The translations under genes and the position numbers were made by a program. Shown here piece by piece: positions 1 through 64,000 of a stretch of 64,000 nucleotides of DNA. Every line of letters begins with the position of its first letter. Within the stretch, counting starts at the first letter, position 1. This stretch comes from Vicinamibacteria bacterium (lineage in GTDB: Bacteria; Acidobacteriota; Vicinamibacteria; Vicinamibacterales; JAENWD01): contig CAVUPP010000010.1 in assembly GCA_963743245.1 (NCBI GenBank), positions 128,910 through 192,909 on the forward strand, read 5' to 3'. The notes under the pieces were generated by a model, which saw only the letters and a list, made by a program, of their open reading frames with translations, was not told the origin of the DNA and searched no databases.

Positions 1-510
1 CGTGACGCCGCCATCGCCGGTCCGGACGTAGAGATCGCCAGCGAGATCGCGGCCGTTGATCCCGCCATCACCGCTCTTGACGTCGATGCGGCCCTCGAGC
101 CCTTCGAGGCGCACGCCGCCGTCGCCGCTCCTGGCCTGCACGTTGACTTTGCGGGGCACCGAGAGAATCAGGTTCACCGATCGGCTGCTGTTGATCGCGA
201 TGCCCGAGAACGGCTCGGGCCGCACGGCTTCGATGGTGATGCGATTGCCCGACTGCTCCGCCCGGACCACCAGGTTCTTCGCGACCTCTGCGCTCTCGGC
301 GACCTTCTCGAATGTCGCCTGGATCTCAGGTTTGTCCCACGACCGCACTTCTATGCTGCCGTCGAACGTGGACAGAACCAGTTCCGGGGTACCGGACACC
401 TGGAACACTTTCTCTTCCTTGGTGGTGTAGTGCTCGGCGCTGAGATTCACCGAGCAACCGGCCAGACCGAGCGCGGCCAACGCGACGGCGACAACACGTA
501 CAGGTGGCAT
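1..510 (-). CDS. DUF4097-like exported lipoprotein; C-terminal part runs off the window start
   Basis: My own minus-strand translation from the ATG at 508-510 gives MPPVRVVAVALAALGLAGCSVN (lipobox LAGC). Repeated units follow (RSGDGGVRLEG, KSGDGGINGRD, RTGDGGVT), as in DUF4097-type beta-repeat proteins. The frame is open to nt 1 and is absent from the ORF track because it is unterminated. Confidence 0.6.
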   Translation of the reverse strand, partial: MPPVRVVAVALAALGLAGCSVNLSAEHYTTKEEKVFQVSGTPELVLSTFDGSIEVRSWDKPEIQATFEKVAESAEVAKNLVVRAEQSGNRITIEAVRPEPFSGIAINSSRSVNLILSVPRKVNVQARSGDGGVRLEGLEGRIDVKSGDGGINGRDLAGDLYVRTGDGGVT

Positions 511-578
511 AACAGGACGTCCCCCGTGGTGTATACGGCCGGCCGACCCGGAAGTTCCAACGATGGATCCGGGCAACG

Positions 579-1004
579 TCAGGAGGCCCACCCGGCATCG
601 GCCAGCAGCTTCTGCCCGTCGAGCGGCGCCGGGTCGTCGGCGGCGACCGGACGGTCGGCGCTGAAGACGACACCGTGGACGCGAGTCAGGACCCGTTGAA
701 GCAGCAGTTCGTTGGGTGCCCACAAGACGAGCACGCCGCCCGATTCGGCGGGAGGGAACCGCCGATCGTCCAGGTAGTCGCGGTCGAGCGTGATCAGCGT
801 CCGCCGCAGCTGACGCGCAAGCCGGAAATGCTCGAGGTCTGAGGCACGCCGGAGGTCGTCGTGCTCCATGACGAAGAACACGTCCCAGCCCAATCGAGCG
901 CGCATGAACGAGACGATGCCCGCCGGGACGTTCGCGTCGGCGTAGATCCGAGGTCCTGTGAGGCGGCCGGCGTGCGAGGCTAACTCGGAGGAAAACGTTC
1001 CCAT
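579..1004 (-). CDS. DUF5615-like (PIN/Mut7-C fold) protein, orphan toxin-like
   Basis: Track ORF 579..1181. The in-frame ATG at 1002-1004 gives 141 aa. IYADANVP...ASDLEHFRLARQLRRTLITLDRDY...GGVLVL fits the DUF5615 pattern as I recall it. The longer N-terminus runs through a low-complexity repeat and the end of the neighbouring gene. Confidence 0.55.
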   Translation of the reverse strand: MGTFSSELASHAGRLTGPRIYADANVPAGIVSFMRARLGWDVFFVMEHDDLRRASDLEHFRLARQLRRTLITLDRDYLDDRRFPPAESGGVLVLWAPNELLLQRVLTRVHGVVFSADRPVAADDPAPLDGQKLLADAGWAS

Positions 1005-1014
1005 ACCATTCTCT

Positions 1015-1070
1015 GGCTTTGGGCTTTGGGCTCTAGGCCTTGGGAGTTGGAAGTTGGGAGTTGGGAGTTG
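1015..1070. repeat. Short-period low-complexity array (ctttggg x2, then agttgg[ga] units, 7-nt period)
   Basis: Read directly: ggctttgggctttgggctctaggccttgggagttggaagttgggagttgggagttg. It overlaps the last codons of the deoxyhypusine-synthase-like gene (tail ...STPNSQLPTPKA). Confidence 0.7.
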
Positions 1071-2223
1071 ATCCGCTCTCGCCGTCCTCGTCTTCCCCGT
1101 GAGGCCGCGGATTGTCGCGCGCCGCTTCGGCTTCGCGCTTGAGCGTCGCGACCAGCTCGTCGCGCCGATGCACCAGCTCACGTCGCGTGCGCCGATTCCA
1201 CTGACTGCCGACCGCGTACTCGGCGAAGAGCGGGAAGGCGATCGTGCTATCGCAGTAACAGACGACGGTGTCGGGGAGGACGCCTGGATTCACTTTGCCC
1301 CAGCTCACCGCCTCGGCCGGCGTCGCGCCCGACAATCCACCCCAGACGACCTGGTCGGTCGTCATCTGGATGAAGTAGTCGTTCCCTCCCTTGGGAATGT
1401 TGTAGACCTCCCACAGCGTCGGTTGCGCCTGCAGGTAGAAATTCTTCGGCGATCCTCCGCCGAGGATGATGCAGCCGTTCTGATGTCCAGACAGGACAAT
1501 CGCGCAGATCTCGTTGACGTCGCGATTGGGATCGATCATCAACCGGCTGCCCTGCATCAGCTCGTGATAGGCGACGTTCATGCCGATCGAGCTGTCGCCT
1601 GGCGACGACGTGTAGATGGGGACGCCGTACGTCGCGGCCGCGGCGACGACCGAATACTCCTCGCAGCCGGGATGCTGGTCGAGGAGATCGCGACCGAGGC
1701 GATAGTGGAGCTCGGAGGTCGCAATCGGACCATCGAGGCCCGAACGGCAGAGGAACTCCCGGATGTACGCGTCGGTTTCCATCAGCACGCTCGCCGGAAA
1801 CAGCACGTCGTAGATCCGGATCACCCCCTGCTCGTACAGCTCCACATCGTCGACGAACGGCGACCCGCGGCGGAGCGTGAAGTTCAGTGCGTAGTGCAGG
1901 TCGTGATAGAGATTGGCACCGGTGCTGATCAGAAAGTCGATCAGCCCGCGCTCCATCAGCTCGACAATACAGCCGCCAAGCCCCGCGGGCGTCAGCGCTC
2001 CGGCGACGGTGAGCCCGATCATGGTGTCGTGCTCGGGCCTGAGCATCTTGTCAGCGTAGATGCGGCAGGCCTCCGACAGGCGGGCCGCGTTGAACGCCTG
2101 GAACCCGTCGTTCAGCAGCCGGGTGATGTCGGAGCTGCCTTTGGGGCGATAGTAGGTGATGGGCCGGCCCGACAGATGGTCGGCGCGAGAATGACCTGGC
2201 GATCCAGGGGCGCGATGGGGCAC
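1033..2223 (-). CDS. Deoxyhypusine synthase family protein (DHS/homospermidine-synthase-like)
   Basis: Track ORF 1033..2496. The conserved DHS-like core reads GLTVAGALTPAGLGG...STGANLYHD...ILGGGSPKNF...MTTDQVVWGGLSGATPAEAVSWGK. The upstream 91 codons overlap the divergent gene at 2282. An in-frame GTG at 2221-2223 is the most plausible start, but the start is uncertain. Confidence 0.8.
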   Translation of the reverse strand: MPHRAPGSPGHSRADHLSGRPITYYRPKGSSDITRLLNDGFQAFNAARLSEACRIYADKMLRPEHDTMIGLTVAGALTPAGLGGCIVELMERGLIDFLISTGANLYHDLHYALNFTLRRGSPFVDDVELYEQGVIRIYDVLFPASVLMETDAYIREFLCRSGLDGPIATSELHYRLGRDLLDQHPGCEEYSVVAAAATYGVPIYTSSPGDSSIGMNVAYHELMQGSRLMIDPNRDVNEICAIVLSGHQNGCIILGGGSPKNFYLQAQPTLWEVYNIPKGGNDYFIQMTTDQVVWGGLSGATPAEAVSWGKVNPGVLPDTVVCYCDSTIAFPLFAEYAVGSQWNRRTRRELVHRRDELVATLKREAEAARDNPRPHGEDEDGESGSTPNSQLPTPKA

Positions 2224-2281
2224 GGGCCGTAGCTTACCATGCGGTCTTGACGCCGAATTCGACGCGGGTACGCAGCTGCGG

Positions 2282-2764
2282 ATGACGGCTGGCGCGTGCG
2301 AGGAACTCATGCAGCAGGACGACATGACCATCACCATCCTCATCATGCTGGGCGCGATCGTGCTGGCTCTAACCCTCACCTTCCTGCTGTTCCTGTTCTG
2401 GAAGAGCCGCCCATTCGCCGACGGTGACGTGTTCGTCGCCAGCAGGATGAGCCGCGGCAATCGCCTCTTCCCGACGCAGGTTCTGATCGCGCCCACAAGC
2501 GTCGTGCACTACACGCCGCAGTGGATCGGCAAATACGAACAGTCGATCCACATGGCGCACGTGGCGTCGGTGACCATCGACACCGGCCTCCTCTTCTCGG
2601 ATGTCCGGATCGAGACGACGGGCGGTTCGAACGCGATTCACTGCCGGGGACACCGGAAGGGCGACGCCGTCCGGATGAAGCAACTCATCGAGACCTACCA
2701 AACGGAGTACTATCGGACCTCCGGTCCAGCTGGCTCCGGGCCTGGTTCTGTCGCGCCAGCCTGA
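2282..2764 (+). CDS. Membrane-anchored bacterial PH-domain (bPH_2/YdbS-like) protein
   Basis: Track ORF. It has one N-terminal TM helix (ITILIMLGAIVLALTLTFLLFLF) followed by a PH-like segment (TQVLIAPTSVVHYTPQW...SVTIDTGLLFSDVRIETTGG). Alternative ATG starts lie at 2309 and 2324. Confidence 0.6.
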   Translation: MTAGACEELMQQDDMTITILIMLGAIVLALTLTFLLFLFWKSRPFADGDVFVASRMSRGNRLFPTQVLIAPTSVVHYTPQWIGKYEQSIHMAHVASVTIDTGLLFSDVRIETTGGSNAIHCRGHRKGDAVRMKQLIETYQTEYYRTSGPAGSGPGSVAPA

Positions 2765-2778
2765 AGCAGCCGATAAGG

Positions 2779-4131
2779 GTGGGCGTCGTGGACGAACTTC
2801 TCTACTCGGCCCGTCGTGCGTCGGCGTCTCTCCCGGCGAGACCCGAACCTTCTCCGGTTCCCGACGGCGAGACACGGTTCCGAACGCTCGTGCAGTCTCC
2901 GCTCCGGGCCGGAATCCTGCGCTTCCTGAGCGCCAGGCCCGACGAGGCCTTCGACGTCGAAACGCTGATGTCGACGTTCGGCCGACTGCGCCTGGACGTC
3001 GAGAACTGCGTCCGCGAGCTGAGCGACTTCGGCGTCGTCCGCCGGATGCCGGGGACGCCGTCGCGGTTCGGAGCGCAGCGTCCAGCCGAACCATCGGTCT
3101 CGGGCCTGCTCGACACCTTCCTGGAACGCCGCGCGACGATCAGTGCCGAGGATCAATCGCCATCGGTTCAGCAGTTCCGCGAGATGATCGGGCGCGACGA
3201 GAAGATGCTGATCGTCTTCGAATGGATTCGCACGGCGGCGAAGTCCGACATCGCCGTGCTGATCCTGGGGCCGACCGGCTCGGGCAAGGAAGTCGTCGCG
3301 CGGATGATTCACGAGTTGAGCCCGCGAAATACCGCCCGCTTCCAGGCCGTGAACTGCGCGGCCCTGCCGGACACACTCTTCGAGTCGGAGATTTTCGGGT
3401 ACGAGAAGGGCGCGTTCACCGGCGCGCACGATCGCAAGCCTGGCAAGCTCGAAATGGCGAACGAGGGCACGCTGTTCCTCGACGAGATCGGCGATCTGTC
3501 GATCGTCGCGCAGGCCAAGCTGTTGCGCGTGCTCGAAGACAAGCGGTTCGAGCGTCTCGGCGCGAACAAATCGATCCACGTGGATTTCCGGCTGATCTCC
3601 GCGACCAACCGCCCGTTGGATCTGTTCGTCCGGGACAGCCGCTTCCGCGAAGATCTCTACTATCGCGTCAACGCGTTTTCCATCCGGCTGCCCTCCCTCC
3701 GCGAGCGGCCGGCCGACATCCCCGTTCTTGCGCAACGCTTCCTCGCGCGCTACTGCGCGTCGAACGGCCTGCCACTCGACGCGAAGGTGATGTCGAAGGA
3801 GTCGGTGGACGCGCTGACGACATACCCCTGGCCCGGTAACATCCGCGAACTCGAGAGCACGGTCTCGCGCGCGGCGCTTTCATCGCCCGGCAGGACGATT
3901 CGCGCCTCGGACATCGAGTTCCTTCATGTTGGCGGTGTACCCTCAACCCAAGCGCCCGAGCGGCTCCCCACCCTGGCCGAAAGCGAGCGCGCCCACATCG
4001 TCCGCGTCCTGGAAGCGACGGCGTGGAACAAGAAGGAAGCGGCAAGGCTGCTCGACATCAGCCGCGGGACCCTCTACCGGAAGATCGTCGAGTACGGGCT
4101 GGAACCCGCGTCGCCCCGCAAAGCGTCCTGA
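2779..4131 (+). CDS. Sigma-54-dependent transcriptional activator (bEBP) with a non-receiver N-terminal domain
   Basis: Walker A GPTGSGKE, the sigma-54 contact motif GYEKGAFTGA, ELESTV, and a C-terminal Fis-type HTH (NKKEAARLLDISRGTLYRKI). The long track ORF starts inside the upstream gene. In-frame GTGs at 2779 and 2788 follow that gene's stop (2762-2764). The roughly 130-aa N-terminus shows no REC, GAF or PAS motifs that I recognise. Confidence 0.9.
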   Translation: MGVVDELLYSARRASASLPARPEPSPVPDGETRFRTLVQSPLRAGILRFLSARPDEAFDVETLMSTFGRLRLDVENCVRELSDFGVVRRMPGTPSRFGAQRPAEPSVSGLLDTFLERRATISAEDQSPSVQQFREMIGRDEKMLIVFEWIRTAAKSDIAVLILGPTGSGKEVVARMIHELSPRNTARFQAVNCAALPDTLFESEIFGYEKGAFTGAHDRKPGKLEMANEGTLFLDEIGDLSIVAQAKLLRVLEDKRFERLGANKSIHVDFRLISATNRPLDLFVRDSRFREDLYYRVNAFSIRLPSLRERPADIPVLAQRFLARYCASNGLPLDAKVMSKESVDALTTYPWPGNIRELESTVSRAALSSPGRTIRASDIEFLHVGGVPSTQAPERLPTLAESERAHIVRVLEATAWNKKEAARLLDISRGTLYRKIVEYGLEPASPRKAS

Positions 4132-4149
4132 TACGAGACACAGCCGATA

Positions 4150-4164
4150 CTCGAAATTTTCGAG
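4150..4164. promoter_or_regulatory. Perfect 7-1-7 palindrome CTCGAAA-T-TTTCGAG (candidate operator or hairpin)
   Basis: Read directly, 19 nt after the bEBP stop codon. Its function is unknown. Confidence 0.25.
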
Positions 4165-4225
4165 GAAAGCGGCCGATGTCAGGTCCGTTCGTGGTCAACC
4201 GTTTCATTTTTGAACACGTCGGATT

Positions 4226-4250
4226 CGCTCATTTGCGTGCGAAATGAGCG
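4226..4250. promoter_or_regulatory. Perfect 9-bp inverted repeat CGCTCATTT-gcgtgcg-AAATGAGCG (candidate bEBP upstream activating sequence)
   Basis: Read directly. It lies about 150-175 nt upstream of the -24/-12 element at 4401-4415, a plausible UAS distance. It could instead be a hairpin with no T-tract. Confidence 0.3.
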
Positions 4251-4400
4251 GTTCCGGCGCCCTGACTTCAACCCTGTGCTGATGCGGCACAGTCTTGGTA
4301 CCTGCCCCCGCGCATCGGGACCCGCAAGGCCCGTCAGTTCGTCCGTTCAACTTCTTGTCGGCCTGCCGGTTGCCGATTAGGTAACAGACCGGCTGTCCGG

Positions 4401-4416
4401 TGGCAGCCGAGTTGCC
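4401..4416 (+). promoter_or_regulatory. Sigma-54 (-24/-12) promoter candidate TGGCAG-ccgag-TTGCC
   Basis: It matches TGGCAC-N5-TTGC with one mismatch and obeys the GG-N10-GC spacing. It sits 57 nt upstream of the GTG at 4473 and directly downstream of a bEBP gene. Confidence 0.5.
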
Positions 4417-4472
4417 TTCTCTGCGACAGCTGCCCGTGTGCTTGCAGATTTCTGCGGGCGTCGGGTGGGTCC

Positions 4473-7031
4473 GTGTCGAAGCGCATGCATCCTGTTCCGT
4501 CCAACTACACCTCTCCGTCGAGCCGAGTGGCGGCCGCGGAGCCGGTCTCCTTTGGCGACATGTCGCCCCGTGGGCAGGGGTACGTCGGCGCCATCGTTCT
4601 GGCTGGGGCTGCGCTGTTGTCGCTGCGGCTGCCGCCGCTGACCGTATCGCATCCGCCACTGCTGGCGTCGATGCTCATGGCGGCGATTGCAGCGTCGGCG
4701 CTTCGTGTGGCGCTGCCGGGGTCTGGCGTGGGCGCGACCGTCTCTGCTTCGATGGCGGCGCTCTTTGGCTCGTTGCTCGTCATCGGACCTGACCAGACGT
4801 TGATCGTCGCGGCCGCGGCCGGCTTCACGCATTGCACGTTCGGCACCACGAGGCGCAATCCCGTCTACTGGACGGCGTTCAGCATGGCGGCGCTCGTGAC
4901 GGTGACCTTCGCTGCGGGCCGCGTGTACGCGGCTACCGGCGGCGTTCCGCTCGTGGACGCCTCGTCTCTGGACAGTCTCGAGCTGCCGATCATCGCAGCG
5001 GCGCTCATCTGGGTGCTCTTGACCGCGATCGTGCTGGGAGGCGGGCTCCTCGCAACTTCCGGCTGGCGCGTCATTGCCGGACGGCGAGACGATCTGTCGT
5101 GGTTCATGTTGAGCGGCTGTGTGGGCACTGCGGCGGGCGTGGTCGCAGCCGTGCTGCTCCGGGGCGCGACCTGGTGGCTCTGGCCGGTGGCGCTCGTGCC
5201 GCTGGTGTTGACGCACGTGGCCCAACGGCTCTCGGCGGAGCGGGTGGACGCCGAACGGCGCCGTACGCAGCAAATGGCCGACCTCCACTTCGCGTCGATC
5301 GAAGCGCTCGCCGTCGCGATCGACGCGAAAGACATGACGCCGACGACGCACGTGCGGCGCATTCAGGCGTACGCTGAGGAGCTGGCCCTGATGCTCGGCA
5401 TGTCGGATGGGGACGTGCAGGCGGTCCGCACTGCGGCGGTGCTCCACGACATCGGCAAGCTGGCTGTGCCCGAGCACATTCTGTCGAAGCCTGGTCCGCT
5501 GACCCCGGAGGAGTTCCAGAAGATTCGCACGCATCCGCAGATCGGCGCGGAGATTGTCGGCGCCGTCCCGTTCCCATATCCCGTGGCGCCGTTCATCCTG
5601 GCGCATCACGAGCGGTGGGACGGCCGCGGGTATCCGAGCGGGTTGAAGGGCGAGCAGATTCCGCTCGGCGCCAGAATCCTCTCGGTGGTCGATCAGTTCG
5701 ACGCGTTGACCACGGACCGGCCGTACAGGACGGCCTGCTCCACGGAGGATGCGTTCCAGTCGTTGCGGCGCGAAGCCGGCCGGTCGCTGGATCCGCACAT
5801 CGTCGATCTGTTCATCGACGCGTATCCGCGGCTGTCGGGCGAGGCCGAGCGGCTGGCCGAGGCGGCAGCGCGTCAGCTGTCGTTCGCGCAGCTCGGGCCG
5901 TTCGACACCGCGGCTCGGGACGGTTCGGCGAGGGTGTTTCGCGATATCGCGCTCGCGCACCGCGAGGTGTACGCGCTGTACGAGCTCGCGCAGGCGCTGG
6001 GCACGAGCCTGGGCATCGGCGACACGATGGCGCTCATCGCGTCAAAGCTGCACAACCTCGTGCCGTTTTCGTCGTGCGCGCTGTTCCTGCACAGTGCCGA
6101 GACCGACACGCTGCGCTGCAGGTTTGCGACGGGCATCGACGCCGAACTGCTGCAGCAACTCACGGTCGCCAACGGCGAAGGCCTCGTTGGATGGGCGGCA
6201 AAGAACGAGCGGGCGCTGGTCAACGCGAGGCCGGGCACCGATTTCGAAGCCGCAGGCGTCCGTGTACACACGTCACTTCAGTCTGCCCTGGTGATTCCGC
6301 TCGTCTTCAACACGGGGCTGGTCGGCGCTCTCGCCGTGTACGGGCAGGAAGCGGGCTGTTTCAACGACGATCACCGCCGGCTGCTCGCTCGTGTTGCCGA
6401 ACAGGCCGCCGGCGTCATCGCGAACTCCATCACGTACGAAGAGACCAAGCGGGACTCGCTGACGGATCCACTGACCGGTCTTCCCAATACGCGGTTCATG
6501 TTCGTGCACCTGACACGTGAGCTGGCGCGCGCGGAGCGCCTGAAGTCTGAAGTCTCGCTGCTCGTGATGGATCTCGACAGCTTCAAGGAGATCAACGACA
6601 GCTTCGGCCACACGGCCGGCGACCGGGCGCTGCGCGAGGTGGCGCGTGTGCTGCGGGCCGGCATCCGGCCCTACGACATCTGCGTGCGATATGCGGGTGA
6701 CGAGTTCGTCGTGCTGCTCTCGGGATGCGGACCCGAAGAAGCGCGACTCAAGATGCTGGAGCTACAGGCCGCAATCGACGCACTCATGATCGAGGTGCGT
6801 CCAGGGCGTCTCGTCCGTCTGGGCGCAAGCTTCGGCTGCGCGTCGTTCCCAACCGATGGCCACGGCTACGAGACCCTGCTCTCGATGGCTGACGAGCGGA
6901 TGTACGACGACAAGGCGCGGCGGAAGGGCCTGGGGGGCGATCAGTCCCTCTCCGCCCGTCCATCCGAATCGCACGGCGGCTCGCCGGTCTTTGCTAAGAT
7001 CGACCGTCCCGCTAATCCCCGCATGCACTGA
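4473..7031 (+). CDS. Membrane-bound HD-GYP / GAF / GGDEF c-di-GMP signalling protein
   Basis: Track ORF, 852 aa. It has an N-terminal multi-TM region, an HD-GYP domain (HDIGKLAVPE...HHERWDGRGYPSGL), a GAF-like middle and a GGDEF domain (RYAGDEFVVLL, GASFGCASFP). Confidence 0.9.
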   Translation: MSKRMHPVPSNYTSPSSRVAAAEPVSFGDMSPRGQGYVGAIVLAGAALLSLRLPPLTVSHPPLLASMLMAAIAASALRVALPGSGVGATVSASMAALFGSLLVIGPDQTLIVAAAAGFTHCTFGTTRRNPVYWTAFSMAALVTVTFAAGRVYAATGGVPLVDASSLDSLELPIIAAALIWVLLTAIVLGGGLLATSGWRVIAGRRDDLSWFMLSGCVGTAAGVVAAVLLRGATWWLWPVALVPLVLTHVAQRLSAERVDAERRRTQQMADLHFASIEALAVAIDAKDMTPTTHVRRIQAYAEELALMLGMSDGDVQAVRTAAVLHDIGKLAVPEHILSKPGPLTPEEFQKIRTHPQIGAEIVGAVPFPYPVAPFILAHHERWDGRGYPSGLKGEQIPLGARILSVVDQFDALTTDRPYRTACSTEDAFQSLRREAGRSLDPHIVDLFIDAYPRLSGEAERLAEAAARQLSFAQLGPFDTAARDGSARVFRDIALAHREVYALYELAQALGTSLGIGDTMALIASKLHNLVPFSSCALFLHSAETDTLRCRFATGIDAELLQQLTVANGEGLVGWAAKNERALVNARPGTDFEAAGVRVHTSLQSALVIPLVFNTGLVGALAVYGQEAGCFNDDHRRLLARVAEQAAGVIANSITYEETKRDSLTDPLTGLPNTRFMFVHLTRELARAERLKSEVSLLVMDLDSFKEINDSFGHTAGDRALREVARVLRAGIRPYDICVRYAGDEFVVLLSGCGPEEARLKMLELQAAIDALMIEVRPGRLVRLGASFGCASFPTDGHGYETLLSMADERMYDDKARRKGLGGDQSLSARPSESHGGSPVFAKIDRPANPRMH

Positions 7032-7083
7032 CGTCGGTCGTGGCCGGGGGCGTGACACTGCGGCGCAGTGCCGCCCACTCCCG

Positions 7084-7821
7084 ATGCTGCTGACCCTGAC
7101 CCTGCGCGAGGTCGAACGCGCGACCCCACGCGCTGCGATGGTACGGCTGGCGCTTGGCGGCCGGCGATTCGACTACGCCGCGGGGCAAGCCGTCCTGGTC
7201 GGACGCGCCGGCCAGGCAGACCGTCGTCCGTATTCCCTGGCGACGTCACCCTCGGAATGCCGTGAGCGCGACGAGCTGGAGCTGCTCGTCGGATTGGACA
7301 CGCTCGATCAACCCGGTCCGCACCTGGGTACGCTCACGACGGGAATGAGCATAGATGTCGAAGGACCGCTCGGCAGCTTCACGTTCCCCTCGGCAGCCAC
7401 CGAACATCGCTTTCTCTTTGTCGCCGGGGGGACCGGGATCGCCCCCCTTCGCGCGATGCTGCACGAGGCGCTGGCGCGGCCGGCGCCGACCCAGATTGCG
7501 CTGATCTACAGCGCGCGGACCCCGCAGGAGTTCGCGTACGGGCCCGAGCTGCGCGCACTCGCCGCGTCAGGCCGTCTGACGCTCTGGCAGACCGTCACTC
7601 GGGAAGCGGAAGCGCACTGGGACGGCGCCCAGGGACGCATCGCGCTCGGGCACCTGCGGTCGATGCTCCACGACGTCGAGACGCTGTGTTTCCTCTGCGG
7701 GCCGCACGCGTTGGTCCAAGCGATCTCGCCGCTGCTCGAGCAATTGGGAATCTCGCCGGATCGCGTGCGCGTCGAAGAATGGAAACCGAATTCGGAGTTC
7801 GGAGTGCGGAGTGCGGAGTAA
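7084..7821 (+). CDS. Ferredoxin-NADP reductase-type FAD/NAD(P)-binding oxidoreductase
   Basis: The ATG at 7084 lies within track ORF 6856..7821. RPYSLAS (FAD motif R-x-Y-S), FVAGGTGIAPLRAML (NAD(P) motif) and FLCGP are present. The last 11 codons (KPNSEFGVRSAE) are encoded by the downstream repeat. Confidence 0.75.
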   Translation: MLLTLTLREVERATPRAAMVRLALGGRRFDYAAGQAVLVGRAGQADRRPYSLATSPSECRERDELELLVGLDTLDQPGPHLGTLTTGMSIDVEGPLGSFTFPSAATEHRFLFVAGGTGIAPLRAMLHEALARPAPTQIALIYSARTPQEFAYGPELRALAASGRLTLWQTVTREAEAHWDGAQGRIALGHLRSMLHDVETLCFLCGPHALVQAISPLLEQLGISPDRVRVEEWKPNSEFGVRSAE

Positions 7822-7907
7822 AAGTCCGCATGCCAGTGTAATCAGCTCCGCACTCCGAATTTCAGCTCCGCAGTCCGCAGTCCGCATTCCGAACTCCGAA
7901 TTTCAGG
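7786..7907. repeat. Composite inverted array of 7-nt units (ggagtgc / ggagttc and their complements) between convergent genes
   Basis: cggagtgcggag (7800-7811 and 7807-7818) is the exact reverse complement of ctccgcactccg (7846-7857). attcggagttcgga pairs with tccgaactccgaat near 7889-7902. The array spans both stop codons (7819-7821 plus strand, 7903-7905 minus strand). Confidence 0.75.
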
Positions 7908-8677
7908 TTCCCACAATGTGGTATCCCGCGTCGACCATCAGGATCTCGCCGGTGATCGCCTTGCCCGTTGGACCGAGCAGGAACGACGCGGCGTCGGCGA
8001 CTTCGGACGTCTCCACGGTGCGTCTCAATCGGCGCTTTGTCGCGATACACCTGCAGGATGCTCGAGAATCCCCCGATGCCGGATGCCGCCAGCGTCTTGA
8101 TGGGCCCAGCCGAGATCGCGTTCACGCGGATGTTCTGCGGACCGAGCTCGCTCGCCAGATAGCGCACCGACGCTTCGAGCGCGGCCTTCGCGACGCCCAT
8201 CACGTTGTAGTTGGTGAAGACGCGCTGGCTGCCGAGGTACGTCAGCGTGAGGATGCTGCCGCCGCCACGTGTCGCCATCAGCGGCGCGGCGCCCCGCGAC
8301 AATGAGATGAGCGAGTACGCACTCACGTCGAGCGCGACACGGAAACCTTCTCGCGACGTCTGCAGGAACGGTAACGCGAGATCCTCCCGCAGCGCATACG
8401 CCACGCCGTGTACCAGATAGTCCAGGCCGCCGAATTCCCGGCCCACGGCCTCGAAGAGCGCGCCAACCTGCTCGTCGTTCGTGACGTCGCAGGGCAGAAT
8501 GAGCGGGCGATCGAGGTCCGCCGCCAGCTCGCGCACGTTCTCTTCGAGCCGCTCGCCCTGATAGGTCACCGCCAGCCGGACGCCGCGTGCGTTCAGCGCC
8601 TTCGCGATCGCCCAGGCAATCGATCGCTTGTTGGCAATCCCGACGATGACGCCGAAGGTTCCGGTCAGATCGCTCAT
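7903..8677 (-). pseudogene. fabI: Enoyl-[acyl-carrier-protein] reductase (NADH) FabI, reading frame broken by one extra nt near 8029
   Basis: Track ORF 7862..8677 is FabI-like up to ...VYRDKAP, then becomes nonsense (IETHRGDVRSRRRR...). After skipping nt 8029, the next frame reads LRRTVETSEVADAASFLLGPTGKAITGEILMVDAGYHIVGT with a stop at 7903-7905, a typical FabI C-terminus. Confidence 0.85.
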
Positions 8678-8700
8678 GTCTCAAGTCCGTTGCGCAAAGA

Positions 8701-8791
8701 CGTGTTCGTTTTCGTGTTCGTATTCGGGTCCTGGTCGTCTTTCGGATTCGTTCCTTGACGAACACGAATCCGAACACGAATACGACATACG
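8701..8791. repeat. Inverted 6-nt-period array (gtgttc/gttttc/gtattc ... gaacac/gaatcc/gaatac)
   Basis: Read directly, between the fabI start (8677) and the stop of the upstream gene (8857). Confidence 0.65.
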
Positions 8792-8856
8792 TCTGAGAGT
8801 CTCAGAACAACCGGATTTACGCGAGACAGGCCACGAGGCCGTCAAAGGTGGGCGCG

Positions 8857-9537
8857 TTACTTCGAGCGCTTCTTGCCACCACGCCGCCGCGACTGCCCCT
8901 GCCGTTCTCCCTGGGCCGGTCTGGCGCGGTTCCCCTGTGAGGCATGCCCGGTCGCGGCCATGCCGTTCCCCCGCCGTCCCTTGAAATTGAACGAATTGCC
9001 CATGTCGGAGGGACCGCCCGGCATCCCGCCGCCACGCCGGCCGTGGCGGAAGCGCCCGGGCTTGGCGGCCGCCCGAATCGTGAATTCGGGTATGGGCCGC
9101 TGTTCCTTCGGCTGTCCTTCGTGCCGCGGCAGCGTGGCACGAATGAGCTGCCGATGGACCGGTCCCTCGGGCTCCTCGCCCGCCGAAGGCGCGGCGTCGT
9201 CCGAGCCATCCGCCGGCGCCGCTGCCACCGCGACGGGTTCGTCGCCGGGGGGCGCAGAATCTGGCGGAACCGGCGTCGGGGGCGCGGGTGCGACGGGCCG
9301 ACGCGGAGCGCCGCCGCTCAGGACCTCCTGGAACAAGCCGCCGGAGCCTTCCTTCTTCTTTCGCTGTGGCGGAATCTTGGCCTGCTTGTACTCGTGTTCC
9401 GCTTCACACGTGGAGCACCGGGTCTGTTTGATTTCCTGCTCGATCATTGCCACGACGACGTGATTGGTTATGCGTCGTTCACGGGGGCAATAGTCGTCGA
9501 GTATGTCACCAAGCCGAGGCTGGCGCTGTTGCATCAA
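8857..9537 (-). CDS. Hypothetical protein, N-terminal Cys-containing module plus Pro/Ala-rich linker and Arg/Gly-rich tail
   Basis: Track ORF, 226 aa. The ordered N-terminus (LGDILDDYCPRERRITNHVVVAMIEQEIKQTRCSTCEAEHEYK) is followed by low complexity. No family was recognised. Confidence 0.5.
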   Translation of the reverse strand: MMQQRQPRLGDILDDYCPRERRITNHVVVAMIEQEIKQTRCSTCEAEHEYKQAKIPPQRKKKEGSGGLFQEVLSGGAPRRPVAPAPPTPVPPDSAPPGDEPVAVAAAPADGSDDAAPSAGEEPEGPVHRQLIRATLPRHEGQPKEQRPIPEFTIRAAAKPGRFRHGRRGGGMPGGPSDMGNSFNFKGRRGNGMAATGHASQGNRARPAQGERQGQSRRRGGKKRSK

Positions 9538-9631
9538 CCCTCCCGAAGGGGTGCGATCGAGGTACGCGGGATTGGGCGCAGGTCGGAAAGTCTAGCAGAG
9601 CTACGCAGTTGGAGCAACAAACCTCCGGCGA

Positions 9632-11023
9632 TCAGCGGTTGCGCACACGCTCATCGGCCACGAACCGCCCGAGCTCTTGCAAGGCCGCCGCCACGGCGTC
9701 CGGATGGGTGGATTGCGGCGTCCGGCGCGCCGCCACCGAGGCCGTCGCGGTCACGCGGTCGATGACGTCCGCCTGAAACAGGTCGCTGTAGCGCTGCCAT
9801 TCCACCAGTGTCAGAGATTCGAAGTCCCGGCCCTCGTCGAGCAGCCGGCGGGTCATGAGTCCGACCAATTCGTGCGCCCGCCGGAACGGCAGGCCCCGCG
9901 ATACCAGGTAATCCGCAACATCCGTTGCAAGGAGCAGGCCTGCCGCGGCCGGAGTCGTCCGGTCTGCATCGATGCGCAAGCCTCGGACGACGACGGCGAC
10001 TGACTCGAGGCAGCCGGTCAATGTCGCATCCGCGTCGAAGACCGCTTCCTTGTCCTCCTGCAGATCCTTGTTGTACCCGCTGGGCAGCCCCTTCATCGTC
10101 GCGAGGAATCCCGCGAGCCGGCCTATCGTGCGACCCGTCTTCCCGCGCACGAGCTCGAGCGGGTCCGGATTCTTCTTCTGCGGCATCATGCTGCTGCCGG
10201 TGGACGCTTCGTCGGACAACTCGAAGAAGCCGTGTTCCTCGCCGCTGAAGATGATGATGTCTTCGGCAAATCGGCTCAGGTGGACCATCGACAGCGTGCA
10301 GGCGTGCAGGAAGGCGGAGGCGAAGTCGCGATCGGCCGATGCGTCGATGCTGTTCGTCACCACCCGCGAAAATCCGAGCGCCGACGCCAGGGCGGCCGTG
10401 TCGATGGCGTAGTTGGTGCCCGCAACCGCACCCGATCCGAGCGGAAGCGCGTCGGCTTCCGCCGCAGCCTCTCCCAGTCTGGCGTGGTCGCGACGCAGCG
10501 CGGCAGCGTGCGCGAGAAGGAAATGCGCCACCAGCACGGGCTGTGCGCGCCGCAGGTGCGTATACGCCGGCATCAACGTTGTGCCCGCTTTGCCGGCGAG
10601 CGTGAAAAGGGCCTCGAGGACGTCGAGCACCTGGCGCTGGAGCGCGACAATCCGGCGGCGCAGGTAGAGGCGCAGGTCCAGGGAAACCTGTTCGTTCCTC
10701 GAGCGTCCGGTGTGGAGCCGCCGTCCGGGATCGCCGATGCGTTCGACGAGCTGCCGTTCTACGAAGGAATGCACGTCCTCGTCTGGACCCGCGACCCACG
10801 CCGGATCGGCCGTGCCGCGCTCCAGGATTTCGGTCAGCGCGCCGGTGATGGCGCGCGCATCCTCAGGCGACAGGACCCGCGCAGTGAGCAGCGCGTCGGC
10901 CCACGCCAGACTCCCACGCACATCGTCCTCGAACAGGCGACGGTCGAATGGGAACGAGGCACCAAACTCGAAAACCGCGGCGTCGGGCGCCGTGTCGAAC
11001 CGGCCAGACCACAGCGTAGACAT
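9632..11023 (-). CDS. argH: Argininosuccinate lyase
   Basis: Track ORF, 463 aa. MSTLWSGRF, the lyase signature GSSMMPQKKNPD and full-length collinearity with ArgH. Confidence 0.95.
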   Translation of the reverse strand: MSTLWSGRFDTAPDAAVFEFGASFPFDRRLFEDDVRGSLAWADALLTARVLSPEDARAITGALTEILERGTADPAWVAGPDEDVHSFVERQLVERIGDPGRRLHTGRSRNEQVSLDLRLYLRRRIVALQRQVLDVLEALFTLAGKAGTTLMPAYTHLRRAQPVLVAHFLLAHAAALRRDHARLGEAAAEADALPLGSGAVAGTNYAIDTAALASALGFSRVVTNSIDASADRDFASAFLHACTLSMVHLSRFAEDIIIFSGEEHGFFELSDEASTGSSMMPQKKNPDPLELVRGKTGRTIGRLAGFLATMKGLPSGYNKDLQEDKEAVFDADATLTGCLESVAVVVRGLRIDADRTTPAAAGLLLATDVADYLVSRGLPFRRAHELVGLMTRRLLDEGRDFESLTLVEWQRYSDLFQADVIDRVTATASVAARRTPQSTHPDAVAAALQELGRFVADERVRNR

Positions 11024-11025
11024 GT

Positions 11026-12255
11026 TCAGACTTTCGCGGGCGGAACGGCCGGCGCGTCGGCGTGATCCTGCTTCGCCGCGCGTGCGGCGATCTCGACGGG
11101 GCCGCCCAGCATCCGCACGAAGCCTGCCGCTGCCGTCCGGTCGAACTGGTCGCCGCCTGCGTGCGTGGCCAGCGCGGCCTCATATTGCGCAAACGGAGAC
11201 GTGCGTCCGACGACGCGGACGTCGCCGTGGAACAGCTTCACGCGAACAGTACCAGTGACACGTTGCTGGACGCGCGCGACGAAAGCGTCGAGCGCATCCC
11301 GCGTGGGCGTGAACCACCGGCCGTCGTACACCAGGTCGGCGTACGCGTTGGCGACGACGTCGGACAGTCTCGCGAGATCGCGGCCCGTGACGAAGCGCTC
11401 GAGATCTCGGTGCGCCGCATGCAGCACCGTAGCCGCCGGCGCTTCGTAGATCTCACGGGTCTTGATCCCGACAATTCGGTTCTCGACCATGTCGATCCGC
11501 CCGACGCCATGGTCGCCAGCGATCGTCGTCAGCGCGTCCACGAGCTCGACGAGCGGCATCGTGACCCCGTTGACCGAGACGGGAACGCCCTGCGCGAATC
11601 CCACCTCGACGTAGGCGGGTTCACCGGCGCACGCGGCGGGCTCGCGGGTCAGCGCGAAGATCTCGGCCGGCGCTTCCTGCCAGGGATCGTCGAGCACACC
11701 GCACTGAACCGACCGGCCCCAGAGATTGGTGTCGATGCTGTACACAGGATCGGTTGCACCGGTCATGGCGATGCCGCGGGCGCGCGCGAAGGCAAGTTCC
11801 TCGGCGCGGTTCATTCCCCAATCACGAGCCGGTGCGAGTACCGTCAGCGCGGGATCGAGCGCCCGGATCGACAGCTCGAGTCGCACCTGGTTATTGCCCT
11901 TTGCGGTCCCGCCGTGCGCGACCGTGGATGCGCCTTCCATCCTCGCGATTTCCACGAGGCGCCGGGCGATGAGCGGGCGTGCCAGCGCCGACGCGAGCGG
12001 ATAGTGCCCCTCGTAGAGCGCGCCAGCCTGCAGCGCCGGCAGGACGTACTCTCGCGCGAACTCGTCCTGGCAATCAAGCACATGGCAGCGAGCGGCTCCC
12101 GCCCCACGCGCACGCGCCCGCACGTGTTCGAGCTCTTTGCCCTGACCAAGGTCGAGCGTGACCGTCACGACCTCCGCGCCCAGATGCTCCACGAGCCAGG
12201 GGATGGCAACGGACGTATCGAGGCCGCCGGAATACGCGAGAACGATGCGAAGCAT
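11026..12255 (-). CDS. argG: Argininosuccinate synthase
   Basis: Track ORF, 409 aa. AYSGGLDTS (the N-type ATP-PPase motif), GATGKGNDQ-like AHGGTAKGNNQVR and DTNLWGRS. It ends 2 nt before the argH start. Confidence 0.95.
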   Translation of the reverse strand: MLRIVLAYSGGLDTSVAIPWLVEHLGAEVVTVTLDLGQGKELEHVRARARGAGAARCHVLDCQDEFAREYVLPALQAGALYEGHYPLASALARPLIARRLVEIARMEGASTVAHGGTAKGNNQVRLELSIRALDPALTVLAPARDWGMNRAEELAFARARGIAMTGATDPVYSIDTNLWGRSVQCGVLDDPWQEAPAEIFALTREPAACAGEPAYVEVGFAQGVPVSVNGVTMPLVELVDALTTIAGDHGVGRIDMVENRIVGIKTREIYEAPAATVLHAAHRDLERFVTGRDLARLSDVVANAYADLVYDGRWFTPTRDALDAFVARVQQRVTGTVRVKLFHGDVRVVGRTSPFAQYEAALATHAGGDQFDRTAAAGFVRMLGGPVEIAARAAKQDHADAPAVPPAKV

Positions 12256-12256
12256 T

Positions 12257-12346
12257 TTCAGGTTACAGACTTCAGGCTACAGACTTCAGACTTCAGGCTA
12301 CAGGCTACAGGCCAGCTACGAACTACGAACTACCAACTACCAACTA
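12257..12346. repeat. 7-nt-period array (cagactt x2, caggcta x2, ctacgaa x2, ctaccaa x2)
   Basis: Read directly, between the argR stop (12350) and the argG start (12255). Confidence 0.7.
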
Positions 12347-12349
12347 GAT

Positions 12350-12802
12350 TCATCTCCCAATGATGTCGCCGACGCGATCGGCGAACGCGACGGCCCGCCG
12401 GGCATCGCGGAGTATCACGAGGATGGTGTCGTCTCCAGCGATCGTGCCCACCACATCCGGAAGCAAGGCCCGGTCGATGGCAATAGCGGTCGGATTTGCC
12501 TGCGCCGGCGGTGTCTTGAGGACCACGAACTGCTGCACCCGGTCCACCTGGGTCACTGAGTCCGCAATCGCCCGCGTCATCGCCCCTGGGGCGCCGGACG
12601 GCGTGACGACCGCGCCAGTCGCGCGCTGGTACGCCCCGTCAGCAGCGCGTTTGACGAGCCCGAGCTCCTTGATATCCCGCGAAATCGTGGCCTGCGTGGC
12701 ATCGAGCCCGGCCGCATGGAGCCCTTTCCGGAGCTGTTCCTGGTTCCGAATGGGCTCGCGGTCCAGGAGCTGAAGAATGATGGCTTGTCGTCGTGCCTTC
12801 AT
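12350..12802 (-). CDS. argR: Arginine repressor
   Basis: Track ORF, 150 aa. The N-terminal winged helix (RQAIILQLLDREPIRNQEQLRKGLHAAGLDATQATISRDIKELGLVK) and the C-terminal GTIAGDDTILV motif are typical of ArgR/AhrC. Confidence 0.9.
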   Translation of the reverse strand: MKARRQAIILQLLDREPIRNQEQLRKGLHAAGLDATQATISRDIKELGLVKRAADGAYQRATGAVVTPSGAPGAMTRAIADSVTQVDRVQQFVVLKTPPAQANPTAIAIDRALLPDVVGTIAGDDTILVILRDARRAVAFADRVGDIIGR

Positions 12803-12927
12803 GAATATTCACCGGGACGAAAGAGTATACACGAGTGGATTACCCGGATGCCACGCCCCTAACGGTCGCGCCACAAAATTTACTTGATCCACCGTACGGC
12901 AGGCCGTATACTTATCCGCTCCACTGG

Positions 12928-13941
12928 ATGAAACAGGACGCCATGGGGCAGGACGGACCAGTCAGAGTCGGAATAGCGGGCGCGACCGGGTATGCCGGGC
13001 AGGAACTGCTGCGCCTGCTGGCCCGCCATCCTGGAGCGGCGGTGACGACCGCGATGGGCTCGAGCGCCACCAGCTCGCCTCGCGACCTGCCAGCGCTCTC
13101 CCACTTGTGGTCGGGGCACGTCGTGCCGCTCGACCTCGATGTCCTGGCTTCCGAGGCTGACGCCGTCTTCCTGGCGCTGCCAGAGGAGGCCTCGGCCGCG
13201 GTGGCGCCACAGCTTCTGGCCCGCGGGCACCGGGTCTTCGACCTCTCGGGCGCGTTCCGGCTGAGGGACGAGCAGGCGCGGGCGAAGTGGTACCCCGACA
13301 CCAGGCAGCTGCCTGAGGGGACGCTGTACGGCCTCACCGAGCACGCCAGGCAGGGTATGGCGTCCGCGCGGCTGATCTCGTGCCCGGGCTGTTATCCGAC
13401 GGCCGCCGCGCTGGCGATCAAGCCCCTGGTCGCAGCAGGCCTGGTTGCCGGCGACATCGTCATCGACGCGAAGTCTGGTGTATCGGGCGCCGGCAAGACG
13501 CCCACCGAGCGCACCCACTTCTCCGAAGCGCACGGCAGCGTGTCGGCCTACAAGGTGTTCGCCCATCGGCATGCCGCCGAAATCGAGCAGGAGGTCGGTC
13601 GGCCGGTCACGTTCGTGCCGCACCTGGTGCCGCTCGATCGCGGCATCCTCGAGACGATTTACCTCCGTGTGCCGCAGGGCACGACCGACGCGACGATTGC
13701 CGCCGCATATGCCGCCGCATACGCCGGCGCCTGCTTCGTGCGCATCACCGGCACGACGCTACCGGTCATCAAGCAGGTGGCATGGTCGAACTTCTGTGAC
13801 ATCGGTTGGGCGCTCGACGAGCCGACGAGCCGCCTCGTGGTCGTTTCAGTCATCGACAACCTCGTCAAGGGCGCCGCCGGGCAAGCCGTTCAGAACTTCA
13901 ACGTCGTCTACGGCTTCAACGAGCGGACGGGACTCGTGTGA
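12928..13941 (+). CDS. argC: N-acetyl-gamma-glutamyl-phosphate reductase
   Basis: Track ORF 12835..13941. VGIAGATGYAGQELLRLL, an active-site Cys in SCPGCYPTA, and VIDNLVKGAAGQAVQN. ATGs at 12928 or 12943 are more plausible starts than the GTG at 12835. Confidence 0.9.
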   Translation: MKQDAMGQDGPVRVGIAGATGYAGQELLRLLARHPGAAVTTAMGSSATSSPRDLPALSHLWSGHVVPLDLDVLASEADAVFLALPEEASAAVAPQLLARGHRVFDLSGAFRLRDEQARAKWYPDTRQLPEGTLYGLTEHARQGMASARLISCPGCYPTAAALAIKPLVAAGLVAGDIVIDAKSGVSGAGKTPTERTHFSEAHGSVSAYKVFAHRHAAEIEQEVGRPVTFVPHLVPLDRGILETIYLRVPQGTTDATIAAAYAAAYAGACFVRITGTTLPVIKQVAWSNFCDIGWALDEPTSRLVVVSVIDNLVKGAAGQAVQNFNVVYGFNERTGLV

Positions 13942-14768
13942 TGTCGCGGCACGGCTGGCGGATTCTGAAGGTCGGCGGCGAGTTGCTCGAAGACGAGGTC
14001 CGGCTCCGCGGCCTCGCGGCTGTCGTCGCACGTGTTTCCTCGCTGCTGCCGTTGACGGTGGTGCACGGCGGCGGCAGGGAGATCGATCGGGCGCTTGCAC
14101 GCGCCGGCATTGCGAAACACCAGGTGGACGGTCTGCGCGTCACCGATGCCGACACGCTGGACGTCGTCGTCAGCGTCCTCGCGGGCAGCGTGAACACCCG
14201 TTTCGTCGCAGCGATCAACGCGGCGGGCGGCAAGGCCGTCGGCCTCACGGGCGCCGATGCCGGGCTCGCGCTGGCGGAGCGCGCGGCGCCGCACGTGACG
14301 GTGGCCGGCGAGACGGTGGATTTGGGATTGGTGGGCGAACCGATCGGTCAACGGTGGCCGCGACTGCTCGTCGATCTCGGAGGCAACGGCTACGTGCCGG
14401 TCGTGGCCAGTATCGGCATGAGCCCGCAGGGCGGCTTGTTGAACGTGAACGCCGATACGCTCGCGGCGCATCTCGCGGGCCGGCTCGCCGTCGCCCGGCT
14501 GGTCATCGCGGGCGGCACGGCTGGCGTGCTCGACGAGGATGGCAAGACGATTCCCCGGCTCGATCGTGAAGCGGTGCAGGCGCTGATCCGGTCGGGTGTG
14601 GCCAATGCGGGGATGGTGGCGAAGCTGCGCGCCTGCGAGCAAGCGCTGACGCACGGCGCGGCAGAGGTCGTGCTCATCGACGGCCGTGATCCGATGGCCG
14701 TGGAAGCCATGCTCATCGCGGCGCCGGGCGAACTGCCGGCGGTGCCGACAACGCGAATGGTGGCCTGA
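13941..14768 (+). CDS. argB: Acetylglutamate kinase
   Basis: In-frame ATG at 13941 (GTG at 13938), overlapping the argC stop (TGATG). ILKVGGELL, VVHGGG, NVNADT and MVAKLRAC are ArgB-like. Confidence 0.9.
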   Translation: MSRHGWRILKVGGELLEDEVRLRGLAAVVARVSSLLPLTVVHGGGREIDRALARAGIAKHQVDGLRVTDADTLDVVVSVLAGSVNTRFVAAINAAGGKAVGLTGADAGLALAERAAPHVTVAGETVDLGLVGEPIGQRWPRLLVDLGGNGYVPVVASIGMSPQGGLLNVNADTLAAHLAGRLAVARLVIAGGTAGVLDEDGKTIPRLDREAVQALIRSGVANAGMVAKLRACEQALTHGAAEVVLIDGRDPMAVEAMLIAAPGELPAVPTTRMVA

Positions 14769-14769
14769 C

Positions 14770-15993
14770 GTGACTCCAGTACCGACCGAGACCGTGTCTG
14801 CATCCGACATCATCGCTCGCGAGACCGCGCACGTCGTCCAGGTCTACCGCCGTGCACCGATCGTGATCGCGCGCGGGCGTGGCGTCTATCTCTATGACCT
14901 GGACGGACGCGAGTATCTCGACCTCATTTCGGGCGTCGGTGTGGCTTCGCTCGGACACGCGAACCCGGATCTCGCTCGGATCGTGGCCGAGCAGTCCTCG
15001 GAACTGCTGCACTGCTCGAATCTCTTCTTCCATCCCTACCAGGGAGTGCTCGCCGAAAGGCTGGCGGCGTTGTCGGGGCTGCCGCGGACGTTCTTCTGCA
15101 ACAGCGGCACCGAGGCGGTCGAAGCCTGCCTCAAGTTCGCCCGCCGGTCGTGGTTCACCGCTGGCGATCGCGCCAGGACGAGCATCGTCGCCCTCCAGGG
15201 ATCGTTCCATGGCCGGACGATGGGCTCGTTGTCGGTGACCGCGGATCCACACTACCGCGATCCGTTCGGGCCGCTGCTCGGACCCGTCACCTTCGTCACG
15301 CCGAACGACGATGCGGCGATCGCCGCCGCGATTACCCCGGAGACGGCCGTAGTGGTGCTCGAGCCGATCCAGGGTGAGGGCGGCGTGCGTCCGCTGACGC
15401 CGGCTTTTGCCCGGGTGGTTCAGGAGGCCTGCGACCGGACGGGAACGCTCCTCATCTGCGACGAGGTGCAGTCGGGCCTCGGCCGTACGGGCGTGGGATT
15501 CGCCTTTCAGGAGCTGGGTCTGCGGCCGTCGCTTGTCGCGATCGGGAAGGCACTCGGCGCCGGTATTCCAATCGGAGCCGCGCTGATCAGCGAGGACGTC
15601 GCATCACGCCTGAGCCCGGGGGACCACGGCAGCACCTATGGGGGCAACCTGCTCGCGTGCCGGGCGGGCCTGTTCTTCGTGGACCAGCTCCTGTCGGGCG
15701 GTCTGCTCGCCGACGTCACCCGCGTCGGACAACACCTGGGACGTCAGCTGTCGGCGCTCGCCGGGAAACACGCGATCGTCCGCGAAGTACGCGGCCGCGG
15801 GTTGATGTGGGGGCTGGATCTCGATCGTCCTGCTGCGGCGGTCGTCGACGCGGCGCGGGAGGGCGGCCTGCTGGTGAATGCGACGGCCGGAACGGTGGTC
15901 CGACTGTTGCCGCCGCTCACGATCACCGAAACAGAGGTGGACGAGGCGGTGTCGCGCCTCGATGCCGCGCTGGGCGCGGCCGCTAGGAGCTGA
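14770..15993 (+). CDS. argD: Acetylornithine aminotransferase
   Basis: GTG at 14770, immediately after the argB stop. Class-III aminotransferase motifs are present: SGTEAVEACLKFAR, LICDEVQSGLGRTG and the PLP-lysine context IGKALG. Confidence 0.9.
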   Translation: MTPVPTETVSASDIIARETAHVVQVYRRAPIVIARGRGVYLYDLDGREYLDLISGVGVASLGHANPDLARIVAEQSSELLHCSNLFFHPYQGVLAERLAALSGLPRTFFCNSGTEAVEACLKFARRSWFTAGDRARTSIVALQGSFHGRTMGSLSVTADPHYRDPFGPLLGPVTFVTPNDDAAIAAAITPETAVVVLEPIQGEGGVRPLTPAFARVVQEACDRTGTLLICDEVQSGLGRTGVGFAFQELGLRPSLVAIGKALGAGIPIGAALISEDVASRLSPGDHGSTYGGNLLACRAGLFFVDQLLSGGLLADVTRVGQHLGRQLSALAGKHAIVREVRGRGLMWGLDLDRPAAAVVDAAREGGLLVNATAGTVVRLLPPLTITETEVDEAVSRLDAALGAAARS

Positions 15994-15998
15994 CTGAC

Positions 15999-16541
15999 GT
16001 GCTGAGCATGATCGAACGGACGCCGGCGTCCGTGCGCGCCTTTCCCGATGTCCTCGCCCTCCGTCAGGCGACCGAGGACGATGTGCGGGCGATCCACGCC
16101 CTGGTAGACCGGCACGTGGCGACCGGCCATCTGCTGCCGCGGGCGAGCGACGAGATTCGGTCGCACTGCGATCGGTTCGTCGTCGCGACGATGAACGGCG
16201 ACGTGGTGGGGTGTGCCGAACTGGCGCCACTCAGCCCGCAGGTAGCGGAGGTCAGGTCGCTCGTCGTCGAAGCCGACGCCCGGGGTATGGGATTCGGCCG
16301 CCGGATGGTGGACGCCCTGATCGCGCGGGCGACCGAGCTCGGTTACGCGCGTCTGTGCGCGTTTACGCACCAGCCGGGCTACTTCGTGAGGCTTGGCTTC
16401 TCGATCGTCCCGCACCTGTGGCTTCGCGAAAAGGTGTTCACGGATTGCGTGGGATGCCCGCTGTTCCGCGGATGCGGACAGCAGGCGGTCGTCGTGTCGC
16501 TCGAGCAGCACGCGGCGCGTTCCATCGGGGCGGTGGCGTGA
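15999..16541 (+). CDS. GNAT-family N-acetyltransferase resembling short-form N-acetylglutamate synthase
   Basis: Track ORF, 180 aa. It has the GNAT core (VRSLVVEADARGMGFGRRMVDALI) and the C-terminal Cys cluster KVFTDCVGCPLFRGCGQ seen in ArgA C-terminal domains and short NAGS. It sits between argD and argJ. Confidence 0.65.
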   Translation: MLSMIERTPASVRAFPDVLALRQATEDDVRAIHALVDRHVATGHLLPRASDEIRSHCDRFVVATMNGDVVGCAELAPLSPQVAEVRSLVVEADARGMGFGRRMVDALIARATELGYARLCAFTHQPGYFVRLGFSIVPHLWLREKVFTDCVGCPLFRGCGQQAVVVSLEQHAARSIGAVA

Positions 16542-17746
16542 CGATTCAGGAGATGGCGGGCGGCATTACGACGCCTGCCGGCTTCCGCGTGGCCGGCGTG
16601 TCGGCCGGGATCAAGGCGTCCGGCGCACCCGACCTGGCGCTGATTGTCCCGGACCGTCCTGCGGCGGGCGCGGCACTGTTCACGACCAATCAGGTCCAGG
16701 CGGCGCCAGTGACCGTGTCGCGCGAGCACCTGACGAAGTCCGGCGGACGAGTCGCGGGCGTACTCGTGAACAGCGGATGCGCGAACGCGTGCACGGGGAC
16801 GTCCGGCCTTGCTGTCGCACGCGCGTCGGCAGGCCGGCTCGCGTCGGCACTGGGATGTCCATCCGAGCAGATCCTCGTCGCATCGACCGGCGTCATTGGT
16901 GTGGGACTGCAGCTCGACGCCGTTGAAGCCGGCATCGGCCGCGCGATGGGCGCGCTCGCCCGGGATGGGCATCCTGCAGCGCGGGCCATCATGACGACCG
17001 ACCTGGGCCCGAAGGAAGCGGCTGCGCAGGTGGAGACCGCGGACGGCGCGTTCTCGGTCGGCGGCATGGCCAAGGGCGCCGGAATGATCGAGCCGATGCT
17101 CGCGACGATGCTGGCGTTCGTGACGACCGATGTGTCGGTCGAGTCTCCGGTTCTTGCGCGTGCGCTCGACGAGGCGGTCGCATCGACGTTCAACGCCATC
17201 ACCGTGGACGGCGAGTGCTCCACGAACGACACCATCGTGGCGCTGGCGAGCGGAGCCAGTGGGGTGACGGTGACAGAGTCGCGCAACTATCCGGCACTCG
17301 TCCACGGGCTGACGGCGGTCTGTCGAACGCTGGCGCTCATGATCGTGCGGGGTGGTGAGGGCGCGACGAAGCTCGTGTCCATCAAGGTCACGGGCGCGGA
17401 TTCAGTGGCGAGCGCGCGGCGGGTCGCGAAGACGATCGCCAACTCCCCGCTCGTGAAGACCGCCGTGCACGGCGGCGATCCCAACTGGGGCCGCCTGGTC
17501 GCGGCGGCCGGACGCTCGGGCGTCCCGTTTGCGATCGATCGGGCGCTCGTGCGAGTCGGTCCGGTTGTCCTGTTCCGGGACGGACAGCCCTACGACGAGG
17601 CTGCGCCGCGAGCCGCTGACTATCTGCGCGGCACCGACATCGACATCGAGATCAACGTGGGCGCCGGTGGCTCCGGCGAAGCCACGGTGTGGACCTGTGA
17701 CCTCAGCGCCGAGTACGTGCGCATCAATGGGGAGTACCGGACATGA
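16538..17746 (+). CDS. argJ: Bifunctional ornithine acetyltransferase / N-acetylglutamate synthase
   Basis: GTG at 16538 (GTGA overlap with the upstream stop) or ATG at 16553. GITTPAGFRVAGVSAGIK, the autoprocessing site context MLATMLAFVTTD, and the end INGEYRT. Confidence 0.9.
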   Translation: MTIQEMAGGITTPAGFRVAGVSAGIKASGAPDLALIVPDRPAAGAALFTTNQVQAAPVTVSREHLTKSGGRVAGVLVNSGCANACTGTSGLAVARASAGRLASALGCPSEQILVASTGVIGVGLQLDAVEAGIGRAMGALARDGHPAARAIMTTDLGPKEAAAQVETADGAFSVGGMAKGAGMIEPMLATMLAFVTTDVSVESPVLARALDEAVASTFNAITVDGECSTNDTIVALASGASGVTVTESRNYPALVHGLTAVCRTLALMIVRGGEGATKLVSIKVTGADSVASARRVAKTIANSPLVKTAVHGGDPNWGRLVAAAGRSGVPFAIDRALVRVGPVVLFRDGQPYDEAAPRAADYLRGTDIDIEINVGAGGSGEATVWTCDLSAEYVRINGEYRT

Positions 17747-18744
17747 GCCGTCTCGCGATCGTGCGACAGTCGGATGGGATGCCTGCAGGCACGGAACAAC
17801 CGCCGGTGCCACGCAGCTTTCTGTCGGTGCTCGACTTCACGCCCGAACAGCTCGAAAGCTGCCTCGCGCTCGCCGCTCGGCTCAAGCGTGAGCGTGCGCT
17901 TGGACCGTGCGCGCCAACCGCCACGGCCCTGACGGGCCGCCACGTGGCGCTGCTGTTCGACAAGCCCTCACTGCGCACGAGGACCACGTTCGAAGTCGCG
18001 ATTCGGGAGTTGGGCGGCTCGGTGCTGGCTCTCCCGGCGGAGGTGGCACTCGGCACGCGCGAGCCGGTGCCTGACGTGGCCCGCAATCTGGAGCGATGGG
18101 TCCACGGCGTCGTGATTCGCACGTTCGGTCAGCGGATCGTCGAGGAGTTCACGGCCGCCGCGCCGGGGCTGAGCGTGATCAACGCCTTGACCGACGAACA
18201 GCATCCCTGCCAGGCCCTCGCCGACTTCCTCACACTGCAGGAAATCTGCGGAACCCTCGCGGGTCAGACGATCGCGTATGTCGGTGACGGGAACAACGTC
18301 GCGACGTCGCTCGTCCAGGCGGGCGTGATGCTCGGCGTCAACGTCCATCTCGCGTCGCCGCGGGGTTACGCCCTGCCGGATGCGGTCGTGGACTCGGCAC
18401 GCAAGGTTGCCCGGCACGGCGCCAGCGTCCGTCAATTCATCGATGCCGAAGCGGCCGTCCATGGCGCCGCGGCCGTCTACACGGACGTCTGGACCTCGAT
18501 GGGCCAGGAAGCCGAGAGCAACGCCCGGAAGGCCGCGTTCGCGCCGTATCAGGTGACCACGGCGCTCATGAAGCGCGCGGGGCGCCAGGCGAAGTTCATG
18601 CACTGCCTGCCGGCGCACCGCGGTGAAGAGGTCGCCGCGGACGTCTTCGAGTCGCCGGCATCCGTCGTCTTCGATCAGGCTGAGAATCGTCTGCACTCGC
18701 AGAAGGCGCTCCTGCTGATGCTCCTCGCGCCTCAGTACGTGTAG
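17743..18744 (+). CDS. argF: Ornithine carbamoyltransferase
   Basis: Track ORF, 333 aa, with an ATGA overlap with argJ. FDKPSLRTRTTFE (the carbamoyl-phosphate motif S-x-R-T-R), HPCQALAD and HCLPAHRGEE. Confidence 0.92.
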   Translation: MSRLAIVRQSDGMPAGTEQPPVPRSFLSVLDFTPEQLESCLALAARLKRERALGPCAPTATALTGRHVALLFDKPSLRTRTTFEVAIRELGGSVLALPAEVALGTREPVPDVARNLERWVHGVVIRTFGQRIVEEFTAAAPGLSVINALTDEQHPCQALADFLTLQEICGTLAGQTIAYVGDGNNVATSLVQAGVMLGVNVHLASPRGYALPDAVVDSARKVARHGASVRQFIDAEAAVHGAAAVYTDVWTSMGQEAESNARKAAFAPYQVTTALMKRAGRQAKFMHCLPAHRGEEVAADVFESPASVVFDQAENRLHSQKALLLMLLAPQYV

Positions 18745-18830
18745 GCTGTAGTTCGTAGTGCGTAGTTCATGGTTCGTAGCGGCGCGACGGGCTCTTCTAC
18801 GAACCACGAACTGACGGACTACGGACTGCA
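18745..18830. repeat. Short-period array with a perfect 9-bp hairpin (GGTTCGTAG ... CTACGAACC)
   Basis: Read directly: gtagttc/gtagtgc/gtagttc units, a stem-loop, then acgaac / gactacg units. It lies between argF and the acyl-CoA ligase gene. Confidence 0.7.
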
Positions 18831-18833
18831 GTG

Positions 18834-20529
18834 ATGATCAGCAAGCCCTGGCTCCAGCACTACGACGAAGGCGTTCCAGCCTCTCTCCAGCCGTACCCGG
18901 ACACCACCCTCGTTGACGCCGTCGCCGAGGCGGCGCGTGATCGGCCGCAGCATCCAGCGCTCCTCTTCAAGGGCACCGTCGTCACGTTCGGTGAGCTCGA
19001 CCGCCTGAGCACGGCTCTCGCGGCCGAGCTCGCCGCGGACGGCGTCCGCAAGGGCGATCGCGTCGCTCTCGTGCTTCCGAATTGTCCCCAGTTCGTCATC
19101 GGGCAATTCGGCATCTGGAAAGCCGGCGGCGTCGTCGTGCCGATCAATCCGATCTACACGGAACGTGAACTGACGCTGGCGCTCAGCGAATCTGGCGCTG
19201 GCATCGCCATCGCGCTGACGCGCCTGTACGACCGCTTGAAAGCTGTCCAGCCTGGCACCTCGGTTCGCCGTGTGATCGCGACGAACATCAAAGAGCACTT
19301 GCCGCGCCTGCAGGCGCTCCTGTTCACGCTGCTGAAGGAAAAGAAAGACGGTCATCGAATCACCCTCGCCGAGGGCGACCGCTGGTTCCGCGAGGTGCTC
19401 GTGTCGGGCGGCAGGCGTCCCGCGCCACCAACGAGGCCGCTGCCGGGCGATCCCGCGGTGCTGCTCGGCAGTGGCGGAACCACGGGAACGCCAAAAGCCG
19501 CCATCGGTGACCATCGTGTCTACGTCCAGGCGGGCTTACAGCTGCGTGCGTGGACCGGCTCGGTCTTCGAGAAATACACCGACATCATCCTGCTGCCGCT
19601 GCCGCTCTTTCACGTGTACGCCAACGTCGGCGTCCAGGCGATGGCGATTGTGGGTCACAACCCTGTCGCACTGGTTCCGAATCCGCGGGACATCGACGAC
19701 CTGCTCAAGACGATCCGGAAAGTCCGGCCGGCGTTCTTCGCGGGCGTCCCCACGCTCTTCAACGCGATACTGAATCACCCGTCGGTCGGGGCGGGCCGCG
19801 TCGATCTCGAGCTCGATCAAGATTTGCTTCTCGGGCGCGTCGGCGTTGCTGGCCGAGACCCGCCGACAGTTCGTCGAAATGACGCGCGGACACATCGTAG
19901 AAGGGTATTCCCTCACCGAAGGGATGATGGCGTGCATCCTCAATCCGGTGAAAGGCCCCGCGAAGAACGGTTCGATCGGAATGCCGCTCCCGGACGTGAC
20001 GGTCCAGATCGTAGACGCGGACGACAGCTCACAACGCCTCGGCCCGGGCGAGGTGGGCGAGCTCATCATGCAGGCGCCGCAGTTGATGAGCGGTTACTGG
20101 GGCAACCCGGGTGAGACGGCTGACGTTCTTCGGCAACGGCCGGATGGCGGCACCTGGCTGTACACGGGTGACATCGGGTATGCCGACGAGGACGGCTACG
20201 TCTACCTCGTCGATCGCAAAAAGGATCTGATCAAGACGAGCGGCTTTCAGGTCTGGCCGCGCGAGATCGAAGAAGTGCTCGCCGCTCACCCGTCGGTCGT
20301 CGAGGTCGCGGCGGCCGGCATCGCGGACTCTGCAAAAGGAGAGGTCGTCAAGGCGTGGGTCGTGCTGAAGGAAGGCGCCCACGCCACCGAGGACGACCTG
20401 CGCCGCTGGTGCCGCGAGCGTCTCGCGGCCTACAAAGTTCCTGCGAGCGTCGAGTTCCGATCGGAGCTGCCCAAGAGCCTCGTGGGCAAAGTGCTGCGGC
20501 GTGCGCTCGCCGGTCGTCAGCCTGCTTGA
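18834..20529 (+). pseudogene. Long-chain-fatty-acid--CoA ligase (AMP-binding family), frame broken by one extra nt near 19809
   Basis: Track ORFs 18831..20114 and 19846..20529 are the two halves. The first is good up to ...HPSVGAGRVDL. The +1 frame continues SSIKICFSGASALLAETRRQFVEMTRGHIVEGYSLTE...TGDIGYADEDGYVYLVDRKKDLIK...PKSLVGKVLRR. Confidence 0.85.
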
Positions 20530-21071
20530 GCGCGCGTCAGGTGCACGGGCTCGGCGAATGCCGGTCCCTTGCCCCCCGGCTCCTTCAACCACGCGCGAAA
20601 CTGCGACGTGTCTCCGGTGAGCACGACGTTCTTGCGCTCGTCGATGACGGCATTCGGAAGATCGCCCTTCAGGACGCGCTGACGGAGCTGATCGTAGTCG
20701 AGGGCCGCGATCGACAGTCCATCGGCGGTGCGTTCGATACGGAATATCGCGTGAACCGGCAGGAGCAACGCCGCAGCATCCACACCCGCCTGCGGCATCA
20801 GATCGAGCAGCGTACGATCGCCAACCTGCGTCAGATGACCCGTCAGCGTGAACGTGTCGTGCGCGGAGTGCAGCACCACCTTGTAGCTGTGCCACTCGGC
20901 CGCCTCGATGTCCAGCGCGGTCTCGTCTTCATCGTTTTTCCAGGTGCCGACGAGCGTGGGATCCCACGTGAGGCTGCTGTCGTCGTACGCCGGCTGCAGG
21001 CTCACGACCAGACAAGCCGCGGAGGACAATGCCACGAGCGCGATGAGAAGGGCGATGAGGGTCGAGCGCAA
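20517..21071 (-). CDS. Hypothetical lipoprotein
   Basis: Track ORF 20517..21143. The signal/lipobox is LIALLIALVALSSAAC. The N-terminal codons of the long ORF lie in the repeat, and a TTG at 21069-21071 is a plausible start. No family was recognised. Confidence 0.5.
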   Translation of the reverse strand: MRSTLIALLIALVALSSAACLVVSLQPAYDDSSLTWDPTLVGTWKNDEDETALDIEAAEWHSYKVVLHSAHDTFTLTGHLTQVGDRTLLDLMPQAGVDAAALLLPVHAIFRIERTADGLSIAALDYDQLRQRVLKGDLPNAVIDERKNVVLTGDTSQFRAWLKEPGGKGPAFAEPVHLTRAQAG

Positions 21072-21090
21072 AACACTGGGAGTATAAGCG

Positions 21091-21200
21091 GGATTGCGGA
21101 GTGCGGATTTCGGAGTGCGGAGTTGACCGACTCTCCCGTTCATTCCGCACTTCGAACTCCGAATTCCGAATTACACTTCAGTCCGTAGACCGTAGACCGC
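21091..21200. repeat. Composite short-period array (gcggagt / tccgaa[ct] / ccgtaga units)
   Basis: Read directly, in the divergent spacer between the genes starting at 21071 (minus strand) and 21202 (plus strand). Confidence 0.7.
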
Positions 21201-21201
21201 T

Positions 21202-23507
21202 ATGGACCTTCTGCTCGGCCTGTCTTTGTTCGGCGTGGCCTTCATCGTGGCGCTGATCGTGCCCATCCTCGGCTGGGTGCGCGCGGCGCACGCGATGAAC
21301 GAGGTGCGGCAGCTGCGCACACGCATCGGGGCAATCGAACAGGAGCTGAGGAAGCTCACTCAAGCACGAGTCGTTCCTGGTGCCGATGCGGCGTCCGCCG
21401 TCCCCTCGGAGCCCGTCATGGTGACGCCTCCCGCAGGCGAGATCCGCGTCGCGGCAGCTCCTCCCGTCGAAGCGACGGCACAGGAACTGATCGCCGCGCC
21501 CCCTGTCCCGGATCCCGTTCCTGCCGATCTTCCGCACCCCGAGCCCGCGCTGCCACACGTCCAGAGCACACCGGCGCCGGTCGTGGCGTCCCCAGCCCGA
21601 ACCGGCGAAGGCGTCGAAGCGGCAATCGGTGGGCGGCTGCTCCTGTACGCGGGCGCCTTGACGGTCATCCTGGGGGTTGCCTTCTTCCTGAAGTACGCGT
21701 TCGACCGGAACTGGATTACCGAGTGGATGCGTGTCGCAATCGGCATCCTGTCCGGCATCGGGTTCGTGGCGCTCGGCCTTCGGCTCGCTCGAGCGGGATA
21801 CCGGGGCTACGGCCAGATTCTGAGCGGCGTAGGCCTGGCGGCCCTCTACCTCTCCGTCTACGCGGCGTTCAGCTTCTACGACCTGATCGGCCGGACGGCG
21901 GCGTTCGCGCTTGTTGCTCGGTGTCACGGTGGCCGCGGCCTGGCTGTCGGATCGCCAGGAGTCGCAGGGCATGGCCGTGATGGCCGTCGGCGGCGGATTC
22001 CTCACGCCATTTCTCGTGGGCGGCGACTCGGACGCGCAGATCACGTTGTTCTCGTATGTGGCGTTGCTGATTGTCGGCACGCTCTGGCTCGCCCGGCGGC
22101 GAGGCTGGCCGCTGCTCCTGGTAATGGCATACGGATTCACGCTGATGACCGTCGGCGCGTGGGCAGCCGATTACTACACGCCCTCCAAGTACCTGCGAAC
22201 GACGCTCCTGCTGACAATGTTCTGCGGACTGTTCATCCTCGCGCGCTGGGACGTGGCGGCATCCACGACCGGGAGCGCGCGGTTTGCCAATTCGATTCTC
22301 GCGTCGGCTCCGGTGCTCTATCACATCGCCATCGTCGGGCTGCTGTTCAACCACGGCGTGGCGCTCCTCGTCTATCTGATTGCGGTGAGCCTCGTCGGCG
22401 TCGGATGGGCGATGCACACCGAGCGAGCGGGCCTTCGCCTGGTCATGTGGGCCGCCGTGCTGCTGCCGCTCATCGGCTGGGTGTCGGATCATCAGACCCG
22501 CGCGTGGATCCTTCCAGGACTGGTCACCATCGGCGCCGTCTTTCTGATCCACCTGGTCGCGCAGTTCGACCGTTTGATTCGACACGACACGAAGCTCGGA
22601 TGGCAGGACCTCGTCCTGGCCCACGGCAACGGTCTCGGCGCCTTCCTGGCCGTGTACGTCCTGCTCGAGCACACATCCCTCGCCTGGGTTCCCTACGCCG
22701 GCCTGGTGCTGGCGGCGCTTCACGCCGTCGTGGGACGGCAGATACGCCTTCGTGACCTCTCGGCCTCGCTTCACGCCCTGGCGGTGGCGTTCTCGCTGCT
22801 CGCTGCCGTCGTTGCGGTGCAATTGGATGGAGCGTGGCTGACAGCGGCCTGGAGCGCAGAAGGCGCAGCCGTTGTGCTCATCGGTGTCTGGATGGGACAG
22901 ACGTGGTTCCGGACCGCTGGAGCTGCGCTGTTCACGGTGGCTGTGTGGCGCTGGCTCGCTTTTACGGTGCCGTCCGAACCAGCGGTGTTCGATCCGTTCC
23001 TGAACGAGACGCTTGTTGCTCGGCCTGTGGCTGACCGGACTGCTCTACGTGATGGCATGGGCCCATCACAAGGCGGCGCCGTCGCTCCCCTACCGTCGCG
23101 ACAGCCTGGCAACGCTGCTCATCGCCGCCAGCATCATCACGACAATCACGTTGACGGCGCAGTCAGAATCGTACTGGCAGCAGCAGGGTGGCACGAGCCC
23201 AGACGCCACGTTCGCTCGAGGACTGACGCTCTCGGTGCTGTGGGCGGCATATGCCGGGCTGCTCATCGTGCTCGGGATCCGCAAGCGCTACCCGCCCATC
23301 CGGTACTTCGCGATCGGACTCCTCGCGATCACGATCGGCAAGGTGTTCCTGTCGGATCTGTCCGAGCTCGAAGGCATCTACCGCGTGCTCGGCCTCCTCA
23401 TCGTCGGCGCGATTCTGCTCGTCGTCTCTTTCCTGTATCAGCGCGTGACGCGCGCCGCCGCGACGGAAGATGCACCGCCCCCGGCGGCAACAGATTCGGC
23501 CGGATAG
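21202..23507 (+). pseudogene. DUF2339-type polytopic membrane protein, frame broken twice (near 21910 and 23012)
   Basis: Three track ORFs (21202.., 21911.., 23013..23507), each shifted +1 from the previous one, carry consecutive hydrophobic segments. These include ...AFFLKYAFDRNWI..., ...GGGFLTPFL... and the C-terminal FLSDLSELEGIYRVLGLLIVGAILLVVSFLYQR. Each ORF turns into Arg/Pro-rich nonsense after its junction. Confidence 0.75.
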
Positions 23508-24365
23508 TCACGGCCGTGCGGCGCCCATCTGGAGTCGCCCCACGTGATCGAACGCATAGCTGCGTTCGATGTCGCTATCGGCACACTGGCCTCCAGGGTT
23601 GTGATACTCGGGGAGCGGACGCGCCGGTGTGGCACAAACCGTCAGGCGATACCGCCCTTCCGCCGGCGGTGCCGCCAGGTCGAACGCGATGGGTTCTCCA
23701 CGAATGAAGTCTCCTGGCATGCGACGCTCGACAAGCGGCGGAGCGGCCGCATCAAGGCGCTGGAGACGATACAGCAGCGACGCCGCGGTACGGCTCGAAC
23801 GCATCACGACGCGGTAGCCCTCGATCGGCCGGTCCACCGCGCCGGACTCTGAGAGCACCACCGCGGGCACGACATCCGTGGCGGTTGCCAGACCGCGTTG
23901 CGGAACGACGACGACGCCAATGTTGTCGCGTAGCCCGGAAATCCCGTCAATCACGTCAGTCGTCTTCCACGGACCGAAGGCGTTCCACGCGTTGCTCCGC
24001 CACTGGGCCGGCTTTGACTCCATACGGTAGTGATGCTCGTCCTCGAGCTCCCGCGCGAGCACGAACGTTGTCGAGGCCGCCCCCGCCAGGCGGGCAGGCA
24101 GGAAAAAGGCCACCCTGAGGCTGCTTGCGGCCGGGATCTTGAGGCGCGACGTGGTGAACGACAGCAGCTCCCATTCCGGATTCGCAGCGTCCTCGGCAAT
24201 CGCCGCTTCGTACCGATTGCCGCGATCGGCGGCCGTGGTTTTCCATGCGTCCTCCGCTCGGGCAGTGAGCACCGCGGCCATGCAGCAGACAATGACACGC
24301 ATCGCGCCGAATAGATGCCGGCGGGACCACGAGGAAAACAGAGACGACTTGCGCGTGCCACTCAT
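23508..24365 (-). CDS. Hypothetical exported protein (last gene of the EAD/protease operon)
   Basis: Track ORF, 285 aa, with a signal-like N-terminus (MRVIVCCMAAVLTARA). Its ATG overlaps the upstream stop (ATGA at 24362-24365). No family was recognised. Confidence 0.6.
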   Translation of the reverse strand: MSGTRKSSLFSSWSRRHLFGAMRVIVCCMAAVLTARAEDAWKTTAADRGNRYEAAIAEDAANPEWELLSFTTSRLKIPAASSLRVAFFLPARLAGAASTTFVLARELEDEHHYRMESKPAQWRSNAWNAFGPWKTTDVIDGISGLRDNIGVVVVPQRGLATATDVVPAVVLSESGAVDRPIEGYRVVMRSSRTAASLLYRLQRLDAAAPPLVERRMPGDFIRGEPIAFDLAAPPAEGRYRLTVCATPARPLPEYHNPGGQCADSDIERSYAFDHVGRLQMGAARP

Positions 24366-24793
24366 GGATTGGTGTTTCGCTTGATGCTGTACGTCCGGGT
24401 AGGTTCCTTGAACTGGATGGTGTCGTCGTTCACGAAGAGACCGGTGATGTTGACCTTGGTGCCAGCGCGATCGACACTGATCGTCACGGTCTTGTTGACA
24501 TACGTTCCCGTGACCGGGTTGGTGGACCCGTTCAACTGCTCGTTGCTCGACGAGTTGAACGACCCCGACTTCTGTCCATCCTGATCCACGAGGAGAGCGA
24601 ACCGGTGCGTTGGCGAGACGAATGCGCCGGCCCCATCGATCTCATCCCACACGAACGTGAAGTTCGGAATGAAGTTGGTGTCGCCGCCGATGATGCCTGT
24701 GCCGCTGTCGCTTCCACAACTGGCGAGCGCGAGGAATCCGAGCACGGCCGCCAGCCGTGGCAGATGAACGATCGCGGTTCGATAGTGAGACAT
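24362..24793 (-). CDS. Hypothetical small lipoprotein
   Basis: ATG at 24791-24793, preceded by AGGAGG. The lipobox is LGFLALASC and the mature part is Thr/Asn/Gly-rich and beta-like. The region is visibly less GC-rich than its surroundings. Confidence 0.6.
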   Translation of the reverse strand: MSHYRTAIVHLPRLAAVLGFLALASCGSDSGTGIIGGDTNFIPNFTFVWDEIDGAGAFVSPTHRFALLVDQDGQKSGSFNSSSNEQLNGSTNPVTGTYVNKTVTISVDRAGTKVNITGLFVNDDTIQFKEPTRTYSIKRNTNP

Positions 24794-24819
24794 ACCGCCT
24801 CCTGAACGCGTTTCCTGGA

Positions 24820-25995
24820 TCACTGGCCCACCGAGAGCAGGGGTTTCATGCGATCGAGCAGGTCTGCCACCAGTGGTTTGGCTTCCTTCAACTGACCATC
24901 GAGCTCAGCCAGCGCGCTGGTCAGCGTCTTCTGTTCGTCTTTCGAGAGCTTCTTGTTGACTACGAGCAACGCGACGATGTCGGCGAGCTGGTTGTAGATG
25001 ACGCTGTTGTGCAGCGAGTAGAGGCGAGTCGTGACGTGCTCGAAATCGGTGGCGCGCGCACCGCCCCATTGCGTCCGGATCGACTCCTGTAGCGCCGTCC
25101 GCCGCGGATACCAGTTCTGGAACGCCGCGTTGTAATCGATCGTCACCTTGCGGACCTCCGGTCCGAGGAGCTTCTTGCGCTTGAAGAACGCGCCCACCGC
25201 CTCCATCTGAAAGAGGTAGTCGTTCAACGTCTTCGACACGTCCTCGAAAACGGCCCGACGAACCTTGCGACTGAACGGGTCAGTGCCGCCAATCAGGTTC
25301 GTCTGGAGCCGGTACGACGACGCGAACGACAGCAGCTCACGCGCGCTCGTCGCGCGGCTGCCGAGCGCCGCGTGCGTCGTGAAGATGCCCAACAGGCAAG
25401 GACGGTCGTTCAGTACAGGACCGCCGGATGCGCCGCGATCGCTGCCGTGGCCGGTCAGGATGAAGCGCCGCGAATCCCCTTCGAACGAGTCGGCGAGAAT
25501 GGCGTCCACGGAACTGACCGTCCAGTCTCCACTGGCGTGACCGATGACATTGGCCTGCTCCTGCTTCTGCGGGTCCTGGTAGCACAGCGTCGGTCCGTCC
25601 GCCATCCTGTGCGCCACCTCAGGAGCCGCCAGGTCCAGCAGTGCCAGATCCACCTGGCTTCGGCAGGCCACGAGCGTCGCACCGCTGAGCGGGGCCGCCT
25701 GATTCGGAAACGCGATGGACAGCGCGCCTGTCGAAGGACACACGTCCGTGCCCCCGGCGTCTCCGCTCGCCGCCGCATCGGCGGGCCGCACGACATGAAG
25801 CGCCGTGGCAATGGTCAGATGATCGCCAGACGTGCCCACGACCAGCCCGGCACCCGTCTCGTCTGCCGTGACGATCTTCACGACGCGCTGGCTGATCTCC
25901 GTGAGGTCCGGCGGCTCCGTCGGAGAACGCGAGTCTTGTGGAGGCGCTTGGGCCAGGATCGACGCCACCGCGACAGCTGCAGCCACGAGCCTCAT
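24820..25995 (-). CDS. Exported trypsin-like (S1/Trypsin_2) serine peptidase with a C-terminal helical domain
   Basis: ATG at 25993-25995 (ATGA overlap with the upstream stop) and signal peptide MRLVAAAVAVASILAQA. The catalytic-triad contexts are TALHVV (His), DLALLDL (Asp) and GASGGPV (Ser). A helical extension of about 150 aa of unknown family follows. Confidence 0.8.
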   Translation of the reverse strand: MRLVAAAVAVASILAQAPPQDSRSPTEPPDLTEISQRVVKIVTADETGAGLVVGTSGDHLTIATALHVVRPADAAASGDAGGTDVCPSTGALSIAFPNQAAPLSGATLVACRSQVDLALLDLAAPEVAHRMADGPTLCYQDPQKQEQANVIGHASGDWTVSSVDAILADSFEGDSRRFILTGHGSDRGASGGPVLNDRPCLLGIFTTHAALGSRATSARELLSFASSYRLQTNLIGGTDPFSRKVRRAVFEDVSKTLNDYLFQMEAVGAFFKRKKLLGPEVRKVTIDYNAAFQNWYPRRTALQESIRTQWGGARATDFEHVTTRLYSLHNSVIYNQLADIVALLVVNKKLSKDEQKTLTSALAELDGQLKEAKPLVADLLDRMKPLLSVGQ

Positions 25996-27263
25996 TGAGC
26001 GCGCTCCCACTGGGGCCGGCTCCAGCCGGCGAATCGCGGCCACGAGACGAGCAGGAGGAGCACGCCGACCCCCGCAAGCAGCGCGGGACGACGAAGGATC
26101 ACGGCGAAGACGGTTGGTATCAGGTCGCGCGTCTCGCCTCCCTCGACGATTGCGATACGCCGTGCACGGCCCACGAGGTGAACTCTGAGCGACGATCCGG
26201 CCGTGAGCGTGAGGCTCCCGGCGTCGAGACCCGAGAGCCGGAGCCTGGCGCCCGGATCGATCTGGACGGGTCCTGCGGATGCGTCGCGATAGGTCAGCGT
26301 GCCTCGCTGGATCGTCGAGACGGTTCGATCGTCGAGGCGGTCGTCGAATGACAACGTATCGACAACATCGACCGAGATGTCGGGCAGCGCCACGGAGTTC
26401 TTGTCCGACTCCAGCAGCAGAGCCATCCGTTCGCGGCCGCCTTGCACCCGCAAGAGTCCTCCTCCATGTGCCTCGTCCGTAAAGCGACCGACGGCGTGAG
26501 CGTCACAGCCGGGACAGCGGATCCCGCGGACGCGGGTGGATTTGAAAAGAGCGGATGCCGATCCCTGACGAAGCAGGACCTTGAGTGTGCCCTGCTCGTC
26601 TGCCGTCGTACCGATTTGAAGGACCGCGCCGCCCGGTGCGGTGAGCGTGAACCCACTCACGGCATCACCCGTCACCGCGGCCGTGGCGTCGGTCGATGTG
26701 AGCTCCGCAGCGCCACCGTTCAACGACATGCCAGCCAGCCGCTGGGCCGCGACTGATGCCAGACGAACGCCAGCGATCAGAGTGGCGTCTCGATCGTCCC
26801 GGCCATCCAGCCTCATCGTGACCACGCGTGCATCGACGTCGAGTGTGACATTGGCCGGCATGCGCATGATGCTGGACACCACACCCAGCGCGAGTACGGC
26901 ACACCATCCAGCGCCGAACACGAGATTGACGCGCCGCGTCGAGAGCCGGCGCCACCACGGGAGCACGTCCCTGACGTGAGGTGCGTCGAGGACGGTGAGC
27001 AGTCGGGCGGCGGTGGTTGAGAGGCGTTCGTTGCCTGGATTCTCCTCGCGCGCCCCAGCGATCAGCGCACGCGTGCGGCCCGTGGCCTCGGCCCAGGTGA
27101 TCACTTTGAACGTGGCGTCGGAGAGATTGCCGGCACCTGCGATCGCCTGCAGGTTTGCGCCCAGATGGAACGTCAGCAGCTGGGCGAGGCTGTCGAGCGT
27201 CGGGAACGCCTCGAGCAAGGCGCCATGGAGATCCTGCAGATCCTCGCCCGAGAGCTGCGGCAT
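25992..27263 (-). CDS. Two-TM membrane protein with an N-terminal effector-associated-domain (EAD1-like, Death-like adaptor)
   Basis: ATG at 27261-27263. Residues 1-85 (LSGEDLQDLHGALLEAFPTLDSLAQLLTFHLGANLQAIAGAGNLSDATFKVITWAEATGRTRALIAGAREENPGNERL) closely match the EAD1 consensus as I recall it. TM1 (VNLVFGAGWCAVLALGVVSSI) follows, then a beta-rich segment of about 270 aa and a C-terminal TM (ALLAGVGVLLLLV). Confidence 0.7.
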   Translation of the reverse strand: MPQLSGEDLQDLHGALLEAFPTLDSLAQLLTFHLGANLQAIAGAGNLSDATFKVITWAEATGRTRALIAGAREENPGNERLSTTAARLLTVLDAPHVRDVLPWWRRLSTRRVNLVFGAGWCAVLALGVVSSIMRMPANVTLDVDARVVTMRLDGRDDRDATLIAGVRLASVAAQRLAGMSLNGGAAELTSTDATAAVTGDAVSGFTLTAPGGAVLQIGTTADEQGTLKVLLRQGSASALFKSTRVRGIRCPGCDAHAVGRFTDEAHGGGLLRVQGGRERMALLLESDKNSVALPDISVDVVDTLSFDDRLDDRTVSTIQRGTLTYRDASAGPVQIDPGARLRLSGLDAGSLTLTAGSSLRVHLVGRARRIAIVEGGETRDLIPTVFAVILRRPALLAGVGVLLLLVSWPRFAGWSRPQWERAQ

Positions 27264-27496
27264 CAGCTGACTCCGGCACGACGCAGCACACACGGCCGGC
27301 GTTCGCAGACGTCGAGCCTGCGGCCCCCGTCACCGGCATGCTCACGGCCAGTCGATAGTGCGCGATGGCGTTCGAGCGTTGCGATCGTCGGCGTCGAGAC
27401 GTGGCGCGCGATTGATTCGAGACGATGTTAGGGCAGGTGTAGCGCGGCCGCTAGCGGCGTTTCGAGCTCAGCTTTATGAGGACGAGCTGGCAATCG

Positions 27497-28264
27497 TTAT
27501 TGCGAGTTGCGGTACGGCGAAGCGATGGTCACCCCGGCCGACTCGAGCGCGCGCCGGATGGCAGCCGCAATCGGCACAGCGTCGGGAGTATCGCCATGGA
27601 TGCACAGCGTGTCGGCCTCAACGTGAATCACAGTACCGTCGGCCGCGTCGACGAGCCCCTCGCGTGCGAGTCGTATCGCGCGCTGCGCGGCTGCATCCGG
27701 CTCCCGGATCACGCTGCCAGTCGAACCGCGAGGAACGAGCGTCCCGTCCTGCTGGTATCCCCTGTCGGCAAATGCTTCGGCGACGACGTGAAGACCCGCA
27801 CGGCGGCCGGCCGCGAGCAGCTCGGAGCCAGCCAGACCAACGAGCGCCAGCTGACTGTCCATTGCGCGCACGGCGCAGGCGATGGCGTCCGCAAGGGCCG
27901 TGTCGGTCGCAGCCGCGTTGTAGAGCGCGCCGTGCGGCTTGACGTGAGTGAGGACGAACCCCTCGGCGCGCGCGACGCCGGCGAGTGCGGCGACCTGATA
28001 GAGGACGAGATCCTCGAGCTCAGCGGGCGCAAGGCGCATCGTGCGGCGACCGAAACCCTGGCGATCCGGGTAAGAGGGGTGCGCGCCGAGCGCGAGACCG
28101 AGGGCACCGGCTGCGCGAATCGTGCGGCGGATAACGGTCGGATCACCCGCGTGGACGCCGCAGGCAATATTGACTGACGTCACCAGCGGAAACAGCCGGT
28201 CATCGTCGCCGAGCGTCCAGGCCCCGAAAGATTCGCCGACGTCGGCGTTCAGGTCCAGACGCAC
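27497..28264 (-). CDS. pxpA: 5-oxoprolinase subunit A (LamB/YcsF family)
   Basis: Track ORF, 255 aa. MRLDLNADVGESFG, ACGVHAGDP and HVKPHGALYN are characteristic of LamB/YcsF. Confidence 0.9.
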   Translation of the reverse strand: MRLDLNADVGESFGAWTLGDDDRLFPLVTSVNIACGVHAGDPTVIRRTIRAAGALGLALGAHPSYPDRQGFGRRTMRLAPAELEDLVLYQVAALAGVARAEGFVLTHVKPHGALYNAAATDTALADAIACAVRAMDSQLALVGLAGSELLAAGRRAGLHVVAEAFADRGYQQDGTLVPRGSTGSVIREPDAAAQRAIRLAREGLVDAADGTVIHVEADTLCIHGDTPDAVPIAAAIRRALESAGVTIASPYRNSQ

Positions 28265-28287
28265 GGATTCATCCGGAAGAAACGTAC

Positions 28288-28318
28288 AAAGAAAAAGGGC
28301 ACCGCTGCCGCGATGCCC
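28288..28318 (-). terminator. Intrinsic terminator (9-bp stem, GGCA tetraloop, U5 tract) on the minus strand
   Basis: The minus strand reads GGGCATCGC-GGCA-GCGGTGCCC followed by TTTTTCTTTG. It lies 24 nt upstream of the pxpA start and about 195 nt downstream of the DGQHR gene stop. Confidence 0.7.
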
Positions 28319-28393
28319 TTATCTATCACCGGCCCGGCTCCCCAGCACAATCACGGCGCCCTTGCCGTAATCTTCGAACCGGCGACGCCGCAT
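28319..28393 (-). CDS. Candidate 24-codon leader ORF MRRRRFEDYGKGAVIVLGSRAGDR
   Basis: My own translation. The ATG is at 28391-28393 and the TAA stop abuts the 5' arm of the terminator stem. There is no convincing Shine-Dalgarno sequence, so this call is speculative. Confidence 0.2.
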   Translation of the reverse strand: MRRRRFEDYGKGAVIVLGSRAGDR

Positions 28394-28513
28394 AACTTAG
28401 CAACCCACGTGCCGTCAGTATATAGGCCGGATCATGCGTTTCAGGCCCGTTCCAAGGTACGCAGACTGTGACGGCGGTTACAACGATGTCAATCCTACAC
28501 TATGACGGCAAAG

Positions 28514-29644
28514 TTACACGGCAGCACCTTCAGGATACTGAAGAGCCAAGCGCAACTCTCGAGCTAGTCCTTCGACCGTGCTGCCGTTCCGTTTCCACGC
28601 GCCGTCAGTCTCGAAACGCAAGTCGCCAATGCGCCGGCCCCACGGAGCGATGACCCTGCCGATGGCGCGGAAGTCCGTCCGGTCGGCACGCTCCTGATCC
28701 AATCGACGGACCACATCCGGCGCGACCCGGATGAACGCACGAAGCGCCGGTGCCGTGCGGATGCTGTATTTCCGCCCGTTCCAGGCCGCGTTGAACACGA
28801 GCGCGATCTGTTTGAAGTAGTTGACGAAGAACCGCGTGGATTCCTCGCGGAACTCTTCGTGCTTCCGTGCGGCGCCGAACGCCTCGGCGGCAAACAGCTT
28901 TTTCAGCTCCTGCGCGATCGGCGCCTGCGCGACCTTGCCGCGTCCCACACCCAGCAGCTTGATGTTGCCGTGCAATGCGGAACCTTCGCGCTCGTTCAGC
29001 GCGCGCACGACGTCATGCGCCGCCGCCAGATTCTCGTCGCGATACAGCTGACGCCCCGAGAGCGAGACCAGATGCGAGGCGTTGAGCCGCGTGTGCTTGG
29101 CGTTGATCGTGACGAACATCTGCACGATGTGATCTTCGGGCAGTTGGTCGAAGATGATGGCCGGCACCGTGAAGCGCTCGTCGCCGAAGGATTCGAGCGC
29201 CGCGTGCAGCGCCAGCAGGCGGTGCTGTCCGTCGATCGCGCGGAGGATGCCTTCACGCTCCGGCACTTTCAACGTGCCCACCAGGCTGGCCTCGGTAGCC
29301 GGCTCGAACCGAAGGCGCTCATCGCACGAAATGATGACGGCGCCCGCGATCGATGGCAGATCGCGCGCCTGCCGGCACTGCTCGTAGTACTGCACCAGCT
29401 CTTCGATCTTCCGCCGGATGATCTGACGCTGATACGACCTCTCGCTCGACGCGATCCGGCGTTCGAGCAGGTCCCAGTTGATCTTCGCCGCCGGACGGCG
29501 GCCGCCCCGCACCGGCTGGTGGGCCTGGTCCCCGTAGCGCAGGACTTCGAACCGGACCAGCTTATCGATGTCGTTGGCAGTGAGCGAGGCCTGGTAGAAC
29601 TGCACACCGAATTGCTGCATGCGGATGGCCGCAACATTGATCAT
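28514..29644 (-). CDS. DGQHR-domain protein (DndB/DpdB-like, ParB/Srx fold)
   Basis: Track ORF 28514..29686. The literal motif is ILRAIDGQHRLLAL, with FVTINAKHTRLNASH downstream. The ATG at 29644 (MINVAAIRMQQFG...) or at 29686 could be the start. Confidence 0.8.
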   Translation of the reverse strand: MINVAAIRMQQFGVQFYQASLTANDIDKLVRFEVLRYGDQAHQPVRGGRRPAAKINWDLLERRIASSERSYQRQIIRRKIEELVQYYEQCRQARDLPSIAGAVIISCDERLRFEPATEASLVGTLKVPEREGILRAIDGQHRLLALHAALESFGDERFTVPAIIFDQLPEDHIVQMFVTINAKHTRLNASHLVSLSGRQLYRDENLAAAHDVVRALNEREGSALHGNIKLLGVGRGKVAQAPIAQELKKLFAAEAFGAARKHEEFREESTRFFVNYFKQIALVFNAAWNGRKYSIRTAPALRAFIRVAPDVVRRLDQERADRTDFRAIGRVIAPWGRRIGDLRFETDGAWKRNGSTVEGLARELRLALQYPEGAAV

Positions 29645-29747
29645 GGCGTAGTCCGTACGGCTCCCCCGGGGGGAGTCCCGGGGCATGCTGAATCGGCAGA
29701 TTCTACTGGCGGGACGCGCGGAATCTCAACCGCCTGCCCCAACCAGC

Positions 29748-30851
29748 TCAGCCAGCCGTGGTCGTCTGGGGGCTGGAACCGCCAAAACCAGGCGCAGGAC
29801 CAAGGCGCGTCAGGATGCGATCTTTCAGCTGGATGGCGAGGAGCATCAGAACGCACAGCAAGGCGGTTCCGACCAGCGCCTGCTCCAGCGGGAGCGCACG
29901 GCGAATCGGTGTCGACAGCAGGCCGTAGACCATTTCGACGTGGATCCAATAGACAAATAAGGAGTTCCTGCCAAGCACCATCAGCGGGCTCCAGCCATGC
30001 CGCCAGGGACGCAGGTCCCACAGATAGGCGACCGCCAGACCGGCGGTCAAAACTCCTGCTCGCAGCATGAAGAAAGTCGGCGACGTCGTCCAGAACCGGG
30101 ACTCAGGATAGAGCGTCGGCTGGAACGAGAAGCCATAGCCAGCGACCGCCAGGGTGAAACCCGCTACGGCGAACCCGATGGCAGCCAGGCCCAGCCGGCC
30201 GCCGCGCCAGGCAGCGGACACAACGAGACCGGCCACCGCGCCAGCCGGGACGAATCCGCTCCACGGGAAGAAGGCAAAGTTCGTCCGACCTGGCAGGGGC
30301 CGGACATACGCCTCCACGGCGTCGGGAAGGGCCGCCAGGGCGGAGGAGGTGCGAACGAGCGGCGTCACCATGGCGATGGCCATGGTCGCCACAGTCAACA
30401 AACCAATGCGTCCGGCGCGCGTCCGACCGAACTGCCAGAGCCAGGCAACCAGGACAATCGCGGGGCCCATCACGTTCAGGATGTCCACTTTCAGCAGGCC
30501 GTCGATCCTGGAGCCGGGATTGAGCAGGTAGGACTGGAGTCGGAAGAGAAACGCGAGGCCGAAGATTTCCCATCCGCGCCGCCGAACCGAGCGCGAGGCC
30601 GCCACCACATCACCGCTTCGCCGGACGCGCGACTCCGCAGCCAGCGTCGCCGCGACACCGGCGAGGAAAAGAAACAGCGGCGCGCCCATGCCGCCGACGA
30701 TCAGGGCGCGGCCGAATTCGAGCGTGTGACGATCTGCGTTCTGCGTCCACGCATCGACGGTGTGGGCTTCGATCATCACCACGACGGCGATGCCGCGGAA
30801 CCAGTCAAGCCAGTCGAGGCGCGACCCGGTAGCAGGAACAGAATCTGGCAC
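29748..30851 (-). CDS. DUF1624 / heparan-alpha-glucosaminide N-acetyltransferase-like membrane acyltransferase
   Basis: Track ORF 29748..30932. RLDWLDWFRGIAVVVMIEAH and about 9 TM segments. The in-frame GTG at 30849-30851 avoids overlap with the upstream OsmC gene. Confidence 0.65.
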   Translation of the reverse strand: MPDSVPATGSRLDWLDWFRGIAVVVMIEAHTVDAWTQNADRHTLEFGRALIVGGMGAPLFLFLAGVAATLAAESRVRRSGDVVAASRSVRRRGWEIFGLAFLFRLQSYLLNPGSRIDGLLKVDILNVMGPAIVLVAWLWQFGRTRAGRIGLLTVATMAIAMVTPLVRTSSALAALPDAVEAYVRPLPGRTNFAFFPWSGFVPAGAVAGLVVSAAWRGGRLGLAAIGFAVAGFTLAVAGYGFSFQPTLYPESRFWTTSPTFFMLRAGVLTAGLAVAYLWDLRPWRHGWSPLMVLGRNSLFVYWIHVEMVYGLLSTPIRRALPLEQALVGTALLCVLMLLAIQLKDRILTRLGPAPGFGGSSPQTTTAG

Positions 30852-30865
30852 CGCGCTGGCTCCAG

Positions 30866-31282
30866 CTAGGATGGCCGCGTGGCGATGCTGGTGGTCACAT
30901 CGAGCGGAATATCCTCGCGCAGCGAGTTCCACACCGAACAGTACTTGTCACGGGACAACTGCAGGGCGCGATCGAGCTGGGCCTGCGGGATCGTTCCCGC
31001 GAGCTCGAAGGCCATGTGCACGCGGGTGAGCCGGTGCGGCTCGGTCTGCGCACGCTCGCCTGTGAAGCGTACTCGACAAGCGTCCACCTCGAGGCGTGAT
31101 CGCGTGAGAATGTGGACCACGTCAACCGCCATGCAGCTGGCCGCCGCCGCGGCCAGCAGCTCCACTGGTGAGACGCCCGCTTTGCCGTTCCCGTCGGTGA
31201 CGATCGATCGGCCACCGGTTGCGTCAACACGAAAGACCAGGTCGCCCGTCCACTCGAGTGAGATCGACGTTGGAAACTTCAT
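30866..31282 (-). CDS. OsmC/Ohr family peroxiredoxin-like protein
   Basis: Track ORF, 138 aa. PVELLAAAAASCMAVDV and LSRDKYCSVWNSL carry the two conserved Cys contexts of OsmC. Confidence 0.8.
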   Translation of the reverse strand: MKFPTSISLEWTGDLVFRVDATGGRSIVTDGNGKAGVSPVELLAAAAASCMAVDVVHILTRSRLEVDACRVRFTGERAQTEPHRLTRVHMAFELAGTIPQAQLDRALQLSRDKYCSVWNSLREDIPLDVTTSIATRPS

Positions 31283-31358
31283 CGGTCTACAGTCTTCGGT
31301 CTACAGTCTACGGTTGCTCGTCGGTGCCTGCAGACCGCAGACCCGCAGACCGTAGACT
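31283..31358. repeat. Inverted 7-nt-period array (ggtctac/agtcttc ... gcagacc/gtagact)
   Basis: Read directly, between the OsmC start (31282) and the M14 peptidase stop (31362). Confidence 0.7.
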
Positions 31359-31361
31359 GAA

Positions 31362-33998
31362 TCAGTATGCCGGTCCAAGCAGGACCGCGTTGGCAAACAG
31401 CAGCTCCGTCGCTTCGGTGAACGCCCGGAAGTTGGGATCCTCGGCGAACGCCACCAGGTGACCGCGGCCAACTGGCTCTTCAATCAGAAAGGCCTTCTGC
31501 GCGAGGCTCTCGCGAGCTTCATCCCATACGAGTCCGCCGGCCACCAGGCGATCCTTTGCGGCATACAGGCCGACATTGCGGCCTTTGTCGAGCTTGATCG
31601 GAGCAAATACGCGCTGACCTTCGACGAGCGCCGCCGTCTCGCTCTCGTTGCCGGCACTCAACCAGTGTTCGTTGTCGAGCGTCACGCGAAGCACCGCGCC
31701 CGGCGTGTTCTCGGGCTGCTCGTGCTCCGGAGCAATCGCCTTCTCGAGGTCGTACGGCCGCGGCGGTTCCTGCGGCTTCTTGTCCTTGTCGGTCGCATCG
31801 ATGTCGGGCTTGCCATCGCGCAGCTCGGTGTGCGTGTCGAGCAGTCCGACTTTCTCACCTGTCGCCCATCGTGACGCATCGGCGATCGTGATGAGCGTCC
31901 CGCCACCGCGCATCCACTCCTTCAGATGACGCACTTGTTCCTCGCCGAGCGCCGACCCGTAGTTGCCCGATGGGATCACGATGACGTCAAAGGAGGTGAG
32001 CTCCACCCGGCCGATCGCGCTCACGCGCACGACGGTGACGGCCTGTCGAAATCGCCGCTCCAGGACGAACCGCGCCCAGCCTGCCGACTGCGAGTAGGTC
32101 GGCGTGTCCCACAACAGGAGGACGCGCGGCGCTTTCAACGTCACGACATCACCGCTCCCGAGCGACGGCCCCTGGTCAACCCACCCTGTGTCGATCGGCA
32201 CCACTTCGACGCCCGGAGCGGACGCCACGAGAGCGCCGAACTTCTCGAGCGCCGTCTGGTCGTTATCCGAGAGTCGAACGATGGCGGTGCCGGCCGTGTA
32301 TTTCCGGCCCCCCAGAGTGAACGCTTCGGTCACGTGTCGAATTCGGACGCCCGCCGCAAGCGCCTGGGCGACAAGGCCAGCGGCGTCGAATCCCCATGGC
32401 ACCAGATAGCCAACCTTCGCAGCCGGCAGCCGCCGCGCTGCGGGCGGCGCCGTCGCCAGCGGCGTGGCTCGCACTGACACCGCGCGATCGACGGCGGCGA
32501 CCTCGACGCCCGACAACAGCGGCAAGCTCCACCCGGTGACGTCGTAGAACTGATCGCTCATGCGGTTGCGCCGGCGACGATCCTGCTCCTTCACGAAGGT
32601 TTCAGGCTGCGGCACGTGGGCCTCCAGCAGGTTCCGCACCAGGCGTCCGGCGGGTTGCGCGGCCGAGACGAGGAAGGCGCCCGCCGGGATCGTTTTGCTC
32701 GATGGCAGCGTGAACGGTTCCGAGGTCTGCCGCACCTCGATCCCCTGCAGAACCAGCAGCTCCGCAAGGCGGCGCGCTCTCGACGGATCGCGCCCGGGCA
32801 CGAGGACGTAGTCGTGTGGCGTGGTTCTTTCGCCATCGGCCACCGCACTTCGCCTGTACTCCAGGTAGTCGCGCAGCAGCTGCTCCCGATGCGCCGCCGC
32901 CGTCTGCATGGTCGTCACTGCCGCGGTGAAGTGCTGGACGACGCCGTCGCGATAGGTGAGGAAGGTGCCGTCACGCCGGCGGTACACCAGACCTCGTGCG
33001 GATGACTTCTCGTACGTCATGCCGACCGCACCGTTGTAAATGGGCCACGACTCGCCGTACCCGGGATAGAACGAGTCGTACAGCTCGCGGATGAAGTACG
33101 GAAATCCTCGTGCGTCGAATCGAGCGGCGTTGGCGCGGCCGAAGGCCTCGAGCCAGCCGGCCTGCGTCTTCGTGATGTAGGGATTCAGCGGATCGGCCGG
33201 CGGCGCGAAGTAGTACGTGGATTCGCCGCCCATCTCGTGCAGGTCAACGACGACGTGCGGGTGCCACGTGAGTCCGACCTTGATGCGTCCGATCGTTTCA
33301 GGCTGCGACTGCGCGAACCAGTCACGGTTCATGTCGAACAGGTAGTGATTCGATCGGCCGCCGGGCCACGGCTCGTCGTGCTCGGCAGATGCGGGATTCG
33401 GATCGGGATCGGCCGCGCGTCCGAGCAGCGTCTGCGACACGAAGCGTGCGCGCCCGTCCGGGTTCTGGAGTGGATCGATCAGGACGACGGCGTCTTTGCG
33501 CACCGCATCCATCGCGGGATCGCGCTCCGCGGCCAGCAGGTGGTACGCCTCGAAGAGTGCGGCATCGCACGAGGAGATCTCGTTGCCGTGCACGGCATGC
33601 ATGAGCCAGACGACGACCGGCAGCCTTGCGATGAGACGGTCCGCCTCGGCTGGTGCGAGCCCGCGAGGATCGGCGAATCGCGTCAGGTCAGCCGTGAGCT
33701 GATCGAGCGATGCGATGCGCTCCGGTGACGCGATGATGAACAGGTAGAGCGGACGGCCCTCCCAGGTGCGGGCGTACTCGACGAGACGGGTCCGGTCGGG
33801 CGCAGCATCGTGCAACGCCTTCAAATAGATGGCGATGCCCTCTGGCGTCGTGATCTCAGCGCCCGGCTCGTATCCGAGGACCTGCTTCAGCGTGGGGATA
33901 GCGGGTGAATATGTGGACCCTGGCGCCAGTTCTTCCGCCTTGGCGGAACCGGCAAGACACGAAAGGGCAACCAGCAGGCAGACGACGCGAACGGACAA
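31362..33998 (-). CDS. Exported M14-family zinc carboxypeptidase-like protein (large, multi-domain)
   Basis: In track ORF 31362..34895, only the C-terminal roughly 878 aa are credible. A TTG at 33996-33998 precedes the signal peptide LSVRVVCLLVALSCLAGSAKA. The M14 zinc motif context is WLMHAVHGNEISS. The upstream part overlaps the divergent VWA gene. Confidence 0.75.
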   Translation of the reverse strand: MSVRVVCLLVALSCLAGSAKAEELAPGSTYSPAIPTLKQVLGYEPGAEITTPEGIAIYLKALHDAAPDRTRLVEYARTWEGRPLYLFIIASPERIASLDQLTADLTRFADPRGLAPAEADRLIARLPVVVWLMHAVHGNEISSCDAALFEAYHLLAAERDPAMDAVRKDAVVLIDPLQNPDGRARFVSQTLLGRAADPDPNPASAEHDEPWPGGRSNHYLFDMNRDWFAQSQPETIGRIKVGLTWHPHVVVDLHEMGGESTYYFAPPADPLNPYITKTQAGWLEAFGRANAARFDARGFPYFIRELYDSFYPGYGESWPIYNGAVGMTYEKSSARGLVYRRRDGTFLTYRDGVVQHFTAAVTTMQTAAAHREQLLRDYLEYRRSAVADGERTTPHDYVLVPGRDPSRARRLAELLVLQGIEVRQTSEPFTLPSSKTIPAGAFLVSAAQPAGRLVRNLLEAHVPQPETFVKEQDRRRRNRMSDQFYDVTGWSLPLLSGVEVAAVDRAVSVRATPLATAPPAARRLPAAKVGYLVPWGFDAAGLVAQALAAGVRIRHVTEAFTLGGRKYTAGTAIVRLSDNDQTALEKFGALVASAPGVEVVPIDTGWVDQGPSLGSGDVVTLKAPRVLLLWDTPTYSQSAGWARFVLERRFRQAVTVVRVSAIGRVELTSFDVIVIPSGNYGSALGEEQVRHLKEWMRGGGTLITIADASRWATGEKVGLLDTHTELRDGKPDIDATDKDKKPQEPPRPYDLEKAIAPEHEQPENTPGAVLRVTLDNEHWLSAGNESETAALVEGQRVFAPIKLDKGRNVGLYAAKDRLVAGGLVWDEARESLAQKAFLIEEPVGRGHLVAFAEDPNFRAFTEATELLFANAVLLGPAY

Positions 33999-34094
33999 GA
34001 CGGCCTCCGGGGAACGAACGTCTAAAGATGGATGATTTGCCGGCCCAAGTATAGCCGTCGGGACGGAGCCGACGCTCGTGCTAAGCTCCATTTC

Positions 34095-35030
34095 ATGACT
34101 CGCCTGCGCGTTTTTCTGCTCGCTGTCGTTGCGTCGGTCGCCGTCGCCAGCGGAGCCGGTCGTGCGCAGGGGCAGGCCCAGGGGCAGGCACCGCCTCAGG
34201 GGCCGACGTTCAAGACAGGCACGCAGCTGGTGCCGGTCTACGTGACCGTGACAGACCCCGAACGACACCTCGTCGCCGATCTGATCAAGGACGACTTCGA
34301 CGTCCTCGACAATGGCAAGCCCGTGCCGATCGTGCTGTTCGACGCGGAGGTGCAGCCGATCTCGGTCGTCACGATGCTCGACACGAGCGGCAGCATGACA
34401 GGCAGCCTCGATCTGTTGAAAGCCGCCGCTGAACAGTTCCTGATCCGCCTGCTGCCACACGATCGCGGCATGGTCGGCGCGTTCAACGACAAGATTCAGT
34501 TCGTATCGCCGTTGACGTCGGATCGAGACGATCTGGTGAGCTCGCTGCAGGACATCGGCTTCGGCAATCCCACGCGTCTGTACGACGCAATCGACGCGTC
34601 GCTCGAACAGCTCAAGCCGATCGAGGGCCGGCGCGTCGTGCTCATCTTCACGGACGGTGATGACACGTTCAGCAAGATCGGATCGGGGACGGTGCTCGAC
34701 CGAGCGCGCACTGACGAAGTGATGATCTATTCGATCGGCCTGCAGAGCGTGTACTTCAACGGCCAGCGCCAGGTGCGAACCCAGCCCGATCGCATTCTGA
34801 AGAAGTTGTCGGACGAGACCGGTGGCGGTTACTTCGAGTTGAAACGGACCGACGATCTGGGTCCGACCTTCACGCGCGTGGCTCAGGAGCTGCACAGCCA
34901 GTACTCACTGGCGTTTGCACCCGCAGCCGACGGCAAAGTGCACAAGCTCGAAGTCGTGGTGAAGCGGCCCGGGATGACCGCCCGCGCCCGGCGCAGCTAT
35001 CAGGCGCCTGGCGCCAAGGCCACACAATAG
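34095..35030 (+). CDS. Exported von Willebrand factor type A (VWA) domain protein
   Basis: ATG at 34095 and signal MTRLRVFLLAVVASVAVASGA. The MIDAS motif is MLDTSGSM, with FTDGDD downstream. Confidence 0.8.
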   Translation: MTRLRVFLLAVVASVAVASGAGRAQGQAQGQAPPQGPTFKTGTQLVPVYVTVTDPERHLVADLIKDDFDVLDNGKPVPIVLFDAEVQPISVVTMLDTSGSMTGSLDLLKAAAEQFLIRLLPHDRGMVGAFNDKIQFVSPLTSDRDDLVSSLQDIGFGNPTRLYDAIDASLEQLKPIEGRRVVLIFTDGDDTFSKIGSGTVLDRARTDEVMIYSIGLQSVYFNGQRQVRTQPDRILKKLSDETGGGYFELKRTDDLGPTFTRVAQELHSQYSLAFAPAADGKVHKLEVVVKRPGMTARARRSYQAPGAKATQ

Positions 35031-35114
35031 CCGGTACACGGAGGAATGCATTCACCGGGCATTCACTCCGCGACCGCGTTGTTCTGGGGTGTCGTGCGAG
35101 CGAAGCTGGACGAG

Positions 35115-35207
35115 CTAGGCGAGGACGGCAGCGACGAGCACGAGCGCGAGCAACAGAGCAGTCACCAGTTCTGCACTGCCTGAGAACGTCCAATCAAAGC
35201 GACTCAT
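35115..35207 (-). CDS. Candidate 30-aa hydrophobic peptide MSRFDWTFSGSAELVTALLLALVLVAAVLA
   Basis: My own translation. GGAGGTG lies 5 nt upstream of the ATG (35205-35207), and there is one predicted TM helix. It is too short for the ORF track and unsupported beyond its SD sequence and hydrophobicity. Confidence 0.3.
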   Translation of the reverse strand: MSRFDWTFSGSAELVTALLLALVLVAAVLA

Positions 35208-35283
35208 TGGGGCACCTCCACACGATGGTTAGACGGAGGCTGGTGATGGCTGGTTCGATGGAGAGAAGCGAATCGTCCCAGGT

Positions 35284-35940
35284 ATGACCAGTTCGCGCAA
35301 AAACGTGCTCCCGGGCCTCCTGGCCGCCGGCCTCATCCCCGTCGTCCGAGCCGAGTCGTCCGACCGCGCGGTACGCATCACCGAGGCGCTGGTCGAGGGC
35401 GGCGTCGGCAGCATCGAAATCACGATGACCGTCCCCGGGGCGTTCGACGTCATTCGAGCCGTCAGCGAGCGTTTCCGCGATCGGGTACTCGTGGGTGCCG
35501 GAACGGTGACGACGGTGGCACAACTCGAGGGTGCACTCGATGCCGGCGCGCGGTTCATCGTCTCGCCGGCGGTCGTGCCTGATGTGATCCGCGTTGCGCG
35601 TGCCCGAGACGTGGTGATGATGCCTGGTGCGTTCACGCCGACCGAGGTCCTCAACGCGTGGCAGCTCGGCGGCGACGTCATCAAGATTTTTCCTGCGAGT
35701 CACGTGGGCGGCGCATCGTATCTGCGTGCACTGAAGGGGCCGTTTCCGGACATTCCGTTCTGTCCGACGGGCGGTGTGTCGCTCGAGACGATCGCAGACT
35801 TCGTCCAGGCTGGTGCGGTGGCGGTCGGAGTTGGCGGCGAGCTCGTCTCGAAGAAGGCGATCGAAGCCAGCGATTACGCGACGCTCACCTCACTCGCGCG
35901 CCAGTTCGTCGCGGCGCTCGCCAAGGCGCGCGGCCGATAG
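35284..35940 (+). CDS. eda: 2-dehydro-3-deoxyphosphogluconate / 4-hydroxy-2-oxoglutarate aldolase
   Basis: Track ORF, 218 aa. IEITMTVPGA, GAGTV, a Schiff-base Lys context VIKIFPA and CPTGGV. Confidence 0.85.
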   Translation: MTSSRKNVLPGLLAAGLIPVVRAESSDRAVRITEALVEGGVGSIEITMTVPGAFDVIRAVSERFRDRVLVGAGTVTTVAQLEGALDAGARFIVSPAVVPDVIRVARARDVVMMPGAFTPTEVLNAWQLGGDVIKIFPASHVGGASYLRALKGPFPDIPFCPTGGVSLETIADFVQAGAVAVGVGGELVSKKAIEASDYATLTSLARQFVAALAKARGR

Positions 35941-35954
35941 ATCGGCGACGGCCT

Positions 35955-36048
35955 TTCAGGCTACGGTCTTCAGTCTGCGGTCTACGGTCTGCTTGACCCT
36001 CGACGTTTCGACTTTTCGACTTTTCGACTTTTCGACTCTTCGACTTTT
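35955..36048. repeat. Composite array (ggtct[ag]c units with 7-nt period, then cgactttt x4-5 with 8-nt period)
   Basis: Read directly, between the convergent eda (stop 35940) and HEAT-repeat gene (stop 36047). Confidence 0.7.
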
Positions 36049-36964
36049 ATTGTTTGAGATCCGTCTTGATGGCGTGAATCGCGAAGAGGGCCTGTTGTCG
36101 GACGCCCTCGTCCGGATCCTGCAGCATCGCCCACAGCGTCGGGATGAGCGACTCGGCGGTGCGCCCCAGCACCGCGATGGCATGAGCGGACGCCGCCCGC
36201 ACTTCGGGATCCGCATCGTGCAGAACTTCCGAAAGGATCGGGAGCAGGTCAACGCGGTTCCGCGCGACGTCCGGCAGAAGTGCCACGGCCTCCGCACGCA
36301 GGCCGCTGTCATTGTCTTGAATCGTCCGCAGCACGATCCCCTGCGCCCGTTCGCCCTCACTCAGCTGCGCGAGCGCGGCCGCGGCGTAGAGCCGCACCGC
36401 GGCGTCCCGATCGTCGAGCGCCGCCGATAGCGGCGGAACGGCACGGCGGCCCGCCGGGCCACTTGCAATCAGGACTACCGCGGCGGATGTCCGGGCGCCG
36501 GGATCCACGTCGCTCCGGATGGACACCGCAGCCGCGTCGATGACGTCGATAGCAGAGGGTGCAATTCGCGCGAGCGCGAGACCGGCCGATCGGCGCACCA
36601 CCGCCGCATCGTCGTGCTGAAACACGCGCAACAGCGACGGTACGGATGCGGCCGCACGCGGACCGATCTGCTCGAGTGCCGCGGCTGATGATTGGCGGAG
36701 ATCCGGAGAGCGTTCGTCGAGGATTGCCTGGAGTGCAGGAACGGCCGGTCCCGCCGCATCGCCTCCGTGCGCGATTGCGATCTGCGTGACGGCGTCCGCG
36801 GCGCGACGCCGCTCGATCGGGTCGCTCGCGCGCAGACCCTGCATCCAGAAGCTGAGGGGACGGGACTCCCAGGAGGGCTCGGCTCCGGCAGGGCCGTCAG
36901 CGTGAACGCCTGACCAGGCGCCGAGAAGCAGCGCCGCGATCAGCCACGTGAACCGAGAACGCAT
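36047..36964 (-). CDS. Exported HEAT-repeat protein
   Basis: ATG at 36962-36964 and signal MRSRFTWLIAALLLGAWSGVHA. Helical units of about 30 aa recur, with D/E-x-VR-x-x-AA-x-AL (for example DAAVRLYAAAAL, DPEVRAASAHAI). Confidence 0.7.
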   Translation of the reverse strand: MRSRFTWLIAALLLGAWSGVHADGPAGAEPSWESRPLSFWMQGLRASDPIERRRAADAVTQIAIAHGGDAAGPAVPALQAILDERSPDLRQSSAAALEQIGPRAAASVPSLLRVFQHDDAAVVRRSAGLALARIAPSAIDVIDAAAVSIRSDVDPGARTSAAVVLIASGPAGRRAVPPLSAALDDRDAAVRLYAAAALAQLSEGERAQGIVLRTIQDNDSGLRAEAVALLPDVARNRVDLLPILSEVLHDADPEVRAASAHAIAVLGRTAESLIPTLWAMLQDPDEGVRQQALFAIHAIKTDLKQ

Positions 36965-37054
36965 GGGGAACCCTGACCCTGGGGGAAACCGAGCCCGCAC
37001 TATAGGAGCCGTGCGCGGCGGTGTCAAGGTGAGTTCCACGTGTCAGCGGTGCAC

Positions 37055-38059
37055 TCACCATTCGAAGCCGTCGCCGATGGGATCGTCCTCGCTCGAGCGG
37101 AATTCATGATCCGCGATCAACCACGCCGTGGCGGAAACCTCAGCCTGAATCGCATCGATGTCGCCGACGCGCGAGCGCGCCGCGATTCGCCCAGCGAGCG
37201 TCGTTCCTGCCAGGCCCTCGACGACGAGGTCCTGATCGGTGGCGAGGCGCATCGCGTCAAGCACCGCGAGCACGGCAGAGAGCGCTTCTGCCGACGGGCC
37301 ACGGGACAGCTCGCCGCCCGCACTGGCCGGGACCACTCTCAGCTGAGCCGCGGCTACCGTCGCAGGTCCGGTGAACACGATGCCGGCCAACGATTCGTTT
37401 GAGCGTCGTGACGGATGCGCGAGCGTCACGCTGCGTTCGACGCTCGCCGCGATCGCGCGTGCGGCATGCCGCAACTCCGGATGATGCATCACATCCATCG
37501 TCAGGCCCGCCGACTCGGTGTCCACGATTGCGAAGAACTGACCGCTCCAGGACACGTCGACGCGGATGCCTCGGGACCCGAACGTGACGGGCACGCCGCC
37601 CGCGAACACGAATGAGGGTGGCCCCAGGTACGACACACGGGTGACGCGCCCGCTGGGATCTGTCTTCACCTCGGCATCGATGCTGCCGATCCCGGTCTGA
37701 ACCCGGACGAGACCGGCCTGCCGCGGCAGCAGCAACCGCCGCTCGAGCGCGATCGTCACAGCCGCAACGAGTCCGCAACCCGACATCGGCACGAGACCGG
37801 CGGAGGACAAGACGACGAGCCCGGCGTCGGCATCGGCGGCCGAGGGTGCGGCAAGAAGGCCGAGCTGTTGCCCGTCGTGTCCGCGCGGTTCCCGCAGCAA
37901 GGACATCAGCCGGAGACCGTCGCGGCGCTTCAGCCACCGCGCCACTTCAGCGGGCGTCCGGCCCTGCGGCAGCGGGGCGCCAGCCGTGATCAGCCGCAGC
38001 ACGTTCCCCGCGACGTGCGCGTCAATCGCGGTCACGACGACTTCGTCTTCACGCATCAT
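37055..38059 (-). CDS. Proline racemase / hydroxyproline epimerase family protein (divergent active-site motifs)
   Basis: Track ORF, 334 aa. The overall pattern is VVTAIDAHVAGNVLRLI..., PMSGCG (first catalytic Cys region) and WSGQFFAIVD. The second catalytic motif reads SRGPSAEALSA instead of the usual DRSPCGTGTSA. Confidence 0.65.
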   Translation of the reverse strand: MMREDEVVVTAIDAHVAGNVLRLITAGAPLPQGRTPAEVARWLKRRDGLRLMSLLREPRGHDGQQLGLLAAPSAADADAGLVVLSSAGLVPMSGCGLVAAVTIALERRLLLPRQAGLVRVQTGIGSIDAEVKTDPSGRVTRVSYLGPPSFVFAGGVPVTFGSRGIRVDVSWSGQFFAIVDTESAGLTMDVMHHPELRHAARAIAASVERSVTLAHPSRRSNESLAGIVFTGPATVAAAQLRVVPASAGGELSRGPSAEALSAVLAVLDAMRLATDQDLVVEGLAGTTLAGRIAARSRVGDIDAIQAEVSATAWLIADHEFRSSEDDPIGDGFEW

Positions 38060-38077
38060 GTGATGGCGGCCTCAGCA

Positions 38078-38203
38078 GTCTTTCGGTCTTCGGTCTGCGG
38101 GCTTCAGTCTGCGGTCTGCGGCACTCCGCACTCCGCATTCCGCATTCCGACACTTCCACCTTCCGGTTCCACTCCGCACTCCGCATTCCGAACTCCGAAT
38201 TCG
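38078..38203. repeat. About 18 consecutive in-phase heptanucleotide units (gtcttc/gtctgc, then cgcactc/cgcattc, then gaactcc)
   Basis: Counted directly. The 126 nt parse into 7-mers with no phase break. The array lies in the divergent spacer between the genes starting at 38059 (minus strand) and 38358 (plus strand). Confidence 0.8.
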
Positions 38204-38357
38204 GATGAGGGTCCTCGGCCCGGGTCAGCCGTGTCCTCTCGGGACGGCAGCTCCGTTCGCGGCGGTTCATTTTGCAGTAATTCTCGTGCGCTCGTCCTGG
38301 CGCGTCGCTTGCTCCGACGCCAGGCAACGGGTGCCAGCCCTCCTGGTGGAGAGAGAC

Positions 38358-39044
38358 GTGGCCAGACTTCCCTACGCTTCTGCGCTGCTGCTCGTCGCGG
38401 CTCTCGCGATGGCAGCACCTGCTGATGCGCAATGGCGCGGGGGTGGATGGGGGCAGCCGGGGTATGGCTCCGCTATCGACCGCGCGCGCGACATCGGCTT
38501 CCGTGACGGTGTCGGACATGGCGAACGAGATGCACGCAACGGACGGCGCTTCGACGTCGATGACTCGCGCGAGTACCGCAGCGCAGAGTCCGGCTTCAAC
38601 GGCGGCTGCGATCGCGGCGACTACAGGCGAATGTATCGCGAGTCGTTCGAGCGCGGCTATCGCGACGGCTACAGCCGTGTGTCACGAAACGGGTGGCGCC
38701 CGGGGTGGCAGGACGGGTCGCGCTCTCCGAGCTACGACCGGGAACCGAGCTGGGGCATCAGCGGCTCCGTCGGCTACGGCAGCTCCGGCGGGTACGGCAG
38801 CTACAGCGGATACGGGCGCTGGGGCTCTCCAGCCTCGGATCGAGGCTTCCGGGAGGGGTTCGAGAAGGGACGCGATGACGGACACGATCGCGACCGGTTC
38901 GATCCCTATCGCGAGCGCTGGTATCGAGAGGGCGACCGCGGCTATCACCGCGAGTACGGTTCCCGCGAGGCGTACAAGAACGCCTATCGCGACGCGTTCA
39001 GACGGGGCTACGAGGAGGGATACAGGGATGGACGGCGGCGTTGA
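38358..39044 (+). CDS. Exported low-complexity Arg/Gly/Asp/Tyr-rich repeat protein
   Basis: GTG at 38358 within track ORF 38205..39044, and signal ARLPYASALLLVAALAMAAPADA. The motif [FY]R[DE]G[FYV]..G..D recurs (FRDGVGHGERD, FERGYRDGYSR, FREGFEKGRDD, FRRGYEEGYRDG). Confidence 0.55.
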   Translation: MARLPYASALLLVAALAMAAPADAQWRGGGWGQPGYGSAIDRARDIGFRDGVGHGERDARNGRRFDVDDSREYRSAESGFNGGCDRGDYRRMYRESFERGYRDGYSRVSRNGWRPGWQDGSRSPSYDREPSWGISGSVGYGSSGGYGSYSGYGRWGSPASDRGFREGFEKGRDDGHDRDRFDPYRERWYREGDRGYHREYGSREAYKNAYRDAFRRGYEEGYRDGRRR

Positions 39045-39111
39045 TGAACCCGTTCACTGACGAGGGCAGAATGACGATTGACGATTGGCCCAAAGAGCCA
39101 TTCGTCATCCG

Positions 39112-40618
39112 TCAATCTGCCTTCGTCAATGCAGGATTCGCCGCCGGAGCGGCTTTCCTGTCGGTCCGAAGCAGGAACCGGCGCACGCGACTGAGGAGTG
39201 TGGCCGCCGGTTCGACGGCCGCAGCGTTCGTGGCTGCCGCCGTCCGGGCCGAGCTCAACTCGGCGCGGCGTCGCACGACATCCGCTGAAATCGTCTCGAG
39301 GACCGCGGGATTCTGGAGCGCAATCTCCCGGAACCCGCCGGCCGTGATCTCTACGACCCGGCAATCGCTACTGGCGCTGACCGTTGCCGTGCGTGGATCG
39401 CCGGTCAGCAGCGACATCTCCCCGAAGTACCCGCCCTGGCCAATCGTTGCGACCTCGTGCCGGTCCAGGCCGATCGTGACCCGCACCTGCCCCGAGGCGA
39501 CGATGAACGCCGAATCCCCGGCCTCGCCTTCGCGGACGATCGATTCTCCGGTGCCATAGAGATGTTCGCGCGTCCGATGGGCCAGCTCGCGCCGCTCGTC
39601 GGGCGACAACGACCCGAAGAGCGCCGCGCTCTCGAGAACGCGCTGAATGCGATCGGCGCGATCCGCCTCGCTCTCGTGCTCTTCGATCCGCTCGTATTGC
39701 ACCTGGATCGGGAACGGAATCTCGATCTTGCGCCGATCGAAGGCGTAGTAGAGCGCCGTCCGCAGCTCGTCGCGAATGATGTCGTCTTTGCGACGGCTCG
39801 GAAATCCAGAACTGCACGCGGTAGGTGATCGACGAGCTCGCAAAGTCCGCGAGGAGCACCTGCGGCGCGGCGGCACCTGCGAGCACCTGCGGATGCTGGC
39901 GCAGCACATCCTGGATCGCGTCTTTCACGTCGTTCGGCGGATTGTGATAGCCCGCCCCGATGTCGAACGAAATGCGCGTGGGCGCCGCCGGCTCCGAGAA
40001 GTTCGTGATCGCCTGTTTGGCGACCTCGCTGTTGGGGACGATCACGAGATTGCCCTGGCGCGTGCGGATCTTCGTGGCACGCCAGGTGATTTCGACCACC
40101 TCGCCCTCGAACTTCTCCGACGACACCCAGTTGCCGACATGGAACGGTTTCTCGACCTGAATGGCCAGGCCCGAGAACATGTTCCCGAGCGTGTCCTGCA
40201 GAGCGAACCCGATCACGACGGCACCGACCGCCGACGTGGTCAGGAACTTCTCGTCGAGGACGAACGTCGCGACGACGAGGAAGAGCCCGATGACGATCGC
40301 GTCCTGAACAATCGTGGGAAAACGATCCGAGGCGCGCCCGGTCCGCAGCGGATTGACCGCGACCAGAACGATCGTGTGGATGACGGCCAGCGCGAAGAGC
40401 AGCCGCGCAATCGACTGCAGGTTGGCCTCGACGGCAGACGACACCTGACCCCACGTCAGGATCGCGCCCAGCGCGAGCACCGCGAGCGACAGCACCAGCG
40501 TGAGCCGCAGCCGGCTCTTGACGATGCGGTTGGTCGTGAAGCCGCGGACGGCCAGCGCCACCGCGAACAGGACGGCGCTGGTCACCACGTGGAACGAGAC
40601 GTCGGTAGCAGCGGGCAC
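39112..40618 (-). pseudogene. MscS-family mechanosensitive channel with a C-terminal cyclic-nucleotide-binding domain (bCNG-like), frame broken near 39793-39800
   Basis: Track ORF 39368..40618 gives the TM and MscS core (LQDTLGNMFSGLAIQVEKPFHVGNWV...EVVEITWRATKIRT) up to RVQFWISEP. The +1 frame (track 39112..39909) continues RKDDIIRDELRTALYYAFDRRKIEIPFP and a cNMP domain (GYFGEMSLLTGDPRTATV). Confidence 0.85.
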
Positions 40619-40624
40619 GACGAG

Positions 40625-41764
40625 TTACAGCAGCTGGCCGTCCTTCTTGAACGAGGCTATTTCAGCCGCGGTCACTTTCACCGCGATCGGTGCGGGATTG
40701 GACCCGCCTTTCGCGTTACGTTCCGTATCCACGCCTCGCGAGGCTCCCGATCCCGTGACCTCGGCGGATTCCTTCTCGGATCCCGCGTTGGACTTGGTCA
40801 GCGAGCCGAGGCCGAAGCCCTTCTTCTTCTTCGGTTCTTCTGGTGGAGGTGGAGGCGCGGGCTTGGTCTCGCCCGTCAGGCCGGCGGATCCCGCGCCCGG
40901 CGCGACCGTCGCGACAGAGGCCAGCGGTACCGGCGTGTACGTGACGTTCTGCTTGAACCGCGCCACGACGGTGGCTGTGGACGCGAGCTTGTTGGTCTTG
41001 ATGATCGCCGTCAACTTGTCGAGGCGCTCCTGCATCTCGGGATGCGAGGCGAAGAGCCCCTGCTTCTGCGTCGAGTTCTTGTTGCGGTCGAGCAGCGTCG
41101 AGAGGAACGACGGCAGGCCGTGCGGCTCGTAGCCGACCTTGTTCGCGAGGACGACGCCCTTGGCATCCGCCTCGAGCTCTTCACTGCGGCCGAAGCCGGC
41201 CATCACCACGTCGGTGGCCTTCTCGACCAGCTTGCCGAAGAGCGCCTTGTTTCCGGCGAGCGTTTCGTCCGCACCCATCTGCACCAGCTTCCCCTTCTGA
41301 ATGGCGCGGATGGTGTGCTTCTCTGTGACGTGGGTGATCTCGTGTCCCAGCACACCGGCCAGTTCCGCCTCGCTCTTCATGAGCGACAGCGCACCGCGGG
41401 TCACATGGATGTAGCCGCCTGGCGCCGCGAGGGCGTTGACCCCGTCGGTGTCGAGCACGATGAAATGCCAGGCGAGGTTCGGGCGCGTGCTCGCCTGCGC
41501 GAGCACCGAGCCCAGCAGCGTGACGTACTTGTGGATGGCGGCATCCTGCACCACGCCGTACCGCTTCCGGATGCGCTCGCTGACCGCCTGTCCCAGCTGC
41601 TGCTCTTCGTCGTCGGTAATCTCGACATCCTTGAACTGTTGAGCGCGCTTGAGGATCTGGCCCAACTGCCCGGACCCGGGCGCGGGGCGAGCCAGTACGG
41701 TCGACGGCAGCGCTACTGCCACCAACGTCAGCCCCGCCACCGCCATTTTCGTCGCTGCGTTCAT
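40625..41764 (-). CDS. Exported M48-family zinc metallopeptidase
   Basis: Track ORF, 379 aa. Signal MNAATKMAVAGLTLVAVALPSTVLA, the HEITH motif in VLGHEITHVTEKH, and downstream EELEAD. Its ATG overlaps the cyclase stop (ATGA at 41761-41764). Confidence 0.85.
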   Translation of the reverse strand: MNAATKMAVAGLTLVAVALPSTVLARPAPGSGQLGQILKRAQQFKDVEITDDEEQQLGQAVSERIRKRYGVVQDAAIHKYVTLLGSVLAQASTRPNLAWHFIVLDTDGVNALAAPGGYIHVTRGALSLMKSEAELAGVLGHEITHVTEKHTIRAIQKGKLVQMGADETLAGNKALFGKLVEKATDVVMAGFGRSEELEADAKGVVLANKVGYEPHGLPSFLSTLLDRNKNSTQKQGLFASHPEMQERLDKLTAIIKTNKLASTATVVARFKQNVTYTPVPLASVATVAPGAGSAGLTGETKPAPPPPPEEPKKKKGFGLGSLTKSNAGSEKESAEVTGSGASRGVDTERNAKGGSNPAPIAVKVTAAEIASFKKDGQLL

Positions 41765-43773
41765 AGGCCACCTGCCTCACCCGCCACGGGCGCGGAAACT
41801 GCTACTTCGAAGATATCGACCGATTGCGTCTTGCCCTTGACGGTGACGCCACCCAGCGGACGGATATCATACCGCCCCTGCAGCCGCTGCCGGGTGGCCG
41901 CGCTGATGATGATGCGCGAGCCGAACTGCTTGTTGAGCGATTCGAGACGCGACCCCAGGTTCACGTTGTCGCCGATCACGGTGTAGCTCATGATCGTTTC
42001 CGAGCCGATGTTGCCCGCCACCATGTCGCCGCTGTTGATGCCGATCCCGATGTCGAGCGTGGGGCGTCCGGCCGCGGCCCACTCCGCGTTCATGCGATGC
42101 AGCTCCTCGACCATCGCAACGGCGGTCTGCACGGCGTGCTCGGCATGTTGCGCATCCACCAGCGGAGCGCCGAAGAGCGCCATGATCATGTCGCCCACGA
42201 ACTTGTCCACCGTGCCCCGATGCGCGAAGACGACGGGCACCATCCGCGAGAAGTACTCGTTCAGCTGCGCGACGATTTCTTCCGGCTCGCCCCGTTCCGA
42301 CACGCTCGTGAATCCGCGGATGTCCGAGAAGAGCACCGACATGTCTCGGCGCTGGCCACCGAGCGAGGCCAGCGCGGGATTGTCCATCAGCTGATCGCAG
42401 ACGTCGCGCGACACGTAACGCTGAAAGATCTTCTTGACGCGCTGCTTCTCGCGGCCCTCCGCCACCCACTGATACGTCACACCGGCAAACGTCGCGAGCG
42501 CAATCGCGGCGAACGGCTCCGCGAGCGTGAGCCAGACGCCGCGCCCGAAGAAGAACGTGTGCGTCGCCGTGACGGCAGCGGCCGACACGAGGGCGAGCGC
42601 CATCGCTATCCACGGTCCGAGCATCGTGCCGGCTATCCCGAGCGCCGCGCCGGCAGCCACGGGAGCCGCGGCCGATTCCCACCACGTGGCCCGACGCAGC
42701 GTGCGCCGCGACAGCACGTCATCCACCATCGTCGCGTGGACGGCCGCGCCGGGCATCTTGCCCGACACGGGGACCGTGAACAGATCCGACAGGGCCGGAG
42801 CGGTCGCGCCGACCAGGATGATCTTGTTCTTGAGCGATGCCGGATCGACGAGCGGTTTCTCGCCGGCGAGAATCTGCTGCTCCGAGTAGAAGAGGTCGTA
42901 GAACGACAGCCGCCGGTACAGCGGACGCCCGTCGGTCATGATGGAGCCCGCGTACCGCAACAGCGCGCGACGCGAGGTGTGGTGCTCGCCGTAGTAGCTC
43001 GGAATGTCGGCGTCCTGCAGTGGAAGGAAGCGATCGCGCAGCCAGACACCGTCGCGATCGAGCCGCACTTCGTCCGGCCGGATATCGAGCGCGATGAGCG
43101 CCGCGGCCATCCCGAGCGCAGGCACCCACTGCTGACCCGAGCGGATGAAAGGGACGTACCGGCGGAGCGGACCGTCGGGATCGAGCACGATGAAGTTGTG
43201 GCCAATCGCGCGGCTCGCCTTCGCAATCGATGGGATCGGCGGCGTCACAATCGGGCGTTCTTCGACAGACGCGTCGAGATGAAACGGTCCGCCAGGGAGC
43301 GGCGGTGCCGGCGTGCCGGGCTTGCCTCGGTCGCTCTCGAGCGGTTCGGCCACCGCGTCGGCGATGTGGACGATCATGCCGGCCTGCGCCGTCGAGTCCG
43401 CGAGGGCCCGATCCGACTGCTCGCCAGTCGTGTCTTCGCCTCCCAGCTGAAAACGCCGCCGGTCAGCCTCGGTGAAGAGCACGTCGTAGGCCACGACTTT
43501 GGCCGGCGCTCGCGCCAGGAAGTCGAGTACGTAGCTGTGGACGACGCGCGGCCATGGCCAGCGTCCGACGAGGGGCTCGAGACTGCGCAGACTCTTCTCG
43601 TCGATGTTGACGAGAACAATGTCGTTGCTGGCGGACGAGGGGTCGGCGACGGCGCGCATGCGCCAGTCGTAGGTCTTCATCTCGACCGTGCCGACAAAGG
43701 GCAGCTGTCCGAGCGCGAGCGCCAGGGCGGCGCTGGCGAGTCCGATGGCGACTCCGATGAGGGTCTTCCGCAA
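41761..43773 (-). CDS. CHASE2 sensor domain / class III adenylate (nucleotidyl) cyclase
   Basis: Only the C-terminal roughly 670 aa of track ORF 41761..44574 are credible. A TTG at 43771-43773 gives MRKTLIGVAIGLASAALALALG (TM1). A CHASE2-like periplasmic region, 3 TM segments and a cyclase domain follow (VLFSDIRGFTS...VDKFVGDMIMALFGAP...YTVIGDNVNLGSRLE). Confidence 0.8.
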   Translation of the reverse strand: MRKTLIGVAIGLASAALALALGQLPFVGTVEMKTYDWRMRAVADPSSASNDIVLVNIDEKSLRSLEPLVGRWPWPRVVHSYVLDFLARAPAKVVAYDVLFTEADRRRFQLGGEDTTGEQSDRALADSTAQAGMIVHIADAVAEPLESDRGKPGTPAPPLPGGPFHLDASVEERPIVTPPIPSIAKASRAIGHNFIVLDPDGPLRRYVPFIRSGQQWVPALGMAAALIALDIRPDEVRLDRDGVWLRDRFLPLQDADIPSYYGEHHTSRRALLRYAGSIMTDGRPLYRRLSFYDLFYSEQQILAGEKPLVDPASLKNKIILVGATAPALSDLFTVPVSGKMPGAAVHATMVDDVLSRRTLRRATWWESAAAPVAAGAALGIAGTMLGPWIAMALALVSAAAVTATHTFFFGRGVWLTLAEPFAAIALATFAGVTYQWVAEGREKQRVKKIFQRYVSRDVCDQLMDNPALASLGGQRRDMSVLFSDIRGFTSVSERGEPEEIVAQLNEYFSRMVPVVFAHRGTVDKFVGDMIMALFGAPLVDAQHAEHAVQTAVAMVEELHRMNAEWAAAGRPTLDIGIGINSGDMVAGNIGSETIMSYTVIGDNVNLGSRLESLNKQFGSRIIISAATRQRLQGRYDIRPLGGVTVKGKTQSVDIFEVAVSAPVAGEAGGL

Positions 43774-43796
43774 CGACGCGAGAGTAGCAAGAAAAG

Positions 43797-43862
43797 TGCG
43801 GAATGCGGAGTGCGGAGTGCGGAATGCGGCGTTAGCACCCCGAATTCCGAACTCCGAATTCA
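43797..43862. repeat. Imperfect inverted heptamer array (gcggaat/gcggagt arm versus ccgaatt/ccgaact arm)
   Basis: Read directly, between the WD40 gene stop (43860) and the cyclase start (43773). The two arms are complementary except for a periodic G/T difference. Confidence 0.7.
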
Positions 43863-44771
43863 GTATGTCGCTTTGAGTGGCCAGATGCGGACGATGCCAT
43901 CGGCGCCACCACTGGCAAGCCATTGGCCGTCGGGACTGAACGCGATGGTGTTGGTCCCGTCCTTGTTCCCAGGCAAGGTCCGCAGGAGGTGCCCCGTTCC
44001 CGTCTCCCAGAGTTCGATCGTTCCCTCGTCTCCGGCGGACGCGAGCGCGACGCCGTCGCGGTCGAACTGTATGACGCGAATGCCTGAGCGTGCGGTCAGC
44101 GTCCGCAGGGTCTGTCCGGTCGTCACGTCCCAGATTGCAATCTTCTTCTCGCCAGCCACGCCAGCGAGGAGCCGGCCGTCGGGACTGAGCGACAACGACT
44201 GCTCGAAGAACGAATCGACGGTGAACGTGTGGATCGGCTTGGCGGATTCGCTGTCGAGCACATCGATCCTCTTCCCTGGTCCGAGGGCAACCACGACCCG
44301 TTGATCGGCGCTGTACGCTCGAACACTGTGCTCGGGATAGGTACGGACTTCGGCACCGCTGGCGATATCCCACACATGAGACGAGGTCGCAAGCGTCTGA
44401 CTGGAGCCTGGACTGAAGACAGGCACGCCCACATATTCTTCGGGTTCCGTCAACGTCTTGAAGCGACGCCCCGTGACGAGGTCCCAGAACACGATTGCGT
44501 TCGGGTTGGTCCCAATCGGGCCGCCCGTAGCCGCCAGCAGGCGGCCGTCCGGCGCAAGCGCCAGCCAGTAGCAACTCGTACTGCCTGGCGGTCGAGCGCT
44601 TACCGTGGTTGCCGGCGTCACTCCTGCAGGTGGGAGCGCATTGGAAACCGACGACGGGCTCGCAGACGTTGACGAGGAGTTGGCCTGTGGACCGGGCCCG
44701 ATGTGCTTACCGCAGGCCCGGCAGAACGCCGCGTCATCCGGGTTGGGTACACCACAGTAGTTACAGAACAT
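43860..44771 (-). CDS. Zinc-ribbon plus WD40 (beta-propeller) repeat protein
   Basis: ATG at 44769-44771 and the N-terminal zinc ribbon MFCNYCGVPNPDDAAFCRACG. A Ser/Pro linker follows, then WD40-like repeats (LSPDGRLLAGVAGEKKIAIWDV, FSPDGQWLASGGADGIVRIWPL). Confidence 0.8.
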   Translation of the reverse strand: MFCNYCGVPNPDDAAFCRACGKHIGPGPQANSSSTSASPSSVSNALPPAGVTPATTVSARPPGSTSCYWLALAPDGRLLAATGGPIGTNPNAIVFWDLVTGRRFKTLTEPEEYVGVPVFSPGSSQTLATSSHVWDIASGAEVRTYPEHSVRAYSADQRVVVALGPGKRIDVLDSESAKPIHTFTVDSFFEQSLSLSPDGRLLAGVAGEKKIAIWDVTTGQTLRTLTARSGIRVIQFDRDGVALASAGDEGTIELWETGTGHLLRTLPGNKDGTNTIAFSPDGQWLASGGADGIVRIWPLKATY

Positions 44772-44799
44772 GGCCGCCACATCACTAGAATGGTGATCT

Positions 44800-45960
44800 T
44801 TGGCAATTTCTTTCAGGGCTACCAGACGACTGTGGCCGATCCACGCCGCCGCCGTTCTTCTCTTCCTGGGCGGCATCGCTCGTTTCTACGACGAGACAGG
44901 CTTCACGCGTCTCATCGAATTCAGCCAGCCCTCGAACGCCACGATCGTCCCGGCGCTTGCCAGCCTGCCGAAGTACGTCGGCCGCCGGGGATACGACGGA
45001 CAGTTCTACGTTCAGATGGCCGTGGATCCGCTGCTCCGCGACCCGCTGACCGATCGCGCCATGGACAAAGCACCGCTACGCGCCAGGCGCATCCTCTTCT
45101 GCTGGACCGCGTACGCGTTGGGTCTCGGACGACCCGCGTGGATCATGCAGGCCTATGCACTGCAGAACGTCGCCGCCTGGCTGCTGCTGGCCATCATCCT
45201 CCTGCGATGGTTTCCGCCGGACAGCGTGCGCGCAACTGCCGCATGGCTCGCCTGCCTCTTCTCCGCTGGTCTCATCTGGTCCGCGCGGGCATCGCTGCTC
45301 GATGGTCCCAGCCTCGCCTTGATAGCCATCGGCATCGCGGCGCTCGAGGCCGGGTGGCCATGGATCTCGGCGGCCGTTTTCGCGATCGCCGGCCTCGGAC
45401 GCGAAACCAACCTGCTCACGATCGCCGCGCAGGTGCAGCCGGACCGGAAAGCGTGGCGGTCCATGGCGCTGCAGTGCATCCTGATCCTGATCCCCTTCGC
45501 CGTGTGGCTCGACTACATCCGCTCGATCTATCGCAGCACGGTCTTCACGACCGGCGAGATGGCGAGCGCGCCGCTTGCAGGCTATCTCGGGAAGTGGGAG
45601 TGGATCGCGGCCACCGTGCGTGCGGGTGACGCAGACCTTGGGACGTTCTTCAGCACCGCAACGATATTCGCACTGACATTGCAGGCGATCCTGCTCGCTG
45701 CACGCCCGACGCCACGGGATCCCTGGTGGAGGCTTGGCATCGCGTACGGTCTGCTGATGTTCACGTTGCCGCCGGTGCTCTGGGGCGGTGCGCTCACGAC
45801 CGTGGTGCGCGTCGTGCTGCCGATGACGGTGGCATTCAACATCGCGCTCGTCCGGCGTAACTCACCACGATCGTTCTGGCCGCTGTTCGCAGCCGGCAAT
45901 CTGACGGTGCTGCAGGGGACATTCATCCTTGCGCCAACGCTCTGGCGATGGTTCCGATGA
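44800..45960 (+). CDS. Hypothetical polytopic membrane protein
   Basis: Track ORF, 386 aa (TTG start), with about 9-10 hydrophobic segments. No family was recognised, though a glycosyltransferase-C-like topology is possible. Confidence 0.55.
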   Translation: MAISFRATRRLWPIHAAAVLLFLGGIARFYDETGFTRLIEFSQPSNATIVPALASLPKYVGRRGYDGQFYVQMAVDPLLRDPLTDRAMDKAPLRARRILFCWTAYALGLGRPAWIMQAYALQNVAAWLLLAIILLRWFPPDSVRATAAWLACLFSAGLIWSARASLLDGPSLALIAIGIAALEAGWPWISAAVFAIAGLGRETNLLTIAAQVQPDRKAWRSMALQCILILIPFAVWLDYIRSIYRSTVFTTGEMASAPLAGYLGKWEWIAATVRAGDADLGTFFSTATIFALTLQAILLAARPTPRDPWWRLGIAYGLLMFTLPPVLWGGALTTVVRVVLPMTVAFNIALVRRNSPRSFWPLFAAGNLTVLQGTFILAPTLWRWFR

Positions 45961-46514
45961 CGGCGTCGCGCCACATCCGCCTCGCCCTCGTGCTCGCCGG
46001 CATCGCGCTGGTGCTGTCGGCATGCCGCGACAGCCCTCGCGGATCGAAGTCGATCGACCTGATGACCCTCGTCGGACGCGCCGAGGTCCGCCCGTCGCGG
46101 GACGCGGTTCAGGCAACGATCGTGACGGTGGGCGGTGTGAGCCGTCGTGTACTGACGACGACGGGCGCAGCAAGAGTGACGTGGACGTTACGGATCCCTG
46201 CGCGGACATCGCTCCACGCGTCGGTTGCCGTCGTACCCGCGCCCGGTCTGGATTCCGATTCGGCGGCTGTCTTCCGGGTGGGCGTCGCCGACGATCGGAT
46301 CTATGAGGAATTGATGATGCGGCGCCTCGCTCCGGGCGAAACGGCTGGCGATCGCTCGTGGATTCCGATCGAGGTCGATCTGGGTCGGTACAGCGGCTTT
46401 CAGTGGAGTCTCTTCTACCGGCCTGGCGGTCGCACCTGGAAGCTGATTCTGAATACGGCCACGATCGGACGAGGAACGGCGGTGTGGGCGGAGCCGACGA
46501 TTCAGGGCGGATGA
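45957..46514 (+). CDS. Hypothetical lipoprotein
   Basis: Track ORF 45948..46514. The ATG at 45957 overlaps the upstream stop (ATGA). The lipobox is LAGIALVLSAC. Confidence 0.55.
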   Translation: MTASRHIRLALVLAGIALVLSACRDSPRGSKSIDLMTLVGRAEVRPSRDAVQATIVTVGGVSRRVLTTTGAARVTWTLRIPARTSLHASVAVVPAPGLDSDSAAVFRVGVADDRIYEELMMRRLAPGETAGDRSWIPIEVDLGRYSGFQWSLFYRPGGRTWKLILNTATIGRGTAVWAEPTIQGG

Positions 46515-46556
46515 TGGACGGACTGACGGTCCACGGTCTACAGTCTGCGATCCAAG

Positions 46557-48044
46557 GTGCCTTCTCCACCCGCGCACAATCGTTCGATCAGATCCCGGAT
46601 CAGCACCTGGACGCTGAGACTCCTTCTCGTCGTCGCCACGATCCTGGCGACGCTCGTTATCGGCGGCGGACTCGATGCACGGCGGCGCCATCCCGAGTTG
46701 AAGCCGTGGCATCGCCTGGTGCCGTCCGACGAGATGACGGCGGCGGACATTACGGACGCTGTCACGCTCCCTGAGTATTTACGCCATGAAGCGGCCGTCT
46801 TCGCTCAAGTGCGGCGCGATGTGGAGCAGGGGCTTGCGGAGGCCGACCGCACGGCGACGAACCGCTACAATCCGGCGGGTGTGTCGAGTCCGTCGCGCCT
46901 GGCGCGGGACTACAACCGCACGTTCGAGTTGACGCCAGCCGAGGTCCGCGGCGGCGCGCTCCTCATCCATGGACTGACCGATTCGCCGTACTCGATGCGT
47001 GCGATCGCAGAATGCCTGCAATCCGCGGGCTACTACACGCTATCGCTGCGGATGCCAGGGCATGGAGGCGTGCCAGGTGGGTTGACGCGGGCCACATGGC
47101 AGGACTGGATCGCCGCCGTCCGTCTTGGCGCACGCCACGTGCGCGGCCGCATCGGACCGTCGAAGCCGCTGGTCCTGGTGGGATACTCGAACGGAGGCGC
47201 CCTGGCGGTGAAGTACGTGCTCGACCTGCTCGACGGGCGAAGGGATCCGCGGCCCGACCGGCTGCTGCTCGTGTCACCCATGATCGGCGTCACGCCGTTC
47301 GCACGCCTGTCGAGTGTCATCAGCGCGCTCTCGCCGATCCCCTATTTCGACCGCGCTGCGTGGCTCGACGTGCTGCCCGAATACAACCCGTTCAAGTTCA
47401 ACTCCTTCCCGGCCAACGCGGCACGGCAGACCTACGATCTGACACGTGCAATCGCGGACGCGTTCAATCGCCATCGGACAGGTGGCGGGCTCGCACACTT
47501 CCCTCCCGTCCTGACCTTCCAATCACTCGTGGACGCGACCGTCAGTACAGACGCCGTCGTGCACACGTTGTATGCGTCGCTGCCGCCGAACGGCAGCGAA
47601 CTCGTCCTGTTCGATCTGAACCGCTCGGCGCATCTCGATCCGTTCATCCGGCCGTCGGATCGCGCGCTGCTCGGGACACTCTTCGATCGTGCCGCGTCGC
47701 GCGCCTATACGGTGACCGTGCTCAGCAACGTGTCGAGTTCCACGGCGGAAGTCGCCGAGTGGCGCGTGACGGCCGGGACGACGACGGTGGTGACGCGACC
47801 GCTTGGGCTAGCGTGGCCCGGCGATGTGTTCTCGCTCTCGCACATCGCGATGCCGTTTCGCGCGGACGATCCCGTCTTTGGCGTCGCCGCACCACAGACA
47901 CCAGACGGCCCAATCCGCCTGGGCATCCTCGCACCGCGCGGAGAGCGCTCGGTGTTGACCGTGCCAATCGATACGTTGATGCGCGTGTCGTACAACCCCT
48001 TCTTCACCTACGTCGATCAGCGGACTCGAGAATTTGTCCGCTGA
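46557..48044 (+). CDS. Membrane-anchored alpha/beta-fold hydrolase (lysophospholipase-like)
   Basis: Track ORF, 495 aa, with an N-terminal TM (LRLLLVVATILATLVIGGG). LLIHGLTDSPYSM and the nucleophile elbow GYSNGG are present. Confidence 0.7.
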   Translation: MPSPPAHNRSIRSRISTWTLRLLLVVATILATLVIGGGLDARRRHPELKPWHRLVPSDEMTAADITDAVTLPEYLRHEAAVFAQVRRDVEQGLAEADRTATNRYNPAGVSSPSRLARDYNRTFELTPAEVRGGALLIHGLTDSPYSMRAIAECLQSAGYYTLSLRMPGHGGVPGGLTRATWQDWIAAVRLGARHVRGRIGPSKPLVLVGYSNGGALAVKYVLDLLDGRRDPRPDRLLLVSPMIGVTPFARLSSVISALSPIPYFDRAAWLDVLPEYNPFKFNSFPANAARQTYDLTRAIADAFNRHRTGGGLAHFPPVLTFQSLVDATVSTDAVVHTLYASLPPNGSELVLFDLNRSAHLDPFIRPSDRALLGTLFDRAASRAYTVTVLSNVSSSTAEVAEWRVTAGTTTVVTRPLGLAWPGDVFSLSHIAMPFRADDPVFGVAAPQTPDGPIRLGILAPRGERSVLTVPIDTLMRVSYNPFFTYVDQRTREFVR

Positions 48045-48086
48045 CGATGGTCGAAGGGGTCAAAGAGTCACAAGGGTCGAACAGCC

Positions 48087-48461
48087 ATGACTCGCTTTGA
48101 AAACTCAGCGCCGATTCTGCGCGTGGCAGACATGGCGGCAAGCGTGCGGTACTACGTCGATGTGCTCGGATTCAGGAATGCCGATTGGGGTGACAACGAC
48201 TTCACGTCGCTCAATCGCGACAGAGCAGGCATCTATCTCTGTCGTGGAGCGCAGGGACATCCGGGCACGTGGGCGTGGATTGGCGTCGAGGACGTGCAGG
48301 CACTGTACCAGGAATACCGCACGCGGGGCGCGAAGGTTCGTCACGCCCCACGGAACTATCCCTGGGCGCTCGAAATGCACGTCGAGGATCCCGACGGGCA
48401 CGTGCTCCGTTTCGGGTCAGAACCACTTCACGATCGTCCGTACGACACCTGGGAGGATTGA
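48087..48461 (+). CDS. VOC-family (glyoxalase/bleomycin-resistance) protein
   Basis: Track ORF, 124 aa. ILRVADMAASVRYYVDVLGF and EMHVEDPDGHVLRFG are typical of the family. Confidence 0.8.
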   Translation: MTRFENSAPILRVADMAASVRYYVDVLGFRNADWGDNDFTSLNRDRAGIYLCRGAQGHPGTWAWIGVEDVQALYQEYRTRGAKVRHAPRNYPWALEMHVEDPDGHVLRFGSEPLHDRPYDTWED

Positions 48462-48625
48462 GGCGGGCTGACGCCTGGCGCCGTTGAATTTGAAGGGAAG
48501 TGAAGGCGAGGGAGGCGGAAGGGACCCGCATGGTCGATGCGTCCTTCCTGTATTCAGTATCTCGCACGAGCGATCTACGTTCAAGACTGTTTCTTGCGGC
48601 CAGGGGCCGGTATCATCGCCGACCC

Positions 48626-50219
48626 ATGCCTGAGGACCGCACACGCCACGATGTCCTCGTCCGCATCGCCGACAATCCACAACTCGCGCGCGCCGTGCCG
48701 GACCTGCGGCCCGAGGTTCTGCACGCCGTGATCGCGCACTACGGCCTTCAAGACTGCGGTGAGCTGCTGGCCCTGGCCACTCCGGCACAGCTCTCGGCTG
48801 TCTTCGATCTCGACCTCTGGAAACCCACTCGCGCCGGTGCCGACGAGCAGTTCGACGCGGCGCGCTTCCTGGAATGGCTCGAAGTGCTGGTCGACGCCGA
48901 CTCGGTAATGGCCGCCGCACGGCTGGCCAGCATGGACGCATCGCTCGTCGCTGCCGGATTGTCGCCGTACCTGACGGTGTGGGATCCCGCGGTGTTCGAG
49001 CCCACGGACGAGCCGAGTAGCGCCGACCCGGTCTTGAACGCAGGCCGCGAACGGGGGGTCCACGCCGAGATTGGCGGATACCTCGTGGTCGCGCGCCGGC
49101 TGGACACGTGGGATTCGATCGTCGAGGCATTGAGCACGCTCGCCGAACAGTGCCCAGACAGCTTTCATCGCGTGATGCGACACTGCCGAAGGTTGTCGAA
49201 CTCTGGACGGGAGCTCGATGGTCTCGACGATCTGCTGTCGGACGCGGAGCAGGTCCGCTTCGACCTGGCGGTGCACCGGGAGGAGCGCCGCGATCGGCTC
49301 GGCTTCCTCCCGCCGGACCAGGCTCGCGCGTTTCTCGACTCGGCGCGCGTCACGAACGTCGCGGCGGAGCCAGAGCGACACCAGGTGTTCGCGGGGTATC
49401 AACGCTCGCAGATGACGAGCGAGACAGAGATGCGTCCAGCCGCGATCCCTGGTGAGACGCTCGCTGACGGACTGGCCCGCGACCAGGTGTCGGCGGTGGA
49501 GAGCGTCATCGAGATGCTGCGCGGCGCCGGTGTGCTGGCGGATGCGCCGCGTCTGCTCCTGCCCGCCGCGCAGGAGGAGCGATCCGCCGCGAATGCGGCA
49601 CTGACCCGCTATCTGCAGCACGTCGGAGAATCCGAGGACGACGGGTGGATCGCGCGACATCAGGAACTGGCGTTCCTCGCGAACGCGCTGATGTCGGGAT
49701 GCTCGGTGCAGGCGCGGCCGTTTTCGCACCGCGAGGCCATGGACGCCGTCGCGGCAACATGCAATCTCGGTCTCGAGTACTGGCCTCCCGCCTGGCGTCC
49801 CTCGTCTGAACACACTCTCGTGACGGTGTTTCAGATCGGTTGGACCGTCCTGCACCGCGAGGTGTCGATGGCCACAGCCGAACAAATCCTCGAAGCGCTG
49901 GATAACGTACGGGTCCAGCGATCAGGACGTGCAGTTTGAGCTGCACGTGCTCCGACGGGAGCTGCGCAAACAGAAGCAGGGAGGTACGCCGTGGCGGGCT
50001 CGCGACCGCCTCGAGGTGCTCGCCTCTCTCGATCTGCCGGCGTGGGCGGCCCTGACGGCGCTCCTGGACGAGTGTCCCGTGATGCTATCGAATGTGAGTC
50101 GGTCGGGCAGCCGCCGGCCGCACAGGGTAGATCCATCCGAGTTCCAGTTCATCGCGAACACGGGTCATGTCACCGCGGTCCACGAATTTCTTCGGTCGCT
50201 GGTCGAGCTGCTGACATAG
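48626..50219 (+). pseudogene. Conserved hypothetical helical protein, frame broken near 49922
   Basis: ATG at 48626 within track ORF 48500..49939. After ...LDNVRVQR the +1 frame (track 49929..50219) continues QDVQFELHVLRRELRKQKQGGTPWRARDRLEVLASLDLPAWAALTALLDECPVML...HEFLRSL. The two parts look like one protein, and I cannot assign a family with confidence. Confidence 0.55.
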
Positions 50220-50251
50220 TGGCCTAGAATCCCCGGGGACTACGGTTCACG

Positions 50252-51597
50252 ATGCTCGCCAACACCACTCGCGCGTCACCGCTTCAGGCAGCCGGACCCT
50301 CGGTGGCGACCGGTCGCGCGGCCGGATTCGCGTGCATGGTGGGCGCTGGTGATTCTCTGCTTCGTGTACGTTCTGAACTTCCTGGATCGGCAGCTCCTGT
50401 CGATTCTCGCCAAACCGATCCAGGACGAACTCGGCGTCACGGACGGACAGCTTGGGTTGATCAGCGGGCTCTATTTCGCGCTCTTCTACAGCCTGCTCGC
50501 GATTCCTGTCGGCTGGCTCGCGGATCGATCCAACCGGGTGCGCGTCCTGTCTATCGCGTGCGCGTTGTGGAGCGCAGCCACCGTGGCCTGCGGGCTCTCG
50601 TCCACCTACCCGCAGCTGGCGGCGGCACGGATGTCGGTTGGCGTTGGCGAAGCCGGGGGCGTCCCGCCCTCCTACGCCATCATCTCCGACTACTTTCCGC
50701 CCGGAATGCGTGGAATGGCGCTGGCCCTCTTCAACTTCGGGCCGCCACTCGGGCAGGCGCTTGGCGTCGCGTTCGGTGCGTCCATTGCAGCCGCCTACAG
50801 CTGGCGTTCCGCGTTCGTGTCGCTCGGCATGGTCGGCGGCGTCGCCGCGGTGGTCGTCTGGCTGTTCGTACGCGAGCCTGTTCGCGGTGGATTGGATGCG
50901 CCGATTAGCGGCTCGGAGGCCGGCACCCAACCGCCGAAGGCGCCGTTCTGGGCGACGTGCCGCAAGTTCTTCATGCATCCGGTGCTTTTGCGTGTCTCAC
51001 TGGCGTGCGCCGCGACGCAGTTCATTACGTATGCCGCGCTGAACTTCACGACGCTCTTCCTGATGCGCGAGAAGGGCATGACGCTGCGCGAGATCGCGAT
51101 CTACTACTCGTTGGTCATCGGGATTCCGATCTGCGCCGGGATGTACGCCTCCGGGCGCCTGATCGATCGCCTGGCGCCGCGCTCGAAGGCCGCCTTCGCG
51201 TATCTGCCCGCAGCCGGTCTGGCCCTTGCCATCCCGTTCTTCATCGGGTTCATCTGGGCGCCCCATTGGCCGCTCGCGTTGGCGTTCCTCACGATGCCCA
51301 CCTTTCTCAACTATTTCTATCTCTCGCCCTCGGTCACGCTCGTGCAGCAAGAGGTGCAGCCGCATGAACGCGTGCTCGCCGGCGCGTTGCTGTTGCTGGT
51401 GATGAACCTGATCGGTCTCGGGCTGGGACCGACGTTCCTCGGGCGCCATGAGCGATCTGTTCCGTCGCAGTCACCCCGCCCACTCGCTGCAGCTGGCGTT
51501 CTACACGCTCATACCGTTCTATGTGATCGCCGTGCTCAGCTTTCTCTGGCTGGCACGGGCGCTGAAAGAAGACGATCGACGCGGAGGCATCCTGTGA
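50252..51597 (+). pseudogene. MFS transporter (Spinster-like), frame broken near 50333 and 51444
   Basis: The core is in track ORF 50349.. (FVYVLNFLDRQLLSILAKPIQDELG, LADRSNRVRVL). TM1 is truncated unless the frame of the ATG at 50252 (MLANTTRA...RAAGFA) joins at about 50333. After GPTFLG the +1 frame reads AMSDLFRRSHPAHSLQLAFYTLIPFYVIAVLSFLWLARALKEDDRRGGIL, with a stop at 51595-51597. Confidence 0.75.
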
Positions 51598-53231
51598 CTT
51601 CGTTGCCCAATGGCGCCGCGTTGGTCGTCGTGTGTTGCCTGTTGCTGCCAATGGGTGCGCAGTCACCTTCCATTGTCGATGCGCCGGCAGGGCGCGTGCG
51701 CGGCGATACCGTCGGCACGGTCCGGGTCTTCAAGGGCATTCCCTACGCGCTTCCACCGACAGGCTCGCAGCGTTGGAAACCGCCGCAGCCGATGCCGAAG
51801 TGGAAGGGGACGCGCGATGCCACGGCATTTGGTCCGGCGTGCATTCAGCCCAAGCCGAGGCCGGGCAGCATCTACGCCTGGGATCTGCCCTCGACCAGCG
51901 AGGATTGCCTGTTCCTCAACATCTGGGCGCCCGCCAAGGCGCGGCATGCGCCGGTGTTCGTGTGGATTCACGGCGGCTCGCTCGTGGCGGGTTCCGGCGG
52001 CGACACGCTCTACGACGGATCCCGTCTTGCCGAGCACGGGGTGATCGTCGTGACGATCAACTACCGCCTCGGAGTGCTGGGCTATCTCGCGCATCCGGCG
52101 CTGAGTGCAGAGTCGCCGCAGAACGTCTCGGGCAACTACGGGCTGCTCGATCAGATTGAGGCGCTGAGGTGGGTGAAGCGGAACATCGCGGCCTTCGGCG
52201 GTGACGCGGCCAACGTGACAGTCGCCGGTGAATCCGCCGGCGGCCTGAGCGTGATGTACCTGATGGCCGCGCCCGATGCGCGCGGGCTCTTCGCGAAGGC
52301 CATCGCACAAAGTGCCTACATGATCTCGACTCCTGAGTTGAGGAGCACGACGTTTGGCGATTTTACCGCCGAAGCGATTGGCGAGTGGGTCGCTGGCAAG
52401 GTCGGCGCGACCGACCTGGCCGGCTTGCGCGCGATGGACGCGGTCGCGATCACGACCACGGCTGCGACCGCTGGGTACACGCCGCTTGGGACTGTCGATG
52501 GGCACGTATTGCCGCGGCAGCTCGTCGAGGTGTTCGATCGCGGCGAGCAGGCCAAGGTGCCCATTCTCGCGGGGTTCAATAACGGCGAGATCCGTTCGCT
52601 TCGTTTCCTTCTGCCGCCGGCGCCGGCTGACGCGGCGACCTATGAGAAGGAGATTCGCGCGCGCTACCTGGATCAGGCGGACGCCTTTCTCGAGCGATAT
52701 CCCTCGAGCAACGTGCCGGAGAGCATGCTCGCTACGACGCGCGACGCAATGTATGGCTGGACCGCCGAGCGACTGGTGGCCAAGCAGACGGCGGCTGGCG
52801 CGCCATCGTTCCTGTACTACTTCGATCATGGCTACCCCGTTGCCGACAACGCGGGGCTGCACGCCTTTCATGCGAGTGAGCTTCCGTACGTCTTCGGGAC
52901 TGCGGCCAGGACGCCGCCGCGATGGCCAGCCGTGCCTTCAACGCCTGTGGAGACAGCGCTCGCCGACGCGATGATCGGCTACTGGGCCGCATTCGCGCGA
53001 GACGGCGTGCCGACCGCCGCCGAAAAACCACCGTGGCCTGCCTACGGCACCAGTCGTTCCTACATGGCCTTCGAAGACGAACCGCGGCCGAAGACGAACC
53101 TGCTTCCAGGCATGTACGAGCTCGTCGAACGGGTCGTGTGCAGACGCCGCGCCGCCGGCCACATCCCGTGGCACTGGAATGTCGGCGTCGTTTCTCCGCC
53201 ACTGCCCGCCGACGTGCCGCAGTGCCACTGA
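51594..53231 (+). CDS. Exported type-B carboxylesterase/lipase family protein
   Basis: The GTG at 51594 overlaps the MFS stop (GTGA). Signal VTSLPNGAALVVVCCLLLPMGAQS, then EDCLFLNIW, VWIHGG and the nucleophile motif GESAGG. Confidence 0.85.
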   Translation: MTSLPNGAALVVVCCLLLPMGAQSPSIVDAPAGRVRGDTVGTVRVFKGIPYALPPTGSQRWKPPQPMPKWKGTRDATAFGPACIQPKPRPGSIYAWDLPSTSEDCLFLNIWAPAKARHAPVFVWIHGGSLVAGSGGDTLYDGSRLAEHGVIVVTINYRLGVLGYLAHPALSAESPQNVSGNYGLLDQIEALRWVKRNIAAFGGDAANVTVAGESAGGLSVMYLMAAPDARGLFAKAIAQSAYMISTPELRSTTFGDFTAEAIGEWVAGKVGATDLAGLRAMDAVAITTTAATAGYTPLGTVDGHVLPRQLVEVFDRGEQAKVPILAGFNNGEIRSLRFLLPPAPADAATYEKEIRARYLDQADAFLERYPSSNVPESMLATTRDAMYGWTAERLVAKQTAAGAPSFLYYFDHGYPVADNAGLHAFHASELPYVFGTAARTPPRWPAVPSTPVETALADAMIGYWAAFARDGVPTAAEKPPWPAYGTSRSYMAFEDEPRPKTNLLPGMYELVERVVCRRRAAGHIPWHWNVGVVSPPLPADVPQCH

Positions 53232-53303
53232 CCCGATTGGGGTCGGGATGAGTTTCAGTTTCCGCCATACGCACGCGATGACCACCGTGCAGAATGGGGA
53301 TCA

Positions 53304-54183
53304 ATGACACATTCGATCAAAGACCGCGTGGCGATCGTCACGGGAGCGGGCGGCGGGCTCGGCCGCGAGCACGCGCTGTTCCTGGCGCGCAAGGGCGCGC
53401 GGGTTGTCGTCAACGATGTCGCGCGAGAGGCGGCCGAAGCCGTCGCCACCGAAATCGCCGCGTCAGGCGGCGTCGCGAAGGCATTCGCCGCTTCCGTGAC
53501 CGACGAATCCAGCGATTGCCGCGATGGTCGCCCGCACGCGTTCGGACTGGGGGCGCATCGACATCCTCGTGAACAACGCAGGCATCCTGCGCGACAAGAG
53601 CTTTGCCAAGATGAGCCTTGATGACTTCCGGCTCGTCGTCGATGTGCATCTCATGGGGTCGGTGATCTGCACCAAGGCGGTCTGGGACTGCATGCGCGAG
53701 CAGCGGCACGGACGCATCGTCATGACGACCTCGTCGTCTGGTCTCTACGGCAACTTCGGGCAGGCCAATTACAGTGCGGCGAAGATGGCGCTCGTTGGCC
53801 TCATGCAGACGCTCGCCATCGAAGGCGAGAAATACGGCATTTGTGTGAATTGCCTGGCGCCCTCGGCGGCGACGCAGATGACGCAGGGCGTATTGCCGGA
53901 CGCCAGCCTGCAATTGCTGGCTCCGGCACTCGTGAGCCCCGTGCTGCTCGGGCTCGTGTGCGACGATGCACCGACTCGAGCGATCGTGTGCGCGGGCGGA
54001 GGCCACGTCGCTCGCGCGAGCGTCACGCTGTCGCAGGGCTGCTATGTGGGCGGCGGAGACGAAGCGGATGAGCGCGTGATCGAAAAGTGGCCGGCAATAT
54101 CCGACCGCACGGACGAGATCGTGCCCGCGTATGGATTCATCCAGGCCGAGCGTGAGGTGGCCAGCGCGCAGGTGACGCGATGA
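53304..54183 (+). pseudogene. SDR-family 3-hydroxyacyl-CoA dehydrogenase-like oxidoreductase, frame broken near 53511
   Basis: Track ORF 53304..53621 gives [30 protein letters not shown] up to ...SVTDES. The +1 frame (track 53524..54183) continues [24 protein letters not shown]...YGNFGQANYSAAKMAL (catalytic YxxxK). Confidence 0.85.
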
Positions 54184-55357
54184 TGCGCGAGGCGGTGATC
54201 GTGTCCACCGCGCGGACGCCGATTGGACGCGCGTATCGCGGAGCCTTCAACGAGACGCCGGCGCCCACGCTCGCGGCCTTCGCCCTGAAGGCGGCAATCG
54301 CCCGCGCCGGAGTGGCGCCTGCTGAAGTCGAGGATTGCCTGCTCGGCTGCTCATTGCCCCAGGGCACACAACACACCATCGCCCGCATGGCGGCGCTTCG
54401 TGCGGGGTTGCCGGTGGAAGTGCCCGGCATGACGCTCGAGCGACAGTGTTCGTCGGGCCTCATGACCATCGCGACGGCCGCCAAACAGGTCATCGTCGAT
54501 CGCATGGATATCGTTGTCGCCGGCGGCGTCGAATCCATTTCGCTGGCGCAGACGGAAGCGCTTCGAATCGAGCTCGATCCTTCGCTGGTGGCTGACGCAT
54601 CCTGACGTCATCATGCCGATGATCGAGACGGCGGAAGTGGTCGCGGCGCGCTATGGCATCTCCCGCGAACAGTGCGATGCCTACGCGCTGTCTTCGCAGC
54701 AACGGACCGCGGCTGCCCAGGCGGCGAAGCGCTTTGACGCCGAACTCGTCCCGTGCAACGCGACCATGAAGCACGCTGGACAAGGTCAGCGGTGAGGTCA
54801 GCCGACGCGACGTGTCGCTCGCAACCGACGAAGGCGCACGTCCCGACACCACTCTTGCCGGCCTGGCGGCCTTGAAGCCGGTGTATACAGGCGGCACGGT
54901 CACCGCTGGAAATGCGAGTCAGCTCTCGGACGGCGCATCCGCTTGCGTCGTCATGGAAGCGCGAGTTGCGGCGCGGCGCGGACTCACGCCGCTCGGCCGA
55001 TACGTCGGCATGGCAGTGATCGGCACACGACCCGACGAGATGGGGATCGGCCCGGTGTTCGCCGTTCCGCGTCTGCTGGAGCGCTTCGGACTCGGCATGG
55101 ACGACATCGGACTCTGGGAATTGAATGAGGCGTTCGCTGTCCAGGTGATCTACTGCCGCGACCGGCTTGGCATACCCGACGATCGACTGAACGTGAACGG
55201 CGGCGCCATCTCGATCGGGCACCCGTACGGGATGTCGGGTGCACGACTGGTCGGGCACGCGCTCCTCGAGGGCCAGCGGCGCGGTGTGCGATACGTCGTC
55301 GTGACCATGTGCGTCGGTGGCGGCATGGGCGCGGCAGGGTTGTTCGAGGTTCTGTAA
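54180..55357 (+). pseudogene. Acetyl-CoA C-acyltransferase (thiolase), frame broken near 54597 and 54775
   Basis: Three successive +1-shifted track ORFs carry the protein. 54180.. gives the nucleophile Cys context LERQCSSGLM. 54514.. gives HPDVIMPMIETAEVVAARYGISREQCD. 54812..55357 gives [32 protein letters not shown] and CVGGGMG. The ATG overlaps the SDR stop (ATGA). Confidence 0.88.
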
Positions 55358-55460
55358 GCCAGCTTTCGTCTACGAATCCGCTTCGTCACTGACGAAGCGG
55401 CTCATCTGACCCGACCAGATCCGCTGCACGTGACTCTAATTGTGAAGAGACAAACGCGAC

Positions 55461-56087
55461 ATGCGGATCCGGACTCCCATCGTTATCGCCGCCATCGCCG
55501 CGGCGATCCTCTGCGTTCAGCCAGTTCTTTTTGGGCAAGAGGTCCAAGGTGATGCGGAAGCCGCCGCGCGACTGGTCGAGGTCTTGCTGATTCGACCAGG
55601 GAACACGGTGGCGGACATCGGTGCCGGGTCCGGTGAGCTGACCGCGCGGATCGCCAAGGCTGTGGGACCCGACGGCCGTGTCTACGCAACGGATGTGAAC
55701 CCGCAGCGGCTCGAAGACCTGCGGACTCTTGCACGCGGAAGCGACCCGAACATCGTGGTCGTCGAAGGAGCGCCGGCTCAGACGAACCTTCCCGACGCCT
55801 GCTGTGACGCGATCTACATGCGGCACGTGTATCACCACTTCGGCGATTCGGTGGCGATGAACACCAGCATCTATCGCGCGTTGAAGCCAGGCGGCAGGCT
55901 TGCCATCGTCGACTTCGCGCCGCGGACCGGCAAGAGCGCCGCGGCCGGCCACCGCACGAGCGGCGACGAGCACGGCGTGATGCAGGACACCGTGATCCAC
56001 GAGCTCGCCGCGGCGCGCTTCACTCGCACTCGCGCAGCCGACTGGCCGTTGTCTGGCTCGTTCCTCGTCATTGGGGAACGTCCATGA
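55461..56087 (+). CDS. Class I SAM-dependent methyltransferase with an N-terminal signal/anchor
   Basis: Track ORF, 208 aa, with motif I VADIGAGSGELT and the post-I motif VYATDV. The hydrophobic N-terminus is IVIAAIAAAILCV. Confidence 0.75.
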   Translation: MRIRTPIVIAAIAAAILCVQPVLFGQEVQGDAEAAARLVEVLLIRPGNTVADIGAGSGELTARIAKAVGPDGRVYATDVNPQRLEDLRTLARGSDPNIVVVEGAPAQTNLPDACCDAIYMRHVYHHFGDSVAMNTSIYRALKPGGRLAIVDFAPRTGKSAAAGHRTSGDEHGVMQDTVIHELAAARFTRTRAADWPLSGSFLVIGERP

Positions 56088-56276
56088 AGCGGTTGGCTTC
56101 GCGTGAAGGCCACCTATCGTGACGCAGTGGCCGCCTCGACGGCGGCCTGGTTCGAGACGTCGAGAACGGCGTGCTGCACGATGCGTTCTTCCGCCGCAGC
56201 TCGGCGGCGACCGCCTCGACCAGCGCAAGCAGCGCGACCGTCCTGCGAGTTTCTCGCGATAGAATCTGGGCCATCC

Positions 56277-58952
56277 GTGAGCGCGCTCGCGACTGGGCAG
56301 GTCATCTCCCACTATCGGATCGTCCGTACTTTGGGGGCGGGCGGAATGGGCGAGGTGTATCTCGCCGAGGACATCAGGCTCGGACGCCAGATCGCGTTGA
56401 AGGTGCTCGCCAGCGAGACTGCGGGCGATCCGGACCGCCGTGCCCGTTTCGAGCGCGAGGCGCGGGCGGTCGCTGCGCTCAATCATCCCGGTATCGTCAC
56501 GATCCATTCGGTTGAAGAGGACCAGGGGCTGCTGTTCCTGACGATGGAGGTGGTCGAGGGTGCCACGCTCTCCGAACGCATTCCGCCCGAAGGGCTGCCG
56601 CTCGACGAACTGCTCAAGATAAGTATCCCGCTTACCGACGCGGTTGGCACGGCGCACCAGCGTGGCATCACGCACCGCGATCTGAAACCAGCCAACGTGA
56701 TGATCGGCCATGACGGCCGCGTAAAAGTGCTCGACTTCGGTCTGGCAAAACAGCAGCTGCAGGATGCGTTCGGACACGAGACGGCTCTCGCGACGGAGAA
56801 CCTGACAGGGGAAGGCCGGATACTCGGTACCGTCGCCTACATGGCGCCCGAGCAGGCGCTGGGGAAGCCGGTCGATCAGCGCTCGGACATCTTTTCTCTG
56901 GGCACCGTCCTCTTCGAAATGGCGACTGGCCAGAAGCCGTTCACGGGCGACTCGAGCGTCTCAGTGCTGTCGGCCGTGTTGAAAGACACGCCGCCGCTGG
57001 TGACCGACCTCAGGCCGCATTTGCCGCGCGATCTTGGCCGGATGGTCAAGCGGTGTCTTGCCAAGGATCCCGAGGAGCGCTATCAGACCGCGAAGGACCT
57101 GCGGAACGATCTCAAGGCGCTCAAGGAAGACAGCGACAGCGGCGATCAGGCAAAAGGGAGCGTCTCGGTTTCGGTGCCAGCGATCTCTACTCACACGAAT
57201 GTCGTCGCTCCGGTCGCGACGCGTGCGAGACACATCTGGCCATGGGCCGGCGCGGCCGCAGCACTGCTGACCGGTGGCGCGTTTGTGGCGTGGTCGGCGT
57301 CGGCGCCCGCTCCCCCGCGTGTGACCGCGACGCGAGAGATCACGACTGATGGCATCCGGAAAGGCCCGCCCGTCACGGATGGTACGCGTCTGTATTTCGG
57401 TGTCGGCCGTCTGCAGGGTCCAAACGACACAGGATCAGCATTCGCGCAGGTCGCAGCGTCGGGGGGCGAGACGGTCGAGCTCGCGCCGTCAGCGGGAATG
57501 GTAATTCTCGACATCGACCAGGCCGGCACGGAGCTGCTGGTAACTGAAGTCGCTGGCACGGGCGACAACGACCTGTACGTGCGCCCACTTCTTGGCGGGA
57601 CCGCGCGCCGCGTGGGCGACATCAAGACCAACAGTCTCCGGGTCTACGGCAAGTGCGCGGCCTGGAGCCCAGACAAATCGCAAATCGTCTACACCTACGG
57701 ATTGGAGGTGCGCGTTGCCAAGAGCGATGGAACCGATTCCCGCACGCTGCTGAAAGCGCGGGGCGTTCCGTTCGCGCCCCTATGGTCTCCCGATGGCGCA
57801 CGGCTTCGCTATTCGGTCCGGGACGAGAAGACCGAGAGCTTCTCACTCTGGGAGGCTAACGCCGACGGTACGGACGCACACGCGCTTCTCCCCGGCTGGA
57901 CGGGCGCTCCAAAGCCGTGCTGCGGTGTCTGGACTGGTGACGGCCGCTACTACCTCTTCGAAGCCGGTAACAACATCTGGGCGCGTGCGGAACACGGTGG
58001 CCTGCTGCGGCGGCGCACGCCCGATCCTGTGCAGCTGACGTTCGGGCCGCTGCAGTTTTCTGGCGTGACGCCGAGCCGCGACGGCAAGCGGCTCTTCGCG
58101 GTTGGCGACCTCGCCAAGGGACGGCTGATCCGCTACGACGCCGCGCAGAAACAATTCGTTCCCTATCTGCCGGACGTGTCAGCCGAGGGCGTTGTCGTCT
58201 CTGGCGACGGTCAATGGATTGCGTACACTGCGTATCCCGGCAGCACGCTCTGGCGGAGCCGGATCGACGGCAGCGAACGCGTGCAGCTCACGTTCCCCCC
58301 GATGCAGGCGGCCTTGCCGCGATGGTCACCTGACGGCAGCCAGATCGCCTTCTTTACCGTGACGCCGTCCGAAACCCCCAAGCTTTATCTGGTGGCGGCA
58401 TCCGGCGGCGCGCCGAGACGGGCGACGACTGGGACCGAACCGGAGGCCGATCCGTCCTGGTCACCAGATGGACAGCAGCTGGTGTTTGGCGGAAGGGCCG
58501 GCGGCATCGGTGACCCGTCGTCGAGATCAAACATTCAGGTGCTCGATCTTCGGACGGGAAAGAACAGTCCGCTACCAGGCTCGAACGGTCTCTTCTCGCC
58601 TCGGTGGTCCCCCAACGGGCGCTACATCGTCGCGTTGACGCAGGACTCTCTGCACATGCGGCTCTTCGATTTGACGTCCGAGTCCTGGTCGGATCTCATT
58701 CAGTCGCCGGTCTTCGTGGGGTGGCCAAGCTGGTCGCCGGACAGCCGCTCCATCACATACGAGCAAAACCCAGAGATCCGGCGCATTACGATCGCCGATC
58801 GGCACGTCGAGACCCTTGCCAGCCTGAGGGGTCAAACTCGCGCTATTGGCCCGGTCGGTCCCTGGCTTGGTGCGGCTCCGGACGGGTCGCCGGTGGTGCT
58901 TCTGGATGCCGGAACGCACGACATCTACGCGCTCGACTGGGAGGCGCCGTAG
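56277..58952 (+). CDS. Ser/Thr protein kinase fused to a TolB-like PD40 beta-propeller region
   Basis: GTG at 56277 within track ORF 56103... Kinase motifs are LGAGGMGEVYLA, IALKVL, HRDLKPANV, DFGLA and APE. One TM follows, then WSPDG/PD40 repeats (WSPDKSQI, WSPDGARL, WSPDGSQI, WSPDGQQL, WSPNGRYI, WSPDSRSI). Confidence 0.9.
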   Translation: MSALATGQVISHYRIVRTLGAGGMGEVYLAEDIRLGRQIALKVLASETAGDPDRRARFEREARAVAALNHPGIVTIHSVEEDQGLLFLTMEVVEGATLSERIPPEGLPLDELLKISIPLTDAVGTAHQRGITHRDLKPANVMIGHDGRVKVLDFGLAKQQLQDAFGHETALATENLTGEGRILGTVAYMAPEQALGKPVDQRSDIFSLGTVLFEMATGQKPFTGDSSVSVLSAVLKDTPPLVTDLRPHLPRDLGRMVKRCLAKDPEERYQTAKDLRNDLKALKEDSDSGDQAKGSVSVSVPAISTHTNVVAPVATRARHIWPWAGAAAALLTGGAFVAWSASAPAPPRVTATREITTDGIRKGPPVTDGTRLYFGVGRLQGPNDTGSAFAQVAASGGETVELAPSAGMVILDIDQAGTELLVTEVAGTGDNDLYVRPLLGGTARRVGDIKTNSLRVYGKCAAWSPDKSQIVYTYGLEVRVAKSDGTDSRTLLKARGVPFAPLWSPDGARLRYSVRDEKTESFSLWEANADGTDAHALLPGWTGAPKPCCGVWTGDGRYYLFEAGNNIWARAEHGGLLRRRTPDPVQLTFGPLQFSGVTPSRDGKRLFAVGDLAKGRLIRYDAAQKQFVPYLPDVSAEGVVVSGDGQWIAYTAYPGSTLWRSRIDGSERVQLTFPPMQAALPRWSPDGSQIAFFTVTPSETPKLYLVAASGGAPRRATTGTEPEADPSWSPDGQQLVFGGRAGGIGDPSSRSNIQVLDLRTGKNSPLPGSNGLFSPRWSPNGRYIVALTQDSLHMRLFDLTSESWSDLIQSPVFVGWPSWSPDSRSITYEQNPEIRRITIADRHVETLASLRGQTRAIGPVGPWLGAAPDGSPVVLLDAGTHDIYALDWEAP

Positions 58953-59053
58953 TTGTTCTGCCGATGGGTAGTGCTCGTTCGGCGTCAGTTCCGGCGAGCG
59001 AAGAATGGCTTGCCATCCGTAGCTCGCTCAGCGTCAGTTCCGCGAGCGAAGGA

Positions 59054-59128
59054 TGGTACCGGTACGGGGATTCGAACCCCGGTCCCGTGGCTGAGAACCA
59101 CGTGTCCTGACCCCTAGACGATACCGGC
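59054..59128 (-). tRNA. tRNA-Glu (anticodon CUC)
   Basis: Hand-folded. The acceptor is GCCGGTA/TACCGGT (G1-U72) and the D arm is GTCT-AGGGGTC-AGGAC. The anticodon arm is CGTGG-TTCTCAG-CCACG (CTC) and the T arm is CGGGG-TTCGAAT-CCCCG. A73 and an encoded CCA follow. The architecture is collinear with E. coli tRNA-Glu. Confidence 0.92.
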
Positions 59129-59263
59129 ACGTATCAGGAATCTTCGATCTTACCCAGCCCCCAGGACCTCGTCAACCTGCGCTCCGCGGTCGCCTTGGCG
59201 CACCGCACACGCGCACCGCGCAGCCCGCACCTCTACAGGATTGACAGGTATGATGGTGGACCG

Positions 59264-60629
59264 ATGCGTTACCTGCTCGCGCTCGTCGTGATCCTCGTCC
59301 TCGCTCTCGGCGGCTTCTGGGTCTACGCCGGCCGCGGCGGCGCTCCTGTCATCACCATCGACAAGCCCCAGACCCTCGTCGGCCAGGCGGGCACACTCGA
59401 CGTCGTGATCACGACGCCAGGCGGCAAGCTGAGTGAGTTGAACGCCACGTTGGAGCAGAGCGGCCAGTCGGTTTCGCTCTTTTCGCTCGCGCAGCCGGGT
59501 GGCGCCGACGCTGAAGCAGGAAGGCGCGGAAGCCGTACGGCTGACGCGTGGCATCGGCCGCGCCGACGTTCCACAACTGAAGAGCGGCGACGCACGGATC
59601 ACCATCACCGCCGCGCGCACGGGGCCGTTTGGCCTGCGCCGGCAGGTCGGCGCCGCCACCCGGGCGTTCCAGGTTCGCCTCGAGCCGCCCCGCGTCGCCG
59701 TGATCTCGACCCACCACTTCGTGAATCTTGGCGGCGCCGAGGCGGTCGTCTATCGCGCGACGCCGGCGGACGTGATGTCGGGTGTCAAGGTCGGCGAAGA
59801 CGAGTATCCGGGCTATCCGCTCAGCGGCGCGGGCGTCGCCGCCGATCCCTCGCTCAAGATCGCGTTCTTCGCCCTCCTCTTCGACCAGGATCTGAACACG
59901 CCGTTCACGGTGTTCGCGCGTGACGAGGCCGGCAACGGCGCGTCGACTCCACTCGACGCGAAGGTGTTCACCAAGAACTTCCGCCGCAGCCGGATCGAAG
60001 TGCCCCAGGCGTTCCTGCAGCGCGTGGTCCCCGCTATCCTCCAGAACACGCAGGGCTTTACCGCGTCGAATCCCTCGGATCTCCTGCAATCGTTCCTCGA
60101 GATCAACCGGGATCTACGTCAGAAGAACGCCCAGCAGATCGCGGCGCTGGCGAAGTCCACGTCGAAGGACATCCTCTGGCAGGGCGCGTTCCTGCAGCTC
60201 GGCAACTCGCAGGTCGAGTCGATGTTCGCGGACCATCGCACCTATTTCTACGAGAACAAGGAAATCGACCAGCAGGTGCACCTCGGGTTCGACCTGGCCG
60301 TCACGAGCGCCGTGCCCGTCGTGGCCGCCAACAAGGGCCGCGTCGTGAACGCGGACTTCCTGGGGATTTACGGGAATTGCGTCATCCTCGACCACGGAAT
60401 GGGCGTTCAATCGCTCTACGCGCACCTCTCGTCGATTGACGTCAAGGTCGGCGATACCGTAGAGAAAGGCCAGACGCTCGGCCGGAGCGGCATGACCGGT
60501 CTCGCCGGCGGCGATCACCTGCACTTCACCATGCTCGTGAACGGCCATCCGGTCAACGCGGTCGAGTGGTGGGACGCGCACTGGATCGAAGACCGCGTGA
60601 TGCGTAAGATTCGCGAAGCCAAGCAGTAG
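59264..60629 (+). pseudogene. M23-family (LytM-type) metalloendopeptidase, frame broken near 59498
   Basis: The ATG at 59264 gives a signal/anchor (MRYLLALVVILVLALGGFWVYA) and runs up to ...SLFSLAQP. The +1 frame (track 59499..60629) continues VAPTLKQEG... to the M23 motifs HLGFDLA, VILDHGMGVQSLYAHLS and GGDHLHF. Confidence 0.85.
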
Positions 60630-60650
60630 CTCGGAGTGCGGAGTTAGGAC

Positions 60651-61601
60651 GTGGCAGTGCCTGTGTCGGGCTATTCGTCATACATCAATCGGCCGTCGTC
60701 TTTGCCGGCGCAGGTCCCGTCTGGCCATGTGCCATCGCCGGCGGCACGGACGCGCGCGCTCGCGGACTTCGTCACGCTGACCAAGCCGCGCGTCAATCTG
60801 CTCGTGGTGATGACGACGGGGATTGGGTTCTATCTCGGGGCGACCGGCCTCGACCCGTGGCGGGTCTTCCACGCCTTGGTGGGGACCGGCCTCGTGGCGT
60901 CGGGCGCCGCCGCGTTCAATCAGATCTACGAGCGCGATATCGATCGCCTGATGCGGCGCACGCAATCCCGTCCGCTGCCATCAGGGCGGCTCGACGTGGG
61001 CGAAGCGCGCTGGTTTGCGGCGGCATTGGCGCTGGCCGGGCTCGTCGAGCTCGGACTTGGCACGACCTGGCTCGCCGCCGCGGTGGCGGCGGCCACGATC
61101 GTGAGCTACGCGCTTGTCTACACGCCGCTCAAGACGCGCACGTCCCTCGCCACGGTGGTCGGCGCCGTTCCCGGAGCCCTGCCTCCGCTGATCGGCTGGG
61201 CCGCTGCGACCGGCACGCTTCCCATCCAAGCCTGGTCGCTCTTTGCCATCGTCTTTTTCTGGCAGATGCCGCACGTGCTGGCAGTGTCGTGGATGTACCG
61301 CGAAGACTACGAGCGGGGCGGCATCCGGGTGCTTCCCGTCGTCGAGCCGGACGGAGGCAGCACGGCGCGCCAGATCGTGAGTTACGCCGCAGCGCTGATT
61401 CCGGTCAGCCTGCTGCCAACGGCGACGGGGCTCGCGGGCGATGTCTATCTCGTGGCGGCCGTCGCTCTTGGGCTGGCACTTCTCGGGTTGAGCCTCGCTT
61501 TCGCGCGTGAGCGGAAGCGTGAGCGGGCGCGCCGGCTGTTCTACGCATCGCTGGTCTATCTGCCCGTGCTCTGGGTGGTGCTCATCGGAAATCGGAACTG
61601 A
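60651..61601 (+). CDS. ctaB: Protoheme IX farnesyltransferase (heme O synthase)
   Basis: Track ORF, 316 aa (GTG start). LTKPRVNLLV, NQIYERDIDRLMRRTQSRPLPSG and FFWQMPH are UbiA-family CtaB/CyoE motifs. Confidence 0.9.
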   Translation: MAVPVSGYSSYINRPSSLPAQVPSGHVPSPAARTRALADFVTLTKPRVNLLVVMTTGIGFYLGATGLDPWRVFHALVGTGLVASGAAAFNQIYERDIDRLMRRTQSRPLPSGRLDVGEARWFAAALALAGLVELGLGTTWLAAAVAAATIVSYALVYTPLKTRTSLATVVGAVPGALPPLIGWAAATGTLPIQAWSLFAIVFFWQMPHVLAVSWMYREDYERGGIRVLPVVEPDGGSTARQIVSYAAALIPVSLLPTATGLAGDVYLVAAVALGLALLGLSLAFARERKRERARRLFYASLVYLPVLWVVLIGNRN

Positions 61602-61603
61602 AT

Positions 61604-61676
61604 CGGTCTTCTGTCTTCAGCCTGCGGTCTGCGGTTCTGCGGGTCCGACGAATACGAACACGAACTCGACTACGAC
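61604..61676. repeat. Short-period array (gtcttc/gtctgcg units, then acgaa[tc]acgaac units)
   Basis: Read directly, between the ctaB stop (61601) and the DUF420 gene start. Confidence 0.65.
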
Positions 61677-61707
61677 ATCGCAGTCACGCGTCAATCCGCA
61701 TTCGTCA

Positions 61708-62133
61708 TTGCCCGTGCCGTTGCTGTCTCTCCTCCCCACGCTGAACGCCGCGCTCAACGCTACCTCGACGGTTTTGCTCATCGTGGCACGTCGCTTCATA
61801 CGGCGCGGCCGAATCGACGCGCATCGCCGCACGATGATTGCGGCCTTCGTGACCTCGTGCCTCTTCCTCGTTTCGTACGTTGTCTACCACGCGCAAATCG
61901 GGTCGCGGCCCTTCCCCGGTCGCGGACCCATCAGAGTGATCTACTTCACGATCCTGATCACCCACGTGGTGCTTGCGGCGGTCATCGTGCCGCTCGTCCT
62001 GGTGACGCTCAGACGCGGTTTGCACAGAGATGATGCACGACATCGTGCAATCGCGCGCTGGACATGGCCTCTATGGCTGTATGTCTCAGTGACCGGCGTC
62101 ATCATCTATGGCATGCTGTATCACCTCTATTGA
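61708..62133 (+). CDS. DUF420-family membrane protein (often linked to heme-copper oxidase biogenesis)
   Basis: A TTG at 61708 or GTG at 61714 within track ORF 61507..62133. LPTLNAALNATSTVLL...HRRTMIAAF...HVVLA...H fits the four-TM DUF420 pattern. The upstream part of the ORF overlaps ctaB and the repeat. Confidence 0.7.
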   Translation: MPVPLLSLLPTLNAALNATSTVLLIVARRFIRRGRIDAHRRTMIAAFVTSCLFLVSYVVYHAQIGSRPFPGRGPIRVIYFTILITHVVLAAVIVPLVLVTLRRGLHRDDARHRAIARWTWPLWLYVSVTGVIIYGMLYHLY

Positions 62134-62178
62134 GCGTCGGCCGCCGGGTGCGCGTCGCGCGATTGAGATGATCGAGTA

Positions 62179-63477
62179 GTGTCCGACACGCGCGACTTCG
62201 CCAATCTACTTCGACGGCTCTCGCGGACCTATCGACTGGGCTTCGCCCTGATCGCGCTGGTCGCTGCCGGATGGTTCGCCATCACCGAGGCGGCCCTCGC
62301 GCACCTGCAGACACTTGCGGCCGCTGCGCCGCCTGCGCACGCCGCGCTCTTCCAACAGGAATCGCTCTTCCTCGAGCGCGCGGCTCAGATCAGCGGACTG
62401 AGCATCGTGGTCTTGCTCGCATTGGAAGCGGTACTCGTCTTCCGCCCGGCACTGCGCTGGTTGCGGCGCGAGCGCGAAGTGCAGGAACAGACGCGCGAGC
62501 TGCGGGACCGCGCGCTCGATGTCGCCCGCGCGGCAGAGATCCGGCGGGCGGAGGTCGAAACGCGCTTCCGGAGCAGCTTCGATTCGGCGGCCATCGGCAT
62601 GGCGCTCGTGTCGTTCAGCGGCACGCTCTCTGAAGTGAACAAATCACTCTGCGAGATGCTCGGGTATTCGGAGCTGGTGTTGAACGGCATGCACCTCACG
62701 CAGATCACGCATCCTGATGATGCGCTGCGGGTGTTGGAGGCGCTGGGCGGCATCGGCGCCGCTCGCCGCCGCGACTGCCGGCTGGAACATCGCTATACAC
62801 GCCGCGACGGGCAGGTGGTCTGGGCGCTGGTGGCCATAGCACGCGTGCCGGACGCGAATGGCAAGCCGCTCTACGCCGTCGTGCAGGCCGAGGACATCTC
62901 GGCCCGGAAGCGCGCAGAAGAGAACGCCGCGCACTATGCCTCGGAGCTACGCCAATTGGCGCTGACCGACGACCTGACGCGCGTCCACAACAGGCGCGGC
63001 TTCCGCGTGCTGGCCGAACAGGCGTGCCTGGCGCAGCAGCGCAGCCAGGAGCCCCTGATGCTCGTGGCCGTGGACCTCGATCGCCTGAAGTTCATCAACG
63101 ACCGGTTCGGGCATGCCGCCGGCGACCGCGCCCTCATCATCGTCGCGACCGCTCTCGTGTCCACCTTCCGCACGTCGGACATCATCGGCCGGATGGGCGG
63201 CGATGAGTTCGTCTGTCTGCTCCCGAACGCCGCTGACATGACCGAGGCGCAGGTGAAGAGCCGTCTCGAGGCCAGACTCGCGCAGTTGTCGGCCGATCTG
63301 CAGGAAGAGTTCCCAGTTACCGCGGCGATTGGTCTCGCAACCGCTTCACCGATGGTTACGGTGGAGTTGGACGCACTCATCCGGGAAGCGGACCGCTCGC
63401 TCTACGGCGCCAAACACGCCCGTCTCGAAGACGACCTCGCGACCCCACCCGTGGGTCAGCCCAATCGTCTACGCTAG
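62179..63477 (+). CDS. Membrane-anchored PAS / GGDEF diguanylate cyclase
   Basis: Track ORF, 432 aa. It has two N-terminal hydrophobic segments, a coiled linker and a PAS-like region (FDSAAIGMALVSFSG...YTRRDGQVVW). The GGDEF domain carries RMGGDEFVCLL and the I-site-like RTSD. Confidence 0.88.
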   Translation: MSDTRDFANLLRRLSRTYRLGFALIALVAAGWFAITEAALAHLQTLAAAAPPAHAALFQQESLFLERAAQISGLSIVVLLALEAVLVFRPALRWLRREREVQEQTRELRDRALDVARAAEIRRAEVETRFRSSFDSAAIGMALVSFSGTLSEVNKSLCEMLGYSELVLNGMHLTQITHPDDALRVLEALGGIGAARRRDCRLEHRYTRRDGQVVWALVAIARVPDANGKPLYAVVQAEDISARKRAEENAAHYASELRQLALTDDLTRVHNRRGFRVLAEQACLAQQRSQEPLMLVAVDLDRLKFINDRFGHAAGDRALIIVATALVSTFRTSDIIGRMGGDEFVCLLPNAADMTEAQVKSRLEARLAQLSADLQEEFPVTAAIGLATASPMVTVELDALIREADRSLYGAKHARLEDDLATPPVGQPNRLR

Positions 63478-63812
63478 CCAGGCGTTCCCCACCAGTCACT
63501 ACGTCGTCGACTGCCGTGCTCGATTGCGGCCGGGATTGCGGTCCGACGCGCGGCTCCATCATGCGAGGACGTGTCTTCAATCGCACAGCGCGGCGTCGCG
63601 CGACGGCGTACACTTAGTCAATTCTGGCGTTCTCCGCCTGCGGCCCCGCGTCCTTCGCCTCTCTCCAAGGCCCCTCATCTTCGTAGAGCAAGGGCCCCGG
63701 CTCCATCGGGTCGCGGCATCGAGGCCTGTGGTCCAGTCACGCACCTTGCCTCGAACCTCGAAGGCGGAATCATCGCGCGGGCGGTATTCGCACAATTCGA
63801 CAAGGAGTCAGC

Positions 63813-64000
63813 ATGAATCGATTGAAACAGACGATGTGTGTCGCCCTCGTCGCAGGCAGTGGCGTTGGGCTCGGCGGGCAGGCCGGTACGGCCGACAAGC
63901 CGTCGGACCCCAAGGCCGCGGTCTCAGTTACCCCCACGACCCCGGTCTTCACCGCGACAGGCTGCATCGCCAAAGACGCAGAGCGCGGCCGCTACCGGCT
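63813..64000 (+). CDS. Hypothetical exported protein, N-terminal fragment (runs off the window end)
   Basis: My own translation: AAGGAG lies 6 nt upstream of the ATG at 63813, and the product reads MNRLKQTMCVALVAGSGVGLGGQAGTADKPSD... The frame is open to nt 64000 and is absent from the track because it is unterminated. Confidence 0.5.
   Translation, partial: MNRLKQTMCVALVAGSGVGLGGQAGTADKPSDPKAAVSVTPTTPVFTATGCIAKDAERGRYR

Follow-up and report, generated by a model that had tools for sequence, protein, structure and literature searches.

The short-period arrays that lie between the genes of the soil bacterium Vicinamibacteria are modular elements with a fixed syntax. They are located mainly just 3' of stop codons and in intercistronic gaps, and in this phylum such repeats are almost confined to genomes that carry PF05635 genes (35 sampled). 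We tentatively propose, with somewhat less than even confidence, that the modules are sites recognized by an oligomeric nucleic-acid-binding PF05635 protein, that the arrays are satellites of PF05635 cassettes and that they affect the host through RNA structure at gene ends. A sequence-only reading of the window, the whole 64,000-nt stretch of DNA analysed here, had described the arrays as a low-complexity family of an undescribed class. Its observations were confirmed in part and its interpretation was partly supported; the label undersells elements with this degree of order.

TRF gave arrays of period 6-8 at all 11 spacers listed in that reading, and its unit vocabulary was present in the window sequences and is also common to arrays genome-wide. 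At three or more copies, 20 period-7 rows were obtained in the window compared with 0.1 in 20 composition-preserving shuffles. Period 7 also prevails across the genome (753 rows at 3.5 or more copies vs 67 for period 9), which holds approximately 1,400 arrays, together 0.68% of its length. The statement that most spacers carry arrays did not hold: the proportion was 12/37, about a third, for window spacers of at least 30 nt as counted from crude gene calls (only 2/12 beyond 44 kb), and 805/4,714 (17%) for the whole genome. The three spacers reported as array-free (4132-4472, 27264-27496 and 63478-63812) indeed gave no TRF rows. A census of intergenic against coding DNA found 616 period-7 arrays per Mb outside genes and 21 per Mb inside, a 29-fold enrichment, and the median distance from a stop codon to the start of the first array was 11 nt. 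Among spacers of 40-100 nt, arrays were present in 76/207 convergent, 106/622 tandem and 2/103 divergent cases. The orientation of solo arrays relative to flanking genes was unbiased (ES 241, SE 231), and a sense-strand-specific role in RNA is therefore disfavoured.

The proposal that the arrays form inverted arms able to fold as hairpins was borne out for six of the 11 listed arrays, which folded far better than shuffled sequences (-31 to -65 kcal/mol, z -4.9 to -9.3), while two folded weakly and three were unstructured. The strongest is a head-to-head hairpin of CGGAGTK and TCCGMAN units in a convergent spacer (7786-7907; -65.2 kcal/mol, z -9.3), its 5' arm containing the stop of gene 7084-7821, the product of which ends in the repeat-encoded tail KPNSEFGVRSAE (7786-7821), exactly as read earlier. 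A hexamer hairpin lies in a tandem minus-strand spacer (8701-8791; -40.3 kcal/mol, z -4.95), with a CGTGTT/CGTTTT arm followed by an ACGAAC/ACGAAT arm, and is a member of the CGTGTT family, whose arms are 27 nt long. The hairpin at 18745-18830 (GTAGTTC and CTACGAA arms; -57.2 kcal/mol, z -8.7) spans the whole gap from the ornithine carbamoyltransferase (argF) stop to the next gene start. At 21091-21200, GGAGTGC and ATTCCGA arms are accompanied by a short (CCGTAGA)2.4 run (-50.9 kcal/mol, z -5.45), the array terminating 1 nt ahead of the ATG of a DUF2339 gene (Pfam); with no family hit for the minus-strand ORF upstream, the type of this spacer is uncertain. The remaining two hairpins lie between the stop of a 1177-amino-acid M14-peptidase-like gene and the start of an OsmC-like gene (31283-31358; CGGTCTA/CAGTCTT and GCAGACC arms; -45.3 kcal/mol, z -6.5), and between a WD40 gene stop and a CHASE2-cyclase gene start (43797-43862; TGCGGAR and CCGAAYT arms; -30.6 kcal/mol, z -4.9).

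Weak folding was seen in a convergent spacer at 35955-36048 (z -2.5), where a GGTCTRC-type array 3' of a KDPG-aldolase stop is followed by a non-complementary (TCGACTTT)6 array that adjoins the stop of a HEAT-repeat gene (Pfam), and at 38078-38203 (z -3.3), a composite of (CGGTCTG)~5 and (GCACTCC/GCATTCC)~11. The latter lies upstream of a proline-racemase-like gene start (38059), which is sound as the Pfam match spans residues 12-332 of 334; convergent, tandem and, in at least this one case, divergent contexts are all represented, as described previously. The three unstructured arrays are composites. Two direct modules, (GGCTTTG)~4 then (GGAGTTG)~4, make up 1015-1070 (z +0.75), which covers the final 12 codons of a deoxyhypusine-synthase-like gene on the minus strand (1033-2223), stops 10 nt short of the next gene start (1004) and encodes the tail STPNSQLPTPKA (1033-1070), again exactly as given before. 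The array at 12257-12346, (CAGGCTA/CAGACTT)~7.7 plus (CGAACTA/CCAACTA)~5 (z +2.1), occupies the entire gap from the argR stop to the argG start (Pfam), and 61604-61676, (CGGTCTK)~5 plus (ACGAAC)~3.7 (z +0.16), is immediately 3' of the stop of a UbiA-family gene (Pfam). A further (GCGCACC)5 array that had been overlooked (59198-59231; TRF) sits 70 nt upstream of the minus-strand tRNA gene 59057-59128 (Rfam). The two minor traces fared differently: 46516-46556, in a 42-nt spacer, is a decayed run of about three degenerate CGGTCTR-type units below the TRF threshold, whereas 60630-60650, where a GTG start is immediately preceded by two CGGAGTK units, reads equally well as a Shine-Dalgarno region (GGAG).

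Genome-wide, the repeat unit is usually 7 nt and less commonly 6 or 8 nt long, and about 4-4.5 copies (approximately 30 nt) make up a module. The copy number of heptamer arrays has its mode at 4-4.5 units, whereas that of period 9 decays monotonically, and the same peak was found in the 555/845 arrays whose units are free of G3/C3 runs. Modules occur alone, concatenated in a set order or head-to-head around a variable loop. No frequent ordered pair was ever seen swapped (16:0 for ATTCGT ahead of AACACG, for instance), and the GGCTTTG-then-GGAGTTG composite of 1015-1070 recurs many times, never in swapped order. Hairpin polarity was constant within a family (GGTAGTT 14:0, CGTGTT 10:0, GGGAGTT 0:6). 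The assertion that the elements lack a fixed core was untrue for some families, in which a fixed 28-nt core is present: of the 38 TGACGA-family arrays that include the variant unit TGCAGA, 35 have it at position 2, and 22 arrays show the unit order D-V-D-D (V being the variant unit). Given this modal size, set module order, constant polarity and the 28-nt cores, the arrays are not products of random slippage. Approximately one-third of arrays pair head-to-head, folding as long imperfect hairpins with stems of 25-35 bp and without U tracts; about two-thirds have no inverted partner.

This architecture is already described, and the arrays are thus not a new class. Those of the window are elements of the kind known as heptamer repeats in Xanthomonas (GGGAATC) and Nostoc (GGGGAYT) (Rehm et al., 2015; PMC4692102) and as paired sites in Geobacter metallireducens, where three to five 7-9-mers stand in tandem (Aklujkar et al., 2009; PMC2700814). 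Like the former, they are built of heptamers, preferentially four, lie near the stop of the upstream ORF, form convergent inverted pairs and keep a constant place with variable content among relatives; like the latter, they are paired at variable spacing. The cyanobacterial STRR repeats and the TAACTGA repeats of Beggiatoaceae are also related (PMC4679880). The earlier view that the arrays are not CRISPR was upheld.

Copy number shifts in whole-unit steps between near-identical strains. Three alleles of 12257-12346 are known: relative to the window, one in a soil-metagenome contig is a single unit (7 nt) shorter and one in a JGI contig, elsewhere 99.7% identical, is 28 nt (four units) shorter, the slippage polymorphism that the sequence-only reading had suggested looking for. 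The equivalent in a sister species has five additional CTACGAA units. Between species, whole modules have been swapped with their place retained. Arrays were present at 8/8 orthologous spacers of the sister species with altered content, and array-free spacers aligned at about 85-90%. In the sister species, (GGCTACA)6 stands at the place of 1015-1070; at 18745-18830, a hairpin of another unit family (CGGTCTT / GCAGACC); at 31283-31358, (CGGTCTT)8 and then a non-complementary CGGACTA array, so that the hairpin is lost; at 35955-36048, two octamer units rather than six; and at 38078-38203, related arrays with an additional GGGCTTC array. Its contig breaks precisely at the place of 43797-43862. 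The ortholog of gene 7084-7821 ends in EWK ahead of the array, and the repeat-encoded tails are not conserved.

PF05635 is an Avd/S23p-like family of small four-helix bundles. In this genome, long inverted arrays built of the same units as the dispersed arrays enclose five of the nine PF05635 genes. Each of the five has a different unit family, the most abundant array families among them, and about 19/29 PF05635 loci in relatives are likewise bracketed. The polarity of the bracketing arrays matched that of ORF-less hairpins in 5/5 cases, and cassette arms have about 10-27 units compared with 4.4 in typical arrays. Period-8 arms are restricted to one PF05635 protein clade, and related units lie beside sister proteins. 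Among 35 related genomes, sampled at 17-100 kb each and compared without regard to kinship, the 24 with PF05635 had 167 arrays in 1,599 kb (10.4 per 100 kb) and the 11 without it, comparable in GC content and genome size, had four in 696 kb (0.6 per 100 kb). The PF05635 profile matches PDB 2GSC, which is Xanthomonas campestris XCC0516 (E 7.6e-34), and 2GSC and 2RLD have five chains each. Repeat 15 in the table of Rehm et al. (PMC4692102), (GGGAATC)x4, lies between XCC0517 and XCC0516, so that a PF05635 gene adjoins such an array there also. Ordinary genes are sometimes bracketed by same-family inverted arrays too; one, in contig C3 (235372-235749), is IHF/HU-like.

We propose that the module may be a putative recognition site for an oligomeric nucleic-acid-binding protein, with PF05635 as the candidate partner. 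The arrays would then be satellites of PF05635 cassettes, perhaps comparable to the REPINs of RAYTs, and their main effect on the host may be RNA structure at gene ends, in processing or 3'-end protection rather than termination. Several points count against this proposal: solo arrays are orientation-neutral and most arrays are unpaired; abundant families (GGTAGTT, TGACGAW, CGGTCTR and hexamers) have no PF05635 cassette in a 96%-complete assembly; ordinary genes are bracketed; the RNA data covered, two soil metatranscriptome runs, were thin; and gene count correlates poorly with array density among PF05635-positive genomes (10 genes and four arrays per 100 kb in G006; five genes and no arrays in G068). 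Hairpin loops show no conservation, and since they share no sequence, simple deletion from cassettes does not account for the hairpins without ORFs. Cassettes could instead have landed in pre-existing hairpins.

That last idea forms part of a doubtful but credible alternative, in which replication slippage generates the arrays as neutral, microsatellite-like tracts, tolerated only where constraint on the DNA is lowest (3' ends and intercistronic gaps) and having no partner protein, and the PF05635 cassettes are mobile genes that land in or near hairpins. The whole-unit indels, fast turnover in the sister species, unconserved protein tails and lack of strand bias all fit this, as does Mrazek's slippage proposal for heptamers, at least as quoted in PMC4679880. 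However, slippage does not readily yield a mode at 4-4.5 units, constant module order and polarity, a variant unit kept in position in dispersed copies, the long cassette arms, arm periods that track protein clades or the near-absence of arrays from the 11 PF05635-free relatives. Another possibility, which we consider unlikely, is that the host selects the arrays as RNA elements in which PF05635 has no part, the paired ones punctuating operons as RNase III processing sites, barriers to 3' exonucleases or terminators lacking a U tract and the unstructured C/A-rich composites acting as spacers or leaders. The six strong folds argue for this, together with positions directly 3' of stops and between genes of one pathway (argR/argG; after argF), conservation of place and not sequence, and the retention of the 18745 hairpin despite a new unit family in both arms. 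Canonical terminator-like sites were at shuffle level (9 vs 9.5), and a different device for 3' ends would therefore be of use; a T run flanked hairpins at just 5/220 flanks, in keeping with the earlier view that they are not simply terminators. Yet two-thirds of arrays are not hairpins, perfect stems are scarce (5/1,300), the 31283 hairpin was lost, 92/767 arrays are in divergent spacers, and the 7-nt period and four-unit mode are left unexplained.

Aklujkar et al. (2009) proposed that the Geobacter paired sites bind proteins such as IHF/HU (PMC2700814), and by analogy the arrays might be double-stranded DNA sites for such nucleoid or global regulators, although we regard this as improbable. 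Orientation neutrality, pairing at variable spacing, the presence of several classes in one genome and the bracketed IHF/HU-like gene are compatible with it, but 3'-end rather than promoter placement is odd for regulators, arrays run into coding ends and such extremely fast turnover of units between sister species would be unexpected of a conserved regulator site. A REP/REPIN or MITE family moved by a transposase is highly improbable, despite a resemblance to REPINs, in that the families are dispersed, their semi-fixed cores measure about 28 nt and their inverted doublets enclose loops that vary. The genome's three Y1_Tnp (PF01797) genes were all free of arrays within 400 nt, which upholds the earlier exclusion of a REP/RAYT origin; moreover, the arms are not self-palindromic, there is no conserved internal sequence and an Rfam search gave no family matching the arrays, so that neighbourhoods, arm structure and Rfam already largely refute this reading. 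Recognition by a PF05635 protein remains our preferred, if tentative, explanation, and it provides a testable candidate partner for heptamer arrays.

The tandem arrays form a modular family of four-unit sites with a fixed syntax, placed close to the 3' ends of genes. The assembly comprises 6.9 Mb in 25 contigs with 65.5% GC, and near-identical sequence is carried by many soil and rhizosphere metagenomes. A codon-usage log-odds caller yielded 5,604 genes (82% coding), for which stops are exact and starts approximate. Genome-wide, TRF rows with at least 3.5 copies numbered 753 for period 7, as against 291, 155 and 67 for periods 6, 8 and 9; in the window, 20 period-7 rows had 3 copies or more, where shuffles that preserve composition gave 0.1. 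Non-redundant arrays of period 6-8 total 1,386 in the whole genome and occupy 46.7 kb, or 0.68%. Period-7 arrays reach 616/Mb outside genes and 21/Mb inside, a 29-fold difference that bears out the intergenic excess implied by the sequence-only reading. TRF reported arrays of period 6-8 at all 11 places listed in that reading (1015-1070 to 61604-61676), the unit vocabulary it described is visible in the array sequences, its two repeat-encoded protein tails are both exact, and the spacers it named as array-free are without arrays by TRF. Its statement that most spacers carry arrays was too strong, as they are present in 12 of the 37 window spacers of at least 30 nt, by crude gene calls, and in 805 of 4,714 spacers at the genome scale. 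TRF also found a (GCGCACC)5 array at 59198-59231 that had not been listed, 70 nt upstream of a tRNA gene on the minus strand (59057-59128; Rfam, 58 bits).

Array frequency tracks the number of gene 3' ends per spacer. Among spacers of 40-100 nt, arrays occur in 76 of 207 convergent (37%), 106 of 622 tandem (17%) and 2 of 103 divergent cases (2%). The median distance from the stop codon to the first array of a tandem spacer is 11 nt, compared with a median gap of 33 nt from array to next start (starts being approximate), and 10% of arrays overlap a stop codon. Orientation relative to the flanking genes is neutral in these spacers (241 sense, 231 antisense), and dozens of unit families exist side by side in the genome. 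The unit AGGCTTT, a common variant in GGGCTTT-family arrays genome-wide (GGCTTTAGGC), puts a stop codon on each strand, TAG and TAA respectively, and could thereby restrict how far translation reads through into arrays, whichever side it comes from. At five loci in relatives (L095, L096, L099, L107 and L109), arrays end about 35-70 nt upstream of an argG paralog (argininosuccinate synthase), and their units differ widely (GCCCAAA, CGGACAA, ATTGATG, GGCCTCG and GTGCCGG).

Copy number peaks at 4-4.5 units, giving a median array of 30 nt; for period 9 it falls monotonically. Where two modules adjoin, their order is fixed, with zero swapped cases for every frequent ordered pair, and the composite (GGCTTTG)4(GGAGTTG)4 seen at 1015-1070 recurs throughout the genome. 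The order of unit variants is also kept in dispersed copies; of the 38 TGACGA-family arrays with the variant TGCAGA, 35 carry it as unit 2. An inverted partner (at least 16 of 21 matches) lies within 150 nt of about 33% of arrays against 3.8% in the control, and 110 inverted pairs were called, perfect stems being rare. Hairpin polarity is fixed per family, the G-rich arm coming first in GGTAGTT (14:0) and CGTGTT (10:0) and never in GGGAGTT (0:6). It follows from this fixed syntax and polarity that the arrays are no noise but defined elements. An apparent transcription-strand bias of the hairpins (42:6) was set aside as a strand-symmetric property of inverted repeats, really reflecting family-specific head-to-head polarity, and a sense-strand RNA motif was rejected because each family lacks an orientation bias relative to flanking genes. 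Nor do inverted same-family pairs 150-2,500 nt apart act as a general gene-bracketing device, 52 of them comparing with 58 direct pairs and the bracketed genes being mostly ordinary.

The suggestion that the arms can fold into long hairpins held for 6 of the 11 window arrays, which form strong ones (-31 to -65 kcal/mol, z -4.9 to -9.3); of the others, two fold weakly and three are unstructured. The composite between argR and argG (12257-12346) was out-folded by all 200 of its 200 shuffles. A fixed core was said to be missing, and the arms are indeed direct tandem repeats with no palindromic core, but some families do have a fixed core of 28 nt. A role as intrinsic terminators was rejected, since 5 of 220 hairpin flanks show a T run of at least four within 15 nt, the value for control 15-mers being 1.3%. 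Canonical terminator-like sites in window 1-20000 showed no excess (9, against 9.5 in shuffles), and classic intrinsic terminators seem to be little used by this organism. In an Rfam search no RNA family covered the arrays.

The arrays are hypermutable in unit steps, their place being stable and their content fluid. In the array at 12257-12346, exactly one 7-nt unit is missing from a soil-metagenome contig that is otherwise identical over 12287-12448, and exactly 28 nt (four units) are missing from a JGI contig that is mismatched at 8 positions over about 2,760 nt. G001, a sister genome of the same genus whose genes are 82-87% identical to those of this genome, has arrays in all eight orthologous array-bearing spacers that could be aligned. 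Mostly the unit family is kept and the copy number differs, and in two spacers another unit family occupies the unchanged place. Copy-number differences, which the sequence-only reading proposed to look for in sister strains, were found both as whole-unit losses between near-identical strains and in G001. In the 18745 array both arms have changed in G001 and the hairpin persists; in the 31283 array the second arm has been replaced by a non-complementary array, so that the hairpin is lost. Array-free spacers of G001 and the window align at about 85-90%. The oxidoreductase gene 7084-7821 has a 12-residue tail encoded by 7786-7821, and its G001 ortholog (locus L111) ends EWK* before the array; the tail is therefore a recent by-product and not conserved. 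No presence/absence polymorphism from which insertion boundaries could be read was found.

The short-read assembly of the sister genome ends at arrays (window 43789-43797), and Logan metagenome contigs (12246-12315) stop at them. The depth of array words in soil runs is very high, up to 269, and these unit arrays are therefore widespread in soil metagenomes. At window 8027 an SDR/enoyl-ACP-reductase-like gene loses its Pfam match past residue 218 and one base is missing from an otherwise matching soil-metagenome contig, and a DUF2339 gene (21202-23707) is split between frames at about 21911; both fit frame breaks by a single extra nucleotide, most simply assembly indel errors.

The arrays co-occur with cassettes built from the same repeats, in which a gene of the Avd/S23p-like four-helix-bundle family PF05635 lies between inverted arrays. 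Nine PF05635 matches were found in this genome, none inside the window, and five of these genes are bracketed by inverted arrays within about 220 nt, with a different unit family each time (GGGCTTT; AGTCGAAG; AAGGGGT; CGGAGTT/TCCGCAC; CAACTCC/GGGAGTT), among them this genome's commonest heptamer families. Four of the five cassettes have long arms of about 10 units, and polarity is that of the same-family ORF-less hairpins in all five, the one C-first family included. In relatives from the same order, about 19 of 29 PF05635 loci lie between complementary arrays whose period is 7, 8 or 9, and ACTGAAA/CAGTTTT arms surround PF05635 genes there. A tree of the proteins places period-8 arms in one clade only, and related units sit on sister proteins. 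Inverted arrays of one family also enclose some ordinary genes, fewer than 1% of them. None of the five cassette loci contains an rRNA match, and a scan of viral contigs with a single PF05635 protein gave no match.

Co-occurrence was assessed in 35 other genomes of the order and phylum, each sampled over 17-100 kb. Those with no PF05635 match, 11 in number, held 4 arrays in 696 kb, mostly of GC-only units, and the 24 positive genomes held 167 arrays in 1,599 kb (10.4 per 100 kb), counts that ignore phylogeny; members of the two groups are intermixed across many families and are similar in GC content and size. Among the positive genomes, PF05635 gene count and array density are poorly correlated. 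The PF05635 protein profile matches PDB 2GSC, which is X. campestris XCC0516 (E 7.6e-34), and the entries 2GSC and 2RLD each contain five chains. Repeat #15 in the supplementary table of Rehm et al. (2015; PMC4692102) is a 28-nt (GGGAATC)x4 that lies 6 nt from XCC0517 and overlaps the annotated start of XCC0516; since the table associates about 6% of Xcc genes with a repeat, this one case is no more than suggestive. The link to PF05635 is unmentioned in that paper, though its table sets repeat #15 beside XCC0516. Our literature search found no paper joining PF05635 or S23p to tandem repeats, and no such gene is named in the supplements of the Xanthomonas (PMC4692102) and Geobacter (PMC2700814) studies. 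The latter also has no slippage or comparative data, and no four-helix-bundle gene in its text.

Among long simple repeats, tandem heptamers are the most strongly over-represented in many bacterial genomes. They have been put down to slippage bias, to G-quadruplexes or to regulator sites; to our knowledge their role has never been settled, an explanation having been lacking since the description of STRR. The opinion that the present arrays belong to no described class cannot stand, as the phenomenon is described in three papers (Aklujkar et al., 2009; MacGregor, 2015; Rehm et al., 2015). The Xanthomonas GGGAATC and Nostoc GGGGA(C/T)T repeats are 89-93% intergenic and under-represented between divergent ORFs, lie about 28 nt from the upstream ORF with some over stop codons, and form 70-75 convergent (head-to-head) pairs with no strand preference (Rehm et al., 2015; PMC4692102). 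All of these features were measured here too. Shared with that class are head-to-tail units of 7 nt (range 5-11), an over-represented period, a non-coding excess, a divergent deficit, a preference for four units, 3'-proximal placement, stem-loop pairs, and a place conserved in related species where length and sequence vary (G001, 8/8). The G-tract unit that would allow a G-quadruplex is not shared, and whereas one such unit per genome was described there, dozens of families are concatenated in fixed order here. The four-unit bias has been ascribed to G-quadruplex formation (PMC4692102). Two thirds of the period-7 arrays in this genome (555/845) have no G3/C3 run in their units and show the same four-unit mode; the preference is therefore not generally a G-quadruplex effect, and the explanation proposed for Xanthomonas cannot account for it in general.

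The cyanobacterial STRR and the Beggiatoaceae TAACTGA repeats are likewise tandem heptamers of intergenic DNA, plentiful in some lineages and missing from close relatives, for which a polymerase-slippage idea has been summarised (MacGregor, 2015; PMC4679880). TAACTGA repeats are found mainly directly upstream of start codons and are nearly always direct, with one indirect (PMC4679880), whereas the arrays here are mainly after stop codons and one third are paired. In G. metallireducens, Gmet_H4 comprises 49 elements of four tandem GGGACCG units and in Gmet_I classes 1-3 each site has 3-5 tandem 7-9-mers and is paired, over a variable distance, with one on the opposite strand; Gmet sites occur between amino-acid operon genes, one pair between proB and proA, and some lie within genes (Aklujkar et al., 2009; PMC2700814). 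Several classes, 3-5 units and paired sites are found here too, as modules, hairpins and the composite between argR and argG. The Geobacter units differ in sequence from those here, the abundant units of this genome being unlike the Gmet consensus GTTGCTYN, TCTCCGTSY, MTYCTGA and GGGACCG in a comparison made by eye only.

A further comparison is with REPIN/RAYT systems, which Bertels and Rainey reportedly described in 2011 as REP doublets with a Y1 transposase. Like these, the present repeats are dispersed short families at gene 3' ends with inverted doublets, hairpins with less conserved loops, and a candidate cognate protein gene flanked by its own repeat family, the presence of which tracks the gene across genomes. 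They differ in that the candidate partner is a four-helix-bundle protein and not an HUH transposase, and in that the arms are tandem heptamers, not imperfect palindromes of 20-40 nt, some families having fixed 28-nt cores. REP elements in the strict sense are rejected, as none of three PF01797 (Y1_Tnp) matches has an array within 400 nt, and so are MITEs, which should have a conserved internal sequence; hairpin loops are 6-55 nt long and share no sequence within a family, which also leaves unsupported the idea that the hairpins are internal-deletion derivatives of cassettes. A REP/MITE family with a defined transposase, which would have refuted the sequence-only reading, was not found, and that reading was right to exclude CRISPR, the units being 6-8 nt and contiguous as against repeats of 23-50 nt with unique spacers. 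PF05635 proteins are, we take it, relatives of the DGR protein Avd and the rRNA-IVS protein S23p. The 23S rRNA IVS of Coxiella burnetii encodes S23p (Warrier et al., 2016; PMC4990558). The cassettes resemble this IVS as selfish elements with a PF05635-family ORF and pairing ends that form a stem, and differ from it in lying outside rRNA and 23S helix 45, in having stems of long tandem arrays, and in the hundreds of accompanying ORF-less arrays. PF05635 genes between pairable inverted repeats are found elsewhere in this genome and in relatives.

We tentatively propose, as a possibility somewhat short of probable, that intergenic heptamer repeats are cognate sites of PF05635 proteins, in a protein-repeat symbiosis like that of RAYT and REPIN and with a non-enzymatic or unknown activity. 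A module would be a protein recognition site and PF05635 the partner that recognises it; a pentameric PF05635 protein may read about four to five tandem units of 7-8 nt, which on this proposal would account for the four-unit preference with no need of G-quadruplexes. Every paralog would have a unit family to itself and its gene would lie within a long hairpin of those repeats, and the arrays would be satellites of the cassettes, the short ORF-less modules being seeded and maintained genome-wide. Any effect at the level of the host may come from structured RNA at the ends of genes. Part of the data would also fit an RNA device that the host selects independently of PF05635. The length mode and the syntax both contradict pure slippage. 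DNA sites of the IHF/HU type are a rival, the Geobacter elements having been read as binding sites of such global regulators (PMC2700814). On contig C3 (235270-235823), inverted GGTGCGG and CACTCCG arrays bracket an IHF/HU-like gene (235372-235749, minus strand), IHF/HU being the partner proposed for the Geobacter paired sites.

The feature is real and striking, the kind of repeat is already known and lacks an explanation, and the PF05635 partner is a concrete candidate for one. In practical terms, the arrays break short-read assemblies, make non-conserved protein tails and serve as fast strain markers. The genome is informative in having many families, most of them unable to form quadruplexes, with the same four-unit preference, and the co-occurrence with PF05635 in the 35 sampled genomes, together with XCC0516 beside (GGGAATC)4, turns a descriptive puzzle into one now open to experiment. 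If the proposal of PF05635 as the partner is true, the symbiosis would be present in Acidobacteriota and Xanthomonas, and probably in cyanobacteria and Geobacter.

Follow-up and report, generated by a model that had tools for sequence, protein, structure and literature searches.

Split genes in bacterial genomes can be biological or technical in origin. Decaying genomes, for example those of obligate pathogens and symbionts, carry indels of both signs together with stops, deletions and relaxed codon usage, and their essential genes are spared. Loss of mismatch repair leads to indels of both signs in homopolymers, and natural strain indels within coding sequence have lengths divisible by three in the overwhelming majority of cases. 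On the technical side, the textbook error pattern of Nanopore sequencing consists of homopolymer deletions, and the published modification errors of that platform are mainly substitutions at methylated motifs. Modification-induced errors are documented in both Nanopore reads and assemblies (PMC11610573, PMC11610603). MFD MAGs are Nanopore-only Flye assemblies given one round of Medaka polishing (PMC12313526).

We analyzed a window of 64,000 nucleotides (positions 128,910 to 192,909 of contig CAVUPP010000010.1) from the 6.9-Mb, 25-contig MAG of an uncultured soil bacterium of the Vicinamibacterales (Acidobacteriota). An earlier note on this DNA had reported 12 frame breaks in nine conserved genes, every one a surplus base (+1), and had favored an insertion-biased error of assembly or consensus as more economical than a biological cause. 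All 12 breaks are present in the sequence, and each is a surplus base. The preference itself is supported by a genome-wide census, by the orthologues, by the essential genes that are hit and by the strand-symmetric context of the breaks. Judged from sequence comparisons, the surplus bases are very probably errors of the assembly consensus and not features of the organism's DNA.

Frame breaks within the window

Breaks were called with an ab initio codon-log-odds Viterbi model (HMM) that scores same-strand frame switches. It placed +1 switches at 8019/8020 (fabI), 19814, 21910, 23012, 39792/39793 (MscS), 49905, 51440, 53510, 54556, 54772 and 59498, offset by 0-40 nt from the coordinates first proposed. 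The genes and their breaks are as follows.

7905..8677, minus strand: fabI (enoyl-ACP reductase); one surplus base at about 8026-8029, coding strand ccg-a-ttg
18831..20529, plus strand: acyl-CoA (AMP-forming) ligase; +1 break at about 19809-19815, HMM switch from +2 to +0 at 19814
21202..23507, plus strand: DUF2339 membrane protein; two +1 breaks, near 21910 and near 23012, HMM switches
39112..40618, minus strand (HMM): MscS-type channel with a C-terminal cNMP-binding domain; surplus base at 39790, plus strand TTT-G-CGA
48530..50219, plus strand: DUF6178-like helical protein; +1 break at about 49905-49935, HMM switch at 49905 and three-frame translation
50252..51595, plus strand: MFS transporter; two +1 breaks, a likely one near 50300-50336 and another near 51440, HMM
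53304..54183, plus strand: short-chain dehydrogenase/reductase (SDR); +1 break at about 53510, HMM switch
54180..55357, plus strand: thiolase; two +1 breaks, near 54590-54600 and near 54772, HMM switches and three-frame translation
59264..60629, plus strand: M23 peptidase family protein; +1 break at about 59498, HMM switch

The list of nine genes stood as far as the breaks are concerned, and two identities were amended: the protein first described as hypothetical and helical matches DUF6178, and the MscS/cNMP gene lies on the minus strand.

When the pieces were joined across the surplus base, 7 of the 12 junctions were spanned by a single Pfam match. The joined fabI translation matches adh_short_C2 over 1-236/236 with the junction at residue 219, and the acyl-CoA ligase matches AMP-binding over 2-384/384 across its junction at residue 327. 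The MscS-type channel matches MS_channel_3rd over 1-88/88 (junction at residue 275), the SDR matches adh_short over 1-189/195 (residue 68), and Thiolase_N runs from 2 to 259 of 260 across both thiolase junctions (residues 125 and 197). The first DUF2339 junction likewise lies within the DUF2339 match. Alignment to a genome of the same genus (G001) located two of the surplus bases directly, since G001 is gapped by 1 nt opposite window position 8026 in fabI, where three-frame translation agrees, and by 1 nt opposite 39790 in the MscS gene. At the first thiolase break, three-frame translation favors the earlier coordinate, 54597, over the model's 54556. The M23 peptidase is a single open frame, residues 1-452, in 17 relatives and is split here into 1-81 and 73-454.

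Coding statistics are the sole evidence for two breaks, the second in DUF2339 and the one in the DUF6178-like gene, in the latter case because the DUF6178 match covers just the N-terminal part of the protein. In the MFS transporter, the MFS_1 match (1-347/347) falls between the two junctions. The break at 51440 is supported because distant homologues continue in a single frame to residues 436-439. The N-terminal break near 50300-50336 is likely to be real, since the frame encoding TM1 has no upstream start and the sole ATG (50252) is in the previous frame. GTAC is present at the break site of the DUF6178-like gene. The 12-mer CTTGTTGCTCGG lies directly 3' of both DUF2339 breaks and is a suggestive context common to the two, although the genome has just three copies of it, two of them here.

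The absence of any -1 case, also claimed at the outset, held up: the Viterbi model and the alignment to the sister genome gave no -1 break in the window. One candidate, an HMM switch from +0 to +2 at 51593, was rejected as an ordinary gene boundary. The MFS gene ends at about 51595 with its stop, and the next gene then continues in the frame of a long 960-aa ORF. Twelve breaks of 12 in one direction had been called improbable, and under equal odds the two-sided binomial p is about 5e-4.

Distribution across the genome and its relatives

The +1 bias of the window is no sampling accident, because the genome-wide census shows the same bias. Across all 25 contigs, strict HMM events numbered 793 '+1' against 206 others, a ratio that is approximate since about 100 of the 206 may be gene boundaries (control: 3 per 190 kb). 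The '+1' events occur on every contig of at least 31 kb, at about 1 per 8 kb. Simulated random insertions were recovered by the HMM in 672 of 700 cases with a median offset of 0 nt. At the base level, 371 kb aligned to G001 contained 77 one-base and 6 two-base surpluses in our genome and 7 one-base deficits. Surplus-base breaks dominate in both counts; a genome-wide census had been called for in the earlier note.

The comparison with orthologous loci that it had also proposed showed that neither the same-genus genome nor relatives in the family have the breaks. Run on 190 kb of G001, the HMM gave no '+1' event against an expectation of about 22. At orthologous sites, independent assemblies of close relatives lack the lesion; G001 has no extra base at 8026 or at 39790, and the M23 frame is intact in the 17 relatives. 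In loci of other relatives the HMM called 4 '+1' events in 59 kb of MFD long-read sequence and 2 in 77 kb of short-read sequence, numbers too small for a comparison of the two kinds of locus, and two of the three HMM events in the short-read loci were at gene boundaries.

The breaks might instead be real in some cells, as indel polymorphisms or chimeric joins between co-assembled strains. The estimated contamination of 4.99% and the complex source community are compatible with such a mixture. However, an 11:1 excess of insertions, k-mer specificity and hits in essential genes would be unexpected, the events are spread evenly across all contigs, and strain indels in coding regions should keep the reading frame. 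We consider a mixture of strains very improbable.

Breaks in indispensable genes

The claim that an essential gene, fabI, is affected was borne out by its confirmed split, and rpoC, pheT and prfA are further essential, single-copy casualties. The break in rpoC is at C20:408863, with model positions 1-989 and 963-1146 in different frames; pheT and prfA are split as well. The intact state of rpoB is as expected given about 1 event per 4-8 kb. Indispensable single-copy genes (rpoC, fabI, pheT and prfA) are thus struck at about the same rate as others, as an artefact would strike them. Five events from a random sample taken outside the window were scanned against Pfam, and all three with a junction inside a domain gave one continuous match. 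Downstream frames have full coding statistics and no stops, which for HMM events is so by construction.

A hypermutator or decaying lineage, for example one that lost mismatch repair, could in principle have gathered about 1000 genuine single-base insertions, and the breaks are mildly clustered (variance-to-mean ratio of 1.6 per 20-kb bin). We regard this as hardly credible. Broken rpoC, fabI, pheT and prfA would be intolerable for a free-living cell with a 6.9-Mb genome, and about 11:1 insertions without homopolymer bias are unlike mismatch-repair loss. There are no secondary stops, coding statistics are kept downstream, the sister genome is without any such events, and the GTACC k-mer hot spot described below is affected in up to 30% of its copies. 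The marks of pseudogenisation, namely mixed lesions, secondary stops, relaxed codons and spared essential genes, were not found. Since the breaks number about 1000 and include indispensable genes, they are almost certainly sequencing-consensus errors.

Sequence context of the surplus bases

That only some of the breaks lie in short G or C runs was correctly observed in the earlier note: the surplus base equals its neighbor in 25 of 70 cases, no more than random. In the base-level alignment the surplus bases, found in varied contexts, had a spectrum of C29 G19 A12 T10. For 89% of events no run longer than 3 lay within 18 nt on either side, the same as in flanking controls. A homopolymer explanation was rejected because neither the HMM events nor the base-level alignment showed a homopolymer preference.

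About 13% of events sit at GGTAC/GTACC, in either orientation relative to the gene. GTAC occurred within 15 nt of events 180 times against 64 expected (2.8-fold enriched), and none of the other palindromic 4-mers tested was enriched near events. The signal is confined to the GGTAC/GTACC forms, and events occur at 3.5% of AGTACC/GGTACT sites, compared with a baseline of 0.24%. Events were found at 28 of the 152 genomic copies of AGTACCGA and at 11 of the 38 copies of CGAGTACCGA, and for some 9- and 10-mers the affected share of genomic copies reaches about 30%. Apart from the GTAC family, k-mer scans (k = 4-6 and k = 8-10) showed no clearly enriched hot-spot motif. Placement by the Viterbi model, in which TAC is the top-scoring codon, was considered as a source of the GTAC enrichment and rejected, as the 672 recovered simulated insertions show none.

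Reverse-complement pairs read in coding orientation were about equal (GTACC 88 and GGTAC 67; AGTACC 38 and GGTACT 31). The enrichment of the hot spot in both gene orientations indicates a cause at the level of DNA rather than translation. The dependence on DNA context is thus independent of gene orientation, as it would be in an artefact.

This bears on the proposal that the extra bases are real and bypassed by programmed +1 frameshifting, quadruplet decoding or transcript-level correction, so that about 1000 genes, rpoC included, would be expressed through genome-wide +1 correction of translation or transcripts. All breaks are +1 and downstream frames are perfectly kept, as recoding would need. 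However, the sites have no mRNA-level motif in common, and the sole enriched motif, equal in both gene orientations, acts on DNA. The genome's own prfB carries the canonical CUU-UGA, which is unlike any of the 12 sites, and no shift site is conserved in orthologues, which are unbroken in the genus and family; the 12 contexts differ. A four-base anticodon was found in none of 53 tRNAs (ARAGORN), and the expanded anticodon loop with a recurrent four-base codon that marks quadruplet decoding did not appear. Transcriptional slippage requires homopolymer runs, and long A/T runs are absent from the sites. Recoding on this scale is extremely improbable. One ARAGORN entry, a 'tRNA-???' at C11:382279-382368 whose anticodon has 2 bases, has a poorly formed T arm and is probably a false prediction.

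Discussion

If the surplus bases are consensus errors, the consensus would carry about 1 spurious single-base insertion per 4-8 kb. Most would fall in arbitrary, non-homopolymer contexts, and at a strong hot spot GTAC would become GTACC or, seen from the opposite strand, GGTAC. Each insertion would shift the frame of an intact gene, so that conserved proteins appear as 2-3 ORF pieces related by +1. The platform was probably long-read, of the Nanopore-only Flye/Medaka type at modest coverage; many of the relatives are MFD 'contig_N' MAGs. The GTAC hot spot would then be an artefact of the basecaller or polisher, possibly triggered by base modification. That it reports a genuine modification at GTAC in this uncultured lineage is conceivable but rather unlikely, and we found nothing specific in the literature on GTAC-specific Nanopore insertions. 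Two observations count against consensus errors as the explanation: insertion-dominated, non-homopolymer errors depart from the textbook Nanopore pattern, and the GTAC hot spot accounts for a small share of events.

Nothing new about the biology of the organism follows from the breaks, which are very probably not a real feature. Their main value is as a warning about data quality. In this species-representative genome, perhaps 15-25% of genes would be annotated as pseudogenes or split ORFs, and such miscalls would bias the pangenome, metabolic and pseudogene statistics of the uncultured Vicinamibacterales lineage. The signature of the errors (insertions far in excess of deletions, no homopolymer bias, GTAC to GTACC/GGTAC) could be used to flag or mask them automatically.

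Compared with known systems, the breaks share their +1 direction and intact downstream frame with the programmed frameshift of prfB (release factor 2). Unlike prfB with its conserved CUU-UGA, the 12 sites have no shared signal, are not conserved in orthologues and belong to a set of about 1000. Many genes are interrupted by frameshifts, as in pseudogene-rich decaying genomes, but none of the hallmarks of such decay was seen here. The recurrence of errors at a short palindrome (GTAC), dependent on flanking bases and strand-symmetric at the gene level, resembles the motif and modification errors of Nanopore sequencing (PMC11610573, Lohde et al. 2024; PMC11610603, Genome Res 2024). The lesion differs from those errors in being a one-base insertion (GTAC to GTACC or GGTAC), and it makes up about 13% of events. 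Unlike classic homopolymer-associated long-read indels, the events show about 11:1 insertions and no homopolymer preference, on a platform that we infer. As in long-read-only assemblies, whose indel errors cut predicted proteins short, dense single-base indels split conserved genes, essential ones included, and they do so assembly-wide while being absent from short-read assemblies of relatives.

Frame Breaks in the Window

Frame changes were located with a Viterbi model of seven states, one non-coding and one for each of the six frames, that allows no in-frame stops; its codon log-odds table was trained on 1,185 long ORFs of high GC3 from the genome that contains the window. As a simulated control, random bases were put into intact genes in 700 trials; the model detected 672 of them, each time as +1, at a median offset of 0 nt (interquartile range −4 to +3). 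An earlier note had reported 12 frame breaks in nine conserved genes, every one a +1 (a single extra nucleotide). The model recovered 11 of these 12 without homology information, and no −1 breaks were present in the window.

Same-strand +1 switches called by the Viterbi model (window coordinates)
8019/8020, fabI
19814, AMP-binding ligase
21910, DUF2339 gene, first break
23012, DUF2339 gene, second break (coding statistics only)
39792/39793, minus strand, MscS/cNMP gene
49905, DUF6178-like gene (coding statistics only)
51440, MFS transporter
53510, SDR
54556, thiolase, first break (true site nearer 54597)
54772, thiolase, second break
59498, M23 peptidase

The other model switches in the window fall at stop codons and are ordinary gene boundaries, except for one short unresolved segment near 2174. 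At the first thiolase break, the 54597 of the earlier note is closer than the model's position. The MscS/cNMP gene is corrected to the minus strand. The remaining break, near 50333 at the N-terminus of the MFS gene, lies in too short a stretch for the model to call. It is nevertheless likely real, because the frame encoding TM1 (RAWWALVILCFVYVLNFLDRQ) has no upstream start codon and the sole ATG, at 50252, belongs to the frame before it. The break at 51440 is supported by distant MFS homologues. The 960-aa ORF at 50349..53231 is not one gene: it consists of the MFS transporter read out of frame and, downstream in the same frame, a separate gene of ~510 aa (51594-53231).

When the proteins were read across the breaks, single Pfam domain matches spanned seven junctions: fabI, the AMP-binding ligase, the first DUF2339 break, the MscS C-terminal domain, the SDR, and both thiolase breaks. 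A same-genus genome, G001 (730 contigs, 80–86% nucleotide identity), is syntenic with window positions 1-19504 and 29125-43789. The comparison with orthologous loci proposed in the earlier note showed that G001 lacks the surplus base at two sites, 8026 in fabI (coding strand GCG CCG A TTG AGA CGC in the window vs. GCA CCG CTC AGG CGC in G001) and 39790 in the MscS gene (TTT-G-CGA), neither of which lies in a homopolymer. In 17 relatives the M23 peptidase reads as a single open frame; here it is split over two.

In many intergenic spacers there are short tandem arrays whose units repeat every 7, 8, 14, 20 or 21 nt (example units GCACTCC, TGCGGAA, CAGGCTA and TCGACTTT).

Tandem-array spacers (window coordinates)
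7842-7906
12257-12312
21091-21121
31282-31314
36000-36048
38082-38202
43797-43829

The stretch at 7789-7905 matches dozens of other places in the genome and in family relatives, and so represents a dispersed intergenic repeat family. A further intergenic block (9509-9599) is near-identical to G001 except for a short variable core and matched no Rfam family at gathering score.

Genome-Wide Census

The window's genome is a 6.9-Mb assembly of 25 contigs with 65% G+C and an estimated completeness of 96% (contamination 4.99%). An event counted only if the coding segments on either side each reached 200 nt and the stop of the old frame was 30 nt or more away; under these strict criteria, the model detected 793 +1 events vs. 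206 others. Every contig of at least 31 kb had events, roughly one per 8 kb, with only mild over-dispersion. The same model and criteria yielded no +1 events in 190 kb of G001, where ~22 were expected, and three other events; about half of the 206 are therefore probably gene boundaries.

We also aligned 491 kb of G001 contigs at base level (371 kb aligned), counting only differences that coincide with a frame switch of the model lying clear of a stop. The window's genome had 77 one-base surpluses, 7 one-base deficits and 6 two-base surpluses, the last being, in the first alignment batch, mostly two nearby single surpluses. Given these counts and the absence of +1 events in G001, the insertion bias is real, at about 11:1, and belongs to this assembly rather than to the lineage. 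The one-directional bias seen in the window thus holds genome-wide.

In a relative (G025, 10 contigs), the M23 peptidase orthologue at C1:10,495-11,860 is likewise in two pieces, one containing a TAG. A locus from a long-read Vicinamibacteria MAG (CAWFRL010000021.1, MFD00962.bin.2.121) has model frame switches at 1298, 1998 and 4853 within 5.4 kb; most other sampled loci have none. Similar errors may occur in other highly contiguous assemblies of the order, and their density seems to differ strongly between MAGs.

Sequence Context of the Surplus Bases

There was no homopolymer preference, the longest-run distribution near events being the same as in flanking controls. Among 70 base-level cases, the surplus base equalled a neighbor in 25, and its identity (C29 G19 A12 T10) tracks base composition. 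GTAC, however, was found within 15 nt of events 180 times vs. 64 expected (2.8-fold), when all other palindromic 4-mers tested, and GTAN/NTAC, were at expectation. The signal is confined to GGTAC/GTACC, present at 104 of the 793 events. AGTACC/GGTACT sites were at events in 3.5% of cases vs. a baseline of 0.24%; CGTACG, AGTACG, AGTACT and TGTACA were at or near baseline (0.27–0.35%). Longer contexts were hit more often still, with 28 of 152 genomic copies of AGTACCGA, 13 of 47 of AGTACCGAC and 11 of 38 of CGAGTACCGA at detected frame breaks. In the alignments, GTAC is kept in G001 and appears as GTAC+C or G+GTAC in the window's genome. Both DUF2339 breaks directly precede the same 12-mer, CTTGTTGCTCGG (three genomic copies), which suggests context-dependent error.

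A signal read from mRNA is expected to be strand-specific. Reverse-complement pairs were about equally enriched in coding orientation (GTACC 88, GGTAC 67; AGTACC 38, GGTACT 31; AGGTAC 21, GTACCT 28), so the GTAC signal acts on double-stranded DNA or its sequencing.

Assembly Error, Pseudogenes, or Recoding

Of all single cases, rpoC shows most clearly that biology cannot explain the breaks: it lies in two frames (model positions 1-989 and 963-1146) broken at C20:408863, outside the window, by one surplus base within AGTACC (...CGC GAG TAC C TCG ATC CCG...); rpoB is intact. Five randomly sampled events outside the window were scanned against Pfam (ligD, pheT, ABC ATPase, GDP-mannose dehydratase, hybrid histidine kinase), and the domain match was continuous in all three with the junction inside a domain. 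One +1 event falls in prfA. The earlier observation that an essential gene, fabI, is affected therefore extends to rpoC, pheT and prfA, and a living cell could not carry any of these as a pseudogene.

The surplus bases fit consensus insertion errors of a long-read assembly, not a real biological feature. The census, the G001 comparison and the essential-gene breaks all favor this reading, which was also that of the earlier note. The nearest public relatives include many "MFD...bin" assemblies with Flye-style "contig_N" names, and the window's genome was presumably made by such a long-read pipeline. DNA-modification-induced errors are documented for Nanopore data (PMC11610573, PMC11610603). The GTAC hot spot may reflect methylation rather than being purely a k-mer artefact of the basecaller or polisher. 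The value of the finding is a quality warning and an error signature.

Recoding would require features that the genome did not show. ARAGORN found no four-base anticodon among its 53 tRNAs, and events have near them none of the long A/T runs on which transcriptional slippage depends. Genuine +1 recoding has a positive control in the genome's own prfB (minus strand, C3 ~162,190-162,260, outside the window), where a canonical programmed site (CTT TGA G, in ...TAT CTT TGA GGC...) follows ~25 codons. None of the 12 window sites resembles this CTT TGA shift site, which sets them apart from the known prfB programmed frameshift.

Follow-up and report, generated by a model that had tools for sequence, protein, structure and literature searches.

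A rare four-gene cassette joining an EAD1-headed membrane protein to an exported trypsin-fold protease in a Vicinamibacteria bacterium

A compact cassette of four genes, designated A, B, C and D, was found on the minus strand of the 64-kb stretch of DNA that was analysed as a whole (the window). In our estimate it probably represents a self-contained, chromosomally resident conflict module acting from the envelope to the cytoplasm, of the immune or abortive-infection type, whose EAD1-tagged effector is encoded elsewhere. A preliminary description had read the operon as an envelope-to-cytoplasm signalling or abortive-defence module. This reading is supported by the replacement of EAD1 by a TIR domain in sister cassettes, by the EAD1-Macro-DUF4062 protein encoded beside a distant cassette, and by the co-conservation of the genes. 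No description of the A-B-C-D cassette was found in the literature, including the text of PMC7159879 and PMC8195603. All four ORFs were confirmed, and the features of the cassette are as follows:

25992-27263, minus strand: gene A, a 423-aa two-pass membrane protein and putative receptor (ORF, homologues)
27000-27257, minus strand: EAD1 (effector-associated domain 1, a Death-like helical adaptor), residues 3-88 of A (Pfam PF19955)
26865-26933, minus strand: TM1 of A, about residues 111-133 (hydropathy, AF2 helix)
26088-26864, minus strand: predicted periplasmic ectodomain of A, about residues 134-392, beta-rich (alignments, AF2 secondary structure)
26505-26516, minus strand: CxxC in the ectodomain of A, C250 and C253 in RCPGC (alignment)
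26022-26087, minus strand: TM2 of A, about residues 393-414, followed by a basic C-terminal tail (hydropathy, AF2 helix)
24820-25995, minus strand: gene B, a 391-aa exported trypsin-fold serine protease (Trypsin_2, triad, signal-like N-terminus)
24798-24803, minus strand: AGGAGG ribosome-binding site, 4 nt 5' of the ATG of gene C (direct sequence reading)
24362-24793, minus strand: gene C, a 143-aa lipoprotein (lipobox LASC, C26 invariant)
23508-24365, minus strand: gene D, a 285-aa exported protein, or 264 aa from the ATG at 24302 (signal-like N-terminus)

The packing of the genes was read directly from the sequence. One ATGA, at 25992-25995, serves as the stop of A and the start of B, and another, at 24362-24365, as the stop of C and the start of D, exactly as first described. 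The stop codon of B (24820-24822) is followed closely by the ATG of C (24791-24793), with the AGGAGG noted earlier in front of it. The 4-nt overlap of A and B is kept in the homologous loci L003, L005, L007 and L009 and on the P0005 contig, and in L005, L007, L011 and the P0002 contig genes C and D overlap or lie 0-4 nt from each other. In the window ORF of D, the part before M22 (the ATG at 24302) is not covered by the alignments with homologues, so the ATGA shared by C and D may not be the start that is really used.

Protein A consists, from the N to the C terminus, of the EAD1 head, TM1, a beta-rich ectodomain, TM2 and a short basic tail. Its start is backed by the homologues, all of which open with MPQLSGED; six full-length homologues are 53-91% identical to it, and dN/dS against L003 is 0.10-0.11. 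The proposal that the N-terminus of the first product is an EAD1-type domain was borne out by a profile search, which gave a full-length PF19955 match (E=6.7e-22). This match spans profile positions 2-89 of 90, scores 78.2 bits where the cut-off is 24.2, and places the head in the EAD1 family. Hydropathy indicates two hydrophobic segments, at about residues 111-133 and 385-414, and the AF2 model has helices at both and beta strands between them, albeit at low confidence (mean pLDDT 55.5), which agrees with the two-TM protein bearing a probably periplasmic beta-rich segment that had been suggested. The basic stretch WWRRLSTRR lies just N-terminal of TM1, and an Arg-rich flank is present there in all homologues. 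The topology, with the N-terminus inside and the loop of about 260 aa in the periplasm, is inferred from the hydropathy profile, the charges on either side of the helices and the kind of domains present. A conserved juxtamembrane motif, EGGxxRDL(R/I)PT, can be noted immediately N-terminal of TM2, and C250 and C253 are among the few columns invariant over both EAD1-headed and TIR-headed homologues; no match to the ectodomain was found in Pfam, PDB sequences or Foldseek. The proposed placing of A among outside-in receptors has indirect support from the Arg-rich flank of TM1, the basic tail, the CxxC of the loop and the cytoplasmic type of the heads; that each of B, C and D bears a signal peptide or a lipobox was also counted toward it.

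Protein B is composed of a signal peptide (about 1-17), a protease domain (48-204) and a private helical C-terminal domain (about 236-391), which matches no described family. Trypsin_2 was recognised over residues 48-204 (E=4.6e-10, 40.8 bits, cut-off 27.6), and the triad H67/D116/S190, in canonical order, is invariant in 3/3 aligned homologues (window, L003, L005). The protein is thus trypsin-like (PA clan), and the earlier assignment of a signal-peptide-bearing S1-type protease with H/D/S contexts holds. Its N-terminus, MRLVAAAVAVASILAQA, resembles a signal peptide and varies from homologue to homologue, in contrast to the conserved mature part. Membership in the HtrA/DegS/DegP family is not supported, since no PDZ domain was detected in Pfam and NCBIfam scans and no family model matched significantly: the NCBIfam DegS/DegP/HhoA models gave 10.7-11.3 bits against cut-offs of 416-450 (E 0.14-0.19 for DegS/DegP), and similarity to DegQ/Do in the PDB is weak (E ~0.02).

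The two remaining products correspond to the lipoprotein and the exported protein of no recognisable family that had been anticipated: neither has a match in Pfam, NCBIfam, PADLOC, PHROGs, or the PDB by sequence. Homologues of C in L003, L005, L007 and L011 are 45-71% identical (dN/dS 0.20), and the gene is missing from the distant cassette L008. Gene D (dN/dS 0.13), with the conserved motifs DRGNRYE and YRMESKP, has homologues in every cassette, L008 included.

A profile search with gene A against 1.84 billion representatives returned 3745 matches, and nearly all of the 150 matches listed shared EAD1 alone with it. The matches of P0010 (E=1e-60) and P0047 (E=3e-21) were limited to the TM-ectodomain-TM module, and the N-terminus of these proteins is occupied by TIR_2 (E=3.8e-23 and E=1.2e-14, respectively). 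Their TIR heads resemble those of defence proteins such as SAVED-TIR, pAgo-TIR and ThsB. The same module carries TIR_2 in place of EAD1 in the A gene of the metagenomic locus L007 as well. Kaur et al. recognise adaptor-coupled conflict systems by an effector domain that takes the position of the EAD (eLife 2020, PMC7159879; eLife 2021, PMC8195603), a criterion that P0010, P0047 and L007 satisfy.

The swapped heads occur within complete cassettes. L005, the locus of P0010, and L007 both encode TIR-A, B, C and D in the order seen in the window and with the same 4-nt A/B overlap, each in its own, different genomic neighbourhood; identity to the window is 38% for the A module, 52% for B, 45-46% for C and 54-55% for D. 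A B homologue lies 3' of P0047, and L006 is a further TIR-for-EAD1 version in an unrelated genomic context. The distant cassette L008 has the order D, A (EAD1 head, 30% identical), B, with D upstream of A and overlapping it by 4 nt; its gene B looks frameshifted, which could be an assembly error. The convergent neighbour of this cassette encodes a second EAD1 protein, EAD1-Macro-DUF4062. According to two bioRxiv papers, DUF4062 acts in antiphage systems as a TIR-like NADase (10.64898/2026.05.01.722283; 10.64898/2026.09.04.749371). The idea of a four-gene unit stood up: the same set is found in several unrelated contexts and co-diverges as a unit, except that C is missing in L008. The family is very rare, with about two dozen sequences.

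The flow of information could also run the other way. Protein A would then be an EAD1-tagged effector, activated through EAD1 by a cytoplasmic core system encoded elsewhere, so that protease B is unleashed, envelope proteins are destroyed and the cell is killed; C and D would then play the part of inhibitor or substrate. This is considered unlikely, although EAD1 mainly recruits effectors to core systems, trypsin-like peptidases are common among these effectors (Kaur et al. 2020, PMC7159879), and B is the only enzyme encoded in the cassette of the window. The head of the sister cassettes is a TIR that keeps the conserved Glu context (SKFVRDE in P0010), i.e., an enzyme or effector and not a receiver, and the EAD1 partner adjoining L008 is likewise of the effector type (Macro and NADase-like DUF4062) and not a sensor or an NTPase core. 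Moreover, the fastest-evolving part of A is the ectodomain, as expected for a sensor, and not the head (identity 50% vs 70%, dN 0.45 vs 0.19).

Outside-in signalling through A, the reading preferred here, calls for a cytoplasmic partner. Among the 34 window proteins, Pfam scans revealed a single AAA+ protein, which is a sigma-54 activator of the ordinary kind (2521-4131, about 22 kb away), and no conflict-type NTPase (MoxR AAA+, DO-GTPase, STAND). The absence of an NTPase partner near the operon was therefore noted correctly at the outset. The expectation that such an NTPase should be the partner was not upheld: none is present in the gene tables of L005, L008 and L011 (only an ORF list was available for L007), and EAD1 systems without an NTPase core exist according to Kaur et al. 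2020 (eLife, PMC7159879). An EAD1 HMM compiled locally from 213 domains and run on the six-frame translation of the window matched gene A alone, and no second EAD1 was found within 10 kb on either side in L011, so the effector for the EAD1 subtype is hypothetical. Neighbouring genes are of the housekeeping kind except for a stand-alone DndB/DpdB-like gene, and there is no recognisable defence island. In PADLOC-DB v2, A, C and D have no match, B has only weak protease-domain matches, and the TIR heads have only generic TIR matches.

The locus is hypervariable against conserved flanks. L011 shares >20 kb of synteny with the window, and its flanking proteins are 77-97% identical, whereas identity within the cassette is 54% for A, 53% for B, 51% for C and 61% for D; the nucleotide alignment of the two breaks exactly across the cassette. 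All four genes are under purifying selection (dN/dS 0.10-0.32), which indicates that they are real and constrained. The preliminary description had also judged the 3' half of the operon to be poor in GC and to fit horizontal acquisition. A dip does exist, since the lowest-GC 1-kb stretch of the window is 24301-25300 (0.595; mean 0.659, sd 0.018); however, it is confined to C and the 3' third of B instead of extending through the entire 3' half, and it stems from codon positions 1-2 in C and in the part of B that encodes the C-terminal domain. The inference of horizontal transfer from low GC fails because GC3 of A-D (0.76-0.81) lies inside the window range (0.73-0.87); the low GC is no sign of foreign codon usage. 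What does suggest genetic exchange is that L011 has a deeply divergent allele at this locus.

Allelic divergence of this kind is also compatible with a locus for self/non-self recognition, and hence with an outside-in module that has a trigger other than phage: factors secreted by competitors or predators, or signals of kinship or development, leading to programmed death or dormancy in a social soil bacterium. The ties of EAD systems to multicellular and social bacteria (Kaur et al.) speak for it as well, as do the chromosomal, syntenic position of the locus, vertically kept across genomes, and its absence from viral contigs, plasmids and PHROGs. TIR, DUF4062 and Macro are, however, best documented in antiphage defence; no result discriminates between triggers, and we regard this version as improbable. 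Ordinary HtrA/DegS-like quality control or regulated proteolysis in the envelope, with A as an accessory membrane protein and EAD1 and TIR as generic interaction domains without a conflict role, is very unlikely: the weak DegQ/Do-like similarity of B and the housekeeping neighbours are outweighed by the lack of PDZ and of a significant HtrA-family match, by a rarity unlike that of housekeeping genes, by hypervariability between conserved flanks, and by heads of immune-type families swapped between adaptor and TIR.

Among known conflict systems, the preferred immune module most resembles the EAD systems of Kaur, Burroughs, Iyer and Aravind (eLife 2020, PMC7159879; eLife 2021, PMC8195603), in which EAD1 is a homotypic adaptor interchangeable with an effector domain (TIR here). 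These systems include trypsin-like peptidases, members near the membrane and some EAD1 cases without an NTPase core (PMC7159879); the closest are the membrane-associated EACC1-caspase two-gene system and NucA-trypsin. Unlike them, the cassette has no NTPase, vWA-MoxR, GAP1, NucA, caspase or EACC1, its constant module spans the membrane twice and bears a large ectodomain, its three partners are exported, and no described family takes in the ectodomain of A, the C-terminal domain of B, or C and D. It cannot be assigned to the NTPase-centred systems (vWA-MoxR ternary, GAP1/DO-GTPase, STAND), as no core NTPase gene was found in the window or in the gene tables of L005, L008 and L011, nor to the NucA-peptidase system (System 3), as no nuclease domain is present in A-D or the neighbours. 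The EACC1-caspase system (System 4) is also excluded, as A has two TMs and a 260-aa loop with EAD1 as its only Pfam match, and the next gene encodes a trypsin fold and not a caspase.

In Drosophila, a serine-protease cascade that processes Spaetzle leads to Toll and on to TIR/Death adaptors, and Fas and TNFR1 carry Death domains. The logic of Toll/TLR and death receptors is the same: an extracytoplasmic trypsin-fold protease and secreted proteins, a membrane receptor, and homotypic clustering of TIR or Death-like domains. This is an analogy only, since the cassette ectodomain is unrelated (no LRR, no cystine-knot ligand), the receptor is two-TM, and no homology was shown past the TIR and Death-like heads. 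Bacterial TIR domains are usually NADases rather than scaffolds. The TIR_2 heads of the sister cassettes match the defence TIR models of Thoeris ThsB, SAVED-TIR and pAgo-TIR, and the partner at L008 shares DUF4062 with the NADase systems of the Swarozyc, NIR and Evangelion type. Unlike the cassette, such TIR/DUF4062 antiphage systems sense in the cytoplasm and lack the ectodomain, protease and lipoprotein components. DegS-RseA and Bacillus SpoIVB signalling is regulated proteolysis across the envelope, and there too an extracytoplasmic serine protease is encoded beside a membrane signalling protein with a cytoplasmic output domain; however, the cassette has no PDZ, anti-sigma domain or site-2 protease, and its output domains are of the immune type (EAD1 or TIR).

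What the sequences show is the gene content and the domains, the joint inheritance of the genes, the swapping of heads, the hypervariability and the purifying selection. The following mechanism is inferred, including the direction of signalling, the trigger and the cleavage target. Protein A would be a two-pass inner-membrane receptor, with the CxxC ectodomain (about 260 aa) in the periplasm and the N-terminal head in the cytoplasm, and protease B, exported D and, in this subtype, lipoprotein C would make up the periplasmic sensing or processing part. A periplasmic event, possibly phage entry, attack by a predator or toxin, or a protease inhibitor, would alter cutting by the protease; this enzyme may act on the ectodomain of A, or on D or C if these serve as pro-ligand or inhibitor. 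Altered cleavage would change the oligomeric state of A and thereby cluster the cytoplasmic heads. The head of the sister cassettes is a TIR domain, presumably a NADase, so their output would be direct. In the window, the EAD1 head, a homotypic adaptor, would bring in an effector that also carries EAD1 and has its gene elsewhere in the genome; the EAD1-Macro-DUF4062 protein (a TIR-like NADase) beside L008 may serve as a model for it. The expected outcome would be a loss of NAD+, or signalling through ADP-ribose, together with growth arrest, a NADase output in the window genome being likewise an inference. No experimental data exist for any member of the family; given the sister copies with an NAD-destroying TIR in place of the adaptor, the most likely reading of the cassette of the window is an immune module, rare and so far undescribed, for sensing disturbances at the envelope.

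The cassette lies on the minus strand of an ordinary chromosomal region that carries genes of arginine biosynthesis and encodes AMP-binding, DUF2339, and LamB/YcsF proteins, an acyltransferase, M14 peptidase, aldolase, proline racemase, MscS, CHASE2-cyclase, Ser/Thr kinase, and others. Its elements are arranged as follows:

25992-27263, minus strand: gene A, 423-aa ORF, EAD1-headed two-TM membrane protein
24820-25995, minus strand: gene B, 391-aa ORF, exported trypsin-fold protease
24798-24803, minus strand: AGGAGG, 4 nt ahead of the ATG of gene C (read from the sequence)
24362-24793, minus strand: gene C, 143-aa ORF, lipoprotein
23508-24365, minus strand: gene D, 285-aa ORF, exported protein

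Reading of the minus strand confirmed the packing reported in the preliminary description: A and B overlap by ATGA at 25992-25995, C and D by ATGA at 24362-24365, and the AGGAGG precedes gene C, which follows B after a 26-nt gap. All four genes are intact and full-length relative to all homologues. The spacing between C and D in other copies of the cassette is tight as a rule, from an overlap to a 4-nt gap. Since no homologue of D aligns ahead of M22 in the window ORF, D may start at 24302.

The N-terminus of A, taken earlier for an EAD1-like domain heading a two-TM protein with a beta-rich segment, matches the whole Pfam EAD1 profile (residues 3-88, E=6.7e-22, 78.2 bits versus a cut-off of 24.2). 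The remainder of that assignment also holds: hydrophobic segments are located at about residues 111-133 and 385-414, and the approximately 260 residues between them are mainly beta strands in the AF2 model. The first TM segment has an Arg-rich N-flank (WWRRLSTRR) and the C-terminal tail is basic; combined with the cytoplasmic type of head, these charges suggest that A is oriented N-in, loop-out, C-in, a topology inferred without a topology predictor. The loop contains a CxxC motif that is invariant across all relatives, and the juxtamembrane stretch EGGxxRDL(R/I)PT, which contains Arg, is conserved. The AF2 model of full-length A built from seven sequences was unusable (pLDDT 38), and the model of the A module (TM1-ectodomain-TM2) from eight more diverse sequences is poor (pLDDT 55.5, pTM 0.49). 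A Foldseek search of the latter against PDB returned only noise (spike and Hcp proteins, best E 0.028, TM 0.10), and no fold was assigned.

The B product was described as a signal-bearing trypsin-like protease with H/D/S residues, in agreement with its Trypsin_2 match (E=4.6e-10) and the invariant triad H67, D116, and S190. Its N-terminus is signal-peptide-like and varies while the mature part stays conserved. The protease domain is weakly DegQ/Do-like, lacks a PDZ domain, and is followed by a helical C-terminal domain of about 155 aa to which no family could be assigned. A similarity of this domain to PDC-M24B in PADLOC (E=0.013) was treated as chance; the homologue from locus L005 lacks the match at E<=0.01. 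The preliminary assignment of C as a lipoprotein and D as an exported protein, neither of recognisable family, is consistent with the lipobox LASC of C, where C26 is invariant, and the signal-like N-terminus of D. The A ectodomain, C, and D had no match in Pfam, NCBIfam, PADLOC, PHROGs, or PDB, by sequence or profile; in PHROGs, the protease domain of B matches weakly (E=0.0025) and nothing was found for A. It was also considered that D might be a decoy copy of the A ectodomain, but none is detectable, and hhalign indicated no internal homology among the A module, C, and D.

Six clusters homologous to full-length A (53-91% identity) were found among 5.8 billion proteins, and the nine clusters of the family that were looked up contain 24 member sequences among about 15 billion. 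One member of cluster 1, P0161, is encoded on a 372-kb NCBI/ENA contig, which bears the EAD1 subtype. A profile of A revealed 3745 matches among 1.84 billion representatives; nearly all of the best 150 are EAD1-only, and matches to the A module alone among these 150 are P0010 (E=1e-60) and P0047 (E=3e-21). The head diversity and prevalence of the A module are thus lower bounds, resting on the best 150 of 3745 matches. In both proteins, EAD1 is replaced by an N-terminal TIR_2 domain (E=3.8e-23 in P0010 and 1.2e-14 in P0047). These heads match defence-system TIR models and keep an S..(F/Y)...E context (SKFVRDE and GTYALTE), which we take to be where TIR NADases bear the catalytic Glu; in P0010, this Glu would be E73. 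P0026 is a distant EAD1-headed version (30% identity). Contig scans with A alone and with the D alignment detected no relative among 185,579 species representatives, which, given their pattern-based nature, does not prove absence. A word-index search with the module-only alignment found no new family member; the scan of viral contigs with the D alignment and the tblastn search of plasmids with D and the A module gave no match. The 254-aa fragment P0007, on a 1018-nt JGI contig, carries residues 12-64 of the window-type EAD1 (96% identity) fused to a PMT/ArnT-like glycosyltransferase; a chimeric metagenome assembly is the probable cause, although the rearrangement could be real.

The cassette recurs in the following loci:

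L005 (A protein P0010; cassette at 10001-13744): TIR head; A, B, C, and D in the same order with the same 4-nt A/B overlap; context unrelated to the window
L007: TIR head; A, B, C, and D in the same order with the same 4-nt A/B overlap; context unrelated to the window and L005
L006 (A protein P0047): TIR head; A, then a B homologue, where the contig stops; partial
L008 (A protein P0026): EAD1 head; a D homologue upstream of A with a 4-nt overlap, then B; no C; context different again

The gene neighbourhood is indeed conserved across genomes: A-D recur together in unrelated contexts in L005 and L007, partially in L006, and without C in L008. The identity of the L005 and L007 cassettes to that of the window is 38% for the A module, 52% for B, 45-46% for C, and 54-55% for D. 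In L008, which lacks C, B instead has a DUF4019-like C-terminal domain, and a further exported protein (307 aa) is likewise DUF4019-like. Therefore, the constant core of the cassette is D, A, and the protease domain, and C and the B C-terminal domain are its variable pair. In the L008 copy (11419-12914), the signal peptide and His motif (VATAAHVV) of B are in a different frame from the remainder of the gene, and the catalytic His is therefore missing from the 434-aa product as called. This gene call is shared by two assemblies, the other being the Logan contig of ERR12036784; either the protease gene is frameshifted or an assembly error has recurred.

The 992,799-bp ENA contig L011 (ERZ25039464 contig_42439) is syntenic with the window over more than 20 kb. 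Its flanking proteins share 77-97% aa identity with those of the window (DndB-like 97, OTCase 94, VWA 92, ArgJ 90, and LamB 86), whereas the cassette proteins share 54% (A), 53% (B), 51% (C), and 61% (D). By blastn, both flanks are contiguous at about 80-82%, with a break from just past the EAD1 region to the 5' part of D. According to the Nei-Gojobori method, dS in the flanks is 0.68-0.92 with dN/dS of 0.03-0.11; in the cassette, dS is 1.3-1.8, dN 0.30-0.45, and dN/dS 0.17-0.32, the last ratio being rough because dS is near saturation. In L003, the flanks are as distant as in L011 and the cassette is 71-83% identical, with flank-like dS and dN/dS of 0.10-0.20. Since dN/dS of the cassette is low in both comparisons, all four ORFs are real, constrained genes, and gene-wide positive selection is ruled out (dN/dS at most 0.32). 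The locus holds deeply divergent whole-cassette alleles in otherwise similar genomes, which indicates that alleles were replaced or that a polymorphism has long been maintained, as is typical of conflict loci. Within A, the ectodomain is more divergent than the head (50% versus 70% identity), as would be expected if the ectodomain were the sensing surface.

The low GC content seen by eye in the preliminary description is real but does not indicate foreign origin. The lowest-GC kilobase of the window is 24301-25300 (0.595 versus a mean of 0.659, sd 0.018). The dip sits in the first two codon positions of C and the B C-terminal domain and is caused by their Lys/Asn/Thr/Ser-rich composition; GC3 of the four genes (0.76-0.81) is inside the window range. 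Horizontal acquisition was accordingly rejected as the explanation of the low GC.

Several features of the surroundings can be noted. The DUF2339 gene (21202-23507, plus strand), convergent on D, lies in three frames (21202-21915, 21911-23017, and 23046-23483), and its GC3 follows the frame changes. Its homologue is intact on both related contigs where full-length calls were seen (770 aa on the P0002 contig, 761 aa in L011), and the window gene is either a pseudogene or the product of two assembly indel errors. The AMP-binding (acyl-CoA synthetase-like) gene (18831-20526, plus strand) occupies two frames (18834-19802 and 19810-20526) against an intact 564-aa homologue in L011, an apparent frameshift, and the M14 peptidase gene is a single ORF in the window (31362-34895) and split in L011. 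The latter two cases suggest that both assemblies are indel-prone. Some of the indels behind the frameshifted-looking genes (DUF2339 and AMP-binding in the window, M14 in L011, B in L008) probably arose in assembly. A stand-alone DndB/DpdB-like (DGQHR) gene (28514-29686, minus strand) is located two genes upstream of the cassette, with no dnd/dpd partners in view (Pfam DndB 8.5e-17, PADLOC DpdB 3.8e-15); no gene of the neighbourhood is more conserved (97% aa identity to both L003 and L011, dN/dS 0.03). At 40625-44574 (minus strand), a CHASE2 and class III nucleotide cyclase gene (937 aa) shares 4 nt with the M48 peptidase gene downstream of it (40625-41764), after which an MscS-family channel gene follows (39368-40618); the cyclase domain matches Pycsar PycC models (1.1e-25), perhaps only through a similarity common to cyclases in general. 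In a single 960-aa ORF (50349-53231, plus strand), residues 3-361 correspond to an MFS transporter and residues 441-913 to a carboxylesterase; either the fusion is an unusual one or a lost stop or indel has run two genes together. The sole RNA gene found in the window is tRNA-Glu (CTC) at 59054-59128, minus strand (Rfam and ARAGORN).

The absence of an NTPase partner within tens of kb was stated correctly for the window, where a sigma-54 activator some 22 kb from the cassette is the sole AAA+ protein and no other EAD1 exists; a six-frame translation searched with a local EAD1 HMM (213 domains) matched gene A alone. In L008, a gene convergent on the cassette encodes EAD1, Macro, and DUF4062 domains (E=1.2e-22, 1.9e-21, and 9.4e-19), the only other EAD1 in all fetched loci. 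According to the abstracts of two preprints (bioRxiv 10.64898/2026.05.01.722283 and 10.64898/2026.09.04.749371), DUF4062 was recently reported to be a TIR-like NADase of antiphage systems. Therefore, there are two routes to one kind of output: TIR fused to the receptor, or receptor EAD1 paired with an EAD1-tagged NADase-type effector, a partner that remains hypothetical for the window genome. Just past this gene in L008 (16232-17996, minus strand), two overlapping genes of unknown family encode 346 aa and 252 aa, the N-terminus of the latter being weakly TIR_2-like (E=0.054); both genes may belong to that locus as additional components.

The four-gene adaptor and protease module of the preliminary description is thus confirmed as an observation, and the sister cassettes support and sharpen its reading as a signalling or conflict system. 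An outside-in conflict module is the best-supported reading. An envelope event would be reported to the A ectodomain by the periplasmic protease, D, and C, or by their substitutes; A would then cluster its cytoplasmic heads, and the output would be TIR NADase activity or, in the window, recruitment of the hypothetical EAD1-tagged effector. The EGGxxRDL(R/I)PT stretch of A as a cleavage site for B is speculation. The same device might instead respond to triggers other than phages, e.g., competitors or kin. The alternative that it works inside-out, with the protease as a killing device, is opposed by the TIR heads, the effector-type partner in L008, the faster evolution of the ectodomain, and the rarity and hypervariability of the cassette. 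Plain envelope proteolysis meets the same objections: TIR heads, the L008 partner, the ectodomain, rarity, and hypervariability. Within the outside-in reading, a bacterial counterpart of Toll/death-receptor signalling is a tentative proposal that we consider rather doubtful. Here, the periplasmic trypsin-fold protease would process an exported pro-ligand (D or C), or the A ectodomain in the manner of a protease-activated receptor, upon envelope perturbation by a phage or another attacker; TIR or EAD1 heads would cluster, and NAD+ would be destroyed before, or independently of, entry of the invader genome.

EAD coupling is defined through adaptor-or-effector displacement (Kaur et al., PMC7159879), and the cassette has in common with the EAD-coupled systems of these authors the EAD1-family head and the coupling principle. 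None of the features by which the NTPase-centred, NucA-trypsin, or EACC1-caspase systems are defined is present in it. The cassette is absent from PADLOC and was not found in PMC7159879, PMC8195603, or the DUF4062 preprints; no description of a TIR/EAD1-TM-protease cassette was found in the open-access literature. The cassette would resemble Toll and death receptors in that a protease gates a membrane-spanning receptor whose head is TIR or Death; this is an analogy without a claim of membership. We regard the cassette as a rare form of the adaptor/TIR-based conflict systems, apparently not described before, whose front end is an extracytoplasmic protease and receptor.

At least three protein families, represented by the A ectodomain, C, and D, are defined by the cassette and have no relative in Pfam or PDB. 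It is small (three to four genes), its self-contained TIR version (L005 and L007) is directly clonable and testable, and the 51-61% identity of the cassette versus 77-97% of the flanks provides a natural allele pair for specificity swaps. To our knowledge, nearly all characterised bacterial immune systems sense the invader in the cytoplasm. With its TIR or Death-like head in the cell and a dedicated protease and exported partners outside, the proposed receptor would keep watch over the envelope compartment and would be a concrete bacterial case of the logic of animal innate immunity, from extracellular protease to membrane receptor to TIR or Death domain. If true, the Toll-like proposal would mean an extracytoplasmic pattern-recognition arm of prokaryotic immunity made of still unnamed families.
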